From: Longimicrobiales bacterium
Lineage (GTDB): Bacteria > Gemmatimonadota > Gemmatimonadetes > Longimicrobiales > Gaopeijiaceae
Assembly: GCA_963664435.2 (NCBI GenBank)
Contig: CAXXKM010000001.1
Span: 1,440,001 to 1,504,000, forward strand
Length of the DNA: 64,000 nucleotides
Direction of reading: 5' to 3'
In this document: positions 1-64,000 of the stretch, piece after piece
Layout of the letters: every line of letters starts with the position of its first letter
How positions within the stretch are numbered: position 1 is the first letter of the stretch
Position numbers and translations under genes: made by a program
The notes under the pieces: model-generated
The model's input: only the letters and a program-made list of their open reading frames with translations
Database searches by the model: none
What the model was told of the DNA's origin: nothing

Positions 1-316
1 GCCGACGGCCCCTCATTCGAAGCAGTCGGTTGATGAGGTCGCTGGCCTCCCGTTTGCTACCGATCCCGGAGGGGTCGCCACCCAGAACCTTGATGTACCT
101 GAGTTGCCGTTCCGTGGCAGAGTGATGATCCCAGTTTCCTTGCGAGGGAACCGCATCAGGCACGGCAGGTCGATCCTCGGACGGGGAAACCGTGGCCATG
201 CTGTCTTCGAGCACCCTGTTATCCGCGCCCTCGTGGAGAGCTTCGTCGGGTGGCCCCCCATTTCTCCACAAGACTCGGCGGATGTTGGACATCGCTCGCT
301 TGGTTGCCTGCACCAT
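1..316 (-). CDS. Partial hypothetical protein (runs off the window edge) with an ATxxQLRYI...SKxEASxLIxxL helical motif; probable cargo of the element ending at 978
   Basis: Manual translation from ATG at 316, with AGGAAGG upstream: MVQATKRAMSNIRRVLW...SATERQLRYIKVLGGDPSGIGSKREASDLINRLLRMRGRR. No stop before base 1, so it is missing from the ORF track. Confidence 0.55.
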   Translation of the reverse strand, partial: MVQATKRAMSNIRRVLWRNGGPPDEALHEGADNRVLEDSMATVSPSEDRPAVPDAVPSQGNWDHHSATERQLRYIKVLGGDPSGIGSKREASDLINRLLRMRGRR

Positions 317-832
317 TATAGACACCTTCCTGTGACCGTATCCTGCGTGAATTATCTTGGTCGGGCAGTAATCATCTTGGGGGCCAAGGCGCGGTGTCAA
401 GCGAAATGCGGGAAGACGTCACCCCGAAAGCTGGCGCGAAAACGCGCTCGCGCGGCCAGCCTGCGGGCGTCTACGGCATCGGTCTCGTTGGGCTGGCCGT
501 CGCGGCGCCGGGAGGAGATCGCCGGAAGGATGGACGGGGCCGCCTTGCGGCAGGAAGAGAGCGGGGGAGTTCGGAAGTCCCTCGTCATGCCACAAAGCGA
601 CTAGTCGGTAAGTTGGTCAGCGTCCGAGGAAGTACTTGGAGGCCGTACGGCCGGTGGACGGCCGACAAGCTGCTCCCGCTGCGGGACGCACTCCAGCCGT
701 TTCTGGACCAACTGACGCGGGTCGAGCGCCCCGCGCCCGACAACGTGGCAGGTGCCGATTGACCCGTTCCAAGCACTTGCCGGGAGTTGAGTCAAGAGGA
801 CGATATGAGTGAGGCCAAGTCCCACGAGAATA

Positions 833-978
833 CCCGCCAAGCGATACCGTTTCCCCGGCTATCGTGACGCGGTGCAGTCAGATGCCGGCCAACAGCGAGA
901 ATGGCAGATCGTGCAGTCCCAATTGACTTTAGACGATTTCTCGCCGTGATTTACGCCGCCAGCGATCCGCCGTTACGT
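833..978 (+). mobile_element. Right end (attR-like) of a second tyrosine-recombinase element extending left of the window
   Basis: Aligns without gaps to 30770-30915 (offset 29937; about 102/146 identical by hand count). Shared blocks: CCCGCCAA, GCAGATCGTGCAG, TGACTTTA, GCCGTGAT, TCCGCCGTTACGT. Confidence 0.75.
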
Positions 979-1045
979 CAGGCTCATTGAGCGACCTTGG
1001 ATCTCGCGTCGTCGCCGTCCAGCAATGGCAGGCCTGCACCCCCCC

Positions 1046-3562
1046 CTACCCCAACTCCTCCAGCACCCGCTCCGGCCGTAACGGCAGCCTCCGCATCCGC
1101 ACCCCCGTCGCATCGAAAACCGCGTTCGCAATAGCAGCCGGCACCGGCCGATGCGACGGTTCCCCAGCCCCATAAGGCCGCAGATCCGGGCGGTCGGGGT
1201 TCGGGTCGCCGTTCACCATCACGACGTCGATGCGCTCGGGCGCGTCCATGTGCGTGAGGGTCGGGTGGGTGCGCCAGTCCACGCTGGTGACCTTCTCGCT
1301 ATCGAAGCGGACTTCCTCGTAGAGCGTCCGGCTGATCCCGTGCAGGAGGTTGCCCTGGATGGTGCTCTCGAGGCTGTTCGGATTGATCACCAGGCCGCAG
1401 TCGTGGGCGCACACCATCCGCCGGACCCACACCCGCCCGGTCTCACGGTCGACCTCGACTTCGGCGATCACGGCGATCGTCGTGCGGGCGCGATAAGCGT
1501 ACGCGATACCCCGCCCCGTCAGCACGCGCCCGCTCCCCACCGTCCCGGGTGACGGGCGCGCGTCCCACCCGTACGCCTCCGCCGCGGCCTCGACCACGGC
1601 GATCGAGCGCGCACGGCGGAAGGCCTCGTCGTCGTCGGTCGCCCCGCGCAGCAGACGCAACCGGAACTCGACCGGATCGGCGTTCGCGGCCGCGGCCAGC
1701 TCGTCGATGAACGACTCGCCGGCGAAGGTCGTCTGCGGGCCGTTGGGGTCGCGCAGGTTGCCGGTCCGGAGCGGCGTCTCGAAGGCCAGCGGGAAGCGGA
1801 CCGCCCGCGTTTCCTGGCGCCGATTCGGGATGTAATACATCTCGTCGGGGCCGCGCGCGCCGCCCGGGGACGGCCGCTCGGGCCGGAAGCCCATCAGCTG
1901 CGCGATCAGCACGGTGCGGGCCTGGTTGTATCCCACGTGGGCGTAGTTGGCGATCCGGCCCTGATAGTCCAGCGCGACCACGTTCCCATCTGGATCCAGC
2001 CCTCCTCGCAGGTCGATCGCGAACGCCGGGCCCTTGGTGTCCCAGGCCGTCTCATCGTGTCGCATCCACTGCACCCGCACCGGACGGCCCAGCTCCCTGG
2101 CCAGGTACGCGGCCTCGAAACCCGCGTCGTCCGCCGCCGTGCGCCCGTAGAGCTGCGGCCCTTCCATCCAGATCACCCGCACCTGCTCCGGATCCATCCC
2201 CAGGAACTCGGCGATCCCGGTCCGGTGGCTGTAGGGCTTCATGTCGTTGGTGTAGATGGTCATCTGGCCGTCCGAGGGGTCGGCCAGGGCGTGGGCGGGA
2301 CCGATGGCTGTGTGCCCATGGAAGGGGATGTCATACGCAGCTTCGACGACGGTCGCGGCGTTCGCGAGCGCCCCGTCGGGATCCCCCTGCGTCTGCGCCG
2401 CCCCGCGTCCTCCCGAGCCCGGCACTCGCTCCGCGCTCCGCATGTAGTCGAAGAGGTCGTCGGATGCCGGGAAGGGCGCCGAGGCCGGCTTCTCCCACTC
2501 GACCACCAGGCGTTCGGCGGCCTCGATCGCATGCTCCTCGCGCTCGCACACCACAGCGACATAGTTGCCCTCGCTGACCACCCGGATGAGGCCGGGCACG
2601 TCGCGCACCGACGACTCGTCGATGCCCACCAGCGTCGCTCCCGCGAAGGGCGGGCGCACATGCCGCGCGTGCACCATCCCCGGGACCCTCACGTCGACGG
2701 CCCACTCGAGCGTCGCATCGACCTTGCCCGGGATGTCGTAGCGCGGGATCGACTGGCCGACCAGCTTCAGGTCCTGCACGGGCTTGATGCTCGCGACACC
2801 GGTGGTCGCGTTGATGTTGCCTCCGGTCAGCGCGACATCGAAGCGCCGTCCACCGATCAGTTCGCCGTAACTCACGGTCCGCGAGGCATCGTCGCGCAGC
2901 GAGATCACACCCTCGCTCACGCCGAGCGCCTCCACGGGGACGCCCAAGCGCTCCGACGCCATCTCCAGGAGCACGCGCCGGGCCTCCGCCGCGATCCGGC
3001 GACCCACCATGGCGTCGCGCTCGATCGCATCCGAGCCACCCGAGCCACCCTGGTCCACGGTCATGTCTGTGCGGCCCATGACCACCGTCGCCTGGTCGAA
3101 GGCGATGTCGAGCTCGTCGCACATCATCTGCTGCGTGGCGGTGCCGGTCCCCTGTCCGCCATCGGTCTTGCCCACGTAGAAGGTCGCGGTGCCGTCCTCG
3201 TGCACGACCAGCCACGAGTCGAGCGCGAGGAAGTCGGGATCGGGATAGGACGCGGGCTCGGACGATTCATCCCCGGAGGGCTCGGCCCCAAAGCCCCATC
3301 GGCCCGCCCCGGCCACTCCCACGCCGCTCAGGCCGAAGACGAACAGCCCGGACGTTTTGAGGAAGTCCCGCCGGGACGTGGTGCCGCCCCAGCGGGCTAC
3401 TGCCTCGTCGAACAAGGGAGAAGACTGACGGTCGCCATTCACTGGTGTCCGTCTCATTCGCTCATCATGCCGCCCGGCGCGCGGCCCACGCTGCGCGCGG
3501 CCATCGGGTTCGCCATCCGACGGCATCCGTCCGTTTCGCTCATCACGCCGCCCGGCGCTCAT
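1046..3562 (-). CDS. Molybdopterin-dependent oxidoreductase large subunit (xanthine dehydrogenase family, IorB-like) with Tat signal
   Basis: SRRDFLK twin-arginine motif; GKTDGGQG, QGGSGGS, LRDPNGPQTTFAGESFIDELA, HDCGLVINP, GAGEP motifs. Start placed at the ATGA overlap with the upstream 2Fe-2S gene; the true start may lie further downstream. Confidence 0.9.
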   Translation of the reverse strand: MSAGRRDERNGRMPSDGEPDGRAQRGPRAGRHDERMRRTPVNGDRQSSPLFDEAVARWGGTTSRRDFLKTSGLFVFGLSGVGVAGAGRWGFGAEPSGDESSEPASYPDPDFLALDSWLVVHEDGTATFYVGKTDGGQGTGTATQQMMCDELDIAFDQATVVMGRTDMTVDQGGSGGSDAIERDAMVGRRIAAEARRVLLEMASERLGVPVEALGVSEGVISLRDDASRTVSYGELIGGRRFDVALTGGNINATTGVASIKPVQDLKLVGQSIPRYDIPGKVDATLEWAVDVRVPGMVHARHVRPPFAGATLVGIDESSVRDVPGLIRVVSEGNYVAVVCEREEHAIEAAERLVVEWEKPASAPFPASDDLFDYMRSAERVPGSGGRGAAQTQGDPDGALANAATVVEAAYDIPFHGHTAIGPAHALADPSDGQMTIYTNDMKPYSHRTGIAEFLGMDPEQVRVIWMEGPQLYGRTAADDAGFEAAYLARELGRPVRVQWMRHDETAWDTKGPAFAIDLRGGLDPDGNVVALDYQGRIANYAHVGYNQARTVLIAQLMGFRPERPSPGGARGPDEMYYIPNRRQETRAVRFPLAFETPLRTGNLRDPNGPQTTFAGESFIDELAAAANADPVEFRLRLLRGATDDDEAFRRARSIAVVEAAAEAYGWDARPSPGTVGSGRVLTGRGIAYAYRARTTIAVIAEVEVDRETGRVWVRRMVCAHDCGLVINPNSLESTIQGNLLHGISRTLYEEVRFDSEKVTSVDWRTHPTLTHMDAPERIDVVMVNGDPNPDRPDLRPYGAGEPSHRPVPAAIANAVFDATGVRMRRLPLRPERVLEELG

Positions 3563-4038
3563 CGGTCCACCTCCCCTTCGGCCATCGCTTCGGCCGCGCG
3601 CTTCACCGCCGACTGGATCCGGTAGTAGGTCATGCAGCGGCAGAGGACCCGGTTCATGCCCTCCCGGATTTCGTCGTCGCTCGGGCTGGGGCTGTAGCTC
3701 AGCAGCGCCGCGGCGGTGAGGATCTGCCCGTTCTGGCAGTACCCGCACTGCGGCACCTGCTCGTCGATCCATGCCTGCTGCACCGGATGCAGCTCCCCGT
3801 TCTCGGGCAGCCCCTCCAGCGTCGTGATCTCTCCCGTCGAGCGCGAAACCGGCCGGTTGCACGAACGGATCGCGCGTCCGTCCATGAGCACCGTGCACGT
3901 CCCGCACTGGGCCAGCCCGCAGCCGAAGCGCGGTCCGCGCAGCCCGAGATCGTTGCGCAGCACATACAGCAACGGTGTCGACGGATCGACATCGAGCGTA
4001 TGCGTCTCGCCGTTTACCCTGAGCGTGATCTCGCTCAT
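3559..4038 (-). CDS. (2Fe-2S)-binding small subunit of the molybdo-oxidoreductase (IorA/CoxS family)
   Basis: FGCGLAQCGTCTV, QCGYCQNG and LCRC motifs; start MSEITLRVNG. Confidence 0.93.
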   Translation of the reverse strand: MSEITLRVNGETHTLDVDPSTPLLYVLRNDLGLRGPRFGCGLAQCGTCTVLMDGRAIRSCNRPVSRSTGEITTLEGLPENGELHPVQQAWIDEQVPQCGYCQNGQILTAAALLSYSPSPSDDEIREGMNRVLCRCMTYYRIQSAVKRAAEAMAEGEVDR

Positions 4039-4302
4039 CGATGCATCCCCCTTCACCTCGTTGCAGCCGCGCAACGCGCGCGTAGAGTGGAAATTGCCCT
4101 GGTGGCGCGATCACCGCCACCTGCGAATCCGCGACCCGGCCATTCGTCCCATTCCGCCATTCTTCCGCCCGCCGGAATCAAGAGATTGGAGAAAGCCCAA
4201 GCGCCGATCCCACTTGGGCGCTTAACTGCATCCATCTCGGGGCTTGGGTGGATGTCGGGGGTAACAGACTCACAATGTTGCTGCGGAGGATGGTGCCGGT
4301 AC

Positions 4303-4803
4303 ATGTTTGATGCCATGGATACGACCGGACTTGATACGCTCAAGGCGACGAGAACACTCGAGGCGGCAGGCTTCGAGACATCCCAGGCCGAGGCCCTTGT
4401 GTCGGTGTTCGGTGGACCGGTCGCCGGCAGTGCCGCCACGAAGAGCGATGTCCGGGACCTTCGATCTGAACTGAAGACGGAGATCAAGGATCTCCGGACG
4501 GAACTGAAGGCGGAGATCGGTCAGGTGCGAGATGAAGTGAAGGCGGAGATCGGTCAGCTGCGGGATGACGTGAAGGTAGACATCGGTCAGCTGCGGGATG
4601 ACGTGAAGGTAGACATCGGTCAGCTACGGGATGACGTGAAGGTAGAGTCGACCGAGCGCAGGGCAGATGTCACGAGGCTCAGCCGTGAGATTGCCGATGT
4701 GCGCGGGGACATCAAGAACCTGAAGGCGCAGACGTACCGTTTGCTGCTGGTGCAGGCAACTGTGATCGTTGGGCTAATCGTCGGGTTGCAGCGGCTGCTC
4801 TGA
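4303..4803 (+). CDS. DUF1640/CCDC90-like coiled-coil protein with C-terminal membrane anchor, copy 1
   Basis: DTLKATRTLEAAGFETSQAEAL head, ATKSD neck, 11-aa repeats (VKVDIGQLRDD), hydrophobic tail LLLVQATVIVGLIVGL. Confidence 0.8.
   Translation: MFDAMDTTGLDTLKATRTLEAAGFETSQAEALVSVFGGPVAGSAATKSDVRDLRSELKTEIKDLRTELKAEIGQVRDEVKAEIGQLRDDVKVDIGQLRDDVKVDIGQLRDDVKVESTERRADVTRLSREIADVRGDIKNLKAQTYRLLLVQATVIVGLIVGLQRLL
4504..4647 (+). repeat. 33-bp intragenic tandem repeat (~4 copies) encoding a hendecad coiled coil
   Basis: gtgaaggtagacatcggtcagctgcgggatgac at 4570-4602, a near-identical copy following, and degenerate copies upstream. Confidence 0.85.
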
Positions 4804-4849
4804 CGGCGCACATCCGCGAGCCCGGCTCGCGACCCGATCTGGAGGCAGC

Positions 4850-7800
4850 ATGGACGTCAGTGTTCCTTCGCCGGTCATTCGAGTTCCGCTTCTCGCCCTC
4901 CCATTGCTGTGCGCAATGTCCCTCGCCGCGATACCCGCCCACCTCACCGCCCAATCCCCCATCTCCCTCCTCCCTCCCATGGAGTGGCGCTCCATCGGAC
5001 CCGACCGTGGCGGACGCTCCATCGCGGTCGCGGGCCACCCGGACCGCCCCTTCGAGTACTACTTCGGCGCGACGGGCGGAGGCCTCTTCAAGACCACCGA
5101 CGGCGGATCCACCTGGAACCCGGTAACCGACGGCCAGGTCGGCAGCGCCTCGGTGGGCGCGGTCGCGATGGCGCCGTCCAACCCCGACATCGTCTACATC
5201 GGCATGGGCGAGGTGCAGCTGCGCGCCAACGTCCTCCAGGGCGACGGCATCTACCGTTCGGAAGACGGCGGCAAGAGCTGGCGGCACCTCGGCCTCGCCG
5301 AGACCCACGCCATCGGGCGCATCCGCATCCACCCCACCGACCCCGACCGCGCGTACGTGGCGGCGCTCGGCCATCCCTTCGGGCCCAATCCCGAGCGCGG
5401 AGTCTTCCGCACCACCGACGGCGGCAGGACCTGGGAGAAGGTCCTCTACCGCGACGAGCAAACCGGGGCCGTCGATCTGGTCATGGACCCGAGCGATCCG
5501 GACGTGCTGTACGCGACGCTCTGGCAGGTGTACCGGAAGCCGTGGCGCCTTTGGAGCGGCGGCGAGGGGTCGGGGATCTTCAAGTCCACCGACGGCGGCG
5601 ACACCTGGAGCGAGATCACGCGCAATCCGGGCCTTCCGGACGGCGTCCTCGGCAAGATCACGATCACCGTCTCCGGCACGGACCCCAACCGGGTGTGGGC
5701 GAACCTCGAGGCCGAGCAGGGCGGGCTCTACCGGTCCGACGACAGCGGCCGGTCCTGGGAGTTCATCAACGGCCACCGCGACATCTGGCAGCGCGCCTTC
5801 TACTTCCAGCGCCTTGAGTCGGACCCGGTCGACCGCAACACGCTCTACATCCTCAACTTCCGGCTCATGCGCTCGACCGACGGAGGGAAGACGCTCGAGA
5901 GCGTGCCCGAGACCCACGCCGACCATCACGACCTGTGGATCGATCCCACCAACCCGCAGCGCATGATCAACGGCAACGACGGCGGCGGTGTGGTCACGGT
6001 GAACGGGGGCCGGACCTGGACCTCGATGCGGTATCCGACGGCGCAGATCTATCGCCTGACGACGACCTCGGACTTCCCCTACCACGTGTGCGGCGCGCAG
6101 CAGGACAACTCCACCGCGTGCGTGTCGTCCGAGCCGGGGCATCTGCGGAACCCCCGCGGCCCGAGCACGGAGTGGATGTACGCGGTGGGCGGAGGCGAGA
6201 TGGGCTACATCGCGCAGCACCCCGGCGACCCCGACATCTTCTACGCCGGCGCGACCAACACCCTCACGCGCTACGATCGGGCAACAGGCATGGTCACGGA
6301 CATCCAGCCCTGGCCGCGAATCGTCATGGGCGAGCCCGCGCGCGACATGCCCGAGCGATGGAACTGGACCTACCCCATCGCCGTGGCACCGATGGCGCCG
6401 CATGCGCTCTACGTCGGATCGCAGCACCTGTGGAGGTCTCTCGACGATGGCAAGTCGTGGGAGAAGATCAGCCCCGATCTGACGCGTGCGGAGCCCGAGA
6501 CGCTCGACGACTCCGGCGGCCCAATCGTGATGGACCAGGACGGGCCGGAGATATACGGCACGCTGTATGCGATCACGCCTTCGCCACATGAGGCGGGCAC
6601 GATCTGGACGGGATCCGATGACGGCCTCGTACACGTAACACGCGACGGCGGCGGCAGTTGGCGCGACGTTACCCCTCCTGACATGCCCCCGCACACGCGG
6701 GTCATGACGGTGGAGGTCTCCCCGCACGGCCCGGCGAGCGCGCATGTAGCCGGGATCCGGTACGAGATGGACGACCGGGCGCCGTACGCATGGACGACCG
6801 ACGACTACGGCGCGACCTGGACGCGCATCAGCGACGGCATTCCCAATGGCGCGTTCGTGCGCGTGGTGCGGGAGGACCCGAAGCGCGCCGGGCTCCTGTA
6901 CGCGGGCACCGAGCACGGCGTGTTCGTTTCCTTCGATGGCGGTTCGAGCTGGAGCGACCTGTCGTTCGAGCTTCCTGACACACCCGTGACAGGGCTCTCG
7001 GCCAAGGAGCGGGACCTGGTGATCAGCACCCACGGCCGCTCCTTCTGGATGCTCGACGACATCGAGACGCTGCGCCAGCTCGACGCGGAGATCGCAGCCT
7101 CGGACGTGCACCTCTTCCAGCCCGCCGACGCGATCCGGCGGTCGGTCCCCGCCGTCATCGACTTCCGGGTGGGCGGTCGGGGGACACGCGCGCGGCTCGA
7201 CATCCTGACGGACGCCGGAGAGCACGTGCGCACCCTGGTCGACGAGACCGTGAGCGAGGGCACCCAACGGGCCCGCTGGAACCTCCGCTACCCCGGCGCG
7301 GTGACCTTCGAGGGCATCGTCCTGGAGAGCGGCAACCCGGCCGTAGGACCGTGGGGGCCGCCGGGCCGCTATCGGGCGCGGCTGACCGTAGACGGCACAA
7401 GCCGGGAGGCCTCCTTCGATGTGCATCCGGACCCGAGACTCGGCGACATCCCCACCGCCGCGTTCACCGAGCAGTTCCGCCTGGCCATGGCGATTCGCGA
7501 CGCCGAGAGCCGGGCGAACACGAGCGTGCTGCTGGCGCGCGATCTCCGCACCCAGGTCGACGCAGCCATCGCCGAGACCGATGACACCGGCCTCCGGGAG
7601 GAGGCATCCCGCTTCGCGGCCGGCCTCGAGGCCGCCGCGGGCGAACTCTACCAGCTCCGGAACCAGAGCCCGAAGGACAAGATCGCCTTCCCGATCAAGC
7701 TGAACGACCGCCTGACCGGCCTGCGCAGCCACCTGGAACGCGGAGACGGCACGCCCATCGACGCGTACCAGGCGGTCTTCGACGAGCTGTCCGGGGAGCT

Positions 7801-7924
7801 GGACATGCACCTGCGCACTCTCGAGCGAATGCTCAGCGACGACTTGCCCCGCCTGAACCGACGGCTTGCGGAAGCAGGACTCCCGCAGATCGTCGTCAAG
7901 GATGCGTTGGTTGCGGATGGTTGA
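4850..7924 (+). CDS. Secreted VPS10/BNR (Asp-box) repeat beta-propeller protein, glycosyl-hydrolase-like
   Basis: Signal peptide; WRSIGPDRGGRS start; many S/T-x-D-G-G-x-T/S-W Asp-boxes; HADHHDLWIDP; C-terminal helical region; GGAGG RBS. Confidence 0.88.
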   Translation: MDVSVPSPVIRVPLLALPLLCAMSLAAIPAHLTAQSPISLLPPMEWRSIGPDRGGRSIAVAGHPDRPFEYYFGATGGGLFKTTDGGSTWNPVTDGQVGSASVGAVAMAPSNPDIVYIGMGEVQLRANVLQGDGIYRSEDGGKSWRHLGLAETHAIGRIRIHPTDPDRAYVAALGHPFGPNPERGVFRTTDGGRTWEKVLYRDEQTGAVDLVMDPSDPDVLYATLWQVYRKPWRLWSGGEGSGIFKSTDGGDTWSEITRNPGLPDGVLGKITITVSGTDPNRVWANLEAEQGGLYRSDDSGRSWEFINGHRDIWQRAFYFQRLESDPVDRNTLYILNFRLMRSTDGGKTLESVPETHADHHDLWIDPTNPQRMINGNDGGGVVTVNGGRTWTSMRYPTAQIYRLTTTSDFPYHVCGAQQDNSTACVSSEPGHLRNPRGPSTEWMYAVGGGEMGYIAQHPGDPDIFYAGATNTLTRYDRATGMVTDIQPWPRIVMGEPARDMPERWNWTYPIAVAPMAPHALYVGSQHLWRSLDDGKSWEKISPDLTRAEPETLDDSGGPIVMDQDGPEIYGTLYAITPSPHEAGTIWTGSDDGLVHVTRDGGGSWRDVTPPDMPPHTRVMTVEVSPHGPASAHVAGIRYEMDDRAPYAWTTDDYGATWTRISDGIPNGAFVRVVREDPKRAGLLYAGTEHGVFVSFDGGSSWSDLSFELPDTPVTGLSAKERDLVISTHGRSFWMLDDIETLRQLDAEIAASDVHLFQPADAIRRSVPAVIDFRVGGRGTRARLDILTDAGEHVRTLVDETVSEGTQRARWNLRYPGAVTFEGIVLESGNPAVGPWGPPGRYRARLTVDGTSREASFDVHPDPRLGDIPTAAFTEQFRLAMAIRDAESRANTSVLLARDLRTQVDAAIAETDDTGLREEASRFAAGLEAAAGELYQLRNQSPKDKIAFPIKLNDRLTGLRSHLERGDGTPIDAYQAVFDELSGELDMHLRTLERMLSDDLPRLNRRLAEAGLPQIVVKDALVADG

Positions 7925-8202
7925 GCGATATCGATCCGAGTAGGAACTCGGTCTCGTACCTCCTGGGGGATCCTGACTGCCGCTGCCCTCGCGCTCGACT
8001 TCGCCGCGGGGGACTTGGCCAAGTGGGCCGGGTATGTAGAGAACCGCGACGGCAGTCCGGCGATGAATGCCGCGCGCGGTCGCTCTCGTCGGCGCCTTTG
8101 AGCCCATAGTCGAGGAAAGAGGAGAGCAGTCGTTTGCGGGTGAGGCTCGGCTCGGACAAATCGGGTCACGGCCAGAACGCGGTGATCCCCAGGGAGGTCG
8201 CC

Positions 8203-8700
8203 ATGAAGAACTCGCATCCCACCCTCTTGTTTGCTTCAATCGTCGTTCTCTGCACGGCGTGCGAGTCGGCTCCGGAGGCGGCGACGGTGATGCGCATGGA
8301 CCCGGAGGCCACCTCGAACGCCCCGCTCACCGGCATCAACTCGATCGCGCTGGCCGACGAGAGTACTGCGTGCGTGATCGAGTCCTATGAAGACCGCATC
8401 CATTGCTTGGGCCCGAACGGACAAGAGGTGGGAGCTTTTGGAAGACCGGGCGAAGGTCCGGGCGAATTCCGCAGTCTCATGGACGTGGTCGGCGGGCCGA
8501 ACGGCACCATCGGTGCCATCGACTGGGGTTTGGCCCGAATGACCGTCTTTCAAACGACAGGCACGCTGGTTTCTGAAGTCAGTCTTCCCTTCTTTGGGCC
8601 CTTCAGGGCGAGGGCACCTTTCGATTCCGTTCTGTTCGGCTACGGCATGGCAAACCGCTCCGGCGACTTGTCAGTTGGGTTGCCCGGACCGGGCGGTTAA
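8203..8700 (+). pseudogene. Probably truncated 6-bladed beta-propeller lipoprotein
   Basis: GGAGG RBS, lipobox-like VLCTAC and FGRPGEGPGEF motif, but only 165 aa against ~410 aa for the related protein at 47534-48769. Confidence 0.55.
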
Positions 8701-8888
8701 CTGGTACGACATCGGCGGATTGGAGTTCGGCGGCTAGAGGGCAACGGGCTCGCGAGCGACGTCGGTATTCGCACCCGCATGCCGGCAAAGCCACAGCAGC
8801 GCTCCGCCAACTCCGGGATCCTCTTTGGCCTATTGCCGTATTCCTACTCAGGAACACCTGTTCTCGCCCCCACAAGCCGGAACCCTCA

Positions 8889-9716
8889 GTGACGCCCGCA
8901 AACCTCACCGTCGCTCTCATCACCGACGTCTTTCCGAACCGGGATGACGAGCAGCGACTGTTGACCCACCTGCGCGAGGCGAAGGCGCGGGGCGCGCAGC
9001 TGGCGGTTCTGCCGGAGTTGCCGCTGAATCACTGGGTTCCGGTAAGCCAGGTCCCCTCCGACGCGGACGCCGAGCCTCCGTTCGGACCCCGGGAGAGTGC
9101 GATGGCCATAGCCGCGCGGGCGACCGGCCTCGCGGTCCTGGGCGGCGCCATCGTGCGCGATCAGGGCAGTGGCCGCCGGCACAACACCGCCGTGCTCTTC
9201 GGCTCCACCGGAGAGGAGTTGCTCCGGTACCGCAAGATTCACCTGCCCGACGAGGAAGGGTACTGGGAGGCGCACCACTACCAGCCGGGCGAGGGGCTGA
9301 CCGCGCCGGTGCAGGTTGAGGGCTTCGGCATCGGCGTTCAGGTGTGCTCGGACGCCAACCGGCCCCAAGGGTGCAACGCGCTGGCCGCCATGGGCGCGGA
9401 AGCCATTCTCCTGCCGCGCGCCACCCCGGCGGAAACCTACCCGCGCTGGCGGCTGGTGCTGCGGGCGAACGCGGTCACCAGCTGCACCTACGTGATTTCG
9501 GTCAACCGGCCCGGCACCCGGTCGGGCGGGGTGATCGGCGGACCGTCCATGGTCGCGGGACCGGCGGGCGACGTGCTGCTCGAGACCACCGATCCGGTGG
9601 CCACGATCACCCTGGAAAAAGCGGTTCTGGCGCGAGCCCGAAAGGAGTACCCCGGCTATCTGGATGTGCGACCCAAGGTCTACGAGCGCGCCTGGCGGCA
9701 GGCGCGTTCGAACTGA
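8889..9716 (+). CDS. Carbon-nitrogen hydrolase (nitrilase superfamily)
   Basis: E-K-C triad motifs VLPEL, YRKIHLP and VQVCSD. Confidence 0.9.
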   Translation: MTPANLTVALITDVFPNRDDEQRLLTHLREAKARGAQLAVLPELPLNHWVPVSQVPSDADAEPPFGPRESAMAIAARATGLAVLGGAIVRDQGSGRRHNTAVLFGSTGEELLRYRKIHLPDEEGYWEAHHYQPGEGLTAPVQVEGFGIGVQVCSDANRPQGCNALAAMGAEAILLPRATPAETYPRWRLVLRANAVTSCTYVISVNRPGTRSGGVIGGPSMVAGPAGDVLLETTDPVATITLEKAVLARARKEYPGYLDVRPKVYERAWRQARSN

Positions 9717-9887
9717 TCCCATTCCGCCATTCTCGCGCCCCGCAGAAGTAACGAGCTTTCGACTCGTCCGCAGCGAAGTGCGTCGACCTCAGGCAATGAA
9801 GCCCTGTCGACCGGCATCGACGCGTCGCCGGCGGATGCGGATGTCCGGCACGAGTCGTGAACTTGCTGCAAGGGAAGATGGCGCCAC

Positions 9888-10445
9888 ATGTTGGATCACA
9901 TGGAACCGATGGGGCTCGACACGCTTAAGGCCACCAGGGCTCTGCAGGCGGCCGGCTTCGACGCGGCCCAGGCGGAGGCTCTGGTGACCGTGTTCGGTGG
10001 CCCCGTCCCAGGCAACATCGCCACCAAGCAGGACATCCGGGATCTTCGCGTCGAGTTCCGTGACTTCCGAACCGAAATCAAGGAAGACTTCGAACAGCAT
10101 CGTGCTGAGACCAGGACCGACATCAAAGGTCTCCGAACCGAACTCAAAGGCCTCCGGACCGAAATCAAGACCGACATCGATGGTCTCCGAACCGAAATCA
10201 AGACCGACATCGATGGCCTCTGGACCGAACTCAAGACCGAAACCGGACAGCTGCGCGATGAGTCGGCCGGGATGAGAGACGACATCGCGCGACTGAGCCG
10301 TGAAGTGGGAGACGTTCGGAGCGAAGTGGCCGAACTCCGGCTACAGGTCGGCCAACACGTCACGAAGGCGCAGATGTACAGGCTGCTGTTGGTGCAGGCG
10401 ACGGTAATCGTCGGCCTGATCGTTGGACTGCAACAGCTGCTCTAG
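9888..10445 (+). CDS. DUF1640/CCDC90-like coiled-coil protein with C-terminal membrane anchor, copy 2
   Basis: DTLKATRALQAAGFDAAQAEAL head, ATKQD neck, EIKTDIDGLRT repeats, tail YRLLLVQATVIVGLIVGLQ identical to copy 1. Confidence 0.8.
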   Translation: MLDHMEPMGLDTLKATRALQAAGFDAAQAEALVTVFGGPVPGNIATKQDIRDLRVEFRDFRTEIKEDFEQHRAETRTDIKGLRTELKGLRTEIKTDIDGLRTEIKTDIDGLWTELKTETGQLRDESAGMRDDIARLSREVGDVRSEVAELRLQVGQHVTKAQMYRLLLVQATVIVGLIVGLQQLL

Positions 10446-10454
10446 CCGCCGCTC

Positions 10455-12062
10455 CTACCCGAAGCGCACTCCCTGCGCGAGAGGCAGCTCCGGGCTCCAG
10501 TTGACGGTGTTGGTCTGGCGCCGCATGTAGGCCTTCCACGCGTCGGATCCTGACTCGCGCCCGCCCCCGGTCTCCTTCTCGCCCCCGAAGGCACCCCCGA
10601 TCTCCGCGCCGCTGGTGCCGATGTTGACGTTGGCGATGCCGCAGTCGCTGCCGCGATGGGAAAGGAACAGCTCCGCCTCGCGCATGTGCTCGGTGAAGAT
10701 CGCGGACGAGAGTCCCTGAGGCACATCATTGTGCTGGTCGATGGCCTCGACGACTTCGTCAACCGCCTGCGCCGGGGAGGCGTCCGCGCTCCCGTAACCC
10801 AGGATGTAGAGGATGGGCGCGAAGGTCTCTTCCTGCACGATGTCGAACTCGTTGCGCGCGCGGGCGATGCAGGGGCTGACGTAGTGGCCGCCGGAGAAGT
10901 CGGCGCCATTCAGTCGCTCGCCTCCGCATAGAACCTCGCCCCCCTCCTCCGTGACTCGGCGCACCGCGCCCTCCAGGTCGGTGACCGCCTGGTGGTTGAC
11001 CACCGGGCCCATCAGCGTGGAGGGATCGCGCGGGTCGCCGATGCGCACGTCCCCGTAGGCGGACACGAGCCGCCGCTCCAGCTCCGCGCGGATGGACTCG
11101 TGCGCGATGATGCGGCGGGTGCTGGTGCAGCGCTGCCCGGCCGTGCCCACCGAACCGAAGAGGATCGCGGGAAGCACGAGGTCCATGTTGGCGTGCGGGG
11201 TGACGATGATGGCGTTGTTGCCGCCCAGCTCGAGGATGGTGCGCCCCAGGCGCCTGCCCACCACCTCCGCCACACGGTAGCCCATCCGGCAGCTGCCGGT
11301 CGCCGAAACCAGCGGGATGCGACGGTCGTGCAGGAGCCGGTCGCCCACGGTGGACCCCCGCCCCACCACCAGCGAGAAGATGGCGGGATCGTAGCCGTTC
11401 TCGCGCGCCACTTCGGCCGCGATGCGGGTGCAGGCGATCGCCGTGAGCGGGGTCTGGCTGGACGGCTTCCACAGGGTGGCGTCTCCGCAAACGGCGGCGA
11501 TGGCGGCGTTCCAGCTCCATACCGCCACCGGAAAGTTGAAGGCCGAAATCACCCCGACCACCCCCAGCGGGTGCCACTGCTCGAACATGCGGTGGTCCGG
11601 GCGCTCGGAGTGCATCGAGAGCCCGTAGAGCTGGCGAGAGAGCCCAGTCGCGAAGTCGCAGATGTCGATCATCTCCTGGACCTCGCCCTCCCCCTCGGTG
11701 AGGATCTTGCCCATCTCGAGGGTGACCAGCGCGCCCAGCTCCGCCTTGTGCCGGCGCAGCCGGTCGCCGATCTGGCGCACGACCTCGCCACGCTTGGGGG
11801 CCGGCACCCTGCGCCACTCGAGGAACGCCTCGTGCGCCCGCTCGACGATGCGGTCGTATTCGTCCACGGTGACCTGGCGCACGGTCGCGATGCGCGAGCC
11901 GTCGATGGGGGTGTGAACCTCGAGCTCGGGCCCGGAGCCCATCCACTCGCCGGCGAAACCGCCCGGATTCACATCTTCGAGTCCCAGCGCCGCGAGCAAA
12001 CGCGCGCTGCGGGAGGAGGTCGCGGCCGTGGGGGCCGCGGCGGTCATGGTTGTCGGGTTCAT
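10455..12062 (-). CDS. Aldehyde dehydrogenase family 7 (antiquitin / piperideine-6-carboxylate dehydrogenase-like)
   Basis: ISAFNFP, LELGGNNA, GTAGQRCT (catalytic Cys), EETFAP and the ALDH7-type GTSGAEIGGAFGGEKETGGGRESGSDAWK motif. Confidence 0.93.
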   Translation of the reverse strand: MNPTTMTAAAPTAATSSRSARLLAALGLEDVNPGGFAGEWMGSGPELEVHTPIDGSRIATVRQVTVDEYDRIVERAHEAFLEWRRVPAPKRGEVVRQIGDRLRRHKAELGALVTLEMGKILTEGEGEVQEMIDICDFATGLSRQLYGLSMHSERPDHRMFEQWHPLGVVGVISAFNFPVAVWSWNAAIAAVCGDATLWKPSSQTPLTAIACTRIAAEVARENGYDPAIFSLVVGRGSTVGDRLLHDRRIPLVSATGSCRMGYRVAEVVGRRLGRTILELGGNNAIIVTPHANMDLVLPAILFGSVGTAGQRCTSTRRIIAHESIRAELERRLVSAYGDVRIGDPRDPSTLMGPVVNHQAVTDLEGAVRRVTEEGGEVLCGGERLNGADFSGGHYVSPCIARARNEFDIVQEETFAPILYILGYGSADASPAQAVDEVVEAIDQHNDVPQGLSSAIFTEHMREAELFLSHRGSDCGIANVNIGTSGAEIGGAFGGEKETGGGRESGSDAWKAYMRRQTNTVNWSPELPLAQGVRFG

Positions 12063-12311
12063 CTTCGTTCTATCGTCCTTGCATCGGTTCCTGGTGTCCT
12101 GGCCCTGCGGTCTCTTCCTTCCGGTGCTGCGGTCTTCTGTCCGGGTCCCGCAGCTTCCCTGTCGTCTGCCAGCCCTGGCCGACGTTTCTGCGCTGCCCGC
12201 AACCCTGACGTTACGTCATGCGGTATCAGGTTGGTATCTTCCTGTGAGCGTTAGAGTTATGGAATTGGAAGGCCGGGTTCCCGCTATTTGACTCCCGCCG
12301 AATTGCGAGCC

Positions 12312-13469
12312 TCAGCCGCGAGGTCTCGGGCGGGCTTCCAGTGCCTTCCGAAGCTGTCCTTCGTCGGCTCGCTGGTAACACTGAAGCACCGTCTTGGCGG
12401 TCTTCCAGCCTCCAAGGTCGCAGAGGACCTTGAGCGGCTGCTCCATGAGGTCGCTCGCGAACTTGCGTCTCAACGAGTGCCAGCCCCGCCCACGCTTGGG
12501 TTCGAGTCCCGCGAGCTTCTGGGCTCGGTTCCACCAGAAGCGCACCAGCGTCCGGCCCGCGCACCGCGACGGATCTCGTGGTGCGGGGAGCACCGGAGCA
12601 ACCTCGATCCCGGCGCTCCGCTCTCGCGCCTCCTCAAGGACGGCGACCGCCTCGGCCGTCATCGGAGTCCGGTGTTCGTAGCCGGTCTTCTCGTGTTCGG
12701 CCCTCCACCGGATGGCTCGGGCTTCAAGGTCGATATCCGGCCACCTGAGGTGGCGGATCGCGCCGATTCGGTGTCCGGTCTCGTGCGCGAGCACCAGCGC
12801 GACGTGGAAGCGCCAATCGACCTCCCGGGACACCCCGAGAAGCGCCTGGTACTCCTCCTCGGACAACACGACCCGGGTCGGGTTCTTCTCCGTGGGCGTC
12901 TTCAGACCCTTCAGCGGGTTCGAGCCGAGGAGCAGCCGGCCATCCTCGTCCTTCGACTTGGCGGCCCAGTTGAACACGGCGATCAGGAACTTCAGGTCGT
13001 GTTCGATCGTCGCGTCGGACACCGGTTTGCCGCTCGCTCCGACCTTGCCCGCGCGCCGCGCCCGGATGAACCGGTCCCAGTCGCGCCGGGAGAGCGTTGA
13101 AGGCTTGCGGCCTCGTCCGAAGAACCCGAGGAACATCCTCGTCGCGGCCCGGTCGGCCCGCTGGGACGCCTCCGCCTTGGTGGGCGTCACCTCTTCACCG
13201 TAGATTTCAAACAGCTTGTCCAGCGTGAGCGGTTCGGGCTCGGCCTCCGTTTTGCCGTCGGGCGCGTCGATGAAGCCTGCGGCGAATTCGTCCGCCTGCC
13301 TCTTCGCGCGTCTCCATTCGCGATGTTGGAGCGACCGGCTCAGCCTGCGCCCGTTCTCGCGCCACTCGATCTGGAACATGCCGGTCTTCGGATCCGGAAA
13401 CACCCGGACCCGGTTCCGGCCCCATTCACCGGCGCCGTAGCTCCGGCGCTTTCGTTTCGTGCGTGCCAT
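12312..13469 (-). CDS. Tyrosine recombinase / site-specific integrase
   Basis: Full catalytic set: ETGHR (R), EHEKT (K), WHSLRR (HxxR), LGGW (W), QCYQ (Y); basic N-terminal arm-binding-like domain. Start at 13469 or 13472. Confidence 0.92.
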   Translation of the reverse strand: MARTKRKRRSYGAGEWGRNRVRVFPDPKTGMFQIEWRENGRRLSRSLQHREWRRAKRQADEFAAGFIDAPDGKTEAEPEPLTLDKLFEIYGEEVTPTKAEASQRADRAATRMFLGFFGRGRKPSTLSRRDWDRFIRARRAGKVGASGKPVSDATIEHDLKFLIAVFNWAAKSKDEDGRLLLGSNPLKGLKTPTEKNPTRVVLSEEEYQALLGVSREVDWRFHVALVLAHETGHRIGAIRHLRWPDIDLEARAIRWRAEHEKTGYEHRTPMTAEAVAVLEEARERSAGIEVAPVLPAPRDPSRCAGRTLVRFWWNRAQKLAGLEPKRGRGWHSLRRKFASDLMEQPLKVLCDLGGWKTAKTVLQCYQRADEGQLRKALEARPRPRG

Positions 13470-13489
13470 CATTCGATTCCTCGCGTGAT

Positions 13490-13505
13490 GGACTGCACGA
13501 TCTGC
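13490..13505 (-). promoter_or_regulatory. GCAGATCGTGCAGTCC box upstream of the integrase start, shared with the element right ends
   Basis: 16/16 identical to 904-919; GCGCAGATCGTGCAG is 15/15 identical to 30839-30853. Confidence 0.6.
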
Positions 13506-13546
13506 GCGAAGGAAACTTCGCACACGGCAGGCTTCTTGACCAGCGT

Positions 13547-15087
13547 AGTCTTGTCCAACGGCAAATGAGCCTGAACGCGGGGCCGGTTTCCAGCGGGAAG
13601 TGAGCCTGAAGGCCGGGGCGAAGAGATCATTGGAGGATGATCGTGACACTTCGCACCGAACGAATCCGGACGCTCGACCAGATGCGCGCCTTCGTGGAGG
13701 GCAGCGAACCTGCGGACTTCCAGATCACCGACCGCACTTCCGCCTACGTCTTCGTCCGCCGCACGCTGGTCCGCTTCGAGTACCACGGCCTCGGGAAGCC
13801 CGACAAGGGGCTGGTGAAGCGGTTCCTTGAGAAGGTGACGGGCATTTCACGCGCCCAGATCACCCGCCTGATCCGACAGCACCGCCGGACGGGCCACATC
13901 CGCGACCACCGCAACAAGCCCCCGGCCAACGCCTTCCGGCGGCGCTACACGCCCCACGACGCCGCTCTGCTCGCCGAGGTCGACGAAGCCTTCGGCCAGC
14001 CATCCGGACCCGCCACCAAGGTGGTCCTGCAACGCATGCACGAGGTCTACGGCGACGGACGCTTCGCACGCCTCGCCTCGATCTCCAACGGCCACATCTA
14101 CAACCTCCGCAAGACCCGCGCGTACCGGACCGGCCGCCTCACCTTCCGTAAGACCCGGTCCACTCCCGTCGCCATCGGGGTCCGCCGCAAGCCGCGGCCG
14201 GATGGCAAGCCCGGCCATCTCCGCGTCGACACCGTCCACCTCGGCGACCGCGACGACCGGAAGGGCATCTATCTCATCAACGTCGTCGACGAAGTCACGC
14301 AGTTCCAACACCTTGGAGCCGTGCCGCGCATCACCCAGCACTTCCTCGTCCCACGCCTCGAAGCCCTGCTGGCCGCCTTTCCCTTCACCATCCACGCCTT
14401 CCATGCCGACAACGGCAGCGAGTACGTCAACGGCCGGGTGGCCGCGCTGCCCAACAAGCTCCACGTCGGCGTCTTCACCAAGTCCCGGCCCCGCCACCCC
14501 AACGACAACGCGCTGGTCGAGACCAAGAACGGAGTCGTCGTCCGCAAGTGGCTCGGCCACATCCACGTCCCCCACGCCCTCGTCCCCCGGGTCAACGCCT
14601 TCCTCCACGACCACCTCTGCCCCTTCCTCAACTTCCACCGGCCCTGCCTCTTCCCCACCGAAGTCACCAGCCCCACCGGCCGAGTCAAGCGGCGCTACCG
14701 GCAACAGGACGTGACCACCCCCTACGAGCGCTTCAAGGCTCTGCCCGGCGCTGAAGCCTTCCTCCGGCCCGGCGTCACCCTCGGTGCCCTCGACCAACTC
14801 GCCGCCGCAACCACCGACCTCGACGCCGCCCAAGCCGTCCAGCGCGCCCGCGACGAACTCTTCCGCGCCATCGGCCAAGCCCGCAACTCCGCCGCGTGAT
14901 CCGACTCGCGTCAGCCGCTGGCTTGCCGGAGACCCTCCTGCCTCTCGGGCGTCCCACGGCCCGCCGGTTGCCTCTCTCCCCCGTTCAAGGAGATAATGAT
15001 ACACCCTCAACTGCCACCTGCCCCGGCCTCGGGCCTCACCCCTCGCACCTTCCCCGGTTCAGGCTCATCTCCGTATTGGAAAAGACT
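13547..15087 (+). mobile_element. 1541-bp insertion sequence with imperfect 29/30-bp IRs and 4-bp GCGT target duplication
   Basis: IRL AGTCTTGTCCAACGGCAAATGAGCCTGAA (13547-13575); IRR reverse complement AGTCTTTTCCAATACGGAGATGAGCCTGAA (15058-15087); GCGT at 13543-13546 and 15088-15091; extra subterminal copy at 13587-13610. Confidence 0.88.
13637..14899 (+). CDS. DDE transposase with integrase core (rve-like) domain
   Basis: LRVDTVH (D), FHADNGSEY (D), NDNALVETKN (E); N-terminal HTH-like segment; GGAGG RBS. Confidence 0.92.
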   Translation: MIVTLRTERIRTLDQMRAFVEGSEPADFQITDRTSAYVFVRRTLVRFEYHGLGKPDKGLVKRFLEKVTGISRAQITRLIRQHRRTGHIRDHRNKPPANAFRRRYTPHDAALLAEVDEAFGQPSGPATKVVLQRMHEVYGDGRFARLASISNGHIYNLRKTRAYRTGRLTFRKTRSTPVAIGVRRKPRPDGKPGHLRVDTVHLGDRDDRKGIYLINVVDEVTQFQHLGAVPRITQHFLVPRLEALLAAFPFTIHAFHADNGSEYVNGRVAALPNKLHVGVFTKSRPRHPNDNALVETKNGVVVRKWLGHIHVPHALVPRVNAFLHDHLCPFLNFHRPCLFPTEVTSPTGRVKRRYRQQDVTTPYERFKALPGAEAFLRPGVTLGALDQLAAATTDLDAAQAVQRARDELFRAIGQARNSAA

Positions 15088-15838
15088 GCGTAAGGACATG
15101 CTCTCCCAAGCCGATCCGAAGGGCGGATTCCGTGCGGTTCGGGGCCGTAGCGCGAGTGTCCGTTCGACATCGGGGGCGACCGGACACGAAATCGTGTTTC
15201 CGACGGACAAGCCGCTGGTCCGCCATGTCGTTGGACGGCTTGCAGTTGCGCCTCGCCCAGACGAGCGGCCGTGACACGCGGGCGCTGGCGGGCGTGGCCG
15301 GAGCGACCCCCCGATTTCGATGGCTGGCGTGCCATCGAGGAGTTCGGCATCGGACACGCCCATGCCGTCCTCCGTGGGAGGTCGCTCCGGTCCAGCGATC
15401 CCTGCGGGAAGGCCAAACGGCGAGCCGGGGCGGTGCGTCCCGGTTTTAGCCAGCGCTACCGGACAGCCGACCGGCCGGCCGGTCGGCCAACGGGTCCTCC
15501 TCCGTCTCGAAGTGGCGCTCACATCGCCTTCCCGCGCAGGGATCGCTGGTCTGGGAGCGACCCGAGGGGGCGGGGGCGGGGTGCGCAAACGCGCACGACC
15601 CCGAACCCGCAGCAGTCACTCGGACTGCCGGGTCGCTCCCAGCCCCGTCCGAACGAGCCCTGCGGCCCCGGCCGTCCGGGACAACGAGGCGCAAGACCTT
15701 TGCGCGCTACGGCTTCCGCCGCCCCGCCGGTGCGCACGTCCGGAGCGCCGGGGTGCGCATCGGCACCCTATGTCGTTTTCGCGGTCCGGTACGGCTCTAT
15801 GTCGTGCGCCGCGCCGTCCACCGAGGCTGGCGGATGAA

Positions 15839-16486
15839 TCAGCTTTGCGCCGCCTTCATGATCTCGGCCACATAGTCATCCAGACGGGCCATGACCCCGA
15901 TGGTTTCCGCCTGACTCTCCGCGTTCGCGATTTCCTTGGCCAGATCCAGCAGCAGACGGCGGACTGCGGCTGGGTCGCCCGTCCCCGTCGACGGCGCATC
16001 GGCTCCAGCGGTCTCCTCAGCCGGTGGTGCATCCGGTTCCGGCGGTGCCTCCGGATCAGCCGCTGCGTCCCTTGCGAGCCGCGCCTTCACTTGGAGGGGG
16101 TATTTCGCATGGAACTGCCGGGCCGAGAGGTCCGCGACGGAGGGGTCGATCTCGCGGGCACCCGCGAACAGGTCCGCGTTCGAGATGCCGGGGTCCGCTT
16201 CGAGCGTCCGCGCCACGAACTCCATGACGGCGGCTCCGTCGCCGGATGGTGCGGGCACGGCGGCGGGCGCCGGGTCCGCCTTCGGTTGCCGTGCGGGCTG
16301 TGGCGGCGGCGCTATCCTCCGGGTCGCGGGCAGCCGATACTTGGCGTGAAACTGTTGCAGCGTAAGCTCCCCGACCGACTCGTCGATCTCCAGGGCACCG
16401 GCGAACAAGGTCTTGTTCTTCGCGCCGGGGTCCTTCTTCAGTTCGTCTACCATGTACTCCATGACGGCATCATGCGAGCTGCCCAT
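15839..16486 (-). CDS. Hypothetical protein with two copies of a ~55-aa helical domain plus a C-terminal helical domain; putative DNA-binding protein
   Basis: AVMEY...DPG..N..LFAGALEIDESVGELTLQQFHAKY and AVMEF...DPG..N..LFAGAREIDPSVADLSARQFHAKY, separated by Pro/Ala linkers. Confidence 0.75.
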   Translation of the reverse strand: MGSSHDAVMEYMVDELKKDPGAKNKTLFAGALEIDESVGELTLQQFHAKYRLPATRRIAPPPQPARQPKADPAPAAVPAPSGDGAAVMEFVARTLEADPGISNADLFAGAREIDPSVADLSARQFHAKYPLQVKARLARDAAADPEAPPEPDAPPAEETAGADAPSTGTGDPAAVRRLLLDLAKEIANAESQAETIGVMARLDDYVAEIMKAAQS

Positions 16487-16985
16487 GTCGTTACCCTTTC
16501 AGAGGCCAGGTGCGCGCCGGATGGACGCGGGCAAATCGGGAATTGCCCTGTCGGGAAAACTCGAAGAGTGTTCGGGGAGCGTCAATGTCGCCGGTTCGAC
16601 ATCGCCCCCGCCTTCGACCGCGTAGATCTCGCCCGCGTGCCGGGAGATTGCCGACCTCAGCCCGGAAGGGCGCCGCGTGCGTCCCGCCGCGTACCGGAAG
16701 CCCTAAGCGGCGCCTCGGGAGCGTTTCGCGGGCGTCCGAACGGGCTGGCTTTAGCCACGCTACCGTGGCTCAGCCAGCACACGCGATGTTGAACATTCGC
16801 GGTCTGGCCAGGGGGACGCTGCGTCCCCCCTTGAACCCCCGGCTTCCCGCGCCGCTGAGAGATCAGCGGACGGGCGCAGGAAGACGCCCTTGCCGGGTGG
16901 AGGGGAGAGCACGTAGGCTCGAACGGTGCAATTTCTGCGGCAATGAGTGCCGCCCCCTTTTGACTCGGAGAGAGAGATCGCGAGA

Positions 16986-18998
16986 ATGACCGAACGACCG
17001 GATGTCCCCGGAGCGCTGAACTTTCCCGCTCTCCGCGAAGACTTCGTTCCGCTTCCAGCGAGTGAGCCCGATGGTTTCCGGCACGTGCTCTTCGTTGGCA
17101 CGACCGGTGCTGGGAAGACGACCCTTGTCCGGCAGCTTATTGGCACCCATCCCGCCACGGAACGCTTTCCGTCAACCTCGACTGCGAAGTGCACCATACA
17201 CGATACGGAGATCATCCTAGGCCAGGCCCCGTGGCGGGCGGTTGTCACGTTTGTTTCGAGTGACCAAGCCCGTGGGCATCTGAACGAATGTATCTCTGCG
17301 GCACTCCTCGCGGTTATTCGAGGGGAAGACGATGCGACCGTGCTCCCGCGTCTGCTGGACCATGTCGAACAGCGGTTTCGCTTCAGCTACGTGCTCGGAC
17401 GAGGGCCGACCACGACGCAGCGGTCCGGGTTGTTTGGTGATGAAGACGAGGGGCGCGATGGGGGAATTGGCGAGCTTGGGGGCGAGGCGGTGGGTATCGA
17501 CTTGACCGCTACGAACGAGCTGCTCACGCGCTCCCTGACAAGACTCCGCAGCCTAGCGGGGCAGCTGCGAGAGCGAGTCCGCGCCACACTGCTGTTGAGC
17601 GAAGACGATCAATCGGAGGAGAACGAAGACGTTATCCAGGAGTTGTTGGAAGAGGAACACGAGGCCGAGCTGAAGGACACAGATGTCCGCGAGATTGCTG
17701 ATCCCTTGATGGACGAAATCGAAAAGCGCTTCGGTCTGCTCCCGGCGAGTTCCTTAACGAGAACGCCGCAAGGTTGGCCTCTGACGTGGTGCGGAAGCTG
17801 GCCCGCGGAGGAGCGCGGCGAGTTTCTCGGGTCGGTCTCGCGGTTTTCGAGTAACTACCGGCCCCTGTGGGGTCAACTCCTGACGCCCCTGGTAAGTGGG
17901 ATTCGTGTCGCCGGCCCGTTTGCTCCTAGGTGGAAGAGCGGACGGGCTCCCAAGCTCGTATTGTTCGATGGTCAAGGCTTAGGACACACCCCGAAATCGT
18001 CGTCTTCGGTGTCCACAGCATTGAGTCGACTCATCGATGCGACAGACGCGGTGGTTCTCGTGGACAACGCCGCACAGCCTATGCAGGCTGCGGCACTCGC
18101 AATCATGGACGAGCTTGCGAGCACCGGCAACGGACGCAAGCTGATCTTGGCCTTTACCCACCTCGATCAAGTCCAGGGTGACAGCCTTCCAACCACCAGC
18201 GACAAAGCTAGGCACGTGTTGGAATCGGCAGAGAACGCGATCTCCGCCCTCCGCGATCCCTACGCCCAGCGCGTTCTTCGAGAGCGACTGCATGCAGCCA
18301 GCTTCTTCTTGGCGGACCTTCAAGAGCAGCTTCCAGAACACACTACTTCCGGTCGCCGCACTATCAAGCAACTCGTGGGCCTACTGGATGCCGTCGACCA
18401 AGTAATCGAAAGGCCGCAGCCCACGGAAGCGTCTCCGATCTACGACCGACTCACTCTCGTCGCTTCGATTCTTCGCGCGCTGGAAGCCTTTCACGAGGAG
18501 TGGCGACCCACGCTCGGTCTTGGCCCCCGGCGGAGCGAGAAGAGACATTGGGCAACGATCAAGGCACTGAGTCGGCGCCTCGCCGAAATGGGAGAGGACG
18601 AGTACGGTGGTCTACGACCAGTTGCGGACCTGCGGAAGAAGCTGGTGGTCCGAATCAACCGTTTCATCCGCAAGCCCTCACGATGGGAGGGTCCCGAGGC
18701 CACTGAGGAGGAGAAAACGGAGAAGTACGCTTCTCTCGCCAGTAGCTTGGGTCGGCGGCTAACCGATCTATCGGACCGTCGTGTCTGGTCGGAGCAAATG
18801 CACCTCTGGAAGCGCGCATTCTCGCGACGCGGGCGAGGGTCGACCTTTGTTCGAGCCGAGATTATCGGCAATGACATCTACGAACGCGCGGCACCAGTCG
18901 CGGACGACACACCCTCGTCGGTCCGCAACCGGTGTCTGCGAGACGTAGTTGACGAATTCGAAGCTGCTGCGGACGAAGTTGGAGCGCAGATCATATGA
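16986..18998 (+). CDS. Large P-loop GTPase with dynamin-like motif arrangement
   Basis: G1 GTTGAGKT, G2-like STAKCT, G3 LFDGQG after a long helical insert, G4-like FTHLD; visibly lower GC than the flanks. Confidence 0.75.
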   Translation: MTERPDVPGALNFPALREDFVPLPASEPDGFRHVLFVGTTGAGKTTLVRQLIGTHPATERFPSTSTAKCTIHDTEIILGQAPWRAVVTFVSSDQARGHLNECISAALLAVIRGEDDATVLPRLLDHVEQRFRFSYVLGRGPTTTQRSGLFGDEDEGRDGGIGELGGEAVGIDLTATNELLTRSLTRLRSLAGQLRERVRATLLLSEDDQSEENEDVIQELLEEEHEAELKDTDVREIADPLMDEIEKRFGLLPASSLTRTPQGWPLTWCGSWPAEERGEFLGSVSRFSSNYRPLWGQLLTPLVSGIRVAGPFAPRWKSGRAPKLVLFDGQGLGHTPKSSSSVSTALSRLIDATDAVVLVDNAAQPMQAAALAIMDELASTGNGRKLILAFTHLDQVQGDSLPTTSDKARHVLESAENAISALRDPYAQRVLRERLHAASFFLADLQEQLPEHTTSGRRTIKQLVGLLDAVDQVIERPQPTEASPIYDRLTLVASILRALEAFHEEWRPTLGLGPRRSEKRHWATIKALSRRLAEMGEDEYGGLRPVADLRKKLVVRINRFIRKPSRWEGPEATEEEKTEKYASLASSLGRRLTDLSDRRVWSEQMHLWKRAFSRRGRGSTFVRAEIIGNDIYERAAPVADDTPSSVRNRCLRDVVDEFEAAADEVGAQII

Positions 18999-19134
18999 AC
19001 GGCACGGAGGGCGATGCGGTGCCGGGGGAATAGCGGCTTGGCTCGCCACTGGCGGATCGTCCACTGGTTCGGGTGGCAGGCAGGGGCTATCTACCGCTCT
19101 AACTCCGCAGGACTTCGTGTCGTTCAGGGATCGA

Positions 19135-19212
19135 AGGGGCGGAGCCCCTCGCCAGCCCCGTTGTATGACAAGGGGTAGGCTGGCTTGTCTACCTTAGCGA
19201 TGTCCGACAAGC
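19135..19212. other. Cluster of inverted repeats; candidate oriT-like site
   Basis: AGGGGC-gga-GCCCCT (19135-19149), GCCAGCC...TTGT-atg-ACAA...GGCTGGC (19151-19184), GGCTTGTC...GACAAGCC (19182-19212). Confidence 0.4.
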
Positions 19213-19675
19213 CCCTCCGCCGCGGCCACGGACGTTCCGGTGCGGCCCGGCAAGTCGGCCCGTTTGACGTGCTCGCGCCCGCGCCCGATCCCCCAAACGC
19301 CGGGCTCTGGTTTCACCCGGCGACCGAGCCCCGCGCGCCGACGGCGCATCGCGCCGTCTCGTGGTAGCCGTCCGGGAAGCCCGCCCTCTGCGGCCCAAGG
19401 CGACCACGCCGCCCGGCAAGCTAGCGCTGGCGATCCGCCCGGCGCGCCGGGCGGTCCGGCAGAATCCCGCGTGCTACCTGGCCGCGCCCGCACAGGGAAT
19501 GGCTCCCTTCGATGGCAACGCATGGTGGCGCCTGATACGTGACTACTCGCGTTCGGTTGATACCGCCGCTTGCCCGCAGCGGTGCCCCATCCTCGGAAAC
19601 GGGCGAAGGGGCCGACCCATACGAACCCTCCTCGCCTCGGTCGCGGGTGGAAGAAAGATCCCGGGGTCAGGCGTG

Positions 19676-20026
19676 TCACGAGGTTCCCTCGCACCGCACG
19701 GAGCGCTCCACCGCGCTGAAGAGCCGGATGTTGCCCTGCCCCCCGCCCTCGACGCTGAAATCCCCGCCCGCACGGCACTGCGCCAGGGTTGCGCTGTCGA
19801 GATTGAGCTGCGCGCAGGCGGCGGCCAGCGCCTCTCCCAACGCCTCTTCGCGCGACGCGCCCGTGCCCGTGCCGCTTCCCGAGCCGGACGGCGAGGACAT
19901 CGAGCCGAAGGTCGAGGGCACGAGCGTCAGCGTCACGCTGCACATCCACGCCTCGCTCTCCATCATGCTTTCGCAGGCCACCACGGCACACAGTGCGAGC
20001 AGCGTGCTTCTCAGTCTGACCCACAT
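19676..20026 (-). CDS. Small lipoprotein of unknown function
   Basis: AGGAGGAG RBS; LALCAVVAC lipobox-like signal; four further Cys. Confidence 0.7.
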   Translation of the reverse strand: MWVRLRSTLLALCAVVACESMMESEAWMCSVTLTLVPSTFGSMSSPSGSGSGTGTGASREEALGEALAAACAQLNLDSATLAQCRAGGDFSVEGGGQGNIRLFSAVERSVRCEGTS

Positions 20027-20053
20027 GGATTCTCCTCCTTGTTTGGCGTTGCC

Positions 20054-21046
20054 TCAGCCAGCTCCGGGGTCGGCCGGCCTGAATCTCAACTCGAGAGCGC
20101 GAATGCCGCGGTCGAGCGTGGGACCCAACTCGAAAGCGCCCGCCGCGAGCATTTCGGCGGTCACCCGAAGCTGGTGCACGCCGTACACGTCGTCCTCGGT
20201 CATGTCCACGTCGACCACTCGGATGAGAAGAACGTCGTCGGGGTAGACCGTAAGCACGGGCGTCGAGCCGAAGTGCACGGTCTTCTCCTCGCTGTCGACG
20301 GTTGCCGTGTACCCGACAATGGCGTCCAAGAGGCTTCTTCGTTCGCCGCCAGCGGCGGAAACCCTCGCCTCCAGCGTGGCGACACTGTCGCGCAACTCCT
20401 CCAGCGCGGCCGACTCACCCGGAGTGAGCGCCGGTCCCGGCCGCAGTTCGCTCCTCTCCCTCTTCTCCGCAAGCGCCCGAAGCTCCCGGAACTCCTCTGC
20501 GCCCGCCTCCACGAGCGTCAGCTCCTCGAGCTCGGTCAGCCGCCTCCGCTCCGCCTCCGTGAGTTCCGGTCCGGGCACCACTTCCGAGAGCCTCCGCTTT
20601 TCCACCAGCGGGTCCATGGAGCGGGCGAATCCGGCGGACTCCTCCCGCCAGCGATCCATCCGGTCGCCGAGTTGGTGAATCCTGCGCAGGACGGGTGGAG
20701 CTCGGCGCTGTATCTCCACCCGGTAGTCCGGCCGCGAGAACGTGTCGCCCCCTCCGGCTCCGACGGTGACCCGGCCAACCGACACCGTGTACCCGCGCTC
20801 TTGGACGATCTCCCCGGCATCCGGCGCAACCGACGAGCTCGACCCCGGCCCCGTGGCCCTCGCGCTCGCCGACACGGCTTGGCCTGCGGCAGGCGTTCGG
20901 TCGAGCACGGGTCCGGTCCGCGCGTCGCCCCAGCCGATTCCCCAAGCGAACAGCGGGACCACGGCGAGCACGGGCAGCAGCCCCGGCCAACCCCCGGTTA
21001 CCGTTGGTGGTCCGTGTTCCAGGACTCGGTTGTGGGGCGAACTCAT
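20054..21046 (-). CDS. Membrane-anchored or exported hypothetical protein with C2-like motifs split by a coiled coil
   Basis: ATGA overlap with the upstream gene; hydrophobic N-terminal segment; DTFSRPDYRVEI, an E/R/L-rich helical insert, then LLIRVVDVDMTEDDVYG. Confidence 0.65.
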   Translation of the reverse strand: MSSPHNRVLEHGPPTVTGGWPGLLPVLAVVPLFAWGIGWGDARTGPVLDRTPAAGQAVSASARATGPGSSSSVAPDAGEIVQERGYTVSVGRVTVGAGGGDTFSRPDYRVEIQRRAPPVLRRIHQLGDRMDRWREESAGFARSMDPLVEKRRLSEVVPGPELTEAERRRLTELEELTLVEAGAEEFRELRALAEKRERSELRPGPALTPGESAALEELRDSVATLEARVSAAGGERRSLLDAIVGYTATVDSEEKTVHFGSTPVLTVYPDDVLLIRVVDVDMTEDDVYGVHQLRVTAEMLAAGAFELGPTLDRGIRALELRFRPADPGAG

Positions 21047-23760
21047 GACTTCGTCACTTCGTTTTCGCTCTTGTACTTGCCGCGGACGCCGGCGGCGGTG
21101 ATATCGCCCACCATGCGGTACTTGCCCGATGATGCGTTGTTCAGGTTGTAGCCGCACAGGCTATCCGTCTTCTTCGTGCCCGCGATGTCCTGCCAGCCGG
21201 ACCCTGAGTCTCGCTGCCACCATGTCTCGTGAAAGTCCCATCTCTTCCCGTTGAACGTGCCGTTGGCGGCCAGACAACCCGTATTGCCCGCGCCGAGGCT
21301 GATTCCCCCGACCTGCAACCGAACCCCGCCAGTGTTCGTGATCTTCAGTCCGGTGAGCGTCTTGAAGTCGCCGCCGGTGTCGCCCGCGACCGTGACGCTG
21401 AACGCCTGTTCGGCGGCGAGGCCGCCGGGGTCTCTGGCCGTCACGCGAATCGTCGCTTCGCCATCGGCCACCGCCTTGACGGTTACCGTGTCCCCCGAGA
21501 CGGATGCCGTCGCGACGCTCGCGCTCGAGGAACTGGCCGTGTAGGTGAGGGCGTCGCCGTCCGGGTCGCGGAAGTAGTCGGAGGCGTTCACCGTCGTGCT
21601 GTCGCCCGGCTTCAGCGTTTTCGCGGATATGGAGCCCACGGTCACGGGCGATTGGTTGCTGCTTCCGCCGCCCACGGTCACTTCATTCTCGCTCCTGTAC
21701 TTGCCGCGAACGCCGCCAACGGTGAACTCGCCAACAAACCGGTACACGCCGGCCTTCGCGCTTGCGAGACCGTATCCGCAAAGCTGCCCGTTCTTCCGGG
21801 TGCCGGAGACCTGAGCCCAGGCGGAACCGGCGACGTTGTCCCTTCTCTGCCATTCGGTCCAGTGAACCTCGTAACTCACGCCGTTGATGGTGACCCGACT
21901 GGTCCCAAAGCATCCGCTGTTCGTGAAGTTCCCCCACTTCAGAGCGCCCGCTTGCGTGATCGTCAGCCCGCTTATCGTCTTGTAGTCGCCCCCGGTGTCG
22001 CCCGCCACCGTGACGCGAAACGTCTGTTCCGCCATGAGGCCGCCGGGGTCGGTGGCGGTGACTCGGATGGTTGCAGTGCCTTCCGCCACGGCCGTGACCG
22101 TCCCGATGTCGCCGGACAGCCGCACCGTCGCCACGCTCGTGTTCGAGGACGTGGCGCTAAACGACAACGCGTCGCCGTCCGGGTCACTGAAGTAGTCCGA
22201 TGCGTCCCCCTCGATGCTATCCCCCACCGCGATCACCGTGTCGGGTATGGAACCCACCTTCACAGGGGACCGATTGTCCGAATCGCAGACCGGACCTCCG
22301 TTGTAGCTGTCCTCGTCGATCGCGGCAATCGAGGCGAGCCACGCTTGGAAGCCGATCTCGGCGGGCGAACACAGGTCGGTGCCATGCCAATAGAACGCGT
22401 CGAGTAGCAGGGCCTGCAAATCCAGCGGAAGCGGCCCCGCCAGACCCCCGTTGTTGCTGATCGCCAAGCTGTGCAGGTCGGTGTTCCCAAGTTCGGCGGG
22501 GACCGGCCCGCTCAGTTCGTTGTCGTGCAGCCACAGCACCCGCAGGTCCTCCCAGGCACCATACGACTCCGGCGTGGGAATGGGGCCTGTCAGCTGATTG
22601 TCGTAGAGCCACAACGCCTCGAGATTCCGGAGGCCGGCCAGCTCGGACGGGATCTCGCCGGTCAGCTTGTTCCTCGACAGGGACAGGTTCTCGATGTAGT
22701 AGAGGTTGCCAAGTTCTTTCGGAATCGGGCCAGTCAGTTCGTTCCCCCACAGACGCAGATCGACCAGGTAGTTTCGCAGAGAGCCCAGCTCCGCCGGAAT
22801 CCTGCCCGTGAGCCTGTTGCCGCCCAAATCGAGCCGATGGAGAGACCGCATGGAGCCGACCTCCTTGGGGATCTCGCCGGTCAGCCGGTTGCGCCACAAG
22901 TACAGTCGCTCGAGCCGCGTCAAAGCTCCCACCTCCGGCGGGATCTCACCGGTCAGCTGGTTGTCTTGGAGGTACAGTCGCTCGAGGTCGTTCATCGAGC
23001 CCACCTCCGGCGGGATCTCGCCGGTCAGCCGATTACGTCCAAGCGACAAAACTTCGACGTCGTCCAATGCGCCCAGCTCCGGGGGGAGCGATCCGTCCAG
23101 CCCGCGGTTGTGAAGGTAGAGCCTCTCCACCCCAAAGGTGCCGAGGACCACGCCGTCCCACTCCGTCATCACGGTTGCGGTGTCCCAGTTCAATGACACC
23201 GTGCCGCGCAGTTGGTCCATCGCGGCGAGCAGCGCGTCGCAATCGTCGTCGAAGAAGAGCCAACCGCGTTCGAAATCCAGGGCCGGCGAATCGCGGTGAC
23301 AGACCTCGGGAATGTCCAAGTCCAGACTCCGCGCGATGTTGCTCGCCGCGTTGCCGGCGTTGTCTAGCCTCGCGGGGCTGCGAGCAGGCTCGTCGGTGCG
23401 TGTGGAGTCCGGGACACCGGAGGCCGGCACCAGCCCGTCCAGTTCGTCGTCACGCTCGCCGGCCGAGGGATACCCCAACTCGCTCTCCCGCTCCAATCGA
23501 TCGAGTTCCGCCGGGCCTATCCCGTGAATAGCAAGGCTGGGATTGAGCGGCACGTCAACCGGCGTGTCGTCGAAGGCAGGCGACATCGGCTCGTCGACGC
23601 AGGCGGCCAAGGTCGCGATGACGGCCACAATCAGGGTTGCCCCCGGCGTGAAGAGCTTGGGGTTGCTGGCAAGCATTGAAGGTCTCCTCTTGGATGCGTC
23701 GCGAAGTGCGGTGCTCCGTGATCGAGTTGGTGTGCCGTGGGCTCGCCGGGGCATGGTCAT
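21043..23760 (-). CDS. Lipoprotein with plant-type 24-aa LRRs followed by two [cadherin/Ig-like + Cys-containing beta domain] modules
   Basis: IATLAAC lipobox; repeated LxxLxLxxNxLTGEIPxEVG; DYFSDPDGDAL and DYFRDPDGDAL Ig-like repeats; both modules end GVRGKYxSENEVT. ATGA overlap at 23757-23760. Confidence 0.88.
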   Translation of the reverse strand: MTMPRRAHGTPTRSRSTALRDASKRRPSMLASNPKLFTPGATLIVAVIATLAACVDEPMSPAFDDTPVDVPLNPSLAIHGIGPAELDRLERESELGYPSAGERDDELDGLVPASGVPDSTRTDEPARSPARLDNAGNAASNIARSLDLDIPEVCHRDSPALDFERGWLFFDDDCDALLAAMDQLRGTVSLNWDTATVMTEWDGVVLGTFGVERLYLHNRGLDGSLPPELGALDDVEVLSLGRNRLTGEIPPEVGSMNDLERLYLQDNQLTGEIPPEVGALTRLERLYLWRNRLTGEIPKEVGSMRSLHRLDLGGNRLTGRIPAELGSLRNYLVDLRLWGNELTGPIPKELGNLYYIENLSLSRNKLTGEIPSELAGLRNLEALWLYDNQLTGPIPTPESYGAWEDLRVLWLHDNELSGPVPAELGNTDLHSLAISNNGGLAGPLPLDLQALLLDAFYWHGTDLCSPAEIGFQAWLASIAAIDEDSYNGGPVCDSDNRSPVKVGSIPDTVIAVGDSIEGDASDYFSDPDGDALSFSATSSNTSVATVRLSGDIGTVTAVAEGTATIRVTATDPGGLMAEQTFRVTVAGDTGGDYKTISGLTITQAGALKWGNFTNSGCFGTSRVTINGVSYEVHWTEWQRRDNVAGSAWAQVSGTRKNGQLCGYGLASAKAGVYRFVGEFTVGGVRGKYRSENEVTVGGGSSNQSPVTVGSISAKTLKPGDSTTVNASDYFRDPDGDALTYTASSSSASVATASVSGDTVTVKAVADGEATIRVTARDPGGLAAEQAFSVTVAGDTGGDFKTLTGLKITNTGGVRLQVGGISLGAGNTGCLAANGTFNGKRWDFHETWWQRDSGSGWQDIAGTKKTDSLCGYNLNNASSGKYRMVGDITAAGVRGKYKSENEVTKS

Positions 23761-26700
23761 CGTTCGTTCCCACGGTTCGGGATCCCCCGGCTGAAAAGGA
23801 CCTCGATGTCTTGGGCATTCGCCGCTGCCGCGGCGGGTACGCGGCTCGGGGCCGGGGCCTGTGGCGCACCGTCGAGGATGCCCCGGATCCGGCCGGTTGC
23901 CGGGTCGCGCAGAATGGTCATGGGCAGATCGGTGTCGCGGTCGAGGCCGATCGAGCCGCCCGGGCCTTGCAGCGTGATCGCCACGAGTTCCTGCGTCCAT
24001 GTGACCGGCACGGCGAACGAGAACCCGGCACGCTGGTCCTCGGTGTCGGTGAACTCCGACATGGCGAAGGCCAGGGAGAACAACTCCGTGCCCGCGTCGT
24101 CCGTCCCGGTGAGCGACCATGGACCGTCGGCTTCCGGAAGCGCGGGCGGGGCGTCGATGAAGAAGGAGGGCCTGAGGCGCGGCGCTCCTTCGCCGTCCAG
24201 ACCGCCCCATACGAGCAGCGCGCGGCCGGAGGCGGCCTGGGCGACGTCCGCGGCGGCGATCAGGATCGAGCCGGTCTCGGTCTCGAGGCGGTAGCGGACG
24301 GCGTTGGTGAACTGGTAGTCGCTCGTCCAGGTGGGCTCGCAGTAGGACATGAAGTCCGGCTGGCCCGGCGGCACAAGCTCGCCGGTGCCGAAGTCGTAGC
24401 CCCACGCGCCGATGTTGCCCTCCCCGTAGGGATAGTACCGGTCCGGACCGCCGGCTCCGCCGCATGGCGCGTGGTAGAGATTACGGTTGTGGCCGAACTC
24501 GTGCGCGATGGTTTCGGAGTCGAGGACCGAGAAGCTCGACCAGCTTCCGATGCCGTTCGCCACACCGAGGAGACCGCCCGGCCCCGTGGGTCCGGCCATG
24601 ACCGCCAAGTAGTGGCCGCGCCCGCCCTCGGCGACCCGGATCATCTCGGCCTCCGCGAGGAGCTCGAACCCGTTGTTTGTGGACGTTGCTACGGGCGGGT
24701 GCGCGGTCGCGTCGATCTCGGAGACCGGCAGCAGCAGGTGCGTGCGCTCGAACAGTTCGTGGCCCTCCGGGTCGGCGGCCATGGCGGCAACCGTCGCGAT
24801 GATCGAGGAGTCCGGACTCTCCTGCCAGATGAAGGGCACCAGCGTCACCTCGAAGACCGGCATCGCGCGCACATCCACCGCCATCCGGCCCGCGGCGGGG
24901 ATCCGGCGCGCCACGCCCAGCGCCGGATCGAGCGTCCCGTCCGGATCCGGCTCGATCACGACCTCGAGACCGGGCTGGATCACCCGGCCGGGGATCTCCG
25001 CGTTCACGGACCTCCCCAGGGAACTCTCGTCGATCTTCGCGGGGATGAGATCGGACGCGCCGGGAATGTCCGCCACGTGGGTCACGGCTCCGTCCCGGTA
25101 GAAGGTGGCCCGCACCGGGGGCATGGCGGCGGCTCCTTGCTTTGCCGTGACGAACACGCGTAGCAGCGCGGACTCGCCAGCGACCAGCGGCACCGGGAAC
25201 TCGCGGGACTGGACGGCCTGCGTAAGATAGGCGGCCGCGTCGCCGTCACGGGCACAATGCGCCACCCGCTGGCGCGTCACCCCTTCGAGCCAGTCGAGGA
25301 ACTCCGGGTCCGCCGGCGCGCACAGGCCGGTCCCGGTCGTGTGCAGGTCCTCGAGATGCTCCAGCGCCGTCAGGCCCAGGGGAAGGGGGCCGGCCAAGCC
25401 GGCGTTGCCGGCAAGACCCAGACTCGCAATGCCCGTGAACTCGAGCAGCCCCACGGGCAGGGAGCCGCTGAACTTGTTGGACGAGAGGTCCAGAATCTCC
25501 AGGCTCGGAAAGCTGACGGAACGCGAACGCACGGCCCTCGAAGACCGATCCCGTCTCGTCCAATCCTGGCCCGCAAGGTGCCCTAATTCGTCCGGTTTCG
25601 TAGAGACGGCCATCGACCGGATGCCTTGGGAACTCTCCCAAGGACTGCGCGGTTCCCTCAACGTTTTGTGGGCGGCGGGCGGATCGCTGGCGGACAGCGC
25701 AAGGCGCTGCGCAACACCTGCCCCGACGAGCCCCGTTGGAACGTCGGTCAGTTGGTTACCGGCAAGATCCAGAAAGGACAGGTTCGGCAGCGTGGCGAGT
25801 TCCCGTGGGAACGACGCGAACTTGTTGGACGCGAGTTCCAGCAGTTCCAGGCTCGCCATCCCGCCGAGTCCCGGCGGGACGGACGAAAGCCGGTTGTGTT
25901 CGAGGGCCAGCCATTCCAGGTTCCCCAGGTTACCCAAGTCGTTCGGGATGGACGTCAGATCGTTTTGATGAAGCCACAGAACTTCGAGATTGTCCAGACG
26001 GCCCAGTTCCCTGGGGACGGACGAAAGCCGGTTCGAGCCGATATCCAGCAATAGGAGGCTGACAAGGCTGCCGAACTCCGGTGGAACGGATGTCAACATG
26101 TTGGCCCCGAGTCGCAGCACCTGGAGGTTGTGCAGTTCGCCGAGATCCGCCGGGACGGTCATCAGTTCGTTGCCAAGGATCCACAGCACCTGCAGGCTTG
26201 CCAAACGGCCCAATTCTGGGGGAACAGACGTCAATCGGTTGTATTCGAGGGCAAGCTCTTTCAGGCTGACCAACCCACCCAGCTCCGCCGGGACGGACGT
26301 CAATTGGTTGTTGTTGAGGTGAAGCTCCTGCAAGCGGGGCAACGCGCCCAACTCCGCCGGGATGGGGCCCGAAAGCGAGTTGATCGAGAGGGCAACGTAT
26401 TCGGCCCCGGCCAGCGCGCCCAACTCCGCCGGGATGGACCCGCTCAACTGATTGCGATGGAGGGCCAACAACTTCAGTTCGGTCAGCTCGCCCAACTCGG
26501 GCGGAATCGGCCCGGACAGCCTGTTCCCCCAGAGGCTCAGCGTTTCCAGCTCGGTCAGCTCGCCCAACTCGGGCGGGATCGGCCCCTCCAGTCCATTCCT
26601 CACCAACTTCAGGCTCACGACCCGTCCGTCCGCGTCCGTTTCCACGCCGTACCATGTTCCGAGCGGAGCATCGGCCAGCCAGTTGCCGGACTCCTCCCAG

Positions 26701-28004
26701 TCGGGTCCATCCGTCCCCTCGTACAGGGCTGTAAGGATCTCGCGGTCGGACAGCGGCGGGCATTGCACCCCCGTGCCCTCGTGCCGCGCAAGGCCGGAGA
26801 GCCACTCTTGGAACGATCCTCCGGTCGGAGCGCACAGGCCCGTGTTCGCATAGCGCAGCTCCTCGAGCGGTGTGCGGGAGAGCCCGGTCGGCAGCCGGCC
26901 GGAAAGGGCCGGGTTGTCGCCGATAAGGAGACGGGTCATCGAAGCTAGGTCGCCCAAGCTCGCGGGCAGGCGGCCGACGAGCCCGTTGGCGGCGAGAGCG
27001 AGCGATGCCACCCTGCCGGTGGAATCGGTCTCGACGCCGTACCAGTCCTCCAAGACAACGTCGCCCACCCAGCCGTCCGAGTTCTTCCAGCCCGAGCCAC
27101 CGGTCGTCCGGTGCAGGTCTTCGAGCACCTGAGCGTCCAACTCATTGCAGTATGGGCCCCTAACAATCCGAATGCCCTGTAGCCAAGCCACGAACCGCGC
27201 GGTGCCCGGGGCGCATAGCCCACGATTCCACGCAAACTCGAAGAGAGTGAGGTTAGTCAGCTTCAAGAAGCTCTGGGGAATCAGGCCGGTTAGCTGATTC
27301 CCGTCGAGGCTAAGCTCCACCAGTTTCGTAAGATTGCCGAGTTTGACCGGGATCGTCCCAGTGAGGTCGTTGCCGTGGAGTTGCGCGTATTGCAAGTTGA
27401 CCATGCCACCGAGTTCCGCAGGTATGATGCCTGATAGTTCGTTGCCTGCGAGGCTCATCTGGCCGACGTTGGCCAGATCGCCTAAGCTCGGCGGAATGGG
27501 ACCCGTCAACCTGTTGCGGGCGAGCCAAAGAGTTCCCAGGTTGGCCAGCCGACCCAATTCGGCAGGGATGAGACCGGACAGGTTGTTGTCGGCCATATCA
27601 AGCCGAACGAGTTGAGCCAACCTGCCCAAGTCGGATGGCATGCTGCCCGACAGCCCGTTCTCTTCGAGTTCGAGTGCGGTAACCCGTCCGGCCGCATCCG
27701 TCCGCACGCCGTGCCAGTCCCCGAGCGGCGCATCGGTCAGCCAGTTGGTGTCATTGACCCAATTCGGCCCGTCGGTTGCGTTGTAGAACGCGACCAGGAT
27801 GTCGCGGTCGCCGGCCCGTGCCATCACCATCGCGCCGGGTGCGGCACCGTTTGCGACGGCCGTCGGCGGCGGACCGACTACCGGCTCGTCCGCGCAGGCG
27901 GCAACCCATGCAACCGCCAGGAGCGTGGCTGCCCGAACGCTCGCTTGCCACGCGCTCCGCGCCGGCTGCGGCTGAATGCGATGGAGTTGAAGTTCGCTTC
28001 TCAT
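23757..28004 (-). CDS. Large LRR lipoprotein with C-terminal zinc metalloprotease domain (M66-like)
   Basis: VAWVAAC lipobox; three LRR N-cap modules (e.g. DRDILVAFYNATDGPNW); 24-aa and 23-aa LRR blocks; HEFGHNRNLYHAPCG zinc motif with a DFMSYC Met-turn. Confidence 0.9.
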   Translation of the reverse strand: MRSELQLHRIQPQPARSAWQASVRAATLLAVAWVAACADEPVVGPPPTAVANGAAPGAMVMARAGDRDILVAFYNATDGPNWVNDTNWLTDAPLGDWHGVRTDAAGRVTALELEENGLSGSMPSDLGRLAQLVRLDMADNNLSGLIPAELGRLANLGTLWLARNRLTGPIPPSLGDLANVGQMSLAGNELSGIIPAELGGMVNLQYAQLHGNDLTGTIPVKLGNLTKLVELSLDGNQLTGLIPQSFLKLTNLTLFEFAWNRGLCAPGTARFVAWLQGIRIVRGPYCNELDAQVLEDLHRTTGGSGWKNSDGWVGDVVLEDWYGVETDSTGRVASLALAANGLVGRLPASLGDLASMTRLLIGDNPALSGRLPTGLSRTPLEELRYANTGLCAPTGGSFQEWLSGLARHEGTGVQCPPLSDREILTALYEGTDGPDWEESGNWLADAPLGTWYGVETDADGRVVSLKLVRNGLEGPIPPELGELTELETLSLWGNRLSGPIPPELGELTELKLLALHRNQLSGSIPAELGALAGAEYVALSINSLSGPIPAELGALPRLQELHLNNNQLTSVPAELGGLVSLKELALEYNRLTSVPPELGRLASLQVLWILGNELMTVPADLGELHNLQVLRLGANMLTSVPPEFGSLVSLLLLDIGSNRLSSVPRELGRLDNLEVLWLHQNDLTSIPNDLGNLGNLEWLALEHNRLSSVPPGLGGMASLELLELASNKFASFPRELATLPNLSFLDLAGNQLTDVPTGLVGAGVAQRLALSASDPPAAHKTLREPRSPWESSQGIRSMAVSTKPDELGHLAGQDWTRRDRSSRAVRSRSVSFPSLEILDLSSNKFSGSLPVGLLEFTGIASLGLAGNAGLAGPLPLGLTALEHLEDLHTTGTGLCAPADPEFLDWLEGVTRQRVAHCARDGDAAAYLTQAVQSREFPVPLVAGESALLRVFVTAKQGAAAMPPVRATFYRDGAVTHVADIPGASDLIPAKIDESSLGRSVNAEIPGRVIQPGLEVVIEPDPDGTLDPALGVARRIPAAGRMAVDVRAMPVFEVTLVPFIWQESPDSSIIATVAAMAADPEGHELFERTHLLLPVSEIDATAHPPVATSTNNGFELLAEAEMIRVAEGGRGHYLAVMAGPTGPGGLLGVANGIGSWSSFSVLDSETIAHEFGHNRNLYHAPCGGAGGPDRYYPYGEGNIGAWGYDFGTGELVPPGQPDFMSYCEPTWTSDYQFTNAVRYRLETETGSILIAAADVAQAASGRALLVWGGLDGEGAPRLRPSFFIDAPPALPEADGPWSLTGTDDAGTELFSLAFAMSEFTDTEDQRAGFSFAVPVTWTQELVAITLQGPGGSIGLDRDTDLPMTILRDPATGRIRGILDGAPQAPAPSRVPAAAAANAQDIEVLFSRGIPNRGNER

Positions 28005-28017
28005 GTCGTCCGGTCCT

Positions 28018-29934
28018 TTACCCGTCTCCGCCACGCTGTCCGTCGAGCGGGGCGTATACGTGGATTCGGATGGCCGATGGGTCGCGAGCGGCCCGGCCGT
28101 GCCCGGCCGAGGGCGCGGCGATCGTCAGCCGCGCGCCATCGGAGCAGTTGTTGCGCGTGTTGGATTCGTCCGTCACGGCATTGACGCACAGGCCGATGTA
28201 GATGGTGCCCGGCGCGCTGCCGGCGTTGACCGAGATCGTTAGCGGGAACGCACGTTCCTCCTTGGCGCGTAGCGGCGCAAACGAGTACGACCCGATCTCG
28301 GTGTCGCGGGCGCTGATGATCGGATTCGGGGACCTCATGGCGCGGATCCTTGTCGCCCCCGACGCGACGGTGCCCTGGTTGCGGACGTGGAACATGAACG
28401 TCGCCGATTCGCCCGGCGTCAGCATAGCGAAGACCGGTGCCACGCCCGTGAACGTGAGGTCCGGTCCAAGCGCCACGACGGTGGCCTCGAAGGTCTGGGT
28501 GGCGGTAAGCCCTCCGGGGTCGGAGGCGGAGACCGTGATCGTGGCGGAGCCCTGAGCGAATGCCGCGATGGTGAGGGTCGAGCCCGACACCGAAACGGCG
28601 GCGACCGACGGGTCCGACGACGACGCGCCGTAGCTGAGCGCGTCCCCGTCGGGATCCGTGAAGTGCACCGAGACATCGACCGTCGCCGTCTCGCCGGCGT
28701 GGACCGTCTGGTCCGGCATCGGGATCGCCGGTTCGGGCGCCCGGTTGGGAACAGTCGTCTCGAAGGTCTGGGTGGCGGTAAGCTCTCCGGGGTCGGAGGC
28801 GGAGACCGTGATCGTGGCGGAGCCCTGAGCGAGTGCCGCGATGGTGAGGGTCGAGCCCGACACCGAAACGGCGGCGACCGACGGGTCCGACGACGACGCG
28901 CCGTAGCTGAGCGCGTCCCCGTCGGGATCCGTGAAGTGCACCGAGACATCGAGCGTCGCCGTTTCGCCGGTATGGACCGTCTGGTCCGGGATCGGGATCG
29001 CCGGTTCGGGCGCCCGGTTGGGAACAGTCGTCTCGAAGGTCTGGGTGGCGGTGAGCCCTCCGGGGTCGGAGGCGGAGACCGTGATCGTGGCGGAGCCCTG
29101 AGCGAATGCCGCGATGGTGAGGGTCGAGCCCGACACCGAGACGGCGGCCACCGACGGGTTCGACGACGACGCGCCGTAGCTGAGCGCATCCCCGTCGGGA
29201 TCCGTGAAGTGCACCGAGACATCGACCGTCGCCGTCTCGCCGGCGTGGACCGTCTGGTCCGGCATCGGGATCGCCGGTTCGGGCGCCCGGTTGGGAACAG
29301 TCGTCTCGAAGGTCTGGGTGGCGGTAAGCTCTCCGGGGTCGGAGGCGGAGACCGTGATCGTGGCGGAGCCCTGAGCGAGTGCCGCGATGGTGAGGGTCGA
29401 GCCCGACACCGAAACGGCGGCGACCGACGGGTCCGACGACGACGCGCCGTAGCTGAGCGCGTCCCCGTCGGGATCCGTGAAGTGCACCGAGACATCGAGC
29501 GTCGCCGTTTCGCCGGTATGGACCGTCTGGTCCGGGATCGGGATCGCCGGTTCGGGCGCCCGGTTGGGAACAGTCGTCTCGAAGGTCTGGGTGGCGGTGA
29601 GCCCTCCGGGGTCGGAGGCGGAGACCGTGATCGTGGCGGAGCCCTGAGCGAATGCCGCGATGGTGAGGGTCGAGCCCGACACCGAGACGGCGGCCACCGA
29701 CGGGTTCGACGACGACGCGCCGTAGCTGAGCGCATCCCCGTCGGGATCCGTGAAGTGCACCGAGACATCGACCGTCGCCGTCTCGCCGGCGTGGACCGTC
29801 TGGTCCGGCATCGGGATCGCCGGTTCGGGCGCCCGGTTGGGAACAGTCGACGGTGCCGCTGGCCCATCGCCGCAGGCCGCCGTCAGGATCGTCGCCAATA
29901 GCGCGACGCCGACATGGTTGCCTTGGGGTCTCAC
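28018..29934 (-). CDS. Lipoprotein adhesin with five cadherin/Ig-like repeats and a C-terminal CARDB-like domain
   Basis: ILTAAC lipobox; 5 x 91-aa NRAP...FTDPDGDALSY...SDPG repeats; PDLT...VRNQGT...VTDESNTRNN CARDB-like pattern; GTG start. Confidence 0.88.
   Translation of the reverse strand: MRPQGNHVGVALLATILTAACGDGPAAPSTVPNRAPEPAIPMPDQTVHAGETATVDVSVHFTDPDGDALSYGASSSNPSVAAVSVSGSTLTIAAFAQGSATITVSASDPGGLTATQTFETTVPNRAPEPAIPIPDQTVHTGETATLDVSVHFTDPDGDALSYGASSSDPSVAAVSVSGSTLTIAALAQGSATITVSASDPGELTATQTFETTVPNRAPEPAIPMPDQTVHAGETATVDVSVHFTDPDGDALSYGASSSNPSVAAVSVSGSTLTIAAFAQGSATITVSASDPGGLTATQTFETTVPNRAPEPAIPIPDQTVHTGETATLDVSVHFTDPDGDALSYGASSSDPSVAAVSVSGSTLTIAALAQGSATITVSASDPGELTATQTFETTVPNRAPEPAIPMPDQTVHAGETATVDVSVHFTDPDGDALSYGASSSDPSVAAVSVSGSTLTIAAFAQGSATITVSASDPGGLTATQTFEATVVALGPDLTFTGVAPVFAMLTPGESATFMFHVRNQGTVASGATRIRAMRSPNPIISARDTEIGSYSFAPLRAKEERAFPLTISVNAGSAPGTIYIGLCVNAVTDESNTRNNCSDGARLTIAAPSAGHGRAARDPSAIRIHVYAPLDGQRGGDG
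28488..29848 (-). repeat. Five near-identical 273-bp tandem repeats in A-B-A-B-mosaic order
   Basis: ccggttgggaacagtcg recurs at 28741, 29014, 29287, 29560 and 29833; diagnostic residues alternate between units. Confidence 0.95.
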
Positions 29935-29983
29935 TGCCCGCTACCCGCCTTGGCGGCGGCTCCCCAACCCTAACCGATCAATG

Positions 29984-30259
29984 CTACTGAATTGCGGCGA
30001 ATGTGCGCGACAGCGGTGCTGACGTGGCCCGCGAGAGCCGCAAGGAAGAAAAGGAGGGGGTCGGTGGGTGGACAGAGAAAGCGCCGATGCGCGGGAAATC
30101 GCCGAGTTTATAGCCGGCTCGGCTCGGCTCGGCTCGGCTCGGCTCGGCTCGGCTCGGCTCGGCTCGGCTCGGCTCGGCTCGGCTCGGCTCGGCTCGGCTC
30201 GGCTCGGCTCGGCTCGGCTCGGCTCGGCTTCTTAACGATGCCCCGTAATCAATACTCAT
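29984..30259 (-). other. Putative leader ORF containing the pentanucleotide tract (SRAEP repeats)
   Basis: ATGs at 30259, 30277 and 30307 read in frame through (GAGCC)n to TAG at 29984; translation is unproven. Confidence 0.4.
30116..30229. repeat. Perfect pentanucleotide simple sequence repeat, (GGCTC)22 + GGCT
   Basis: Counted directly; about 180 bp upstream of the surface-protein operon. Confidence 0.97.
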
Positions 30260-30966
30260 GGCCGAGTCAACTCCCATCGCTCCGGCTGTCGGCTTCTCAG
30301 GAATCATGAAAGCTACAGAAGGCTCCCCTCGCCAGCAAACGCCATGGGTGACCGGGGGAGGTGCAGGCGCATCCGCGCGATGCCCATCATCGGTGCGTCA
30401 GGTGCCTTCGCGGGCGACCGCCTCCGCCTCGCGCCCGTCCGGTCGCTCCTTCGGGCAACGGTGGCGGTCTCCGCCACCACCGCGTTCCCTACCCCTCGTG
30501 AACCCAAGATCCGTCGATCACGGCGGCGTTCCGGTTCGTAGCTCCCCCGAAATCTCTCACAAACGTCCGAAAATGGCCTGTGAGCCCGTCGTGGAAATGC
30601 CGGTGCGCCAGATCAGGTCTCGGTGCCCGCGAGTCGGCTCGCGGCAGCGGCCGGCACCGCGCCCCTGCAGGTTGGACCGCCGATGCGCCCGAACGACACG
30701 GCGCTTCGGCACATGTGCGAAGCAGGCCTCCGGGAACTTCGGCGAAGAGGAGGAGCGGGGCGCGGAAGTCCCGCCAATCAAGTACGTTTTTCCCGCTTTC
30801 GCGGCACGGCCCAGCAAGGTTCAGTACAACGGCAGGAAGCGCAGATCGTGCAGCCCTGTATGACTTTATAAGATTTTCTGCCGTGATGCAGGCCACCCTT
30901 GCTCCGCCGTTACGTGAGGGTTGGTGCGGGTGATCGTTCCGTTACCGTCCGTCGTCCTTCAGCGGC

Positions 30967-31782
30967 CTAGCGCCCCTGCGTCAGTTCGCGGATCTGGCGC
31001 ACCGCCGCCTCCACCTTGAGCTGGACGCCCATTCTGCCGTAGACCACCGAGGCCTTGGTGGGATCGCCGGACACGCCGCTGCCCTCATACCCGCCCCCGG
31101 GTGCGAGCTCGCCCTGGCGGATGTGCTCGGGCGCGATGTAGAGAAGCTGGGACGTGTCGCTGATGCCGGCGTGCCCGCCGATGGTCGCCGCGTCGTAGCC
31201 GTGCTCCTCCATGAGCCAGTCGCGGAAGCCGTTGCCCGAGTAGTAGTCGCCGACGAAGTGGACCCGGCCCTCCTTCCCTGCGCCCGCCCACTCCTCGTTC
31301 AGCATCTCGGACACGGTGCGCATGCCGTTCTGGTTTCCGCCGCTGTCGCCGATGAAGACGATGTCGGTGAAGCCGTGCACCTCGAGGCTCCGGGCCGCGT
31401 ATTCCAGCAGCTTCATGAAGTGCTCGTTGGGAAGCGTGATCGCCCCCGCGTAGCGCATGTGTCCGGTGGGCCCGTCGGGCCCGTCGATGGCGCCTTCGGG
31501 AACATAGGCGATGACCGGCGCCACCAGCGCGTTCCCCAGCTCGCGCGCGATCAGGTCCGACGCGTGGTTGATGATGAACTTGTGCTTGCCGAGCACCATG
31601 TGGGGCCCGTTCTGCTCGGTGCCCGCGGTGGGCACGATGATGGTCGTGACCCCCTCGTCGATGGCGGCCCGCACCTCGGTCCAGGTCAACTCGTCGAGGA
31701 AGACGGTGTTGGGCCGCTGCGCGGCGGCGGCGCTCGCGGTCACGAGTACGGCAAGGGTGGCGGAAGTCAGCGTGCGGATCAT
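30967..31782 (-). CDS. Creatininase family protein with signal peptide
   Basis: ELTWTEV, PTAGTEQNGPHM, GDSGGN, GGHAGISDTS, GVSGDP motifs; GGAGG RBS. Confidence 0.88.
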   Translation of the reverse strand: MIRTLTSATLAVLVTASAAAAQRPNTVFLDELTWTEVRAAIDEGVTTIIVPTAGTEQNGPHMVLGKHKFIINHASDLIARELGNALVAPVIAYVPEGAIDGPDGPTGHMRYAGAITLPNEHFMKLLEYAARSLEVHGFTDIVFIGDSGGNQNGMRTVSEMLNEEWAGAGKEGRVHFVGDYYSGNGFRDWLMEEHGYDAATIGGHAGISDTSQLLYIAPEHIRQGELAPGGGYEGSGVSGDPTKASVVYGRMGVQLKVEAAVRQIRELTQGR

Positions 31783-31814
31783 GGGTCCTCCCGGAAGGCG
31801 CGTCAGCGATGTCG

Positions 31815-32801
31815 TCACGGCTGTAGAATGGTGCATCCCTGCGTCTGCCGCGACTCCAGCGCGCGATGGGCCTCGGCGGCTTCTGAAAGCGGAAAGCGCT
31901 GGCCGATGTTGAGCCGGATGCGCCCGGCCTGGATGTGCCCGAGCAGTTCGCCGGATGCTTCTTCCAGGTCCTCGCGCCGGTCGATGTAGGGCTTGAGCGA
32001 GGGACGGGCGACGCTGATCCCTTTCGCGCTCAGGCGCAGCAGGTTGAGGGGCGGCACCGGACCCGAGGCGTTGCCGAAGGTGATCATCATGCCGAAGCGG
32101 GCCAGGCACTCCATCGAGCCCTCGAAGGTGGCCTTGCCGACGCCGTCGAAGACCACCGGGACACCCCGTCCGCCGGTGATTTCGCGCACCCGCTCGACGA
32201 AATCCTCTTCCTTGTAGAGGATGATGTGGTCGGTGCCGTGCGCCCGCGCCAGGCGGCCCTTTTCGGGGCTGCCCGCGGTGCCGATCACGGTGGCGCCCAG
32301 CGCCTTGCACCACTGGCCGAGGATGGTGCCGACTCCGCCCGCGGCCGCGTGCACGAGGACGGTCTCGCCGGCGCTCACCCGGTAGGTGCGGCGGCAGAGA
32401 TACCAGGCGGTCATGCCCTTCAGCATGGCTGCCGCAGCGGCCTCGTAGTCCACGCCCTCGGGCACCGCGACCAGCTGGTCGGCGGGCATCACGCGCCGTT
32501 CGCAGTAGCCGCCCGGCACGCTCCCGTACGCGACCCGGTCGCCGGGCTGGAAGGTCGGTCCGTCCGCGGCCGCCGGCCCGGCCGCCTCCACCACCCCGGC
32601 CGCCTCCATCCCCAGCACTGCGGGCAGCGACGGTATCGGGTAGAGCCCGCTGCGGTGATAGGTGTCGATGAAGTTCAGCCCGACCGCCTCCTGACGGACG
32701 AGCACCTCGCCCGGTCCGGGTTCCGGCAGGGGCACTTGTTCCCAGCGCATCACCTCCGGGCCCCCGAGCCCGTGGATGCGGATAGCCATGGTGTTGGTCA
32801 T
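31815..32801 (-). CDS. qor: NADPH:quinone oxidoreductase (zeta-crystallin/MDR family)
   Basis: GLNFIDTYHRSGLY, LKGMTAWYL, HAAAGGVG, VFDGVGKATF, FGNASG. Confidence 0.92.
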   Translation of the reverse strand: MTNTMAIRIHGLGGPEVMRWEQVPLPEPGPGEVLVRQEAVGLNFIDTYHRSGLYPIPSLPAVLGMEAAGVVEAAGPAAADGPTFQPGDRVAYGSVPGGYCERRVMPADQLVAVPEGVDYEAAAAAMLKGMTAWYLCRRTYRVSAGETVLVHAAAGGVGTILGQWCKALGATVIGTAGSPEKGRLARAHGTDHIILYKEEDFVERVREITGGRGVPVVFDGVGKATFEGSMECLARFGMMITFGNASGPVPPLNLLRLSAKGISVARPSLKPYIDRREDLEEASGELLGHIQAGRIRLNIGQRFPLSEAAEAHRALESRQTQGCTILQP

Positions 32802-32936
32802 AGCGGTCGTGTCGAAGGTTGAGTTGGATGTCCGCGCACGGCCTCTACTGAAATCAGCTGAGCCGGATGGCGACAGGGGCGTATTCGCCCGCCGCTTCGA
32901 CCGGAACCGCACGAACCGAATGGCGACGGGCCACGC

Positions 32937-33278
32937 TCACCGCGATTCCGCGATGCGCGCCAGGCCGGCACGCGACGCGCGCACGAGAGCCTTCAGCGTA
33001 TCCCGCGGCGACTCGCCCATCTCCAGCTCCAGCACGCGCTCATAGAGCCGGGTGGCGAGTTCGAAGTCGCCCCGACCCTCGGCCAGCCCGGCCCTGCGCA
33101 CCATCTCGGCCGGCGGGTCTTCCGGGCGTTCCGCATCGGTTCCCCGCACCAGGTTGGTCACCAGCGGCATCGAAAGCACGATCAGCCCGATGACGAGCAG
33201 GACGCGCCCGAGCTTGCGGTTACGCCGGCGAAGCGCCGCCCGGCGCTGCTGCGGTGACTCGTTCGGCTCGGTGGGCAT
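32937..33278 (-). CDS. Small membrane protein with one TPR-like helix pair
   Basis: Basic stretch, TM segment VLLVIGLIVLSMPLV, GDFELATRLYERVLEL. Confidence 0.6.
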   Translation of the reverse strand: MPTEPNESPQQRRAALRRRNRKLGRVLLVIGLIVLSMPLVTNLVRGTDAERPEDPPAEMVRRAGLAEGRGDFELATRLYERVLELEMGESPRDTLKALVRASRAGLARIAESR

Positions 33279-33413
33279 GGCGGCGTGGACTCGGTGGGCG
33301 ACAGGGCGTCGGCGGAGCCGGGGTCCCGGCGCGACGACGGCGGTCAGGTGCGCCAACGTTGGCGCTTGCCGCCCCTGGGATCAAGAGGACGCGTCAGGCG
33401 GCGGCTGCCCGCC

Positions 33414-34301
33414 TCACGGCCAGAGGCTGATGGGAATCAGCGCCATGGGCCTCTCCGCCATGCGCTGCATGAAGCTGTAGGTGTAGGCCCGGATCTCGGC
33501 GCCCTGGGAATAGACCTCCAGCGCGTAGATCTGCGCCGTCGGATAGCTCTCGAGCACATCCAGACCGCCGATGGCCGGCACTTCATCGATGTACACTTTG
33601 GGGCTGATCGTCCTTCCTCGCCGGATGATACAGTTTGTCGACATCGCGCCGGTCAGCCGGCTGAGTCCGTGCCAGCCGAGGCTCCGGGTGGAGTTCCCCG
33701 CGCCGAAAATGTCCATGCCCGCGGGACACGGGACGGGAAAGTAGCGGGTGTCCGAACGCAGGAACTCAAGAGCATTGGACGACGCGCTGCGCAACAGCCG
33801 TTCCTGGTTGAACGCGCGGGCCTGGTATGGAACGGCTCGCCGCCGCGTGCGCATGCGCCGCTCCATGGTGCTGATGTTCTCGACCACCGCCGTGACGCCG
33901 TCGAGCAGGATGGGCTGGGGCGTGAGCTCGATCTCGACGAAGGCGCCGTCCGCGGGCACCTCGACCGGCGCCGCCGTCTCCTCGTACCCGAACTGGATTG
34001 CGGCGACAAGCTGGGCGCCCACGGCGACATCATCGAAGCGGAACGTGCCGAGTGAGTCGGCCAGCGCGCCGCGGCTCTCCCGCTCCAGGTACACCGCAGC
34101 CCCCGCGACAGCGGTGCCGGTGAGTGCATCGTAGACGACCCCGTGCAGCATCACGCGCACGGGCGCGGGCTCCGCCTCCTGTGCCTCGACCGCGGCGGGG
34201 AGGAAAAGGCAGGCCAGCGCAAAAAGGAGGAAACCGGCGAGCGCGGCCGCGACGCCACCTCGCCTTCGATCCCGTCGTCCTGCCGCTGCGCTTCGATTCA
34301 T
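33414..34301 (-). CDS. Secreted protein with carboxypeptidase-regulatory-like domain and TonB-plug-like C-terminus, paralog 1
   Basis: Signal ending AVEA-Q; GVVYDALTGTAVAGAAV; PKVYIDE...IYALEVY. Confidence 0.8.
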   Translation of the reverse strand: MNRSAAAGRRDRRRGGVAAALAGFLLFALACLFLPAAVEAQEAEPAPVRVMLHGVVYDALTGTAVAGAAVYLERESRGALADSLGTFRFDDVAVGAQLVAAIQFGYEETAAPVEVPADGAFVEIELTPQPILLDGVTAVVENISTMERRMRTRRRAVPYQARAFNQERLLRSASSNALEFLRSDTRYFPVPCPAGMDIFGAGNSTRSLGWHGLSRLTGAMSTNCIIRRGRTISPKVYIDEVPAIGGLDVLESYPTAQIYALEVYSQGAEIRAYTYSFMQRMAERPMALIPISLWP

Positions 34302-34381
34302 TTCGTTCCTGTCGCACTTCGTCCGGGCGAGCCGCTGTTCCCTGTGCTGCGATCGGCGCTGCCGAAGAGGCGCTGCTCCCG

Positions 34382-35269
34382 TCACGGCCAGAGGGCGATC
34401 AGCGCTTCGGGGTTCTCGGCGATGCGCTGCATGAAATTGTAGGTGTAGGCCCGGATCTCGGCGCCCTGGGAATAGACCTCCAGCGCGTAGATCTGCGTCG
34501 TCGGGTAGTTCCTGAGTGCATCCAGGCCGGTCATGGCCGGCATCTCATCGATGTACACTCTCGGGCTGATCACCTGCCCCCGTCTCCAGATGCAGTGACT
34601 CGCCAGCGCCCCGGATACCTGTGAGGGAAGGCTCCATCCCCCCAGGCCTCTGGCCGGGCTCCACCCCGCAGTCGTCACGCCCACCCCGAGCGGACAGGGA
34701 CGCCGCCCAAGGTTGGTCTCCCGCCACAGGAACTCGAGGACATCGGGCTCCGGGCTGCGCAGCAGCCGTTCCTGGTCGAACACGCGGGTCTGGTACGGAA
34801 GGGACCGCTGCCGCGTCCGAAGGCGCCTCACCATGGTGTCGACGTTGTCGGCCACCGCGGTGACACCGTCGAGCATGATCGGCCTGGGCTTGAGTTCGAT
34901 CTCGATGGCGACCCCGGCCTCGGGCACGTCGATCGCGGCCGCGATCTCCCAGTACCCGAACTGGGTCGCGACGACGGTCTGCGAGTCGGCGGGGACGCCT
35001 TCGATGCGGAAAACGCCCCGTGCGTCGGTGAGCGCGCCGTAGTCTTCGTCCTCCAGATACACCGCGGCTCCCGCCACCGGGGTCCCGGTGACCTCGTCCA
35101 GGACGACGCCTTCGATGGTGACGCCGATCGGAGCCGGGGCTTCCTCCTGCGCAAGCAGCCCGGATGCCGGCAAGAGGCCGAGAGCTGCCGCCAGGACGGG
35201 CCCCGCCAAGGCGTCCCACAGGCGCGCCGGCCTGCGGCTCCGGCTTTCCTGGCTACCGTTTGGATCCAT
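34382..35269 (-). CDS. Secreted protein with carboxypeptidase-regulatory-like domain and TonB-plug-like C-terminus, paralog 2
   Basis: Same architecture and same length (888 bp) as paralog 1; shared QIYALEVYSQGAEIRAYTY. Confidence 0.8.
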   Translation of the reverse strand: MDPNGSQESRSRRPARLWDALAGPVLAAALGLLPASGLLAQEEAPAPIGVTIEGVVLDEVTGTPVAGAAVYLEDEDYGALTDARGVFRIEGVPADSQTVVATQFGYWEIAAAIDVPEAGVAIEIELKPRPIMLDGVTAVADNVDTMVRRLRTRQRSLPYQTRVFDQERLLRSPEPDVLEFLWRETNLGRRPCPLGVGVTTAGWSPARGLGGWSLPSQVSGALASHCIWRRGQVISPRVYIDEMPAMTGLDALRNYPTTQIYALEVYSQGAEIRAYTYNFMQRIAENPEALIALWP

Positions 35270-35367
35270 CTCGTCCTGACGCTCCATCGCGGGGGCCGCG
35301 CGTCTCGGGTGCCCGTTGTACGACGCGTCCTCCGGGTTCGTTCCCGCCCACAACTCATTCTGCCGGA

Positions 35368-36534
35368 TCAGGCCGTTCCGGACAATCGCCGGCTCATGCT
35401 CTGCAGCGATACGGCCTCAATTCCGCGCCGCAGGGGAAAGTCGTCGTCGCCCGGGTGCACGACGAACCTGCGCGCCGGCCGGAGATCGTCGCACGCGCTG
35501 TGGAACCCCCGCGACAGCGATGGAGCCGAGCTCCTCTTGATCTCGATCGCCCACAGCTCGCCCCCGCCCAGGTCCAGCACCAGGTCGATCTCGGCCCCGC
35601 CCGCCGTGCGGTAGAAGCCGGCCGAGGCCTTCGCCGGAATGCCACTCAGCAGGTTCTCGATGACGAAGCCCTCCCAGCTGCCGCCCGTGACCGGGTGCCC
35701 GAAGAGCGAGTCGAGAGAAGCGATGCCCAGGAGCGCGTGGCAGATGCCGCTGTCGCGAATGTAGGTCTTCGGAGCCTTCACCAGTCGCTTGCGCACGTTG
35801 GCGAACCATGGTTGCAACCGACGCACCAGGAGAAGGTCGACGAGGAGATCCAGATAGCGGCTCACGGTCACGCTGGCGACGCCGAGGCTGCGCCCGAGAG
35901 TAGCGGCGTTGAACGTCTGTCCCTGGCTATGGGCCAGCATGGTCCAGAATCGCCGCAGAGTCTCTCCCGGAACCCGGGGACGGAAGCCGGGGATGTCGCG
36001 TTCGAGATATGTGCGAATGAAGTTGAGCCGCCACTCCAGGCTGTCCTCGTCGTCGGCGGCAAGAAAGCTGTCGGGCAGGCCGCCGCGCTGCCAGAGCCTT
36101 TCGGACTCCCGGCCTCCGACTTCGCGGACGTTGAGCGGCTGCATTTCGCAATAGGCGACCCGGCCCGCCAGTGTCTCGCTCGACTGCCTGAGGAGATCGA
36201 TCGAGGCGGATCCCAGGAGGAGGAAATGTCCGGTCCGCCGGCCTTCGCGCCTGCGTCGGTCGATGATTCCCCGCAAGGGTTCGAACAGCCCCGGCACGCG
36301 CTGAATCTCATCGAACACGATCAGCCGGTTCGCGTTTCGATCGCAGTACGCTTCGATGTCCGCCAGCCTGGCCCGGTCGCGGGGTCGTTCCAGGTCCAGA
36401 TAGGTCGCGCCGCGCTCTTCGGCGATCTCCATGGCCAGGGTGGTCTTGCCCACCTGGCGCATCCCGGTGAGGACGACACCGGGGTTCCGCGAGAGCATGT
36501 GCTCCACGCGGCCTTTGCATTCTCTCGCGATCAT
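35368..36534 (-). CDS. ATP-binding protein (AAA_14 + DUF4143 family)
   Basis: GMRQVGKTT Walker A, FDEIQ Walker B, LLGSAS, ETLAGR, KAPKTYIRDSG, and nuclease-like EIDLV...AIEIK tail. Confidence 0.9.
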   Translation of the reverse strand: MIARECKGRVEHMLSRNPGVVLTGMRQVGKTTLAMEIAEERGATYLDLERPRDRARLADIEAYCDRNANRLIVFDEIQRVPGLFEPLRGIIDRRRREGRRTGHFLLLGSASIDLLRQSSETLAGRVAYCEMQPLNVREVGGRESERLWQRGGLPDSFLAADDEDSLEWRLNFIRTYLERDIPGFRPRVPGETLRRFWTMLAHSQGQTFNAATLGRSLGVASVTVSRYLDLLVDLLLVRRLQPWFANVRKRLVKAPKTYIRDSGICHALLGIASLDSLFGHPVTGGSWEGFVIENLLSGIPAKASAGFYRTAGGAEIDLVLDLGGGELWAIEIKRSSAPSLSRGFHSACDDLRPARRFVVHPGDDDFPLRRGIEAVSLQSMSRRLSGTA

Positions 36535-36537
36535 GCC

Positions 36538-36568
36538 TGCAAATCTAATATCTGATGTCGGATTTGCA
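36538..36568. promoter_or_regulatory. Inverted repeat TGCAAATC-N15-GATTTGCA directly upstream of the AAA/DUF4143 gene (probable operator)
   Basis: Perfect 8-bp arms in an AT-rich patch 4 nt before the ATG. Confidence 0.55.
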
Positions 36569-36678
36569 TAGGTACGCGAAACAGTATGGCCATAACCGAG
36601 GGCTTCCGGCAGTCCGTGGATGAATCGCGCGAGCACTGAGAGCGGCGAGGCGCCGGGCTGGCGAGGCGCTTTGACGGC

Positions 36679-37554
36679 CTACACTTCCTCCAGCACCTCC
36701 GCGCGCACCCAGCCCACCTTGCCGTCGTCCAGCACGACCTCGAGCCACTCCTCGGAGCGGCGGTCCACGCGCACCCGGGTGCCCTCATGGATGACGAAGA
36801 GCTGGAGCGCGGGGTCGTCGGAGGGGGCGCTCTGGACGCCGACCTCGGCGGCGAGCACGATGGCCTGGCGAGCCTGGCCGAGTCCGGTTTCGCGCACAGC
36901 CAGGGTGGTGCCCAGCACCAGCACGAGGATGCCCCCCACCACCGCGGCCCGCCGCCCCCATGACGCCGCCCCCAACCGCAGAACCAGCCCCACCACCGCC
37001 CCCGCCGCCATCAGGTAGGCCGCGGCCGTCAGCCCGATGAGGAGGGAGCGCGGGAACAGGTTCATCCACCACGACCCGACCCGGAAGAGCCAGAAGCGGG
37101 GCAGCGGGACGATCTCGTCCGCCCCCAGCGAGCGGGCCAGCTCCAGGTTGGCGAGGATGTCGGCGTCGTTTGGGGCGAGGCGCCGCGCCCGCTCGTAATA
37201 GAGGATAGCCCGACCCAGCTCGTTCGCCTTGAAGTAGGCGTTGCCGATGTTGTAGTAGAGGCTCGCGCTCTCGAACCCCGCCTCGCGGACGCGCAGGTAG
37301 TTGTCGAGCGCGCCCTGGTAGTCCTCCTGCTGGTAGAGGCGGTTGCCCTCCGCGAAGAGTCCGTCCTGAGCGTGGAGCGGGGCAGCTGCGGGCGCTTGCA
37401 TGAGGACGCCGGCGGCCGCCAGCGCGAGCACCGCCCGTGCGCCGGTCGCGCGAAGTGCCTGCGCGGCCAGCCGGCTCACCGCCGTACGCACTCTTCCCGG
37501 CTCTCGGGGCGCCCGGCCCCGTCGCCGGGCCGGAAGGATCGCCCGCGCCCTCAT
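36679..37554 (-). CDS. batE: BatE-like TPR + SH3 protein
   Basis: LYYNIGNAYFK, AILYYERARRLAPND, IHEGTRV...GKVGWV; last gene of the bat operon. Start uncertain. Confidence 0.85.
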   Translation of the reverse strand: MRARAILPARRRGRAPREPGRVRTAVSRLAAQALRATGARAVLALAAAGVLMQAPAAAPLHAQDGLFAEGNRLYQQEDYQGALDNYLRVREAGFESASLYYNIGNAYFKANELGRAILYYERARRLAPNDADILANLELARSLGADEIVPLPRFWLFRVGSWWMNLFPRSLLIGLTAAAYLMAAGAVVGLVLRLGAASWGRRAAVVGGILVLVLGTTLAVRETGLGQARQAIVLAAEVGVQSAPSDDPALQLFVIHEGTRVRVDRRSEEWLEVVLDDGKVGWVRAEVLEEV

Positions 37555-39431
37555 CGGGCGAGGTGCTCCGCCACGGCCGCCATCGCCGACTCCACCCTGC
37601 CCAGGAAGCGCGCGCGCTCTTCCGCCGACGCGGTCGGGGGAGCGAAGCGCTGCCGGTCGCACTCCTCCAGGCACTCCAGGTAGGGTTCGGCGGCCTCCGG
37701 GGCGACGCCCAGGGCGGCCAGCCGCTCGCGCACCTCGTCCCGGATCATGCCGGCGGCGGCAATGTTGAGCTTGTCCGCCAGGAAGCCCTCCAGTGCGTGG
37801 CCGGTTTCCGCGTAGAAGGCGCGCACATCCTCGCCACCCGCCAGCTTGCGAGCCTCCGCAACGCGCTTGCGGGCCACCTTGGCCGCGCGCCTCGAGCGGG
37901 CGTAGGCGACGTCCCCGTGAAGCCGGTCCCGGTGGCGGCGCAGCCCCGCCGCCCCACCCACCGCCGCGAGCGGCAGGAGCAGGGTGATCCAGAAGAGCGG
38001 GTGCGCCAACAGCGTCCGGTTCGCAAGCACCAGCGCCGGCGTGCCGATGCGGATGAATCGGATGTCGGTGCGCAGCTCCTCCACTCCCGCCCGCACTCTG
38101 CCCGTCCCCAGCGGCCCGTCCTCAGCCACCCCGGTGACCTCGACCGCGAGCGCCCCGCTGGTCGCGACCTCGTATGTCTCGCTCCCTGGGTCGAAGTAGG
38201 CGAGCTCGACCGGCGGGATGGCCCCCACCCCCGGCACCCGGGGCACCAGCACGTACTCGTAGGTGCGCGTCCCGCTCACCCCCGCGTCGGTGCGGTCGAC
38301 GCGTTCGGTCACCTCGGGCGGGAAGGCCTCGAAGCCGGGCGGGACCTCCACCTCCGGCTCGGCCAGCATGCGCAGGTTGCCGCTCCCCGACACCACCACG
38401 GTCAGGGTGACCGCGTCGCTGATCTGCACGCTGTCGCGGTCGAGGGTGGCGGTGACGTCCAGGTCGCCCACGAAGCCGGTGAAGCCCTCCGGGCGCCCGC
38501 CGGGCAGGGGCAGCACCTCGATCTCGATCGGCCGCGAGGCCGCCGCCGTCGAAATGCTCGAGTTCAGCAGCGAGCCGCGCCCGAAGAAGTCCTCGAACGG
38601 GTCGAAGGCCGAGCGGCGGCGCACCCGCACCTGGGCCTCGATGCCGAGCGGCTCGAGGGTGCGGGTGCCCGACCCGGTCGGGAAGAGCGCCACCTTGCGG
38701 ATGGTCGCGGTAGTGTACTGCATTCCGTCCCGGACCGTTTGCCCGATCACCGGCTCGCGCACCGGCGGATACTCCTCCACCCAGAAGCCCGTGGCCGGGG
38801 GCAGCTGGGTGATGCTGTACGAACTCACGTTCACGCGCGTGAAGATGCGGTAGTCGACCACCACCGGCTGGTTCTCGTACACCTGCCGCCGGCTCGGCAC
38901 CGCCTCGACCAACAGGTCCTCGGGCGCGATGCCGCGGTCGGCCGCCCCCGGCCCGGCCGATGGCCCTTGCGGGACGGGCGCATCGGAAACGTTCAGGGTG
39001 AGCGGCTCCGTGGTGAACCCACCTCCGCCGGCCTGCACGCCAATGGGATCGATGGTGAAGGTGCCGGCGCGCGTGGCCTGGAAGCGGTACTGGATGGTGA
39101 GGGTGACGCTGGTGCGCCCTCCGGACATCTGTATCGAACTCGACGAACCGCTCCCGAGATACACCGAGAAGGCGGTGAGGTCGGGGAGTTCGGGATCGCC
39201 GTCCACCTGCTGCGTGCCCGACACTTCCAGGTTGACCACGAACTGCTGCCCCACGCCCACCTGGTTGCTGCTCAGATAGGCGCGCGCGCCGACGTCCTGG
39301 GCGGCGGCGTCCGCCGGGCCCACAGCCGACGCGAATCCGAGCCACAAAACCGCTGCGGGAACAATCGCGAAACGCCGGGCAACGCATCGGCGAGCCGCGG
39401 TCAAACTCCGAAAAACCCGCACTCCGCTCAT
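37551..39431 (-). CDS. batD: BatD family protein
   Basis: Signal peptide, Ig-like BatD repeats, RKVALFP, single C-terminal TM, RFAP tail; operon position. Confidence 0.88.
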   Translation of the reverse strand: MSGVRVFRSLTAARRCVARRFAIVPAAVLWLGFASAVGPADAAAQDVGARAYLSSNQVGVGQQFVVNLEVSGTQQVDGDPELPDLTAFSVYLGSGSSSSIQMSGGRTSVTLTIQYRFQATRAGTFTIDPIGVQAGGGGFTTEPLTLNVSDAPVPQGPSAGPGAADRGIAPEDLLVEAVPSRRQVYENQPVVVDYRIFTRVNVSSYSITQLPPATGFWVEEYPPVREPVIGQTVRDGMQYTTATIRKVALFPTGSGTRTLEPLGIEAQVRVRRRSAFDPFEDFFGRGSLLNSSISTAAASRPIEIEVLPLPGGRPEGFTGFVGDLDVTATLDRDSVQISDAVTLTVVVSGSGNLRMLAEPEVEVPPGFEAFPPEVTERVDRTDAGVSGTRTYEYVLVPRVPGVGAIPPVELAYFDPGSETYEVATSGALAVEVTGVAEDGPLGTGRVRAGVEELRTDIRFIRIGTPALVLANRTLLAHPLFWITLLLPLAAVGGAAGLRRHRDRLHGDVAYARSRRAAKVARKRVAEARKLAGGEDVRAFYAETGHALEGFLADKLNIAAAGMIRDEVRERLAALGVAPEAAEPYLECLEECDRQRFAPPTASAEERARFLGRVESAMAAVAEHLAR

Positions 39432-40159
39432 CGCCAGTTCTTGCGCGGTCTCCGGCCGAGCGAGTCCGCCCGCGGCGGGCGATCGACCTCGTCGGGGTCT
39501 TCCTGGATCGCCTGGAGAAGGCGCTCGGCCTCCTCGGGCGTCATCTGCCCGGGGGGCGGCTGAGCGGGTTGCTCCTGATCCTGCTCGTCGTTCTCGGGCG
39601 GAGGCTGGTCCTGCTCCTGCTCATCCTGCTCCGGATCTCCCTGCGGGGGAGGCTGTTGCTGATCCTGGTTCTCCTGGTTCTGATCGTCCTGATTCTGATC
39701 CTGCTGGTCCTGCTGATTCTCCTGCTCCTCCATCTGCTCCAGCACGCGCTCGAGATTGTGCTTGGCGTCGGTGTCTCCGGGATCGATGCGGAGCGCCTGC
39801 TTGTAGGCCTCAAGGCTCGCGTCCAGTTGCTGCCGGCGGAAGAGGGAGTTGCCCAGGTTGTACCAGGCGCCCTGGGCCAGCGCCGTGTCCCCGGCTTCGA
39901 GGGCGTCCTGATAGGCCTCCAGCGCCCGCTCGAACTCCTGATTCCGGTAGAGTGCGTTGCCCTCGTTGAAGCGGATCAGCGGAGAACCGGGATTCTCGCG
40001 CAGCGCCTCCAGGTACATCTCGTGCGCCTCGGCGTAGCGGCCCTCGGCATAGAGCCGGTTGGCCTCCTCCACCAGCGAGCGCTGGGCGCTCAGTGCACCA
40101 GGCACGAGCAGCGTCCCCATCATCATCCAGAGGACCTTCTTCATTACGTCCCTCTTCAT
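39428..40159 (-). CDS. batC: BatC-like TPR protein with Q/D/E-rich linker
   Basis: FNEGNALYR, WYNLGNSLF, YKQALRIDPGDTDAKHNLE, MTPEEAERLL, KNW tail. Confidence 0.88.
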   Translation of the reverse strand: MKRDVMKKVLWMMMGTLLVPGALSAQRSLVEEANRLYAEGRYAEAHEMYLEALRENPGSPLIRFNEGNALYRNQEFERALEAYQDALEAGDTALAQGAWYNLGNSLFRRQQLDASLEAYKQALRIDPGDTDAKHNLERVLEQMEEQENQQDQQDQNQDDQNQENQDQQQPPPQGDPEQDEQEQDQPPPENDEQDQEQPAQPPPGQMTPEEAERLLQAIQEDPDEVDRPPRADSLGRRPRKNWR

Positions 40160-41202
40160 TGACCGCTTTCCCTCCACGCGGCCGCGCGTCCCGCGACAGT
40201 GGCCCGTCGGCGCGCCGGAAGCAGCGGTTCGATCAGCAGCAGCAGGATGGCCGCTCCCAGGAAAAGCTGGAACTGCTCCTCGAACTGCGCGATCTCGCGG
40301 GCATCGATCTCGCGCGTGCCCACCGCGCTCATCTCCTCGATGAGGGCATCGAGCTCGACGCTCTGCGGGGTGCTGAGATAGAAGCCTCCCCCCGTGGCGT
40401 CGGCGATCCGGCGCAAGGTAGCCCCGTCCAGGCGCGTGGTCACGACGTTGCCGTCGGCATCCCTCAGGAAGCCCTGCCTGTTGCCCGCGGCGTCGAATTC
40501 GGGGATGGGGACCCCGTCCAGCGAGCCGATGCCCACCGTGAAGACGCGCACGCCGGTATCGTTGGCGCGCCGGATGGCCTGGTCGACCTCGCCCTCGTGA
40601 TCCTCCCCGTCGGTCACGACGAGGAGTACCCGGAACTCGCGCACCTCCTCGTCGAAGAGGTCGAGCGCTACGTTCATCGCCTCGCCCAGATTGGTCCCCT
40701 GCACCGGAACCAGATCCACGTCCATGGCGCTCAGGAAGAGCTGGGTGGCGGCGTAGTCGGTGGTGAGCGGGCTCTGCACGAAGGCCTGTCCGGCGAAGGC
40801 CACCAGGCCGACCCGGTCGCCGTCGAGCCGGTCCACCAGGCGCAGGATCTCCAGCTTGGCGCGCTGCAGCCGGTTCGGGGCGACGTCCTCCGCGAGCATG
40901 GAGCGGGACAGATCGAGCGCCACGACGACGTCCTTGCCTTCTCGGCGCACGGTCTCCACGCGGGTTCCGAACTGAGGACGGGCCAGAGCCGTGAGCATGA
41001 GGCCGACGCTCCCGAGCAGGAGGAAGGTGCGCAGCGTGCGGTTGCGCGCGTGCACCGATGCCGCCAGCCGCTGCACGAGTTCGCTGTCGCCGAAGCGGTT
41101 CAGCGCTCGCCGTCGAGCGCGCGCTCCATGCCGGAGCAGCAGCGCCAGCAGGGGCACCAGCAGCAGCCCGAAGAGAAGTTCGACGGATCCGAATCTGAAC
41201 AT
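40156..41202 (-). CDS. batB: BatB-like VWA domain protein
   Basis: ALARPQFG, DLSRSM MIDAS motif, PLTTDY, VTDGEDH. Confidence 0.9.
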   Translation of the reverse strand: MFRFGSVELLFGLLLVPLLALLLRHGARARRRALNRFGDSELVQRLAASVHARNRTLRTFLLLGSVGLMLTALARPQFGTRVETVRREGKDVVVALDLSRSMLAEDVAPNRLQRAKLEILRLVDRLDGDRVGLVAFAGQAFVQSPLTTDYAATQLFLSAMDVDLVPVQGTNLGEAMNVALDLFDEEVREFRVLLVVTDGEDHEGEVDQAIRRANDTGVRVFTVGIGSLDGVPIPEFDAAGNRQGFLRDADGNVVTTRLDGATLRRIADATGGGFYLSTPQSVELDALIEEMSAVGTREIDAREIAQFEEQFQLFLGAAILLLLIEPLLPARRRATVAGRAAAWRESGQ

Positions 41203-42195
41203 TTACGGCAGCTTGCGCAGGACGGTGTTGGCGAGCCCGGCCTCGATCAGCAGAAGCAGGAGGCCGACCGCCAGAGGGAAGTGAAAGAGCTCGGTGTAGC
41301 GGGTGAAGTTCTGCACCTCGATCTCGGTGGTTTCCAGCTCGTCGATTTCCTGGTAGATGCTCGCCAGGCTCTCGGTGTCGGTCGCCCGGAAGTAGCGCCC
41401 GCCGGTGGTGCTGGCGACCTCCGCCAGGGTTTCCTCGTCGACGTCCACGCGTACGGTGGCGTAGCGACGGCCGAGCAGCGGGTCGTCGACCGGCACGCGC
41501 GCCGTTCCGCGCGATCCCGCCCCGATCGTATACACCCGCACGCCCAGGGCCTGTGCCATCTGCGCGGCGGTGAGCGGGTCGATCTCGCCGCGGTTGTTGC
41601 GGCCATCGGTGAGCAGCACCACCACCTTCGATTCGGCCACGCTCTCGTTCAGCCGCTTGATCGCGGTCGCGAGGCCCATCCCCACGGCGGTGCCGTCCTC
41701 GACCATGCCCACCTCCAGCTCGTCCATGAGGTCGCGGACGACGCCGTAGTCGAGGGTGAGCGGCACCTGGGTGAAGGCCTGCCCCGCGAACACCACCAGG
41801 CCGATGCGGTCGTTGATCCGTCCCGATACGAAGTCGGCCGCCACCTGCCTGGCGGCGTCGATGCGGTTGGGCTCGAGGTCCTCGGCCAGCATGGAGCTCG
41901 ATATGTCCAGCACCAGCACGATGTCGATGCCCTCGGTGAGGATGTTCTCGCTGGTGACGCCGGCGCGGGGCCGGGCGAAGGCCACCACCAGCGCGGCGAT
42001 GGCCAGCAGGCGCAGCAGGGGCAGGACGTGACGCCAGCGTCCGCCCCGGCGGATGTCGGCGCGGCGCACGGCGGAAAGGTCCGAATACACCAGCGAGCCG
42101 CCCTTGCGGGTCCGGCGGCGGAAGTACCACCACGCCAGGGCGGGGACCGCGAGCAGCAGCGAGAGGAAGGCGGGGTCGGCGAACTCGAAGTTCAT
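41203..42195 (-). CDS. batA: BatA-like VWA domain protein
   Basis: AFARP, DISSSM, DGTAVGMGLA, LTDGRNNRG, IDELE. Confidence 0.9.
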   Translation of the reverse strand: MNFEFADPAFLSLLLAVPALAWWYFRRRTRKGGSLVYSDLSAVRRADIRRGGRWRHVLPLLRLLAIAALVVAFARPRAGVTSENILTEGIDIVLVLDISSSMLAEDLEPNRIDAARQVAADFVSGRINDRIGLVVFAGQAFTQVPLTLDYGVVRDLMDELEVGMVEDGTAVGMGLATAIKRLNESVAESKVVVLLTDGRNNRGEIDPLTAAQMAQALGVRVYTIGAGSRGTARVPVDDPLLGRRYATVRVDVDEETLAEVASTTGGRYFRATDTESLASIYQEIDELETTEIEVQNFTRYTELFHFPLAVGLLLLLIEAGLANTVLRKLP

Positions 42196-43514
42196 CGTCC
42201 CTCTCCGCTCGCGAGCGGGATGACCCGGGGTTGCGCGCGCTCACGCCCCGTGACGCTCTGGCGCTCCGGCCCGGCCTGATCCGCCCCCGCGCCCCCGCCT
42301 GTTTCCGGCCCGCCCTCGACCGCTTCCGGTCCGGCGTCGCCCGCTTCGGGTCCGCGCTCGGCTGCTTCCGGTCCGCGCTCGGCTGCTTCCGGTCCGCTGT
42401 TGACCGCTTCCGGCTCGCCCTCCGTCCGCGCGTCGTTCCTTCCCTGGTCGCGGGACACCCCGTCCTGCCCCCTGTCCCCTTCCGTGTCCTCATCCAGCTC
42501 GGGCTCCGGCGGGGGCAGGGTCGCGTCGACGAGCGCGCGAGCATCCGGGACGATCAGGGCGCACGCGGTCGGGCTCGGGCGGTGTTTTGCGAATTTGACC
42601 AGGTCGCAGTGCTCCATGAAGGCGGTGAAACGATCGTGGACGTCCCAGGCGATGTCGGTGCGCTCCAGGTGCTCGAGCACCTCCCGGCTGGTCATCTCAG
42701 GCGCCCGGATCGCGTAGCGGCCTTCCAGGTAGCGCCGGATGATGTCCGACACCTCGATGTGGTACTCCTTGATGCGCCCCTGTGCCAGCAGCCCCGACGA
42801 TTCGAGCCAGTCGAGCTCCTCGCAGGCGATCTCGTGCGCGGGGCGCGGTGGGCCTTCGGTGACGGGGCCCTCGTCGGTCGTGCGCTGCCGGGCGCGGCGT
42901 GCGAGCCACCAGCCGCCGCCCGCGGCCAGGACGAGCGCGAGGAGCCAGAGGCCGATCGCAAGCCAGCTGCGCGGGATGGAGAGCGGGCCCCGGATGTCGC
43001 GGATGTCCTGCCCTTCGTCGAGCCCGACACTCGCCACCGCAATGCCGAAGGGGTCGGTGACGAGGTCGGTGACGCCCCCGGGGGAGGCTACTCCCACCGT
43101 GAAGCTCGGGATCTCCAGCTCGCCCAGTTCGAAGGCGGTGAGGGTGAGCACGGCCGTGGTGGTGGCGCGGCCGTCGGCCATGGTGGTGGGGTTCACCACC
43201 GCGTCGAGCACCTCGAAGGGCGCGAGGTCGAGCGAGTCGGGCCACTGCACGGTCGCGTCGGGAGCGTGTTCGACCGCGACGGTCAGGTGGAGGCGCCCGC
43301 CCACCGTGGTCGTGGTGGTGTCGACCGCCACGCGGAGGGAGGGGGGTGCGGGGAGTTCCTGGGGGGAGGCGGGGGTGGGGGTGGCGCCCGTCGCCGGAAG
43401 CCCCATCAACGCGGCACAGAAGGCGACCCGCGCCGCACCGGCACAACGTTCCCAGGACGTCATCGCCTCGCCCGGCCTCGCCCACCTCGACATCAACGTG
43501 GCCCACCCCCTCAT
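42192..43514 (-). CDS. Bat-operon membrane protein with low-complexity GPEA repeat tail
   Basis: DIRDIRGP, TM helix, IRRYLEGRY...EMTSRE, DLVKFAK; 21-bp repeats at about 42300-42415. Start uncertain. Confidence 0.8.
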   Translation of the reverse strand: MRGWATLMSRWARPGEAMTSWERCAGAARVAFCAALMGLPATGATPTPASPQELPAPPSLRVAVDTTTTTVGGRLHLTVAVEHAPDATVQWPDSLDLAPFEVLDAVVNPTTMADGRATTTAVLTLTAFELGELEIPSFTVGVASPGGVTDLVTDPFGIAVASVGLDEGQDIRDIRGPLSIPRSWLAIGLWLLALVLAAGGGWWLARRARQRTTDEGPVTEGPPRPAHEIACEELDWLESSGLLAQGRIKEYHIEVSDIIRRYLEGRYAIRAPEMTSREVLEHLERTDIAWDVHDRFTAFMEHCDLVKFAKHRPSPTACALIVPDARALVDATLPPPEPELDEDTEGDRGQDGVSRDQGRNDARTEGEPEAVNSGPEAAERGPEAAERGPEAGDAGPEAVEGGPETGGGAGADQAGPERQSVTGRERAQPRVIPLASGEGR

Positions 43515-44389
43515 CGCCGCCGCCGCTCCCGCTCCTTGAAGAAGCGCATCAGGGGCCGCACGTACGGCCGGTCCGCGCGCACGTCGATCAGGTCCACCTT
43601 GCCGTGGCGGAGCGTCCGCTCGAGTTCCTCCTCGACCGCGGCCCGGTTGCGCCCGAAGGCCTCCTGGAAGCTCCGGTCCGAGGTGTTCACCACGAACCGC
43701 TCTCCCGTCTCGGCGTCCTCGAACTCCACCAGCCCGATGGGAGGCAGCTCCGCCTCCCGCCGGTCCCGCACCCGCACCGCGATGGTGTCGTGGCGCCGCC
43801 CGGCGATGTTGAGCGCGCGCCCGAACCCGCCCGCCAGGAAATCCGACACCAGAAACACCACCGCCCGCCGCCGGGTCACGCGCGTCAGGTACTCGAGGGC
43901 CATCCGGATGTCGGTCCCGCTCCGGTCGGGCCGATGATACAGCAGTTCCCGGAGCACCCGCAGCACATGCCGGCGCCCCTTGCGCGGAGGCACGAACTTC
44001 TCGATCCGGTCGCTGAAGAGGATCAGCCCGACCTTGTCGTTGTTCTTGATCGCGCTGAAGGCCAGCAGGGCGCAGATCTCCACCGCCACGTCGCCCTTCA
44101 TGCGCACCCGCGTCCCGAAGTTGCCCGAGGCGCTCACGTCCACCACCAGCATGACGGTGAGCTCGCGCTCCTCCTCGAACACCTTCACGAACGGGGTGCC
44201 GGTGCGCGCCGTCACGTTCCAGTCGATGCTGCGAATATCGTCCCCGTACTGATACTCGCGCACCTCCGCGAAATTCATGCCCCGTCCCTGGAAGACGGAG
44301 TGGTATTCGCCGGAGAAGACCTCGTTCACGAGACCCCGGGTGGTGATCTCGATGCGGCGGACCTTGCGAAGGATTTCGCTGGCGATCAT
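43511..44389 (-). CDS. DUF58 domain protein
   Basis: YHSVFQGRGMNFAEVREYQYGDDIRSIDWNVTAR, FEEEREL, FLVSDF. Confidence 0.93.
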   Translation of the reverse strand: MIASEILRKVRRIEITTRGLVNEVFSGEYHSVFQGRGMNFAEVREYQYGDDIRSIDWNVTARTGTPFVKVFEEERELTVMLVVDVSASGNFGTRVRMKGDVAVEICALLAFSAIKNNDKVGLILFSDRIEKFVPPRKGRRHVLRVLRELLYHRPDRSGTDIRMALEYLTRVTRRRAVVFLVSDFLAGGFGRALNIAGRRHDTIAVRVRDRREAELPPIGLVEFEDAETGERFVVNTSDRSFQEAFGRNRAAVEEELERTLRHGKVDLIDVRADRPYVRPLMRFFKERERRRR

Positions 44390-44393
44390 CCGG

Positions 44394-45395
44394 TCACGGC
44401 ACCTCGATGTTGTCCAGAATGCGCGTCACCACATCCTCCGGGGTGACCTCCTCCGCCTCCGCCTCGTAGGTGACCAGCACCCGGTGGCGGAGCACATCCA
44501 TCCCCACCGAGCGCACGTCCTCCGGGGTCACGTAGCCGCGACGGCGCAGGAAAGCGTGGGCCCTCGCCGTCTTCGCCAGGCAGATGCTCGCCCGCGGTGA
44601 ACCGCCGTACGCGATGAGCTGCACCAGGTCGTCCAGCCCGCAGGCGGCCGGATCGCGGGTCGCGAACACCAGGTCGACGATGTAGCGCTCGATCTGGGGG
44701 TCCATGTACACCATCTCGACGGCGTCGCGCGCCCGCAGGATCTCTTCGGGACGCACCACCGGAGTCACCTCGCGCGCAGGCCCCGTCGCCATGCGCCGCA
44801 TGATCTCGAGCTCCTCGTCCTTGTCGGGATAGCCCACCGCGAGCTTCAGCATGAAGCGGTCCACCTGGGCCTCCGGCAGGGGATAGGTGCCCTCCTGCTC
44901 GATGGGATTCTGGGTGGCGAGCACGAGGAAGGGATCGTCGAGCGGGAAGGTGGTCTGTCCGATGGTGACGGTGTGCTCCTGCATCGCCTCCAGCAGCGCC
45001 GCCTGGACCTTGGCCGGAGAGCGGTTGATCTCGTCGGCGAGGATGATGTTGGCGAAGATGGGGCCCCTGCGGGTCTTGAAGTCCGACTCCCTGGGGTCGA
45101 AGACCAGGGTCCCGATGAGGTCCGCGGGCAGCAGGTCGGGCGTGAACTGGATGCGCTGGAAGGAGGTGCGGATGGCCGCCGCCAGGGTGCGCACGGTCAG
45201 GGTCTTCGCGAGCCCGGGCACGCCTTCCAGGAGCACGTGCCCGTCGGAGAGCAGGCCGATCAGCAGCCGCTCCACCATATAGCGCTGGCCCACGATCACG
45301 CGCCCGACTTCATCCAGCAGGCGCTCCACGAAGGCGCTCTCCTCGCGGATCTTGTCCTGGATGGCGGCGATGTCGTGTCTGGTTGAGGTGGTCAT
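44394..45395 (-). CDS. moxR: MoxR family AAA+ ATPase
   Basis: EGVPGLAKT, IQFTPDLLPAD, LADEINR, ATQNPIEQEGTYPLPEAQVDRF. Confidence 0.95.
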   Translation of the reverse strand: MTTSTRHDIAAIQDKIREESAFVERLLDEVGRVIVGQRYMVERLLIGLLSDGHVLLEGVPGLAKTLTVRTLAAAIRTSFQRIQFTPDLLPADLIGTLVFDPRESDFKTRRGPIFANIILADEINRSPAKVQAALLEAMQEHTVTIGQTTFPLDDPFLVLATQNPIEQEGTYPLPEAQVDRFMLKLAVGYPDKDEELEIMRRMATGPAREVTPVVRPEEILRARDAVEMVYMDPQIERYIVDLVFATRDPAACGLDDLVQLIAYGGSPRASICLAKTARAHAFLRRRGYVTPEDVRSVGMDVLRHRVLVTYEAEAEEVTPEDVVTRILDNIEVP

Positions 45396-45581
45396 GTGCC
45401 TTTTCGGATCATGTGGATGTCGAATCGAGGACGCGCGCCGCGACGATTCAAGCAGGCGCCGCAGCGACGAATCTACGGCGCGGCGCGTGACAGCGGACCT
45501 GCGCGTCGCTTCCCGGAAAATATGATAGCACAGGCGGCCAAAACGTTGCGCGCGCGCGGGCAGTCGGGGCAACTTGGGGCC

Positions 45582-45923
45582 ATGGCACCATCTGACGGCG
45601 GACACACGAGCGCGGATCCGGTCCTCGAGCAGGCCGCCGGCTGGCTGCGCGATGGGCGCCGGGTGGCGCTGGCGACGGTCACGCGCACCTGGGGCTCGGC
45701 GCCGCGCCGCGCCGGGAGCCACATGGCGGTGGCCGAGGGCGGGGATTTCACCGGATCGGTCTCCGGCGGATGCGTGGAATCGGCCGTCATCCACGCCGCG
45801 ATGGAGGTCATCGAATCCGGCGATCCGCAGCGGCTCAAGTTCGGCGTCACCAACGAGATGGCGTGGGAAGTCGGGCTCGCTTGCGGCGGCGAGGTGGAGA
45901 TCTACGTCGAAGCGGTGCGCTGA
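45582..45923 (+). CDS. XdhC/CoxF family protein, N-terminal half of a split xdhC
   Basis: ATVTRTWGSAPR, GSVSGGCVE, GLACGG. Confidence 0.9.
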   Translation: MAPSDGGHTSADPVLEQAAGWLRDGRRVALATVTRTWGSAPRRAGSHMAVAEGGDFTGSVSGGCVESAVIHAAMEVIESGDPQRLKFGVTNEMAWEVGLACGGEVEIYVEAVR

Positions 45924-45926
45924 TCC

Positions 45927-46646
45927 GTGAGATCCGCCCTCCTCGACACCCTTATTGAAGCGCAGCGGTCCGGGCACAGCGTCGTCCTGGCGACCCGGCT
46001 GAGCGACGGCGCCCAGGAGCTGCTGAGAATCGGGCCCGCCGGGGCGCGCGAACCGCGGTCCATGGAGGGCGTCTCGGCCGACCAGGTCTACGCCGCCCTG
46101 CGCGCCGAGGAGGCCCGGGTGGCCGAGACCGCCGATGGTCCCGTCCTTCTCCGCCCGTACACGGTGCCCCGCAGGCTGCTGGTGGTGGGGGCGGTGCACA
46201 TCGCCCAGGTACTGGCGCGCACCTCCCCGGAGGTCGGCCTTCCCGCCACCATCATCGACCCGCGCGCGGGCTTTGCGACCCGCGAGCGCTTCCCCACCGC
46301 CGAGCTGGTTCGGGCGTGGCCGGACGAGGCGCTGGAGCGGATCGAACTGGACGACCGATGCGCGGTGGTGGTGCTCGCCCACGATCCCAGGATCGATGAC
46401 CCGGCGCTTACCGCCGCGCTCGGCAGCGACGCCTTCTACATCGGCGCGCTGGGCGGACGCCGCACCCGCCGGCAGCGCCGGGAGCGCCTCGTCGAGGCCG
46501 GCTTCGGCCCGGAAGCGGTAGCGCGCATCCACAGCCCGGTGGGGCTCCCCATCGGCGCCCGCACCCCCGCCGAAATCGCCTTCTCCATCCTGGCGCAGAT
46601 CATCGACGGCATTCGCAACCCGGGGGCGTCGCCGCTGGCGCGATAG
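45927..46646 (+). CDS. xdhC: XdhC family protein, C-terminal Rossmann half
   Basis: VVGAVHIAQ, IDPR, HDPRIDD, YIGALG, PVGLPIGARTPAEIA. Confidence 0.88.
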   Translation: MRSALLDTLIEAQRSGHSVVLATRLSDGAQELLRIGPAGAREPRSMEGVSADQVYAALRAEEARVAETADGPVLLRPYTVPRRLLVVGAVHIAQVLARTSPEVGLPATIIDPRAGFATRERFPTAELVRAWPDEALERIELDDRCAVVVLAHDPRIDDPALTAALGSDAFYIGALGGRRTRRQRRERLVEAGFGPEAVARIHSPVGLPIGARTPAEIAFSILAQIIDGIRNPGASPLAR

Positions 46647-46775
46647 GGCCGCGAGGTGGCGGGAACCGGGGAGGAATGAACGGGGCGCCCATTGGCAGGA
46701 CGGGCGTCCGAGTGCAGGAGCAGCGATGCGAATCAAGGATCCCGCAGCAGGATCTTGCGGCGCGCCCGAGAGCGG

Positions 46776-46796
46776 ACTTAGTTTACCGACCTAAGT
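46776..46796. promoter_or_regulatory. Probable TA operator palindrome ACTTAG-N9-CTAAGT
   Basis: Inverted repeat 25 nt upstream of the antitoxin start. Confidence 0.5.
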
Positions 46797-46821
46797 TCAT
46801 CCACTTCCGGGAGCCATCGTC

Positions 46822-47067
46822 ATGCGCACCTACAACATGCATGAAGCCAAGACGCACCTCTCGCGCCTGGTGCGGGAGGCCGTCGACGGAGAGCCGTTCA
46901 TCATCGCCCGCGCGGGCAGGCCGCTGGTCAAGGTGACGGCGGTGGACGGGGACGAGGACGGGGCCGCGCGGCGCCTGGGCTTCCTCGCCGGGCACGTCAC
47001 GCTTCCACCCGATTTCGATCGCATGGGCAGGAAGAAGATCGAGGCATCTTTCGAGGGCAGACCATGA
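46822..47067 (+). CDS. Phd/YefM family antitoxin
   Basis: NMHEAKTHLSRLV...GEPFIIARAGRP; ATGA overlap with the toxin gene. Confidence 0.92.
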   Translation: MRTYNMHEAKTHLSRLVREAVDGEPFIIARAGRPLVKVTAVDGDEDGAARRLGFLAGHVTLPPDFDRMGRKKIEASFEGRP

Positions 47068-47450
47068 CGTTTCTTCTCGACACCCACCTGCTGCTCTATG
47101 CCGCGGGCATGCCCGAGCGGCTTCCAAGCGTCGCGCGCACCCTTCTGGAGAATCCCGAATCGGACCTCGTGTTCAGCGCCGGATCCCTCTGGGAGGTGGC
47201 GATCAAGAACGGGCTGGGGCGCGAGGACTACCGCGTCGATCCGCGCCTCCTGCGACGGGGACTGCTCGAGAACGGGTACACGGAACTCCCCGTCGCCAGC
47301 TCCCACGCCGTGGCGGCGGACCTGCTGCCTCCGGTCAACAGCGATCCCTTCGACCGCATCCTGGTGGCGCAGGCGCAGATCGAAGGGCTGACCCTGCTTA
47401 CGCTCGATCCGCTGATCGGGCGCTATCCGGGACCGATTCGGCTGCTCTGA
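47064..47450 (+). CDS. vapC: PIN-domain (VapC-like) toxin
   Basis: LLDTH, SLWEVAIK, DPFDRILVAQA, LLTLD. Confidence 0.92.
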   Translation: MTFLLDTHLLLYAAGMPERLPSVARTLLENPESDLVFSAGSLWEVAIKNGLGREDYRVDPRLLRRGLLENGYTELPVASSHAVAADLLPPVNSDPFDRILVAQAQIEGLTLLTLDPLIGRYPGPIRLL

Positions 47451-47533
47451 CCCTTGAGCGGAAGGGACGGTCCGGGGCACGGGCACCCGCCGCGGCCCGA
47501 TGAGCCTGACGAAGGCGGAATGAGCCCCGACCC

Positions 47534-48769
47534 TCAGCGCGGCTCCCGCAACTCCGCCGGCAGCCGGGCCAGGAAGGGCTGCTGAACCCCGAGGCTGTCC
47601 TCGCGCACGCCCAGGATGGTATCGCCGCGAATGTCGAAGACATCGGCCGGGGCACCCAGGTCCAGTACGCCCAGGTAGTCGCCGTCGAAGGTGAAGACGT
47701 CCCACAGCGGGCCGCCGAAGCCCGATGGTCCCCGGTTGACGTAGGTGATGCGCTGATCCAGCGTCTCGACGGACCGGACGCGCTGGACGAGGATGAGCTC
47801 CGCGCCGACCTCTATGTCGGCTACCGCCGGCAGCCGCTCGGGCAGGCGCACCCGGGTGCGCAGATCCGGAGGGGTTTCGCTCGGGTCCATGCCCCGGGCG
47901 ACGATGCCGAGGAGGATCTCCTGCTGTTCCTCATCCAGCAGTTCCTCGTCGCGGTCCCATGAGATCCTGCGCACGGGATCGCCGCGCCGGAAGAGGGTGA
48001 CCCACGGCTCGGACATCCAGCCGGCGACGACCTCGTCCGGCTCGCGTGTGGACCAGACGATCATGTCCCCCCAGACCGGAAAGCGCCTGTCCACGGGACT
48101 GACCGGCGACCGCACCACGAACACGGCCAGGGTGTCGAGCAGCGCGCCGGTGACGGCTCTGTGCGCGAGCACATGCCACGGGGCTGCTGCGGACCAGAGG
48201 TGCACGGCGAGCGTCGTGTCGCTGGCGGCCCGCCATTCCGGCATGTACGTCTGCAGGATGTCCCACCGGTGCGATTCGAGGAGGCTGCCGTCCCGGTCGA
48301 AGATGCTCACGGTCTGGTTGATGGCGTCGGGCAGGAGCAGGCGTCCCGCGCCGATGCCGACCAGCCCCACCGTGGCATCGCCGCTGATCTCGCCCGGTCC
48401 GGAACCCCTGCGGCTGATGCGGCGGATGAAGGAGCCGTCCGGAGCAAACTGCCGCACCTCGGCCGCTTCCCGGTCGAGGACGGCAATCGTACCGTCATCC
48501 AGCAACTCGACCCCGGCCACCTCGGCGAAGAGCATCTCGGGAGGACCCTCCATGTCCCCGATGGCGATGATGTACTCCGCCGGATAGACAGGTCGGCCGT
48601 AGTCGACCAGCCGGCCGTGGCGCACGAACTCGACGCCGACGCTGTCCCGGACGATGGGCGCGGGGCCGACCTCTGCAGGGGCGCATCCCGTGGCGAGTCC
48701 CATGAAGAGCGTGGCAACGGCGATGCACGCCCGGGCACATGACCGCGGGTGCGAAAGTGGAAGGGTCAC
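47534..48769 (-). CDS. 6-bladed beta-propeller lipoprotein
   Basis: LATGC lipobox; IVRDSVGV, RRGSGPGE, WDVFTFDGDYLG, EDSLGVQ motifs. Confidence 0.8.
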   Translation of the reverse strand: MTLPLSHPRSCARACIAVATLFMGLATGCAPAEVGPAPIVRDSVGVEFVRHGRLVDYGRPVYPAEYIIAIGDMEGPPEMLFAEVAGVELLDDGTIAVLDREAAEVRQFAPDGSFIRRISRRGSGPGEISGDATVGLVGIGAGRLLLPDAINQTVSIFDRDGSLLESHRWDILQTYMPEWRAASDTTLAVHLWSAAAPWHVLAHRAVTGALLDTLAVFVVRSPVSPVDRRFPVWGDMIVWSTREPDEVVAGWMSEPWVTLFRRGDPVRRISWDRDEELLDEEQQEILLGIVARGMDPSETPPDLRTRVRLPERLPAVADIEVGAELILVQRVRSVETLDQRITYVNRGPSGFGGPLWDVFTFDGDYLGVLDLGAPADVFDIRGDTILGVREDSLGVQQPFLARLPAELREPR

Positions 48770-48827
48770 GTTTCGATCGCCCGGTCCCTAGTTGGAGATG
48801 ATTCTTCCTGGCGAGCCGCAGCGGGGC

Positions 48828-50015
48828 TCAGAATCGGATCGGGGTCCGCCACACCAGGTTGAGCTGGTCGTCGGCAATGAAGAGGAAGCCGAGGTCGGAG
48901 GCAAGGCCCGCCGGAGCAGCCAGCGCGGTCTCACCGGCCTCCAGCCCGGAGCCATTGTAGTCCGACGCGCCGTTGCCGGCGAACGTGCGAATGACTCCGG
49001 TGGCGGTATCGACGGCGCGAACCCGGCGATTCCCGCGGTCGGCGATGAAGAGCGTCGCTCCGCCGTCGACGGCCACGACGGTTTCCGGGAAGGCGAGCCT
49101 TGCACGGACGGCCGGTCCGCCGTCGCCGGTGAAGCCCGGTGTCCCGGAGCCGGCGACCGCGGCGATGATGCCCGTTTCCAGGTCGACTGCCCGGACGCGC
49201 TGGTCGGCCGCATCGGCGATGTAGAGACGTCCTCCCGCGACCGCCAGCCCGCGAGGTGCTCGCAGGCGGGCCCCGGTGGCGAGCCCGCCGTCACCGGAGC
49301 TGCCCGCGCGTCCGTTTCCCACGGCCGGGGAGAGGGTACCGTCCCGGCCGATGCGCCACACGCGCCGCTCGGGCCAGTCGCTCACGAACACGTCACCCGT
49401 CCCGGACACCGCCACGCCGGCGGGCTCCGCGAAGCGCGCCTCGGTGGCCGGCACGCCGCTTGCCGGAGGCACGCCTCCGGGGTCGCCGGCCACCACGGAG
49501 ACCGCTCCATCGCCAACCGCACCCGGCGTCACCCTGAAGATCCTGCCCGCCTGGCCGTCCGCCACCAGCAGGGTGCCGTCGGGGCCGAGCGCGAGCCCTT
49601 CGGGACGTCGCATGCAGGCGGCCGGACCCGTGCATGTGCGGTGATCCACCAGGGTGGCCACATCGCCGTCGGCGTACACTGCCAGGATGCGGGCCGCGAG
49701 GCGGTCGGCGATGTAGAGCGTCCCGTCGGCGCCCAACGCCAGGCCGCGCGGCGAGGACAGATCGAGGTCGGTGGCGGGCACGCGCGCCGCGGGCTCGAGG
49801 TCGTCGGGCGTCCCGGCCACGACCCGCATGACGCCGGGCGCGTCCCCGAGAATCACGATCGGATCGCCGCACCCTGCAAGCGCGGCCGCCAGCACCAGTG
49901 CGAGCCCGCCAACCGTCGCGCCTCCTCCTCCGGGCCCAACGAGCCCGCCGCCCGTCGCAGCTCCTCCTCCGGGCCCAACAAGCCTCCCGCTGCCAGCGGC
50001 CCATCCGACGATCAC
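48828..50015 (-). CDS. NHL-repeat lipoprotein (teneurin-like NHL propeller)
   Basis: ALAGC lipobox; repeated PxGLA...LYIAD...RVR and GDGGxAxxAxL motifs. Confidence 0.85.
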   Translation of the reverse strand: MIVGWAAGSGRLVGPGGGAATGGGLVGPGGGGATVGGLALVLAAALAGCGDPIVILGDAPGVMRVVAGTPDDLEPAARVPATDLDLSSPRGLALGADGTLYIADRLAARILAVYADGDVATLVDHRTCTGPAACMRRPEGLALGPDGTLLVADGQAGRIFRVTPGAVGDGAVSVVAGDPGGVPPASGVPATEARFAEPAGVAVSGTGDVFVSDWPERRVWRIGRDGTLSPAVGNGRAGSSGDGGLATGARLRAPRGLAVAGGRLYIADAADQRVRAVDLETGIIAAVAGSGTPGFTGDGGPAVRARLAFPETVVAVDGGATLFIADRGNRRVRAVDTATGVIRTFAGNGASDYNGSGLEAGETALAAPAGLASDLGFLFIADDQLNLVWRTPIRF

Positions 50016-51190
50016 GATCCTCCTCCCTCAAACGGGACGACCCAGAGGTCGTGCTTCCCGCCGCTCAACAACCGGACGTACGCCAACCGGCCCCCATCGG
50101 GGGAAATCGCTGGCTCGCGGGCGCCCTCGGTGCCGGGAACCGGAGTCGCCGCCCCCCCTCCTGCGGAAACCGTCCACAGACGCCCGTCCCGCCGGAAGAC
50201 CAGCCGGCCCGAGTCGGGCGTCCAGGCGGGCTCCTCTCCTGACCCCAGTTCGCGAATCTCCGAACCATCCGGCCGCACCAGTGCGATCCTGCGATCCCTG
50301 ATTTCGTAGTCCACCCGCTCCTGCCGGCAGACCGGGCCCAGAAACCCCGAGTGGGTGCAGCTCGCGGCAATCGGGTCACCCCGAACCAGCCTTGTGAACG
50401 CGATCCACTCGCCGTTTGGCGACCACGCGGGAGAAACGCCGCCGTCGGTGCCGGGCACCGCTTCCGCCTGGGGGGAGGCGGGGTCCCAGAGGAGTACCCG
50501 GAGCCCGTCGCTGAATGCGACACGAGTCCCGCCCGGGTGCCAATCGGGCCGGAAGAGGGGTGGATTCTCCTCGTGGAACAGGCGCTGGAAAGGGTAGTAG
50601 CGGATGCGGAAGAAGCCCGGCAGAAACGGATCGCCGCGCACAGGTACGAACTCGCGTCCCTCGAGCGGCACCACCAGCGAGCGTTCGGGTTCCGGCGAGC
50701 CTCCTCCTTCCCGATCCATGAGGTGAAGCCGGATCTCGCCCAGGCGTGAGGCGATCGGCTGAGCGCCGGAGGGATCGCAAACCACGGCGATCGCCGGACA
50801 AAGCTGACCGTCGGCCACGGCCCATATCTCCACGTAGGCTGCCCGGTCTCCGGCGGGGGACGGCGCCGGGCTGGTCAGCCAGCGTGACGGGCCACCGGGA
50901 AACTGGAACGCCGGGAGCAGTGCCTCCGCGGCCCCGCCCGTCGCCGCGATCTTCATCAGGACGCCCCGACCTTCCGCGAAAGGCGCGAGACCCTCCGCCG
51001 CATACGCCAGCGAGTCGGGCCCGAGCCAGACCGGCGTTCGCTCGTCGAGGGCGGAGAAGGTGAGCTGGCGCGGCCCCTCCACTTCGAGCGTCGGACGATC
51101 CGCCGAGTCGAATGGAGCCGTGGCTTCCCTGCAGCCAAGAGCGCACAGGGCCCCCAGCGCCATCCACGCGCCTCGACGCATCCGCATCAT
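50012..51190 (-). CDS. TolB-like / PD40-repeat lipoprotein
   Basis: CALGC lipobox; SPAWSPNGEWIAF, PAWTPDSGRLVF, PAISPDGGRLAY. Confidence 0.82.
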   Translation of the reverse strand: MMRMRRGAWMALGALCALGCREATAPFDSADRPTLEVEGPRQLTFSALDERTPVWLGPDSLAYAAEGLAPFAEGRGVLMKIAATGGAAEALLPAFQFPGGPSRWLTSPAPSPAGDRAAYVEIWAVADGQLCPAIAVVCDPSGAQPIASRLGEIRLHLMDREGGGSPEPERSLVVPLEGREFVPVRGDPFLPGFFRIRYYPFQRLFHEENPPLFRPDWHPGGTRVAFSDGLRVLLWDPASPQAEAVPGTDGGVSPAWSPNGEWIAFTRLVRGDPIAASCTHSGFLGPVCRQERVDYEIRDRRIALVRPDGSEIRELGSGEEPAWTPDSGRLVFRRDGRLWTVSAGGGAATPVPGTEGAREPAISPDGGRLAYVRLLSGGKHDLWVVPFEGGGS

Positions 51191-54099
51191 CGGAAGGCCA
51201 CCTCGACACCCAGTCTCAGCTGAAGGGGCTCGTCGTAGAACAACGACGGATCCATGCGGTCCAGGGCCGCCGCCAACCGTACCGTTCGATACTCCAGATC
51301 GGTGATGCGGCCGTTGCCGTCCAGATCCGCGAGCGCGCTGTAGCGCGGCGACTCCCGCGGGATGGAGCCGCCCGGGGCGCCCCGCGCCAATTCGAGAACC
51401 GTCGACGCGGGGGGCGCAATCGTGCCGGTGTCACGGCGGAGCGCCAGGACGTTGTCACGGTCGAGGAGGTTGCGGCCGTCAACCACGATCCGCCAGCGGC
51501 AGTCTGAACAAACGGGCAGGTCGCCGAGTTCGAGCGTGGCTCGCAGGTCAAGCTGCACGATCCAGGGCAGGAAGCGGTCGAGATCGCGGCGTTCGCCCTC
51601 GCGCTCCGGAGCCAGGAGCTCGCGGTCCAGCGGATAACCGCTCTTCGCCACGGTGGCGAGAGCGATGCCCCAGCGGCGGTCGCCCTCCCCGGCCGCACGA
51701 CCCGCGAAGACGGCCAGGTTCGCGGAGTGCCTCCGGTCGAACGCAAGAGGAAACTCCTCCCGAGGCGCGTCGAGTTCCTCGATCTGGGCGTCGAGGGCCG
51801 TCGAGACCACGCCCACCGCCTTCTGAAGCGAGTAACCCAGACGGAGGCGCAGCAACGGCCACCGAGCCCGCACCGACATCTCCGCGCCCCGGACCGTCCC
51901 GAAGTCCCCTCCCGTGAACTGGCCCTTCCCGAACCCGCCGAACCGCAGGCTGCCGGTCACGAGATTGTTCAACTCCTTTCGAAATCCGACCACGGAGACG
52001 CCCGCGCTCTCACCGATCTGATGAGTCATCCCGAACTCGAGGCTGGTCCCCTTCTCGAATGCCAGATCCGGGTTGCCCTGGCGGCGAATGTCGGTTCGCA
52101 GCGAATCGCCGAGCGTGGTGTCGAGGAAGAAGCGGAAGTCGGGAGGCTGCGCGACCTGGCTGTAGTTGAAGCGGAAGGCCAGCCGGCCCTCCGTCCCCGG
52201 AACGGGCCCCGACACGCCGATGCGCGGGGCGATTCCGATCTTCCAGCCCGCGCGCGCCCCCGGTGCAAGGAAATCCACCCGGTGGTGCCGGTAATCGAGG
52301 CCCGCCCGGAAGGCGTCGATCCTGCCTCCGAAGGTGAGGGTGATCTCGTCCTCGGCGGCGAGGCGCGCGTCCACGAAGGCGCTCACCGAACCTGGATAGA
52401 AGAGGGCGTAGCTGGGCGAGGATCCGGCCAGGAAGCTTCTTGCCCGCTCGTAGGATTCGACGCGATAGAGCTTGGTCCCGGCTCCCGCGCCGAGGACGTG
52501 ACCCGCGGATGACAGCAGCTCGGCGAACAGGTCGGCGCCGACAAACTCGGTGCGCGCCCAGTTGGCGATGCCCGGGGTTCCCTCGGTGAAGAAGATGCCC
52601 TCCGCGGCCGGCCCGAAGGGAGATCCGACGGAGCCGCCGGGAAGAGCGTATCCGGGCACGGGAGTCCCGGACCTCAACTGGTCCTGTACCGGGCTGCGCA
52701 CGAACGCCTCGCCCAGAAAGGAAAGGCCGGCAGGTCCGAACCCCGCGAGGGTGCGGCGGCCCGCCCGGGAGTCCGGGTCGACCACTCCCAGGTAGCGGTC
52801 AAGCCGCATGGCGGAGCCCCGCACCGTAACATGCGCGCCCCCTCCGAGCCCCTGCCGGGACCAATCCAGCGATGCGGCGGCGAGCGTGCCGTCCGTCCGT
52901 TGCCCGAGCTGATGGTCGCGGTTGTACTTGAACTCGGAGGTATACAGCCCGGATTGCGCCCGGTTGTGCAGGAGCGTGGTCGTAAGGGCCAGGCCGTCGG
53001 CGATCGGCCGGTCGATGCGCGCGAACGCCAGCAGCTTGTCGCCGGCCTGGTGGGGGAAGGCGGCCGCCGTATAGGGACAGGCCAGCCCCGCGGTGGCCGG
53101 ATCTCCCGTCACCCGGTCGACGAGCGCGTCCATCTCGGCATCGCCGTCGCCCGGCCGGAGGCAGGTCAGGCCGCGCGCGCGCGGCTCCGCATCCAGCATG
53201 CCCTGCGCGAGCACGCTCGCGAACACAACCGATCCCCGTCCGAGCACCGGCGCCGGTCCGCCTCCGGAAACCGTGAGCGCCGTGAATCCCCGGAAGAACT
53301 GCTCCGGCGCCCAGTGGTCGGTGCGCACGGCCGCCGTCCCCCGCCAACGCTCCGGATCTCCACGCCTTGTCGTGTAGTGCACCACCCCCGAGAGCGCCGA
53401 TCCGAAGCGGGCTCCAAGTCCCCCGGTCACCACCTCGATCTCCTCGAGAGCGTCGGAGGGGTGCTCCAGCGCGGGACCCTGGGACGACGCCTCGAACTGG
53501 TTCTTGAACTCCAGCCCGTCGACCACGTAGGCTTCCTGTCCGATGCGCCCGCCGCGGAAGTGGCCATCGCTGACCCCCGGCGCCAGCTCGATGGCCTGGG
53601 AGACCTCGTCGATCGGCAGCTCGCGCAGCTCCCTCGCCTGGATCAGCTCGTGGGTTGCGCTCACCTCCGGCTCCACCAGGCGGACGCGCTCGACCTCGAC
53701 CCGGACTTCGTCGAGTTCCAGGGCCTCGAGCTCGAGCTCGACGAGGACGCGGGCAGGCTGTCCCGGCCGCACGCGGACGCCCTCGAGGGTCGTGGTGGTG
53801 TAGCCGAGCAGCGAGACGGTCACCGACCGGTCGCCAAAAGGCACCGCCACCAGGATGAAGCGGCCATCGGGCGCGGAAGAGGTCCGGAGCTCCGTGCCCT
53901 CGACGGTGAAGAGCGCATCCTGGAGCGCTTCGCCGGTGGATGCGTCGACGACGCGCCCGAAGATGCTTCCAGCGTTCTGCGCCGCCGCCCGCCCCGGCAG
54001 CGCGAGGATGCCGGCGACGCCGCAGATTCCGATCAGCCGGGCGATCCGGCGGCCGTACGCGGCCCGCTCAGTTGCGAAAAACGCGTGTCGACGGATCAA
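51187..54099 (-). CDS. TonB-dependent receptor
   Basis: Signal peptide, carboxypeptidase-regulatory-like domain, plug (HFRGGR...YVVDG, EIEVVTGG...SGVV), NPDLAFEK, C-terminal RLGVEVAF; TTG start overlaps the coxE stop. Confidence 0.88.
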   Translation of the reverse strand: MIRRHAFFATERAAYGRRIARLIGICGVAGILALPGRAAAQNAGSIFGRVVDASTGEALQDALFTVEGTELRTSSAPDGRFILVAVPFGDRSVTVSLLGYTTTTLEGVRVRPGQPARVLVELELEALELDEVRVEVERVRLVEPEVSATHELIQARELRELPIDEVSQAIELAPGVSDGHFRGGRIGQEAYVVDGLEFKNQFEASSQGPALEHPSDALEEIEVVTGGLGARFGSALSGVVHYTTRRGDPERWRGTAAVRTDHWAPEQFFRGFTALTVSGGGPAPVLGRGSVVFASVLAQGMLDAEPRARGLTCLRPGDGDAEMDALVDRVTGDPATAGLACPYTAAAFPHQAGDKLLAFARIDRPIADGLALTTTLLHNRAQSGLYTSEFKYNRDHQLGQRTDGTLAAASLDWSRQGLGGGAHVTVRGSAMRLDRYLGVVDPDSRAGRRTLAGFGPAGLSFLGEAFVRSPVQDQLRSGTPVPGYALPGGSVGSPFGPAAEGIFFTEGTPGIANWARTEFVGADLFAELLSSAGHVLGAGAGTKLYRVESYERARSFLAGSSPSYALFYPGSVSAFVDARLAAEDEITLTFGGRIDAFRAGLDYRHHRVDFLAPGARAGWKIGIAPRIGVSGPVPGTEGRLAFRFNYSQVAQPPDFRFFLDTTLGDSLRTDIRRQGNPDLAFEKGTSLEFGMTHQIGESAGVSVVGFRKELNNLVTGSLRFGGFGKGQFTGGDFGTVRGAEMSVRARWPLLRLRLGYSLQKAVGVVSTALDAQIEELDAPREEFPLAFDRRHSANLAVFAGRAAGEGDRRWGIALATVAKSGYPLDRELLAPEREGERRDLDRFLPWIVQLDLRATLELGDLPVCSDCRWRIVVDGRNLLDRDNVLALRRDTGTIAPPASTVLELARGAPGGSIPRESPRYSALADLDGNGRITDLEYRTVRLAAALDRMDPSLFYDEPLQLRLGVEVAFR

Positions 54100-55274
54100 G
54101 GGACGGGTGCATGCCCCAACGCTCTCGCCAGGGCCTCCACGCTCGCCAGGTCATGCACCGGCCGATGCTCGTCCACTTCGGGCAGGAGCGCCCGGATGCC
54201 CGCGGCCCGGGGCGCGAACTTCTCGAAGCGCAGCAGCGGATTGAGCCAGATCAGCCGCCGGCACGACTTCCTCAGCCGCCGGGCCTCGAAGGCGATCCCG
54301 CTGGCCCCCTCCCGGTCGAGCCCATCGGTCACCAGCAGCACCACCGTGCCCTCCGCCAGCAGGCGCCGGGACCAGTGCAGGTTGAAGGCCCGCAGCGCCG
54401 CCCCGATGCGCGTGCCGCCGTACCAGTCGAGCACCGTCCGCCCCACGCGGTCCATCGCCCGGTCCACGTCCTGGTCTCGAAGCAGCCGCGTGACGTTTGT
54501 GAGCCGGGTGCCGAAGAGGAAGGTGTGGATGCGCTCGCCGGCATTGGTCAGCGTATGGAAGAAGTGCAGCAGGATGCGTGAATAGGTCTCCATCGACCCC
54601 GAGATGTCGCAGATGGCCACCAGCGTCGGGCGGCGCGTGGCGTGCGCGCGTCGCTTCAGGGACATGGGGTACCCGCCGGTGCGCAAGCTGGCGCGCAACG
54701 TGCGGCGCGCGTCGATCCCGGTGCCGTGGGGATCGGGGCGAAAGCGGCGCGTCGGGATCGGGCGCAGGTCCAGCTTCAGGTGGCGAAGCGCCTCTCTGGC
54801 CTGCCGGACCTCCGCCGCGGTCATCTGCTCGAAATCCTTGGTGCGCAGCACCTCCGACGGCGAGAAGGCCATGCGCACGGAGATCTCCTCGCCTTCCCGC
54901 GCGCGAACGGCTTCCGCGTACCCCGGGGCGGTTCCCGGCGACAGTCGGGCCGGGGCCCGCTCGCCCGCCTCGCCCTCGCCCATGCGCGACGTGGAGAGCA
55001 GCGCCTGCAGGGCCTCGTCCCGCCCCAGCGGATCCCGCCAGAAGAGACGAAAGGCGCTGTCGAAGATGGCGCGCTGTTCCGGCGCCGAGACCAGGGTGCC
55101 GTGCAGCGCCCAGTAGAACTGGCTCCGTTCGGCGGTGTCGACGGCTCCCAGTGCACGCGCTGCGGAGATGGTGTGACCGGGACCCACCGGCATGCCGGCC
55201 GCGCGCAGCATGCGCACGAAACGGGCGACGTTGTCGGCGAGCCTGCCGGTGGGGTCGGTGGGCTGTCGGCGCAT
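54096..55274 (-). CDS. coxE: CoxE-like VWA domain protein
   Basis: CDISGSMETYSR, FLFGTRL, DWYGGTRIG, VTDGLDR, IWLNPLL. Confidence 0.9.
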   Translation of the reverse strand: MRRQPTDPTGRLADNVARFVRMLRAAGMPVGPGHTISAARALGAVDTAERSQFYWALHGTLVSAPEQRAIFDSAFRLFWRDPLGRDEALQALLSTSRMGEGEAGERAPARLSPGTAPGYAEAVRAREGEEISVRMAFSPSEVLRTKDFEQMTAAEVRQAREALRHLKLDLRPIPTRRFRPDPHGTGIDARRTLRASLRTGGYPMSLKRRAHATRRPTLVAICDISGSMETYSRILLHFFHTLTNAGERIHTFLFGTRLTNVTRLLRDQDVDRAMDRVGRTVLDWYGGTRIGAALRAFNLHWSRRLLAEGTVVLLVTDGLDREGASGIAFEARRLRKSCRRLIWLNPLLRFEKFAPRAAGIRALLPEVDEHRPVHDLASVEALARALGHAPVP

Positions 55275-55423
55275 ACGCGGCGGTGGCTTGCCGGTGAAGG
55301 ATGGGTGGACGGCTGACCAGGCGTGAGGATTCTCTTCCCGGCTTCCGGAGGCGCCGCGCGAATCTAGAGGATGTACCTCATCTCGAGCGAGGCCGCGCTC
55401 GGACGTGTGTACCCGAACGCAGT

Positions 55424-55849
55424 CTAGAGATAGATGACCTCCAGGTGATCGAACCGCTCAAAGTCACGGTCGTTCGTCAGAAGCCGTCCGATGCCGTGTT
55501 CCGTGCACAGTGCCGCCAGTTGCGCATCGAACATCAGATTGCCTCGCGCGTCGGCGCGGCGAGCGGTCTCGCCCAACAGCGCGAGATAATCCGTCCCGGG
55601 ATGGAGGACACGGCATGTGGGGGATGCAACCACGTTTTCGATGAAGCCGAACGCCTTTTCGATCGTCGAGGGCGGGTTGAATACCCTTCGATGGGTCACC
55701 ACACGCGAGAACTCCGCGATGCAGAAGACCGGTAGCCCCCAGGGCCCGGTTCCCTCCGCGAGTTCGGTCAGTCTCGTGGCCGCGGATTCGTGAAGGGTGG
55801 TTTCGGCGCGGTGCGCGTAGATCAGGATGTTGGTATCGATGGCGATCAT
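55424..55849 (-). CDS. vapC: PIN-domain VapC toxin
   Basis: MIAIDTNILIYA, EFSRVVTH, GNLMFDAQLAA, LTNDRDF. Confidence 0.92.
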   Translation of the reverse strand: MIAIDTNILIYAHRAETTLHESAATRLTELAEGTGPWGLPVFCIAEFSRVVTHRRVFNPPSTIEKAFGFIENVVASPTCRVLHPGTDYLALLGETARRADARGNLMFDAQLAALCTEHGIGRLLTNDRDFERFDHLEVIYL

Positions 55850-56079
55850 GCGTGGTCGATCACGTCATAGAGAGCCTCGCGGTCGGAGACGTCGACGTTC
55901 GGCGGCGCGTGTCCACGAACGGTCTCAAGCACCAGCTTGAAGGCCGGTTTGCGGCAATCCTCCATCAGCCTGGTCCGCAGCGCATCCTCCACGAAGCGCG
56001 TCAGCGTTGTGCCATCTCTCCTGGCACGACGCTTGGCCCGCCGCAGGATGTGGTCGTTCAGGTTGAGGGTCGTTTTCAT
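55846..56079 (-). CDS. VapB-type ribbon-helix-helix antitoxin
   Basis: MKTTLNLNDHILRRAKRRA...TLTRFVEDALR; ATGA overlap with the toxin gene. Confidence 0.85.
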   Translation of the reverse strand: MKTTLNLNDHILRRAKRRARRDGTTLTRFVEDALRTRLMEDCRKPAFKLVLETVRGHAPPNVDVSDREALYDVIDHA

Positions 56080-56101
56080 GAGATCGGCTCCCCTGAGGAA
56101 G

Positions 56102-56118
56102 ATATGGGGCAACCATAT
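56102..56118. promoter_or_regulatory. Probable vapBC operator palindrome ATATGG-N5-CCATAT
   Basis: Inverted repeat about 23 nt upstream of the antitoxin start. Confidence 0.5.
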
Positions 56119-56203
56119 TGTAGAAGCCATACATCTGGGTCAGCAAGAAGACCTGGTCAGTCGTCGCGGCGCGTGAGCGCTGGGGGCAACGCCCAGTGGT
56201 GGA

Positions 56204-57844
<1,641 letters not shown>

Positions 57845-57852
57845 GGGCCAGC

Positions 57853-58749
57853 CTATCTCCCGAACGAGTACGAGAAATTGATGAGCGGGACGCAGCAACC
57901 GCCGTCGCCGCCGTCCGCGATGGCGCCCATGGCTCCGACCTCGGTGTTGAAGCGGTCTCCGATGATCCGAACTCCGCCCGACAGGACGACGCCCACCGCG
58001 TCGGGAAGGATGTAGTTCTCGGTGAGGAGCTTGATCCTGCGGCTGACCCGGGTTTCGCCCCCCACCATGAACGCCGGCTCGTTCAGGACCTCGTCTCCCG
58101 AATAGAAGTAGCCGATTCCCGCGGACAGGGCATCGTCCGTGTCTCCGAACGTGGCCACCCCGTAGGCGACCCCGACCACCTCGTCGTCGAAGAAGAAGGC
58201 GAGGGTTCCGATGGAGGCCTGTACCTCGGGGTGACGGAGAATCTGCACCTTCGGACCGAGGTAGAACGGCTCGAGCTCGCCGAAGAGAACGGGGGCCCCG
58301 CCAACGATCGTGAAACGGTCGGTCACTCCGACCGCGGCGAACGGCAGGACGACCACGTATGTGCCGACGTACGACTCCCCGCGTTCGAGCGAGCGCCCGG
58401 TCGAGGTGAAGAACAGCCGGGTAGCGCCGGGATCCTCGGTCCGGAATTCGCCGTCGACGACCTGTCCACGAGCCGGACGGATGCCCTCGATCCCGGTCCG
58501 TTCGACATCGAGGCGGGCACCGCCCACGGTCTCGAACACCACCCGCGCCTCGTCGAACTCCACGACGCGCGCGTAGATCACGGAGCCGTCCCCGAGCCGC
58601 ACCTCGTAGAGGGCGTCGCTCGGAGCGGGGATGTCCGGTGGCGTCTGGGCACGGGCCGCGGCGGGGAGTGCAGTCGTAACGACGATCAGGGAAGCAATGA
58701 GCAACAGCATCCGCCCCGGCAAGGCGGACGAAGGTCGTGGCAAGTGCAC
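57853..58749 (-). CDS. Secreted or outer-membrane hypothetical protein
   Basis: Signal ending ARA-Q; DPGATRLFFTSTGRSL; alternating beta-strand pattern ending FSYSF. Confidence 0.7.
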   Translation of the reverse strand: MHLPRPSSALPGRMLLLIASLIVVTTALPAAARAQTPPDIPAPSDALYEVRLGDGSVIYARVVEFDEARVVFETVGGARLDVERTGIEGIRPARGQVVDGEFRTEDPGATRLFFTSTGRSLERGESYVGTYVVVLPFAAVGVTDRFTIVGGAPVLFGELEPFYLGPKVQILRHPEVQASIGTLAFFFDDEVVGVAYGVATFGDTDDALSAGIGYFYSGDEVLNEPAFMVGGETRVSRRIKLLTENYILPDAVGVVLSGGVRIIGDRFNTEVGAMGAIADGGDGGCCVPLINFSYSFGR

Positions 58750-58845
58750 TTGTCTGGCTCCTTCGGGGCGTTCGGATGCGGCGAGTGCCGCGAGTGCCCT
58801 GCGGAATACCCTGCTCCGGCAGAAAAAGGGCCGACCCGGCCTGGC

Positions 58846-59859
58846 TTACTCCGCCCCCGCCATCGCTTCCTCCAGGCCCCCGTCCCGCCGCAGCTGCTCG
58901 AGGTCGTCCTGGTACTTGAGCAGCACGCCCAGCGTGCGGTTCACCGTCTCGCGGTCGAGTACCCGGCGGTCCAGGGCCATCAGGGCGCGCGCCCAATCCA
59001 GGGTCTCGGCCACGCCGGGCCGCTTGAACAGCTCCATCTCGCGCACCTTGCGCACGAAACCCACGACCTGGGCGCTCAGCCCCCCCGGCGCTTCCGGCAC
59101 CCGCGATGCGAGGATCGCCATCTCCCGCTCCGCCGTCGGATAGTCGATCCAGTGGTAGATGCAGCGGCGCTTGAGGGCGTCGTGGATCTCACGGGTGCGG
59201 TTGGAGGTGATGACCACCACCGGAGGAGTTTCCGCCCGCATGGTGCCCAGCTCGGGGATGGTGATCTGGTAGTCCGAGAGCACCTCCAGGAGATACGCCT
59301 CGAAGGGCTCGTCGCTGCGGTCCAGCTCGTCGATGAGGAGCACGGGCGCCACGCCGTCCGCCGGGTCCAGCGCCTGCAGCAGCGGACGCCGGATCAGGAA
59401 CTCCTCTCCGAAGACGTCGCGTTCAGCGACCGGCCGCGAACTTCCAGCGCTGGAGGCGCCATCGCTCCCAATCCCGTCCCGTCCCAGCTCCGCGGCCCGG
59501 ATGTGGATCATCTGCTTCGCGAAGTTCCACTCGTAGGCGGCCGCGGCCATGTCCAGCCCCTCGTAGCACTGGAGCCGCACCAGGGGCTTGCCCAGCGCGC
59601 CCGCCACCGACCGGGCCAACTCGGTCTTGCCTACCCCCGCCTCTCCCTCCAGGAACAGGGGACGGCCCAGCTCGAGCGCCAGAAAGAGAGCGGTCCCGAG
59701 GCTCGCGTCCGCGACATACCCCTGGCCGCCGAGCAGCGCCACGGCGTCGTCCACCGAGCGGGGAAGGGGCGCAGGACCGCCCCCATCGTCGACCGAACGC
59801 GGCGAGGGCGCAGGACCGCTCTGCTCAGCGCGGCCCCGCGCCCTCTCTGTTTCGTCCAT
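58846..59859 (-). CDS. coxD: CoxD-type MoxR AAA+ ATPase
   Basis: EGEAGVGKT, RLQCYEGLD, LIDELDR, TSNRTREIHDALKRRC. Confidence 0.9.
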   Translation of the reverse strand: MDETERARGRAEQSGPAPSPRSVDDGGGPAPLPRSVDDAVALLGGQGYVADASLGTALFLALELGRPLFLEGEAGVGKTELARSVAGALGKPLVRLQCYEGLDMAAAAYEWNFAKQMIHIRAAELGRDGIGSDGASSAGSSRPVAERDVFGEEFLIRRPLLQALDPADGVAPVLLIDELDRSDEPFEAYLLEVLSDYQITIPELGTMRAETPPVVVITSNRTREIHDALKRRCIYHWIDYPTAEREMAILASRVPEAPGGLSAQVVGFVRKVREMELFKRPGVAETLDWARALMALDRRVLDRETVNRTLGVLLKYQDDLEQLRRDGGLEEAMAGAE

Positions 59860-59880
59860 CTGCCGGTTCGTGCGGTCCCG

Positions 59881-60675
59881 CTAGCCGCAGGCCTCCACGG
59901 CCCGCTTCGCCATCACCGTGACCAGATGGGCCCGGTACTCGGCGCCCGCCACGTTGTCGGACAGCAGCCCGTCCGATGATACGCCGATGCCCGCGACCGC
60001 ATCGGCCGAGAAGTCGTCCGCCAGCGCGGCCTCCATCTCCGCCACACGGAAGACGCCCGCGCCCGCGCCGGTCACCGCGACCCGCACGCCATCGGAATCC
60101 TCGGCCACCATCACCCCCGCGACCGCGTACTTCGACGCCGGGTTCTCGAACTTCGCGTAGGCGGCCCGGTCCGGGATCGGGAAGCACACGGCGGTAACCA
60201 GTTCATCCTCCTCCAGCGGCGTCTCGAACATCGCCCCGAAGAAGTCGTCCGAGGAGATCTTGCGCCGGTCGGTGATGATGGTCGCGCCCAGCCCGACGCA
60301 CGCCGCCGGATAGTCCGCCGCGGGATCGTTGTGGGCCACCGAGCCGCCGATGGTGCCGCGGTTGCGCACCTGGGGGTCGCCGATGCGGCCGGCCATCGCC
60401 GCCAGCGCCGGGATGCGCTCCCGCACCACGCTCGACGCCGCAACCTGCGCGTGCGTGCAACACGCGCCGATCTTGAGGCAGTGCCCGTGATCCTCGATGT
60501 CGCTCAGTCCCGGCACGTTGCGCAGCGACACCAGATCGCTCGGGGCGGCCATGGCCAGCTTCATGACGGGCAGCAGGCTCATGCCCCCCGCCAGCACCTT
60601 GCCGTCGTCCGCGCCCCTGAGGGCGCTCAGGACACCGTCAACCGAAGACGGTGCGTGATATTGAAAATCGTCCAC
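59881..60675 (-). CDS. coxM: FAD-binding medium subunit (CoxM/CutM family)
   Basis: LAGGMSL, IGDPQVRNRGTIGGS, DPAAD. Confidence 0.9.
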   Translation of the reverse strand: MDDFQYHAPSSVDGVLSALRGADDGKVLAGGMSLLPVMKLAMAAPSDLVSLRNVPGLSDIEDHGHCLKIGACCTHAQVAASSVVRERIPALAAMAGRIGDPQVRNRGTIGGSVAHNDPAADYPAACVGLGATIITDRRKISSDDFFGAMFETPLEEDELVTAVCFPIPDRAAYAKFENPASKYAVAGVMVAEDSDGVRVAVTGAGAGVFRVAEMEAALADDFSADAVAGIGVSSDGLLSDNVAGAEYRAHLVTVMAKRAVEACG

Positions 60676-60688
60676 GTTCGCTCTCCGG

Positions 60689-63060
60689 TCAGTCCTGGGC
60701 CTGTGCGGCCTGAATTGCTTGCCAAACCCGCTCCGATGTGGCGGGCATCTCGATGTGGGTCACGCCCAGCGGGCTCAGCGCGTCGACCACCGCGTTGATC
60801 ACCGCGGGCGGAACGCCGATCGAGCCGACCTCGCCGACTCCCTTCACCCCCAACGGGTTATGCGTGCAATGGGTCGTGTTGTGGTTGATGTTGAAGTTGG
60901 GCAGGTCGCCCGCGCGCGGCATGGTGTAGTTCATGTACGAACCGGTCACCAGCTGGCCCTCCGCGTCGTACTCGCAGTGCTCGAGCAGCGCCTGTCCGAT
61001 GCCGTGGGCCAGGCCGCCGTGCAGCTGCCCGTTGACGATCATGGGGTTGATGATGCGCCCGACGTCGTCGGCGCCGGTCACGCTCACCAGCTCGACTACG
61101 CCGGTCTCGGGGTCCACCTCCACCTCGGCGATGTGGGTGCCGGCGGGGAAGGTGAAGTTGAGGGGATCGTAGAACGCGGTCTCCTCGAGGCCGGGCTCGA
61201 GGCCCTCGGGATAGTTGTGGGGCACATACGCGGTCAGCGCGACCTCGCCGATGCTCTTCGAGCGGTCGGTGCCGGCCACCGTGAAATTGCCGTCGGCGAA
61301 CTCGATGTCCTCCTCGGAGGCCTCCAGGAGATGGGCGGCGATCTTCCTGCCCTTGGCGATGACCTTCTGCACGGCGTTGTAGATGGCGGTGCCGCCCACG
61401 GCCAGTGAGCGCGACCCGTAGGTGCCCATGCCGAAGGGGATTGCGTTGGTGTCGCCGTGCACCACGTCGACGGCCTCGAAGTCGACGCCCAGCGTCTCGG
61501 CGACGATCTGGGCGAAGGTGGTCTCGTGCCCCTGGCCGTGGCTGTGCGTGCCGGTGAAGACCGACACCGAGCCCGTGGGATGCACGCGCACGCTGCCCAC
61601 CTCGTACAGCCCGGCGCGCGCGCCCAGCGACCCCACCACCGCCGAGGGCGCAATGCCGCACGCCTCGATGAAGGTCGAGATGCCGATGCCGCGCAGTTTC
61701 CCGCGGCTGCCCGCCTCCGACCGGCGCGCCTCGAAGCCGTCCCAGTCGGCGGCGCTCAGCGCGAGGTCGAGGGTGGCGTCGTAGTCGCCCTGGTCGTACT
61801 GGAGGGCGACCGGGGTCTGGTAGGGGAACTCGCGGATGAAGTTGCGGCGCCGGATGTCGACCCGGTCGATGCCGGTCGCGGCGGCGGCCTTGTCGACCAG
61901 GCGCTCGAGCAGGTAGGTGGCCTCCGGCCGCCCCGCCCCCCGCAGCGCGTCTACAGGGACGGTGTTGGTGAACACCCCCTCGACCTCCACGTAGATGGCC
62001 GGGGTCGTGTACGGCCCCGCGAACAGGATGCCGTACAGGTAGGTCGGCACGCAGGTCGCGAAGGTGGACAGGTAGGCCCCCAGGTTGGCCTTGGTGGAGA
62101 CCTTGAGACCGACGAACCTGCCGTCCTCGTCCAGCCCCAGCGTGGCGGTGCTGAGATGGTCGCGGCCCTGGGTGTCCGAGACGAAAGCCTCCGAGCGGTC
62201 CGAGGTCCACTTCACGGGCCGGCATAGCTGGCCCGCGGTCCAGGTGAGGATCGCCTCTTCCGCGTAGTGGGGGATCTTCGATCCGAAGCCGCCTCCGACG
62301 TCGGGCGCCACGATGCGCAGCTTGTGCTCCGGCAGGCCGAGTACGAAGGCGCCCAGCAGCAGCCGGATCAGGTGGGGGTTCTGGCTGGTGGTGTAGAGGG
62401 TGTACTCGTCGGTGGTCGGGTCGAAGTTGCCGATGGCGGCCCGCGGCTCGATGGCGTTGGGCACCAGCCGCTGGTTCACCACGTCGATGGAAACCACGTG
62501 GGCGGCGCCGTCGATGGCGGCCTCCGCAGCCGCCCGGTCACCCACCTCCCAGTCGTAGCACAGGTTGCCGTCGGCTTCGTCCCACACTTTCGGCGCGCCG
62601 TCCGCGCGGGCGGCCTCGAGCGAGGCGACCGCGGGCAGGTCCTGGTAGTCGACGTCGATCAGGGCCGCGGCCTCGCGCGCCTGGTCGCGCGTCTCCGCCA
62701 CCACGATGGCCACGATTTCACCCACGTGGCGCACCTTGCCGACGGCCATGGCCGGGTGCTTCGGCTCCACCATGGGCGAGCCGTCCTTCGAGTGGATCAA
62801 CCACCCGGTCGGCACGCCGCCCACATGCTCCATGTTCGCTCCCGTGAACACGGCGTGCACGCCCGGCGCCGCCTCCGCCGCGCTGGTGTCCACACTTCCC
62901 AGGTTGGCGTGCGCGACCGTCGAGCGCAGCAGGTGGGCGTACAGCTGCCCGGGCAGGTTGATGTCGTCGGTGTAGCGTCCGCGTCCGGTCAGAAAGCGGG
63001 CGTCTTCCTTGCGCTTGAGGCTCGCGCCGATGAAGCCGGTTCCGTTGCTTCCGTTGTCAC

Positions 63061-63064
<4 letters not shown>
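60689..63064 (-). CDS. coxL: Molybdopterin large subunit, form II CoxL-like (xanthine dehydrogenase family)
   Basis: [19 protein letters not shown], active-site loop ALRGAGR (not form I AYxCSFR), HGQGHET, GVKGVGE. Confidence 0.88.
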
Positions 63065-63534
<470 letters not shown>

Positions 63535-63808
63535 CGAACCTCCTTGCCGGATCGGGTGAGTTTCATTGGAACCAAATTGGCTTTCTCCAGCCGATGTTAC
63601 TTCGAGTGCCGAGGGCGGCGCAATCTCTGCTCGCGACCGCGGGCAATCGTCGTTCGCGGCCACCTGCGATCTCCTTTCGCCCCCGCCGGCGATCCCGGTT
63701 CACACCCGCTGCCGATCCCGGTTCACACCCGCCGGCCATCTTTGTTCGACGACGGTCCCTGCCTACGTTGCCGGGAAGATTTTCCGCACAGCATCAGGAG
63801 GATGACGA

Positions 63809-64000
63809 ATGCCCGGTACACCAGCAGCCCGGTGGATGCCGCTCGCCCTGGCCCTCGCCGCACACACCGCTCTGTTCGCCGCGCGCGCCGGCGCGCAGGA
63901 GCCGGCGGCGTGGGGCGGCGATGAACTGTTCTTCCACACCTTCTCGATCGCCGCCATCGATCCCGCGACCGGGGAGTCGGGGGTCGCGGTCACCACCCGC
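63809..64000 (+). CDS. DUF1028 (Ntn-hydrolase-like) protein, 5' part only
   Basis: AGGAGG RBS; manual translation MPGTPAARW...AGAQEP...HTFSIAAIDPATGESGVAVTTR runs off the window edge. Confidence 0.75.
   Translation, partial: MPGTPAARWMPLALALAAHTALFAARAGAQEPAAWGGDELFFHTFSIAAIDPATGESGVAVTTR

Follow-up and report, generated by a model that had tools for sequence, protein, structure and literature searches.

The element family described here belongs to a known general class, that of tyrosine-integrase ICEs, IMEs and their decayed remnants, in which circle-dependent control of integrase is known at promoter level. In phage lambda, sib mediates retroregulation of integrase, and Tn916-like conjugative transposons carry non-identical coupling sequences at their ends and enter AT-rich, unspecific targets. 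Reports on other systems describe a promoter switch that couples circle state to integrase output in ICEKp1 (PMC13023037), control of intS by TorI and IntS in KplE1 (PMC2951348), a HE-PICI integrase clade that targets prophage late genes (PMC10111431), streptococcal ICEs and IMEs whose tyrosine integrases, when more than 40% identical, mostly share one target gene (PMC5357655), and intergenic attB sites as generally common (PMC12884075). It is also reported that MerR regulators bind dyads in 19-bp promoter spacers (PMC9909328) and that AlbA, a TipA-like regulator, selects ACNCTNACG in such spacers (bioRxiv 10.64898/2026.09.21.753095). In a literature search that covered mostly openly accessible main texts, we found nothing on the present family, on a MerR operator or dyad serving as attB, or on attR-borne activation of integrase translation.

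A short conserved segment of a Longimicrobiales chromosome is very probably the end of such an element in decay. We analysed a window of 64,000 nt (G000:C1:1440001-1504000) from a 4.5-Mb genome of 68% GC. Its positions 833-978 are best explained as the attR arm left by a decayed family member, from the integrase clade that uses the target ACCCTGA-CGTWACG-TCAGGGT. The initial annotation had aligned this segment to 30770-30915, and its count stands: 102/146 positions are identical without gaps, where every other ungapped placement, with both strands of the window tried, gives at most 64 (mean 38.9, sd 5.3). Its further readings were also accurate. Both copies end in the core CGTTACGT, the flanks are ACGTCAGG (975-982) and ACGTGAGG (30912-30919), the left half-site is CCTGACGT (12204-12211), and the minus-strand stop codons, placed 50-70 nt away, lie 68 nt (molybdopterin oxidoreductase) and 52 nt (creatininase) past the cores. 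What the two junctions of a paired element have in common is the 7-mer CGTTACG, at 971-977, 12209-12215 and 30908-30914, and not an 8-mer. The features of the relic and its intact sister are as follows.

1..830, no strand: end of the relic cargo
831..842, plus: arm repeat 1 of attR, TTCCCGCCA-like, a candidate integrase arm-type site
851..862, plus: arm repeat 2 of attR, degenerate in the 833-978 copy
892..901, minus: 3' arm of a 10-bp inverted repeat, predicted minus-strand stem
904..919, minus: near-invariant 16-mer, whose minus strand is the exact complement of the integrase leader sequence
920..937, plus: AT-rich block TTA-N3-GAT, common to left and right ends, a candidate host-factor site
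938..947, minus: 5' arm of the inverted repeat, also similar to the arm-type site
964..970, plus: element-side core site, ATCCGC type, from the element-side core sites of 26 pairs
971..977, plus: 7-bp overlap CGTTACG, the putative strand-exchange segment; identical 7-mer at both junctions in 26/26 pairs
978..985, plus: host half of the target palindrome, TCAGGCTC
1046..4120, minus: large subunit of a molybdopterin oxidoreductase of the host; 68 nt separate its stop codon and the overlap
12201..12305, plus: attL of the intact 18.7-kb sister element, with host half AACCCTGA, overlap 12209-12215 and two arm repeats at 12277-12305
12312..13472, minus: sister-element tyrosine integrase, 386 aa, with R235, H332, R335 and Y366 present (Pfam Phage_integrase)
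13452..13505, minus: integrase leader, with the 16-mer at 13490-13505 and a predicted hairpin over the ribosome-binding site and start codon
30768..30922, plus: attR of the intact sister element, overlap 30908-30914

The relic is minor by itself; its value is the family that it exposes. Iterated profiles recovered 47 right ends and 30 left ends across the genome, and tblastn gave 28 long integrase matches with 68-97% identity to the window's integrase, which bears out the multi-copy family proposed at the outset. Among the left ends, 26/30 pair with a right end, with orientation, nesting and the 7-mer at fixed offsets all in agreement; because a 7-mer match was itself a pairing criterion, the 26/26 agreement of overlaps is partly circular, and non-cognate left/right combinations share the 7-mer in 16/650 cases. 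Same-contig pairs span 4-50 kb, and 4/26 pairs span two contigs. The arm-repeat-1 motif, TCCCGC, stands at offset -72/-71 from the 16-mer in 59/75 right ends and is present twice in left ends, and a CCCGC[T/C/A]-type motif occupies offset -49 in 46/75 right ends. The AT-rich block presumably bears a weak likeness to an IHF site. A chromosomal right-left junction at C3:696-957 has the predicted attP form, 3 nt short.

The family is, as judged from its ends and genes, of the lambda type (arm and core sites, 7-bp overlap), with a tyrosine integrase, and comprises conjugative, mobilisable and cargo-only elements of Ca. Palauibacter-like sponge bacteria. The integrase is a three-domain tyrosine recombinase, and in the sister element as in the family the R-H-R-Y catalytic residues lie beside an att site. 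Its fold is closest to lambda Int, XerA and Tn1549 Int at 15-23% identity; against the PDB, single-sequence search gave no match and profile search 12 distant ones, and plasmid and phage collections gave none. Like lambda Int and mv4 Int, it has an N-terminal three-stranded arm domain, a core domain and a catalytic domain. The family also shares with them (bioRxiv 10.1101/2023.11.06.565760) an identical 7-bp overlap flanked by degenerate 7-bp core sites. It differs from them in its 15-23% identity, in a clade whose target is a regulator dyad and not a tRNA end, and in an integrase that points to attL. One member encodes VirB4-like, VirB6, VirB8, VirB9, VirB10 and VirB11 proteins and a coupling protein, another MobC and a relaxase, and a relaxase cluster occurs in 10/26 elements; no conjugation or mobilisation module appears among the Pfam hits of the window's sister element.

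At E 1e-40 the integrase is found in 17/18 same-genus genomes and 4/42 others. Its named relatives lie mostly in Longimicrobiales/Gemmatimonadota assemblies, one labelled Ca. Palauibacter irciniicola, and the remainder in a few Gammaproteobacteria and Acidobacteria bins; a sponge metagenome run contains nearly the whole stretch. Across 19 genomes we counted 371 right-end and 275 leader matches, but the two are about equal in G005 and G017, and we claim no general excess of orphan right ends.

Target choice varies widely within the family and follows integrase clade. The 26 paired elements use 20 different 7-bp overlaps. Some lie in tRNA-Val (in both directions) or tRNA-Pro, others inside the integrase genes and leaders of sister elements or in a second palindrome, and six pairs, with the orphan 833-978, use the palindrome ACCCTGA-CGTWACG-TCAGGGT. 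A target consensus shared by the whole family, as first proposed, is thus not supported, and the palindrome is specific to one clade. Palindrome-type left ends form one integrase clade (57/58 rows, SH-like 98, FastTree) in a tree whose loci were found via peptide patterns of the window's integrase and in which the window's clade is over-sampled. That clade has its own residues at integrase positions 100, 101, 109, 305, 306 and 358, and 1500/1559 integrase pairs at least 80% identical share a target class, a count that one clade dominates. A Tn916-like low specificity with tolerance of heterology was considered and rejected: overlaps are identical in 26/26 pairs with no mismatched pair, and target tracks clade. 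As in streptococcal ICEs and IMEs (PMC5357655), conjugative and mobilisable elements share integrase families, att sites accrete in tandem, remnants decay and elements insert into other elements. Unlike in those systems, integrases that share 68-97% identity with the window's account for 26 elements with 20 overlaps, and dozens of intergenic dyads serve a single clade. HE-PICI likewise reportedly have an integrase clade specialised on other mobile elements, and some present members sit in sister integrase genes or leaders; in contrast to HE-PICI, no phage helper was seen, and the target of the 833-978 clade is a host dyad. Closely related integrases that reach at least 20 targets within a single genome, and that vary mainly in a few segments, offer a natural panel for specificity change in tyrosine recombinases.

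Several arrangements of these elements merit record. Elements inserted in a sister integrase gene, near the end of the arm-binding domain, lie at C2:112648-129356 and at C1:1571081 with C2:1091525, and the element at C2:832108-839160 is inserted in a sister integrase leader right after the 16-mer. Three nested elements occupy C1:1569994-1574083 and C2:1086086-1099980 with ends pairing across contigs, which suggests that C1 and C2 are joined at their ends; a further cross-contig pair suggests that C3 and C1 are joined at their starts. A single tRNA-Val gene (C3:1152266-1152340) is flanked by two elements that use its anticodon-loop 7-mer in opposite directions, and elsewhere 17 tRNA genes are arrayed within 2.8 kb (C2:689401-692178). 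At L196:10376-10665 (G005), two right ends stand head to head, which fits backward integration into another element's attR. The second palindromic target, TCTGCC-ATTTT-GGCAGA, occurs at C2:410281, C2:426710, C2:987011, C3:705189 and C3:713737, in tandem REP-like doublets. In the window's sister element, an rve-domain transposase gene (13637-14899) lies directly upstream of the integrase leader, where other members have an excisionase-like ORF; the cargo at 21043-29934 includes three large leucine-rich-repeat and Ig-domain genes, and a CGGCT pentanucleotide tandem repeat of more than 20 units stands near the right end (30113-30230).

The most invariant block of the right end may act as RNA. The initial annotation had read the conserved blocks as protein-binding sites, which probably holds for the arm repeats; the 16-mer at 904-919 is the part that may work otherwise. 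It has 69 copies in the genome at one mismatch or fewer, 42 in right ends and 27 in integrase leaders. A metagenome search with a pattern that left the 16-mer free gave at most two mismatches in 39/62 usable matches and 9-15 in the other 23, a count that covers 80 of the 114 loci. In the leader, 16-mer positions 6-16 and the next three bases are predicted to pair with the start codon and codons 2-4, and the predicted structure thereby hides the initiation region, as an antisense switch would have it. The hairpin has a mean z of -3.64 over 91 leaders (95% below -2); the window's own reaches -2.94, with 0/200 shuffles equally stable. Codon 2 is GCA in 89/91 leaders, leader pair 20/-2 covaries between A-U (49) and G-C (18) as the one such pair, and wobble changes occur at three pairs.

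On the integrase strand, attR carries the exact complement of the 16-mer within its 10-bp inverted repeat. Pairing holds in 96.1% of the repeat's cells, and double changes number 17, where shuffles give 6.7 +/- 1.9, in an alignment of which 39/41 rows came from a pattern fixing five stem pairs. For the 833-978 copy, the fold z is -2.05 on the minus strand versus -1.26 on the plus strand. Mutual information over 45 right ends left the stem pairs outside the top 40, and alignment folding of 75 right ends gave weak local structure with no long stem. Tree-aware ranks of the five variable stem pairs are 2, 5, 7, 12 and 19 of about 91. On all of this, the attR stem is moderately supported.

Our leading candidate for the role of the 16-mer, held short of even confidence, is circle-dependent activation of integrase translation. 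While the element is integrated, the integrase start codon would be locked in the leader hairpin; transcript models of this state pair it in 21/22 cases. Excision would place attR behind the integrase gene, and since attR is then joined there, the circle transcript would carry a 16-nt perfect complement. Its modelled position is about 160-190 nt past the stop codon of the integrase, and the stretch that separates them has no terminator match. Read-through across attP would supply the complement and open the hairpin, and integrase would then be made without excisionase, just when integration is needed. The isolated 16-mer is predicted to displace the hairpin favourably in 91/91 leaders (net -13.9 kcal/mol); when whole circle transcripts are folded, the long-range duplex forms in 11/22 and the start codon is fully freed in 4/22. 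As the 16-mer is common to all members, any transcribed right end could act in trans on sister integrases; orphans such as 833-978, at 68 nt behind a host gene, could do so if transcribed.

A quite possible alternative, to which we give somewhat less weight, makes the 16-mer a site on DNA, recognised by an excisionase-like protein or by the integrase, that serves excision in attR and autoregulation before int; the few members that retain the protein's gene would provide it in trans, and the inverted repeat would act as two arm-type sites. In 4/27 leaders there is an intact HTH-type ORF with a stop that overlaps the start of the integrase (its atlas lead is HTH_17, at 13% of one cluster, with no Pfam hit), GCAG repeats with a 9-nt period run within the 16-mer, the inverted-repeat arms resemble the arm motif, and the spacing from 16-mer to core, fixed at 67 nt, fits a nucleoprotein complex. 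TorI and IntS control intS likewise in KplE1 (PMC2951348). A DNA site leaves unexplained the leader fold over the start codon with its fixed GCA codon 2, and also the tolerated changes, which differ between the two settings: T14C occurs in 20/75 right ends versus 0/97 leaders (with a few T14C leaders in another set), and A12G in 27/97 leaders versus 3/75 right ends. It equally fails to account for the repeat's substitutions, in which minus-strand G.U states arose 77 times versus 13 for the opposite mismatches. GC-biased substitution and shared ancestry could inflate these 16-mer and stem asymmetries, and the single position T14C dominates them; in two elements both 16-mer copies carry the same A-to-G change. 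Roles that involve neither RNA pairing nor a DNA site seem rather unlikely.

Activation of the integrase by an attR RNA key would be a retro-activation, the mirror image of lambda sib. As in ICEKp1, KplE1 and lambda sib, joining of ends in the circle would alter integrase output, and int leaders bear stem-loops. Unlike those systems, which act through transcription, mRNA decay or DNA-bound proteins, the present proposal has an attR-derived segment pair with the int leader. If true, such pairing would be a new means of sensing the circular state. That retro-activation combines with a MerR-dyad landing pad into an undescribed logic is a claim we advance with under-even, tentative confidence; if true, it would give integrative elements a control and a targeting logic not described before, with the dyad as a multi-copy landing pad and rearrangement point.

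The clade's target looks operator-like, a putative TipA-type operator in addition to being attB. The best conserved dyad stands within TTGACC-19 bp-TACCTT, 13 nt upstream of a MerR_1 + TipAS gene (C2:315770), so that at this and the orthologous loci it occupies the 19-bp -35/-10 spacer ahead of such a gene. Its half-site fits the AlbA SELEX motif ACNCTNACG. In the genus, 11/15 TipA-type promoters hold an element end; six of these filled promoters have a replacement -35 half and five are without a -35. The integrase would read the operator arms as core sites and exchange strands in the central 7 bp; since this 7-mer is symmetric apart from its middle base, both orientations would be reachable, and the replacement -35 half in some elements would rebuild the promoter. 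Like published TipA, Mta and AlbA operators, the dyad lies upstream of the gene for the regulator itself, where it overlies the 3' end of the -35 in a 19-bp spacer; unlike them, it doubles as attB and has many copies without a -35 hexamer. Use of a transcription-factor dyad as attB links mobile DNA to an antibiotic-sensing regulator.

Copies of the dyad are dispersed through the genome, as had been claimed: the window's genome holds nine empty and seven filled, the latter counted as right ends, and 58 left ends have 47 distinct host flanks. The dispersed copies are operator-like only, because most lack a -35 hexamer; neither the left junction in the window nor the empty sites next to the oxidoreductase gene have a TTGAC-type hexamer. 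Near-exact dyads number 1-19 per genome in 16/18 same-genus genomes, zero in G006 and G008, and one among 42 other genomes. Since the TipA-type gene, the clade and the palindrome are all missing from G006 and G008, these data do not separate spread driven by the regulator from spread driven by the element. An empty dyad at C3:1530205 lies between two genes, one divergent, and is a candidate true member of a TipA-type regulon; its neighbour we take, from its translation, to be a MATE-like efflux gene. At C2:285145-285856, an original tipA-type -35 half is followed by a decayed left junction and then by a second left end, an instance of tandem accretion.

It is possible, if unlikely, that the palindromes represent REP-like hairpins, terminator hairpins or scars left by elements, with the TipA-operator likeness secondary. 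The first description had placed the targets downstream of genes, which is true of 5/9 empty palindromes and 3/7 filled right ends but not of the best conserved target, a TipA-type gene promoter. Of the empty sites, 5/9 have a stop codon no more than 120 nt away, versus 24/600 random positions, a control unmatched for intergenic position. Further points that favour hairpins or scars are that multiple copies occur only where the clade is present, that arm-less dyads mark synteny breaks (reciprocal junctions in G016 fit a 68-kb inversion), and that one dispersed dyad, which fills between atpG and atpD a length equal to that of unrelated sequence in other genomes, decays in several genomes. Against such origins, the dyad holds the canonical MerR position, with the same promoter geometry, before the orthologue in five outgroup loci without the clade (four without G056), the outgroup genomes having one dyad site each in 4/5 and none in 1/5. 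The host-side flanks of 158 half-sites, moreover, show no positional signal of right-arm remnants, and the palindromes were rejected as scars bearing them. Dyad copies mark rearrangements and cargo in sponge symbionts, such as leucine-rich-repeat and Ig-domain genes.

The 833-978 copy itself is a relic end. The initial annotation held that a sister element ends here, and the end is real; the paralogous integrase and left end sought to the left of the window are both missing. Profiles, patterns and tblastn found no left end, half-site or family integrase from C1:1358786 to 833-978, and the sole find within the 100 kb searched upstream is a complete element at C1:1349-1359 kb. As these 82 kb hold neither left end nor integrase, 833-978 is a relic and not an active element. 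Relic cargo extends about 5.8 kb upstream of the arm (C1:1435064-1440830, 59-62% GC) with a type II-like DNA methyltransferase and unnamed ORFs; beyond C1:1435064 lies ordinary chromosome common to relatives. Unbroken contigs cross the C1:1435064 junction in 3/4 runs (X1, X5, X6) and the right end in 3/4 (X1, X5, X7), X1 being possibly the source sample; in X7 one contig stops at the left junction of the 12204-30915 element with 15 unlike letters, too few for use.

Relatives suggest how the locus arose. An empty palindrome lies 20-55 nt from the end of the oxidoreductase-gene homology in 5/15 of them, and none of the 15 has an element end at this site. In G002 and G004 the DNA matches G000 up to C1:1435064 and then runs through about 0.9 kb absent from G000 to the empty palindrome. 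The 68-nt spacer between core and gene at 833-978 is not homologous to the relatives' spacer, and the empty site therefore agrees by position only. The end of the oxidoreductase gene is a hotspot whose neighbours differ in most of the 15 relatives. An element would have integrated beside the gene, and a later deletion of attL and the integrase, together with about 0.9 kb of flanking host DNA, would have fixed some 5.8 kb of cargo; integration followed by deletion would be the simplest history of the locus. Sequence comparison establishes how both ends are built and how they pair, that this copy has lost its left end and integrase, and that the target is specific to the clade.

It is very improbable that 833-978 instead closes an intact large element whose left end lies far upstream or on another contig. 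Four pairs do span contigs, and palindrome rearrangements of the G016 kind exist, but all six left ends with a CGTTACG-type overlap have a nearer consistent partner and the sequence above C1:1435064 is chromosome held in common with relatives. Least probable is an independent small RNA, riboswitch or promoter with no integrase connection, for which 19/45 motif-bearing right ends without a partner (833-978 among them) and the supported minus-strand hairpin could speak. Against it, 26 right ends pair with a left end next to a complete or fragmentary integrase gene. Motif and integrase leader co-occur in 17/18 relatives and are jointly missing, along with any family integrase match, in G008, the right end has no Rfam covariance-model match above chance, and no sigma-70 promoter or terminator match falls in 700-1150 or, with zero sites, in scans of both ends. 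Pairing largely refutes that independence, and an RNA role for 833-978 has a place only as part of an element. A peptide-coding right end was also rejected, since 45 copies share no conserved open frame.

Beside the relic, window positions 4140-4840 hold about 700 bp with a short coiled-coil-like ORF, and the same junction has an empty palindrome in G002 and G017 and a right end in G016. A dispersed repeat with a CGCGA-TGTT/CGTT-GAACA-TCGCG-like hairpin occurs at window 16770-16854, C1:1435315-1435451, C2:309871, C2:840953 and C3:429998, and one family right end adjoins a repeat of this kind. A BCCT transporter gene stands at a conserved chromosomal place and has an 88% identical copy within an element (C3:1115-2709, C1:1421931-1423525).

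Follow-up and report, generated by a model that had tools for sequence, protein, structure and literature searches.

How sponge symbionts acquire and swap eukaryote-like proteins is an open question, and the locus analysed here raises it in concrete form. In the window (the whole 64,000-nucleotide stretch that was analysed, G000:C1:1440001-1504000, where G000 is the window's own genome), an 18.7-kb block with genes for LRR/Ig surface proteins lies between two host genes. Is this block a mobile element, what brought it to this site, and how could it move between cells? An earlier note, made from the sequence, had described a compact integrative element that has a short core and arm-type repeats and moves LRR/Ig/protease cassettes. 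That description agrees well with what was found, including related cargo at a different place in another genome of the genus, G005. Going further, we consider it probable (roughly 0.8), from sequence comparison, that this element, itself without a relaxase, belongs to a large family of integrative mobilizable elements (IMEs) in sponge-type Longimicrobiales, and that it targets a TipA-class operator.

The element is bounded by the core CGTTACG, at 12209 and 30908. To its left lies a host aldehyde dehydrogenase gene (10455-12062, minus strand; Pfam Aldedh, E 2.6e-123) and to its right a host creatininase-family gene (30967-31800, minus strand, start approximate; Pfam Creatininase, E 4.7e-34), the same two flanks that the earlier note had named. 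The repeat CGTTACGT that it had reported near the integrase stop (12209-12216) and at 30908-30915 is present at both positions, and the integrase reading frame ends at 12312. The repeat itself therefore stands, but not its reading as an 8-bp core: other copies differ from base 8 on, so the true overlap is 7 bp (CGTWACG). Among 37 junctions of the integrase clade described below, CGTTACG occurs 20 times, CGTAACG 16 times and a variant once. The comparison of these junctions places the integrase-proximal overlap at 12209-12215, next to the left half of the host's TipA-class operator palindrome (attL, B arm; 12200-12208, by sequence comparison). At the distal junction, the overlap (30908-30914) is followed by the host right operator arm (30915-30923). 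Reading both junctions together gives the palindrome expected from joining the flanks. The TCCCGC pairs noted inside both ends were also located: a direct-repeat pair at 12279 and 12293 (12279-12298, plus strand), putative arm-binding sites whose spacing to the core is constant throughout the family, and a distal pair of putative arm sites at 30769 and 30791 (30769-30796, plus strand). No tRNA gene had been seen by eye, and ARAGORN likewise gives 0 in the window.

With 51 strand-counts genome-wide, the 8-mer CGTTACGT is weak evidence by itself, and the element was therefore judged to be real from an empty-site comparison with same-genus genomes, the search that had been proposed as a check. 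The aldehyde dehydrogenase and creatininase genes adjoin without an element in 16 of 18 such genomes. In G005, a related element of about 40 kb occupies the same junction, while G015 yielded no creatininase side and was uninformative. Only two of the 16 element-free junctions (G014 and G018) hold an intact palindrome, so the site is optional at this locus. Locus comparison also found sites that are filled in one genome and empty in another.

The presumed recombinase is a 386-aa tyrosine integrase (12312-13472, minus strand; Pfam Phage_integrase) with the catalytic R-K-H-R-W-Y set (R235, K262, H332, R335, W356 and Y366). An alignment-based fold (pLDDT 93; a single-sequence fold reached 42 only) has an N-terminal beta-sheet and helix resembling an arm-binding domain, a core-binding domain and a catalytic domain, and Foldseek matches this model to XerA, Tn1549 Int and lambda Int at 16-20% identity. 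In its modelled domains and catalytic residues, the protein is an arm-binding tyrosine integrase. A 13-bp motif ahead of its start (13493-13505, minus strand) has an inverted repeat copy at 30841-30853. An IS with an rve/IS481-like transposase (13637-14899; Pfam, NCBIfam) occupies 13547-15087 (plus strand) with a 4-bp GCGT duplication and sits 75 bp upstream of the integrase start. The IS-free form is found in G348 and G356, and as a contig joint in 4/4 runs. In this copy, the insertion may have lowered integrase expression. Neither the IS nor the two oriT-like sites described below had been noticed in the earlier note.

The integrase is far from unique in its genome. A tblastn search returned 31 matches, fragments included, at 68-97% identity, representing about 30 family elements, and the integrase is present in 17/18 genus genomes. 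In all copies, the spacing between the TCCCGC arm repeats and the junction is constant, and both element ends are conserved; the proposed alignment of homologue flanks thus returned the end motifs and the core. The integrase's best genome matches bear the names Longimicrobiales, Gemmatimonadota or Ca. Palauibacter, apart from a few bins otherwise labelled, and the named runs containing the stretch are mostly sponge metagenomes. No plasmid or viral homologue was found, and the viral contigs held no close integrase.

In a 113-row integrase tree, one 37-member clade (FastTree support 0.94) stands out by its target. A half-operator adjoins the integrase end in all 37 members and in 0/76 other rows, and 34 of the 37 half-palindromes have at most one mismatch. 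Four of the 113 rows were assigned by eye (L089 and L070 outside the clade target, L060 and G000 C2:285979 as members), and the 37 rows represent fewer loci, since there are 34 loosely distinct flanks, several of them tipA promoters of different genomes. A further 30 loci, whose places partly overlap the earlier set, gave the motif in 17/19 in-clade rows and 0/11 outside; the remaining two in-clade rows have the core with a worn arm. Other integrase clades target tRNA genes, coding genes, mobC, oriT-like sites and sibling integrase genes. Sister clades at G000:C2:913691, C3:622951, C3:625307 and L110 appear to be inserted in the oriT-like motif itself. Spanning tRNA genes, coding genes, oriT and operator at more than 70% identity, this target series offers a natural set for studies of integrase retargeting.

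What, then, is the palindrome? From its sequence and setting, it is a predicted TipA-class (MerR) operator that occurs in many copies. The earlier note was right about a palindromic target outside tRNA genes, but the site is not specific to this locus. G000 has seven copies at one mismatch, genomes of the genus have 0-20, and a reversed control gave 0. Across 300 phylum genomes, two or more copies (2-35) occur only in genera g1 and g20, the two that hold the integrase clade, with 0-1 elsewhere. The outgroup single copies that were inspected lie in a TTGAC-type promoter ahead of a MerR gene; the tipA-promoter-type arrangement was found in 11/12 loci, with an HTH motif downstream in 10. In G000, the tipA-like gene has Pfam MerR and TipAS domains, and its promoter palindrome sits in the 19-bp spacer between the -35 and -10 boxes. 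This corresponds to the MerR rule of a dyad within a 19-20 bp spacer, as given in the available part of PMC5045206. Compared by eye with the tipA/mta/skgA probes in the accessible text of PMC7762955, this promoter agrees with 18 of the first 21 bases of the skgA probe and with 20/26 of the mta probe. Dyad, 19-bp spacer and MerR+TipAS gene come together at the tipA copy but not at most dispersed copies, the window's own copy among them.

The tipA promoter is itself a frequent target. An element end adjoins the tipA operator in 11/15 genus genomes, in both orientations. Insertion there also alters the promoter, whose -35 box is kept or rebuilt in six genomes and removed in five. G042 has an early-branching clade member at its tipA promoter and no other palindrome match, which fits an origin of the clade at this promoter, in a tree without a root test. 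At G000:C2:285143-315790, nested and tandem elements fill the tipA promoter, and the last end restores the -35 box and half an operator. Clustering of sites near one chromosome region, as for parS or matS, was looked for and not seen.

The dispersed copies track the tipA gene and not the integrase, in genomes that are related. Among 36 genomes at least 90% complete (G003, G012 and G015 were dropped for completeness), at least two palindrome copies occur in 27/30 with tipA and 0/6 without, with P = 4e-5 overstated because related genomes are not independent. No family integrase turned up at 1e-100 in G165, which has 35 sites, and G297 has 29 sites and one tRNA-targeting integrase. There are exceptions on either side: three tipA-positive g20 genomes and G042 have no dispersed copy, G015 (67% complete) has five sites and no tipA match, and G338, G339 and G344 (110-230 contigs) gave no TipAS match but carry in-clade integrases. 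None of the conclusions draws on G025. Across 77 sites, selected with both the core and the free position unconstrained, fixed positions agree at 89-99%, the free arm position at 71% and the centre at 48%. Most dispersed copies, rather than forming promoters, are intragenic or sit where two genes converge, which counts against a simple regulon; in G165, reading the sites found a tipA-type promoter at 1/35 and a TTG at the arm in two. One intragenic copy lies in a gene that we take to encode 2-oxoglutarate dehydrogenase E1. Its TTA codon, a triplet that makes up 0.1% of Leu codons, is kept in 15/18 genomes, with synonymous GC-richer codons in two that lack tipA. In G007, the housekeeping gene with the intragenic palindrome is split by an element.

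How the element could leave the cell is suggested by its relatives. G000 has 13 MOBP relaxase hits, of which nine adjoin integrase copies with mobC-like ORFs alongside, and these nine copies are the reason for regarding the family as integrative mobilizable elements. The absence of a visible relaxase, as reported in the earlier note, is correct for this copy, yet the family nonetheless uses relaxases. Within the clade, a relaxase lies within 3 kb in 4/24 loci that have full upstream sequence. The element carries instead two oriT-like sites resembling the region upstream of mobC. Site 1 (16770-16880, plus strand) is 83% identical over 105 bp to the region 5' of a mobC-relaxase pair, and site 2 (19125-19220, minus strand), with a 13-bp invariant core at 19173-19185, likewise matches regions 5' of relaxases. 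Such sites resemble the upstream regions of 9/13 relaxase hits. With its own integrase, att-bounded ends, no pore genes and an oriT apparently like that of relaxase elements, the element has the make-up of an IME. It does not have the ICE gene set (relaxase, coupling protein, VirB4), and Pfam/NCBIfam found neither mating-pore genes among its ORFs nor virion or packaging genes of a prophage or satellite. VirB4 (PF03135) and VirD4 (PF02534) had no match in G000, and PF02534 was found in 3/19 genus genomes.

The element is also a mosaic. Positions 12200-19190, minus the IS, are 95-98.6% identical to elements of G348 and G356 (both genus g20), which sit at the tipA promoter and at another palindrome, respectively. 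Positions 19125-30922 are 95-96.5% identical to a G005 element at a different palindrome, whose integrase gene is 83% identical. In the four-way alignment, the partner switch falls within the single 13-bp core at 19173-19185. Relaxase-mediated recombination between oriT sites would give partner switching at the core, and the alignment points to module exchange between elements at this oriT-like core.

These observations have to be weighed against less elaborate readings. An artefact of assembly or binning could be suspected in an uncultured, metagenome-assembled genome with many similar repeats, but is already contradicted and has a negligible chance of being right: G005 has the same junction, a difference-free contig spans the left junction in 2/4 runs (the possible source sample is not independent), and long exact cargo stretches occur in 3/4 runs. 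These run contigs reach 11300-30100, short of a (CGGCT)n microsatellite, and the distal junction is outside that span; neither they (contigs only) nor the collected loci held an excised circle or attP junction. A more serious alternative, though in our view a rather unlikely one, is an ordinary site-specific island whose integrase reads its site directly, so that the operator match has no function, the oriT-like pieces are relics and movement is mostly within the genome. A lambda-type attB normally consists of inverted arms on either side of a 7-bp overlap, the search of G000 for VirB4 and VirD4 found no helper pore, and a 13-kb sibling element, which carries two Ig-repeat genes, occurs twice in G000 (C3:59.5-72.5 kb and C2:111.5-141.3 kb) at 99.97% identity. 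Yet modules 95-99% identical in another genus require recent cell-to-cell transfer, four elements change partners inside a 13-bp oriT-like core, and the bases flanking the element's own core (TCCGC, GCGG/TCATG) are unlike the host arms, which a symmetric reading explains poorly.

The dispersed palindromes have a rival explanation of their own, in which the tipA promoter is the sole real operator and the other copies are footprints of past visits by elements, as weak sites were converted or copied. Their position, mostly intragenic or between convergent genes rather than at promoters, would suit this, as would the confinement of multi-copy sites to the two genera with the clade, the accessory blocks bracketed by identical palindrome pairs, and sites that seem newly gained, codon changes included. 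A G at the free position of at least one arm in 114/115 sites, where about eight without it would be expected, looks as if one arm had been donated. However, swapping a 7-bp overlap cannot make arms, and arms are enriched, with five perfect pairs in G000 against 0.15 for permuted arms and 15 pairs in G005; the same enrichment rules out chance arms plus a converted core. The sharp contrast between free and fixed positions, the 0-1 family integrases in the genomes richest in sites (G165 and G297), and the TTA codon kept at the housekeeping-gene site, with its GC-richer synonyms in the two genomes lacking tipA, also speak against footprints, which we regard as rather unlikely. The likeliest reading of the dispersed copies is as putative TipA binding sites.

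Parts of this system are familiar. With IMEs that pair a tyrosine integrase with a MOBP relaxase and with oriT-only IMEs (iOriT; SXT-mobilized MGIs), as covered in the available parts of PMC5704250 and bioRxiv 10.64898/2026.01.13.699239, the family shares a terminal integrase, att bounds, mobC-relaxase genes in siblings and, in this copy, a relaxase-free oriT-like site. Nesting and tandem accretion are likewise shared, whereas the roughly 30 copies per genome here differ from most IMEs, single-copy according to the IME review. The multi-copy regulator operator as target and the LRR/Ig lipoproteins as cargo are further differences. Like streptococcal IME_oriT, sister clades here insert in oriT-like sites, and also in mobC and kin integrase genes. 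Lambda Int and Tn916/Tn1549 Int have the same three-domain model, catalytic residues, 7-bp overlap and paired repeats inside both ends; lambda Int and Tn1549 Int are, however, only 16-20% identical, and no excisionase was identified here. The overlap is almost palindromic, so both insertion orientations occur. Among the tyrosine-integrase subgroups in the part of PMC8138268 available, this integrase was placed in none.

For the choice of target, the closest parallel is the res-site hunter Tn5053, which likewise inserts where a protein belonging to another system binds. According to the accessible part of PMC7765201, this DDE transposon senses res when resolvase occupies it. Here, by contrast, a tyrosine integrase inserts in the putative operator of a host transcription factor. 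An antibiotic-sensing regulator's site is an unusual landing pad, and one that provides many possible insertion places per genome. REP-targeting insertion sequences and pdif modules also use dispersed short palindromes as landing sites and include palindrome-bracketed gene blocks, whereas the palindrome here is a putative MerR-family operator and the recombinase is encoded by the element. A literature search, with subscription papers and supplements mostly outside it, found neither this family nor integrases that target operators described in any paper, and no case in which the operator of a transcription factor serves as an attachment site in many copies; TIGER-type databases may hold such islands unnamed. 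The word 'integrase' occurs 0 times in the main text of PMC10469786 (Palauibacterales). What appears to be new is the target, a host regulator operator in many copies; the oriT-only IME mode and the lambda-type integrase are known.

Returning to the IME reading, we propose the following course of events. The clade would have started out at the tipA promoter and later moved into the dispersed operators, presumably kept by the host as TipA binding sites. Sequence comparison shows its integrases recombining across the 7-bp overlap in the middle of the palindrome; insertions face either way, and the sites used are the tipA promoter and the motif's dispersed copies. Excision to a circle would be lambda-like and use the TCCCGC arm repeats, MOBP relaxases of sibling elements would nick in trans, and transfer would pass through the conjugation pore of an element not found in G000. 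A bolder and rather unlikely extension is that the integrase is an 'operator hunter' that recognises the site only, or much better, when TipA sits on it and distorts it. If so, the antibiotics that TipA senses would control when host-interaction cargo is integrated and excised, and the 2-35 dispersed operators would form a host-maintained array of landing pads that shuffles eukaryote-like proteins among sponge symbionts. A complex prediction for the TipA N-terminal dimer with the integrase scored 0.00, which is not evidence either way.

The cargo gives this vehicle, with its mapped ends, swap point and near-identical copies in two genera, its interest. An LRR and Ig-like protein of 877 aa (21043-23676; Pfam LRR, Big_2, Big_9), an LRR protein with an HExxH metallopeptidase motif of 1415 aa (23757-28004; Pfam LRR_8; M66-like, with Peptidase_M66 at E 3.8e-4, below the cut-off) and a five-Ig-repeat and CARDB protein of 638 aa (28018-29934; Pfam Big_9/Big_2 x5) are all encoded on the minus strand, and all three have predicted lipoprotein-type signals. 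Related cargo is found in the G356 element and in a 49-kb insert at a G001 palindrome. Eukaryote-like cargo, as claimed in the earlier note, is thus present here, but the family also carries much else: by motif count, 9/29 of the genome's LRR/Ig/peptidase ORFs lie in mapped elements, which cover 11% of the genome (binomial P 0.003, overstated, since such genes occur in clusters and include two duplicate pairs). By the literature on eukaryote-like proteins, the cargo may act in host interaction. Single proteins of this kind are reported to let bacteria escape sponge phagocytosis, although by keywords the repeat classes in the available part of that paper (ankyrin, TPR and NHL; PMC13747020) differ from those here. 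NCBIfam effector names on the cargo reflected sub-cut-off LRR similarity only and were rejected.

The remainder of the element comprises a non-coding block common to many family elements (15092-15840; no Rfam match), a 215-aa hypothetical protein also present in other family elements (15839-16486, minus strand; no family match), a 330-aa hypothetical protein (20054-21046, minus strand; no family match) and a 683-aa P-loop protein that is dynamin/GTPase-like at sub-threshold Pfam scores (16947-18998, plus strand). PADLOC gave no match in the element beyond this P-loop protein, whose gene has a low GC3 of 0.67. The Atlas places this protein next to unnamed clusters and an SrfC-like family. The (CGGCT)n microsatellite (30115-30229, from sequence) precedes the three surface-protein genes by about 180 bp and could be a phase-variation tract.

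Several further observations concern the palindromes and their surroundings. At window positions 833-985 lies the distal end of another family element, with CGTTACG at 971 and a worn operator arm after it; neither its partner end nor an integrase was found in the 60 kb to its left. At L217 (G005), L218 (G014), L219 and L220, accessory blocks of 3-5 kb lie between matching palindromes with no integrase seen; one block consists of an LRR-peptidase gene, and such blocks are possibly non-autonomous cassettes. A palindrome at G000:C3:891906 overlaps the start of what is presumably a GMC-type oxidoreductase gene, where codons 2-3 differ from those in G001, G006 and G008, which suggests that this site was gained. 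In G165, two cases of tandem palindromes occur, 28 and 34 bp apart (L314 and L333).

Follow-up and report, generated by a model that had tools for sequence, protein, structure and literature searches.

What does a perfect pentanucleotide repeat do in the leader of a lipoprotein gene cluster, in a high-GC bacterium associated with sponges? The repeat lies on the minus strand of a 64,000-nt stretch of a Longimicrobiales genome (hereafter the window), and the original prediction held that its unit number sets expression of the surface-protein genes behind it. We conclude that the tract belongs to a reusable module, present in further copies and quick to mutate, which probably switches surface genes on and off. 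The explanation that best accommodates the data as a whole, to which we assign a probability of about 0.48, is a hypermutable contingency-locus repeat placed in a short translated leader and acting as a modulo-3 switch, with translational coupling as its output at the window locus.

Anatomy of the tract, its leader and the gene cluster

The anatomy of the module, its recurrence and its length variability are read directly from the genomes. The tract is a perfect period-5 repeat with 100% matches, which can be written as (GGCTC)22 at 30116-30225, the form in which it had been correctly placed within a leader ORF, or as (CGGCT)23. A chance origin is excluded because no other repeat in the window with a unit of at least 4 nt exceeds 3.2 copies. 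The 5-nt unit is not a multiple of 3 and, by construction, contains no stop in any of the six frames, so an ORF that crosses the tract is no evidence in itself. The features of the locus, from upstream to downstream, are as follows.

30310..30338, minus strand: candidate promoter P1, with TTGCTG (30338-30333), a 17-nt spacer and TAGCTT (30315-30310)
29984..30307, minus strand: leader ORF in the present frame, with starts at ATG 30307, 30277 or 30259, the product MSIDYGASLR(SRAEP)n and the stop TAG 29986-29984
30265..30275, minus strand: SD-like GGGAG with the adjoining TTGACT box, from leader comparison
30230..30237, minus strand: CGTTAAGA box adjoining the tract, containing a TAA in a non-leader frame
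30115..30229, minus strand: the (GAGCC)n tract, 115 nt, perfect, coding for (AEPSR)n whichever frame is read
30108..30110, minus strand: TAA, the leader stop with one unit fewer; downstream frame 1 stops at offset 5
30070..30080, minus strand: 5' arm UUUCUCUGUCC of a predicted helix; the GTG start lies within its 3' arm (29929-29939)
29941..29943, minus strand: TAG, the leader stop with one unit more, in the gene frame, 6 nt 5' of GTG 29934; kept in the ortholog from genome G013
28018..29934, minus strand: gene 1, a 638-aa lipoprotein with a signal that ends in VALLATILTAAC, the Cys codon at 29874-29872 and five Big_9/cadherin-like repeats
23757..28004, minus strand: gene 2, an LRR lipoprotein with its likely start at ATG 28004 and the signal AATLLAVAWVAAC
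21043..23676, minus strand: gene 3, a lipoprotein with LRR, Big_2 and Big_9 domains, its likely start at ATG 23676 and the signal LIVAVIATLAAC

The three lipoprotein genes form a cluster of 8.9 kb (29934-21043), somewhat shorter than the ~10-kb operon initially described, and gene 1 contains a 273-nt repeat in five copies at 96% identity.

All three leader ATGs share a single frame and read through the tract, as had been proposed. Translation from ATG 30259 gives a product of 91 aa, while ATG 30307, located 2 nt past the -10 hexamer of P1, is probably not transcribed. The three outcomes foreseen for the leader were likewise recovered. With the current unit count, the leader terminates 49 nt short of GTG 29934; with one more unit, it follows the same frame as gene 1 and stays open to the TAG at 29943-29941; with one fewer, it meets the TAA (30110-30108) directly past the tract. 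The SD of GTG 29934 is indeed weak, since positions -20 to -4 hold AAGG only. In the frame with one more unit, the locus thus combines a stop a few nucleotides from the main start with a weak RBS, the arrangement of uORF coupling. The TAG itself is identical in contigs of three sequencing runs, which were compared with the window over 29650-30165, beside the tract; the contigs of X1, X3 and X10 reach no further than the edge of the tract, and X9 covers the repeated gene body only. Because this TAG cuts the gene-frame path before GTG 29934, the repeat at the window locus does not lie within the translated part of the regulated gene, as it would in an opa-type switch.

The MFE and centroid folds alike contain the predicted helix over the GTG, and of the three substitutions that separate the linkers of the window genome (G000) and G013, two hit adjacent positions of this helix. 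As a sign of uORF-dependent translation this predicted helix is only suggestive. The linker folded no better than shuffled sequences (z +1.0), nor did the leader together with the tract (z +0.6).

Upstream of the tract, the P1 hexamers fit the tRNA promoters of the same genome (TTGACA-N17/18-TAnnnT, with TATCTT common). Sister loci carry TTTGCT or TTTGTC, N17-18 and TATCTT at the place of P1, with conserved hexamers and varied spacers. A consensus promoter and terminator scan of 29800-31100 found none and did not call P1 either, and an Rfam search of 29000-32000 with E values up to 1 gave no match. Two candidate features were discarded along the way: a Bacteroidetes-type -33/-7 promoter, since the tRNA promoters follow the ordinary TTGACA/TAnnnT consensus, and GGT[CG]ACC inverted repeats flanking the module, since no locus has the motif on both sides.

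Comparison of 86 distinct leaders across phyla identified TTGAC 30-46 nt ahead of the tract (in one case 60 nt) in 39. An SD-like motif precedes the box in 23 of these 39, and SD sequences are in use in this bacterium. In 31 of them an ATG or GTG after TTGAC is open into the tract (within 0-6 nt in 25, counted from the table), and a strict -10 hexamer occurs in only two. The CGTTA sequence is conserved at the DNA level among leaders that read it in different frames. In 16 of 21 leader variants, a stop closes one frame no more than 8 nt from the tract, compared with 12.6% at random genome positions. The leader as a whole presents an SD-like box and an ATG, with two of the three frames stopped just ahead of the tract.

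Recurrence and length variation of the module

A tract of at least six units was found in 19 of 314 family genomes (Longimicrobiales) and the tract occurs in at least 114 stretches from many phyla. The module, ~170 nt long, recurs ahead of many surface-protein genes in the sponge-associated Longimicrobiales lineage. The window genome holds four (GAGCC)n tracts, all behind one leader type (G-rich box, TTGAC, ATG, MxIDYxxxLR) and all ahead of secreted-protein or lipoprotein genes. The original prediction proposed a search upstream of other LRR operons, and the tract was found before other LRR, Big_2, cadherin and fn3 lipoprotein genes. As in opa-type systems, several loci share the repeat and their products are surface proteins, here Big_9, LRR, Big_2, fn3 and cadherin-like lipoproteins.

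In 14 of 15 independent downstream families, no stop interrupts the gene frame between the tract and the gene. Seven of the 15 have an off-frame stop no more than 12 nt from the tract, versus 19% at random positions (P=0.014). Five families (C2a/C3b/L015, L018/L020, L029, L051 and L052) contain no ATG, GTG or TTG ahead of the hydrophobic core of the signal peptide. Because no canonical start codon lies between tract and signal peptide, the tract would have to be translated in these families, as in opa; in silico, C2a/C3b/L015, L018, L029, L051 and L052 show the opa-type frame arrangement. L017, once counted as a family lacking a start codon, was removed as its ATG spans the end of the tract; its own ATG, like those of L019 and the ‘PPGLTMPKC’ genes of G054, lies 0-17 nt past the tract. 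The three G054 paralogues have tracts of 90, 85(+2) and 105 nt, each in frame with the leader ATG. Overall, 11 of 26 assessable loci are in frame, and all four loci of the window genome are out of frame. In-frame fusions would put 45 to more than 100 hydrophilic residues in front of the signal peptide, a point against the switch proposed below.

Tract length changes very rapidly, in line with the original prediction. Copies in the genomes G000, G017 and G046 have tracts of 112, 207 and 67 nt within flanks that are 99.8-100% identical over ~11 kb, so the tract is hypermutable; between genomes, its length changes far faster than point substitutions accumulate, which is a further opa-type property. 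At the window locus, the tract of 115 nt compares with 138 nt in G013. The G013 ortholog keeps the TAG and begins the gene 6 nt later, with TTG in place of the GTG of G000; a 9-nt indel in its linker preserves the frame, and its leader is in the coupled frame. A search of 73 genomes returned only G013 as a further ortholog of the window linker, so conservation of the TAG amounts to one comparison at ~97% identity.

On sequence grounds, the TAG and TTG start of G013 support coupling at the window locus as a possible variant. The original idea that repeat number sets coupling rather than frameshifting the structural gene may apply to this locus, where the TAG and start are kept in G013, but does not generalize, because in at least five sister families the tract frame runs into the signal peptide. 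Given that these signal peptides have no start codon of their own, the coupled arrangement of the window locus appears to have been derived from a fusion switch of the opa kind.

Proposed mechanism and competing explanations

Based on this arrangement, we propose a plausible mechanism for the module, in which translation of the leader, the coupling and any effect on expression are what we infer. Its elements would act in the order of a promoter ~85 nt upstream of the tract, the SD-like GGGAG, the TTGAC box, an ATG with a 10-residue leader peptide, and (GAGCC)n. Slippage would alter the number of units, and this number modulo 3 would fix the frame in which ribosomes exit the tract. At sister loci, one exit frame would enter the signal peptide directly, so that expression would be turned ON or OFF much as in opa. 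The equivalent frame at the window locus would close at the TAG. The weak GTG that opens the cluster of three lipoprotein genes follows 6 nt later, and the ON state would consist of termination and reinitiation, aided by ribosomes opening the helix that holds the GTG. The assembled state is predicted to be OFF or low, as the leader ends 49 nt short of the GTG, and loss of one unit, with its stop right past the tract, is likewise predicted to be OFF.

The main rival, which we regard as unlikely but serious, is a transcriptional or 5'-UTR effect. Here a promoter TTGACT-N17-TACGGG would fire near CGTTAA, the tract would form the first ~115 nt of the mRNA, and its length would have a graded effect on mRNA level, folding or processing, as in hmw1A, with the leader ATGs left untranscribed. 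The TTGAC(A) conserved 30-46 nt ahead of the tract in 39 of the 86 distinct leaders across phyla would suit this reading, and the box matches the -35 consensus of the tRNA promoters of this genome, the GTGTTGACACG context included. Its partner fits less well: T at position 6 is missing in all 11 family N17 hexamers (TACGGG, TACACA, TACGCA and others; read by eye), unlike nearly all tRNA promoter -10s (also read by eye), and the scan of 29800-31100 called nothing. In other lineages, a -10 (TATGCT, TACGCT, CATAAT or TATAAT) lies 1-6 nt ahead of the tract, and several genes have their own ATG right past it. Loci from other phyla such as L083, L084, L130 and L135 combine a good -10 just before the tract with the gene's own ATG after it, and for them the tract may be read as 5' UTR. 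PMC12721329 provides a precedent for such a 5'-UTR rheostat in hmw1A. For the Longimicrobiales module, the five gene families lacking any start codon past the tract and the better promoter upstream of the leader argue against it. A leader ORF with an SD does cross the tract.

We consider it distinctly improbable that the leader and tract at the window locus are a relic, left when the TAG interrupted an in-frame fusion of ancestral origin. On this view, translation of the lipoprotein gene would start at its own GTG at any tract length, and the tract would drift neutrally or be carried along in a mobile 5' module. The linker, with 171 nt and a low GC3 of 0.58, is unlike coding sequence; the paralogues C2a and C3b differ in their linkers mostly by non-synonymous substitutions (read by eye); and none of the four G000 loci is in frame. 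The module also travels with mobile DNA, as seen from segments of at least 11 kb that are identical between genera and from three copies of one unit in G054. Long perfect repeats, however, decay fast without selection, and this one is perfect over 115 nt. Moreover, the TAG-6 nt-start spacing and the frame relation survive the 9-nt indel in G013, and both the start codon (GTG or TTG) and the SD are weak.

Finally, the -10-like element that the original prediction noted beside the tract does adjoin it (TATAAACT, 30112-30105) and is AT-rich in a genome of 68% GC, but that it forms a promoter downstream of the repeat whose activity changes with tract length is very improbable: it is present only at the window locus and its ortholog, with the other 14 downstream families unrelated there, it was not called by the scan, it lacks a -35 partner, the tract taking up the place where one would be, and one leader frame has its TAA stop within this sequence.

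Relation to known switches and implications

Simple-repeat phase variation is textbook biology for a few host-adapted pathogens. In the lic loci of Haemophilus influenzae, (CAAT)n follows alternative ATGs placed in different frames of a single gene, and translation has a different outcome in each of the three frames. The leader starts described here, by contrast, are all in one frame, and the third outcome would be stop-restart coupling.

The closest design is that of Neisseria opa, where, according to PMC6803597, a CTCTT pentamer in the leader-peptide coding region turns expression ON or OFF through the reading frame. The module resembles opa in its 5-nt unit, located in the 5' coding region before or inside the export signal, its frame logic, its surface products and the sharing of one repeat by several loci per genome (PMC6803597); the sister loci L018, L051, L052, C2a and L029 match this design. 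It differs in that the repeat encodes a hydrophilic (AEPSR)n ahead of the signal peptide, whereas that of opa encodes the hydrophobic core. In addition, the module precedes unrelated genes, the window locus uses a stop and restart instead of a fusion, and the host is a high-GC sponge-associated Longimicrobiales bacterium rather than a pathogen. In H. influenzae hmw1A, as presented in PMC12721329, (ATCTTTC)n lies in the 5' UTR and is transcribed as leader RNA, and expression is graded, being lower with longer repeats, via a hairpin cut by RNase III. The likeness is a repeat between the promoter and start codon of an adhesin-type gene; no hairpin comparable to the one described there is predicted here, and the leader ORF has three-state frame logic instead.

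A full-text literature search returned no paper on simple-repeat phase variation in sponge symbionts or their eukaryote-like proteins, and none of the 20 top-ranked among 138 papers containing the repeat string was bacterial.

The shared leader module and single pentamer in many phyla suggest a reusable regulatory cassette, judged from sequence comparison, and sequence alone suffices to detect a cassette of this kind. More tentatively, and as a possibility we would not call likely, the G-rich box, TTGAC, start codon and (GAGCC)n could act together as a portable, plug-in switch, moving from locus to locus and between lineages and imposing stochastic ON/OFF or three-level expression on any surface gene behind it and creating cell-by-cell diversity of eukaryote-like LRR, cadherin and fn3 lipoproteins in sponge-associated bacteria, with the window locus as a stop-restart version for a three-gene cluster. 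The design of the window locus would be an uncommon addition, with a repeat that sets translational coupling and not the structural gene's reading frame. Should the switch prove real, LRR and cadherin-like surface proteins would vary stochastically in uncultured, non-pathogenic, high-GC symbionts, with a bearing on how these bacteria evade host phagocytosis and on phage pressure.

Repeat tract and leader frames at the window locus

A perfect period-5 repeat lies upstream of a cluster of three lipoprotein genes, and examination of the whole window found no comparable repeat elsewhere in it. The features of the locus are:

30115-30229, minus strand: perfect period-5 tract of 115 nt; plus-strand reading (GGCTC)22 at 30116-30225, gene sense (GAGCC)n
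30307, 30277 and 30259, minus strand: leader ATGs in one common frame, continuing through the tract
29934, minus strand: GTG start of gene 1, a 638-aa lipoprotein with five Big_9/cadherin-like repeats
28004, minus strand: likely start of gene 2, a lipoprotein with LRR domains
23676, minus strand: likely start of gene 3, a lipoprotein with LRR, Big_2 and Big_9 domains
about 30760-30925, minus strand: dispersed element of about 150 nt, between a creatininase-like gene and the leader

At the assembled tract length, the leader ORF ends at TAG 29986-29984. One additional unit carries it to TAG 29943-29941, which is in the same frame as gene 1 and 6 nt upstream of its GTG, and loss of one unit ends it at TAA 30110-30108. 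The original prediction had given these three outcomes, and they hold on re-inspection, as do its coordinates for the tract and the leader ATGs; the observation is thus confirmed. All six frames of the tract are free of stop codons, so an ORF across it is automatic and by itself proves nothing.

Gaps of 13 and 80 nt separate the genes of the cluster, which ends at 21043. The gene 1 signal has the terminal residues ...VALLATILTAAC. The Big_9 repeats of gene 1 are five 273-nt units (28486-29849) with 96% identity, so that the array is young or homogenised; recombination could alter its copy number.

Distribution and length change of the tract

The genome holding the window (G000; 4.51 Mb, 68% GC) contains exactly four long pentamer tracts, every one of them (GAGCC)n with 18 to 26 units; genome-wide, repeats of any other unit of at least 4 nt did not exceed about 4 copies. 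The four tracts have a common leader, consisting of a G-rich box, TTGAC, ATG, the motif M-x-I-D-Y-x-x-x-L-R, CGTTA and then the tract, and three of the four loci also share some 130 nt ahead of the tract. Tracts of at least 6 units occur in 19 of 314 family genomes (4 of 81 genera), a lower bound because the tract often lies at a contig end in draft assemblies. The sequencing runs containing the window are sponge metagenomes.

The original prediction had suggested examining other LRR operons for an upstream copy of the tract, and relatives do carry one: the genes after the tract at L017 and L018 encode LRR plus Big_2 lipoproteins. Elsewhere the tract precedes genes for a Big_2 protein (L052), fn3/cadherin-like proteins (L019, L045), a Big_9 protein (L028), a di-haem peroxidase lipoprotein (L024) and a Tat-signal epimerase (L030). 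At L023 (G048:C161), whose contig begins 31 nt before the tract, the post-tract frame matches the C-terminal specificity domain of a Type ISP restriction enzyme (Pfam E=2e-65; profile positions 112-339 of 342). The tract thus seems to be located within a gene of this kind, making L023 a candidate phase-variable restriction system.

Tract length differs between otherwise similar loci. One cassette is found in G000 and two other family genomes, G017 and G046, with tracts of 112, 207 and 67 nt, respectively, and flanks 99.8-100% identical across about 11 kb; ten copies of this cassette span tract lengths of 32 to 215 nt. The window locus has a single ortholog, in G013, with flanks 95-98% identical and a tract of 138 nt carrying one 3-nt interruption, compared with 115 nt in the window. 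The near-identical segments (G000 C3:5459-18953 against L058 in G017 and L059 in G046; at least 11 kb in total at 99.8-100% identity) are shared between species representatives, one of which is placed in another genus. The tract is where the segments diverge, with a few further flank differences in G017, and their similarity points to very recent transfer of a tract-bearing segment. G000 also contains many IS-like repeats of 1.2-2 kb.

Several further repeats were observed. A BLAST search of G000 with the dispersed element returned 22 hits at E<1e-8 (about 40 at 1e-3), one copy lying upstream of the C3b tract. It has a conserved core and paired changes (e.g., CGGCAG...CTGCCG and a CCGC-GAAA-GCGG hairpin) that suggest RNA helices; comparison with Rfam gave no match. 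Eight homopolymeric G or C runs of 10-14 nt (C1:1214127; C2:134982, 450515, 1024999; C3:65743, 392617, 1658429, 1670138) may be further contingency sites in this 68% GC genome. In G054, a unit with two outward-facing leader-plus-tract modules about 2.1 kb apart is present in three places (L046, L047, L048); the cadherin-like lipoprotein gene of one module is in frame in all three copies, and the di-haem peroxidase lipoprotein gene of the other is out of frame in all three.

Proposed translation of the tract

For 14 of 15 independent downstream gene families, no stop codon interrupts the gene frame between the tract and the gene. Five families (C2a/C3b/L015, L018/L020, L029, L051 and L052) lack any ATG, GTG or TTG from the tract to the signal-peptide hydrophobic core; initiation must therefore lie upstream of the tract, and the repeat would encode (AEPSR)n. 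Three G054 paralogues with tracts of 90, 85 (plus 2 nt) and 105 nt are all in frame, and leader and gene share a frame at 11 of 26 assessable loci. Stops close two of the three frames shortly before the tract, and 7 of 15 families have an off-frame stop within 12 nt after it, where 19% would be expected (P=0.014). The TTGAC box occurs in 39 distinct leaders; in 31 of them it is followed by an ATG or GTG that is open into the tract, 25 of these starts lying within 0-6 nt of the box (manual count from table), and in 23 of the 39 it is preceded by an SD-like motif. The host's anti-SD is canonical, and SD motifs are enriched ahead of its start codons. In a protein database search, a leader-plus-repeat query matched 228 proteins (E up to 0.01); on inspection, many of the best 120 comprise an N-terminal leader, the repeat and a signal peptide in that order, which is weak evidence because gene callers take any long ORF.

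Alternatively, the tract could be a 5' UTR, as in the 5'-UTR repeat precedent that the cited source describes for hmw1A (PMC12721329), with the TTGAC box here as a promoter -35. TTGACA is the -35 consensus of G000, and loci in other phyla have a good -10 hexamer 1-6 nt before the tract and a gene with its own ATG after it; about half of the independent leader families with a TTGAC box look to be of this promoter type (grouped by inspection). In Longimicrobiales leaders, however, none of 11 N17 hexamers (TACnnn or TATnnn; by inspection) has the position-6 T that is present in nearly all inspected tRNA promoter -10s of G000, and a strict TAnnnT hexamer stands at promoter spacing after TTGAC in only 2 of the 39 leaders. 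A better candidate promoter, TTGCTG-N17-TAGCTT, lies upstream of the window leader, and sister loci have TTTGyy-N17/18-TATCTT there, with conserved hexamers and varied spacers; a promoter scan around the window leader region called no promoter. We regard the 5'-UTR reading as the less likely one, and these sequence comparisons favour a translated leader for the Longimicrobiales lineage.

Proposed stop-restart coupling and its relation to known systems

In opa, the pentamer lies in the leader-peptide coding region (PMC6803597), and the tract design described here would work in the same way. The window locus is not an opa-type fusion because TAG 29943-29941 cuts the gene-frame path; it would instead work like a uORF coupling device. 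With 24 units (counting CGGCT), the leader would be coupled to the GTG and expression ON; with 23, it would end 49 nt before the GTG, leaving expression low or OFF; with 22, it would stop at once (OFF). G013 retains both the TAG and its 6-nt distance to the start, as well as the start function of the codon (GTG in G000, TTG in G013), and a 9-nt linker indel leaves the frame relation unchanged. The leader frame of G013 is the one terminating at the TAG ahead of the start. Contigs from three studies are identical to the window at the TAG and GTG.

The SD upstream of GTG 29934 is weak, and a predicted helix (30080-30070 with 29939-29929) contains this codon. Two of the three linker substitutions between G000 and G013 fall on adjacent positions of the helix; the window-linker fold as a whole was not better than shuffles. 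The linker has a GC3 of 0.58, unlike coding sequence. It is possible that leader and tract at this locus are a relic. Stop-restart coupling fits the comparison with G013, a single ortholog. Overall, the original prediction of a three-state switch setting translational coupling for a surface-protein operon is partly supported.

In a scan of genome contigs (L061-L140), (GAGCC) tracts of at least 10 units were found in at least 114 stretches. Names on these records include Amycolatopsis, Nocardia, Actinoplanes, Streptomyces, Saccharibacillus, Burkholderia, Pandoraea, Moraxella, Gemmiger, Ruminococcus, Collinsella, Entotheonella, Nitrospirales and Acidobacteriota. The loci show two designs. In one, a promoter directly adjoins the tract and the gene has its own ATG beyond it; in the other, a leader ORF extends across the tract. 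Loci of Ruminococcus, Gemmiger and other Clostridia (L083, L084, L124) have TTGACA boxes facing the tract from both sides.

No paper describing phase variation driven by repeats in sponge symbionts was found in a full-text literature search, and nothing bacterial was among the matches listed for the repeat string. What is new is the recurrence of an identical pentamer across many phyla, the portable leader module common to the loci, the putative stop-restart variant at the window locus, and the host group and its targets, eukaryote-like surface lipoproteins of a sponge-associated Longimicrobiales bacterium.
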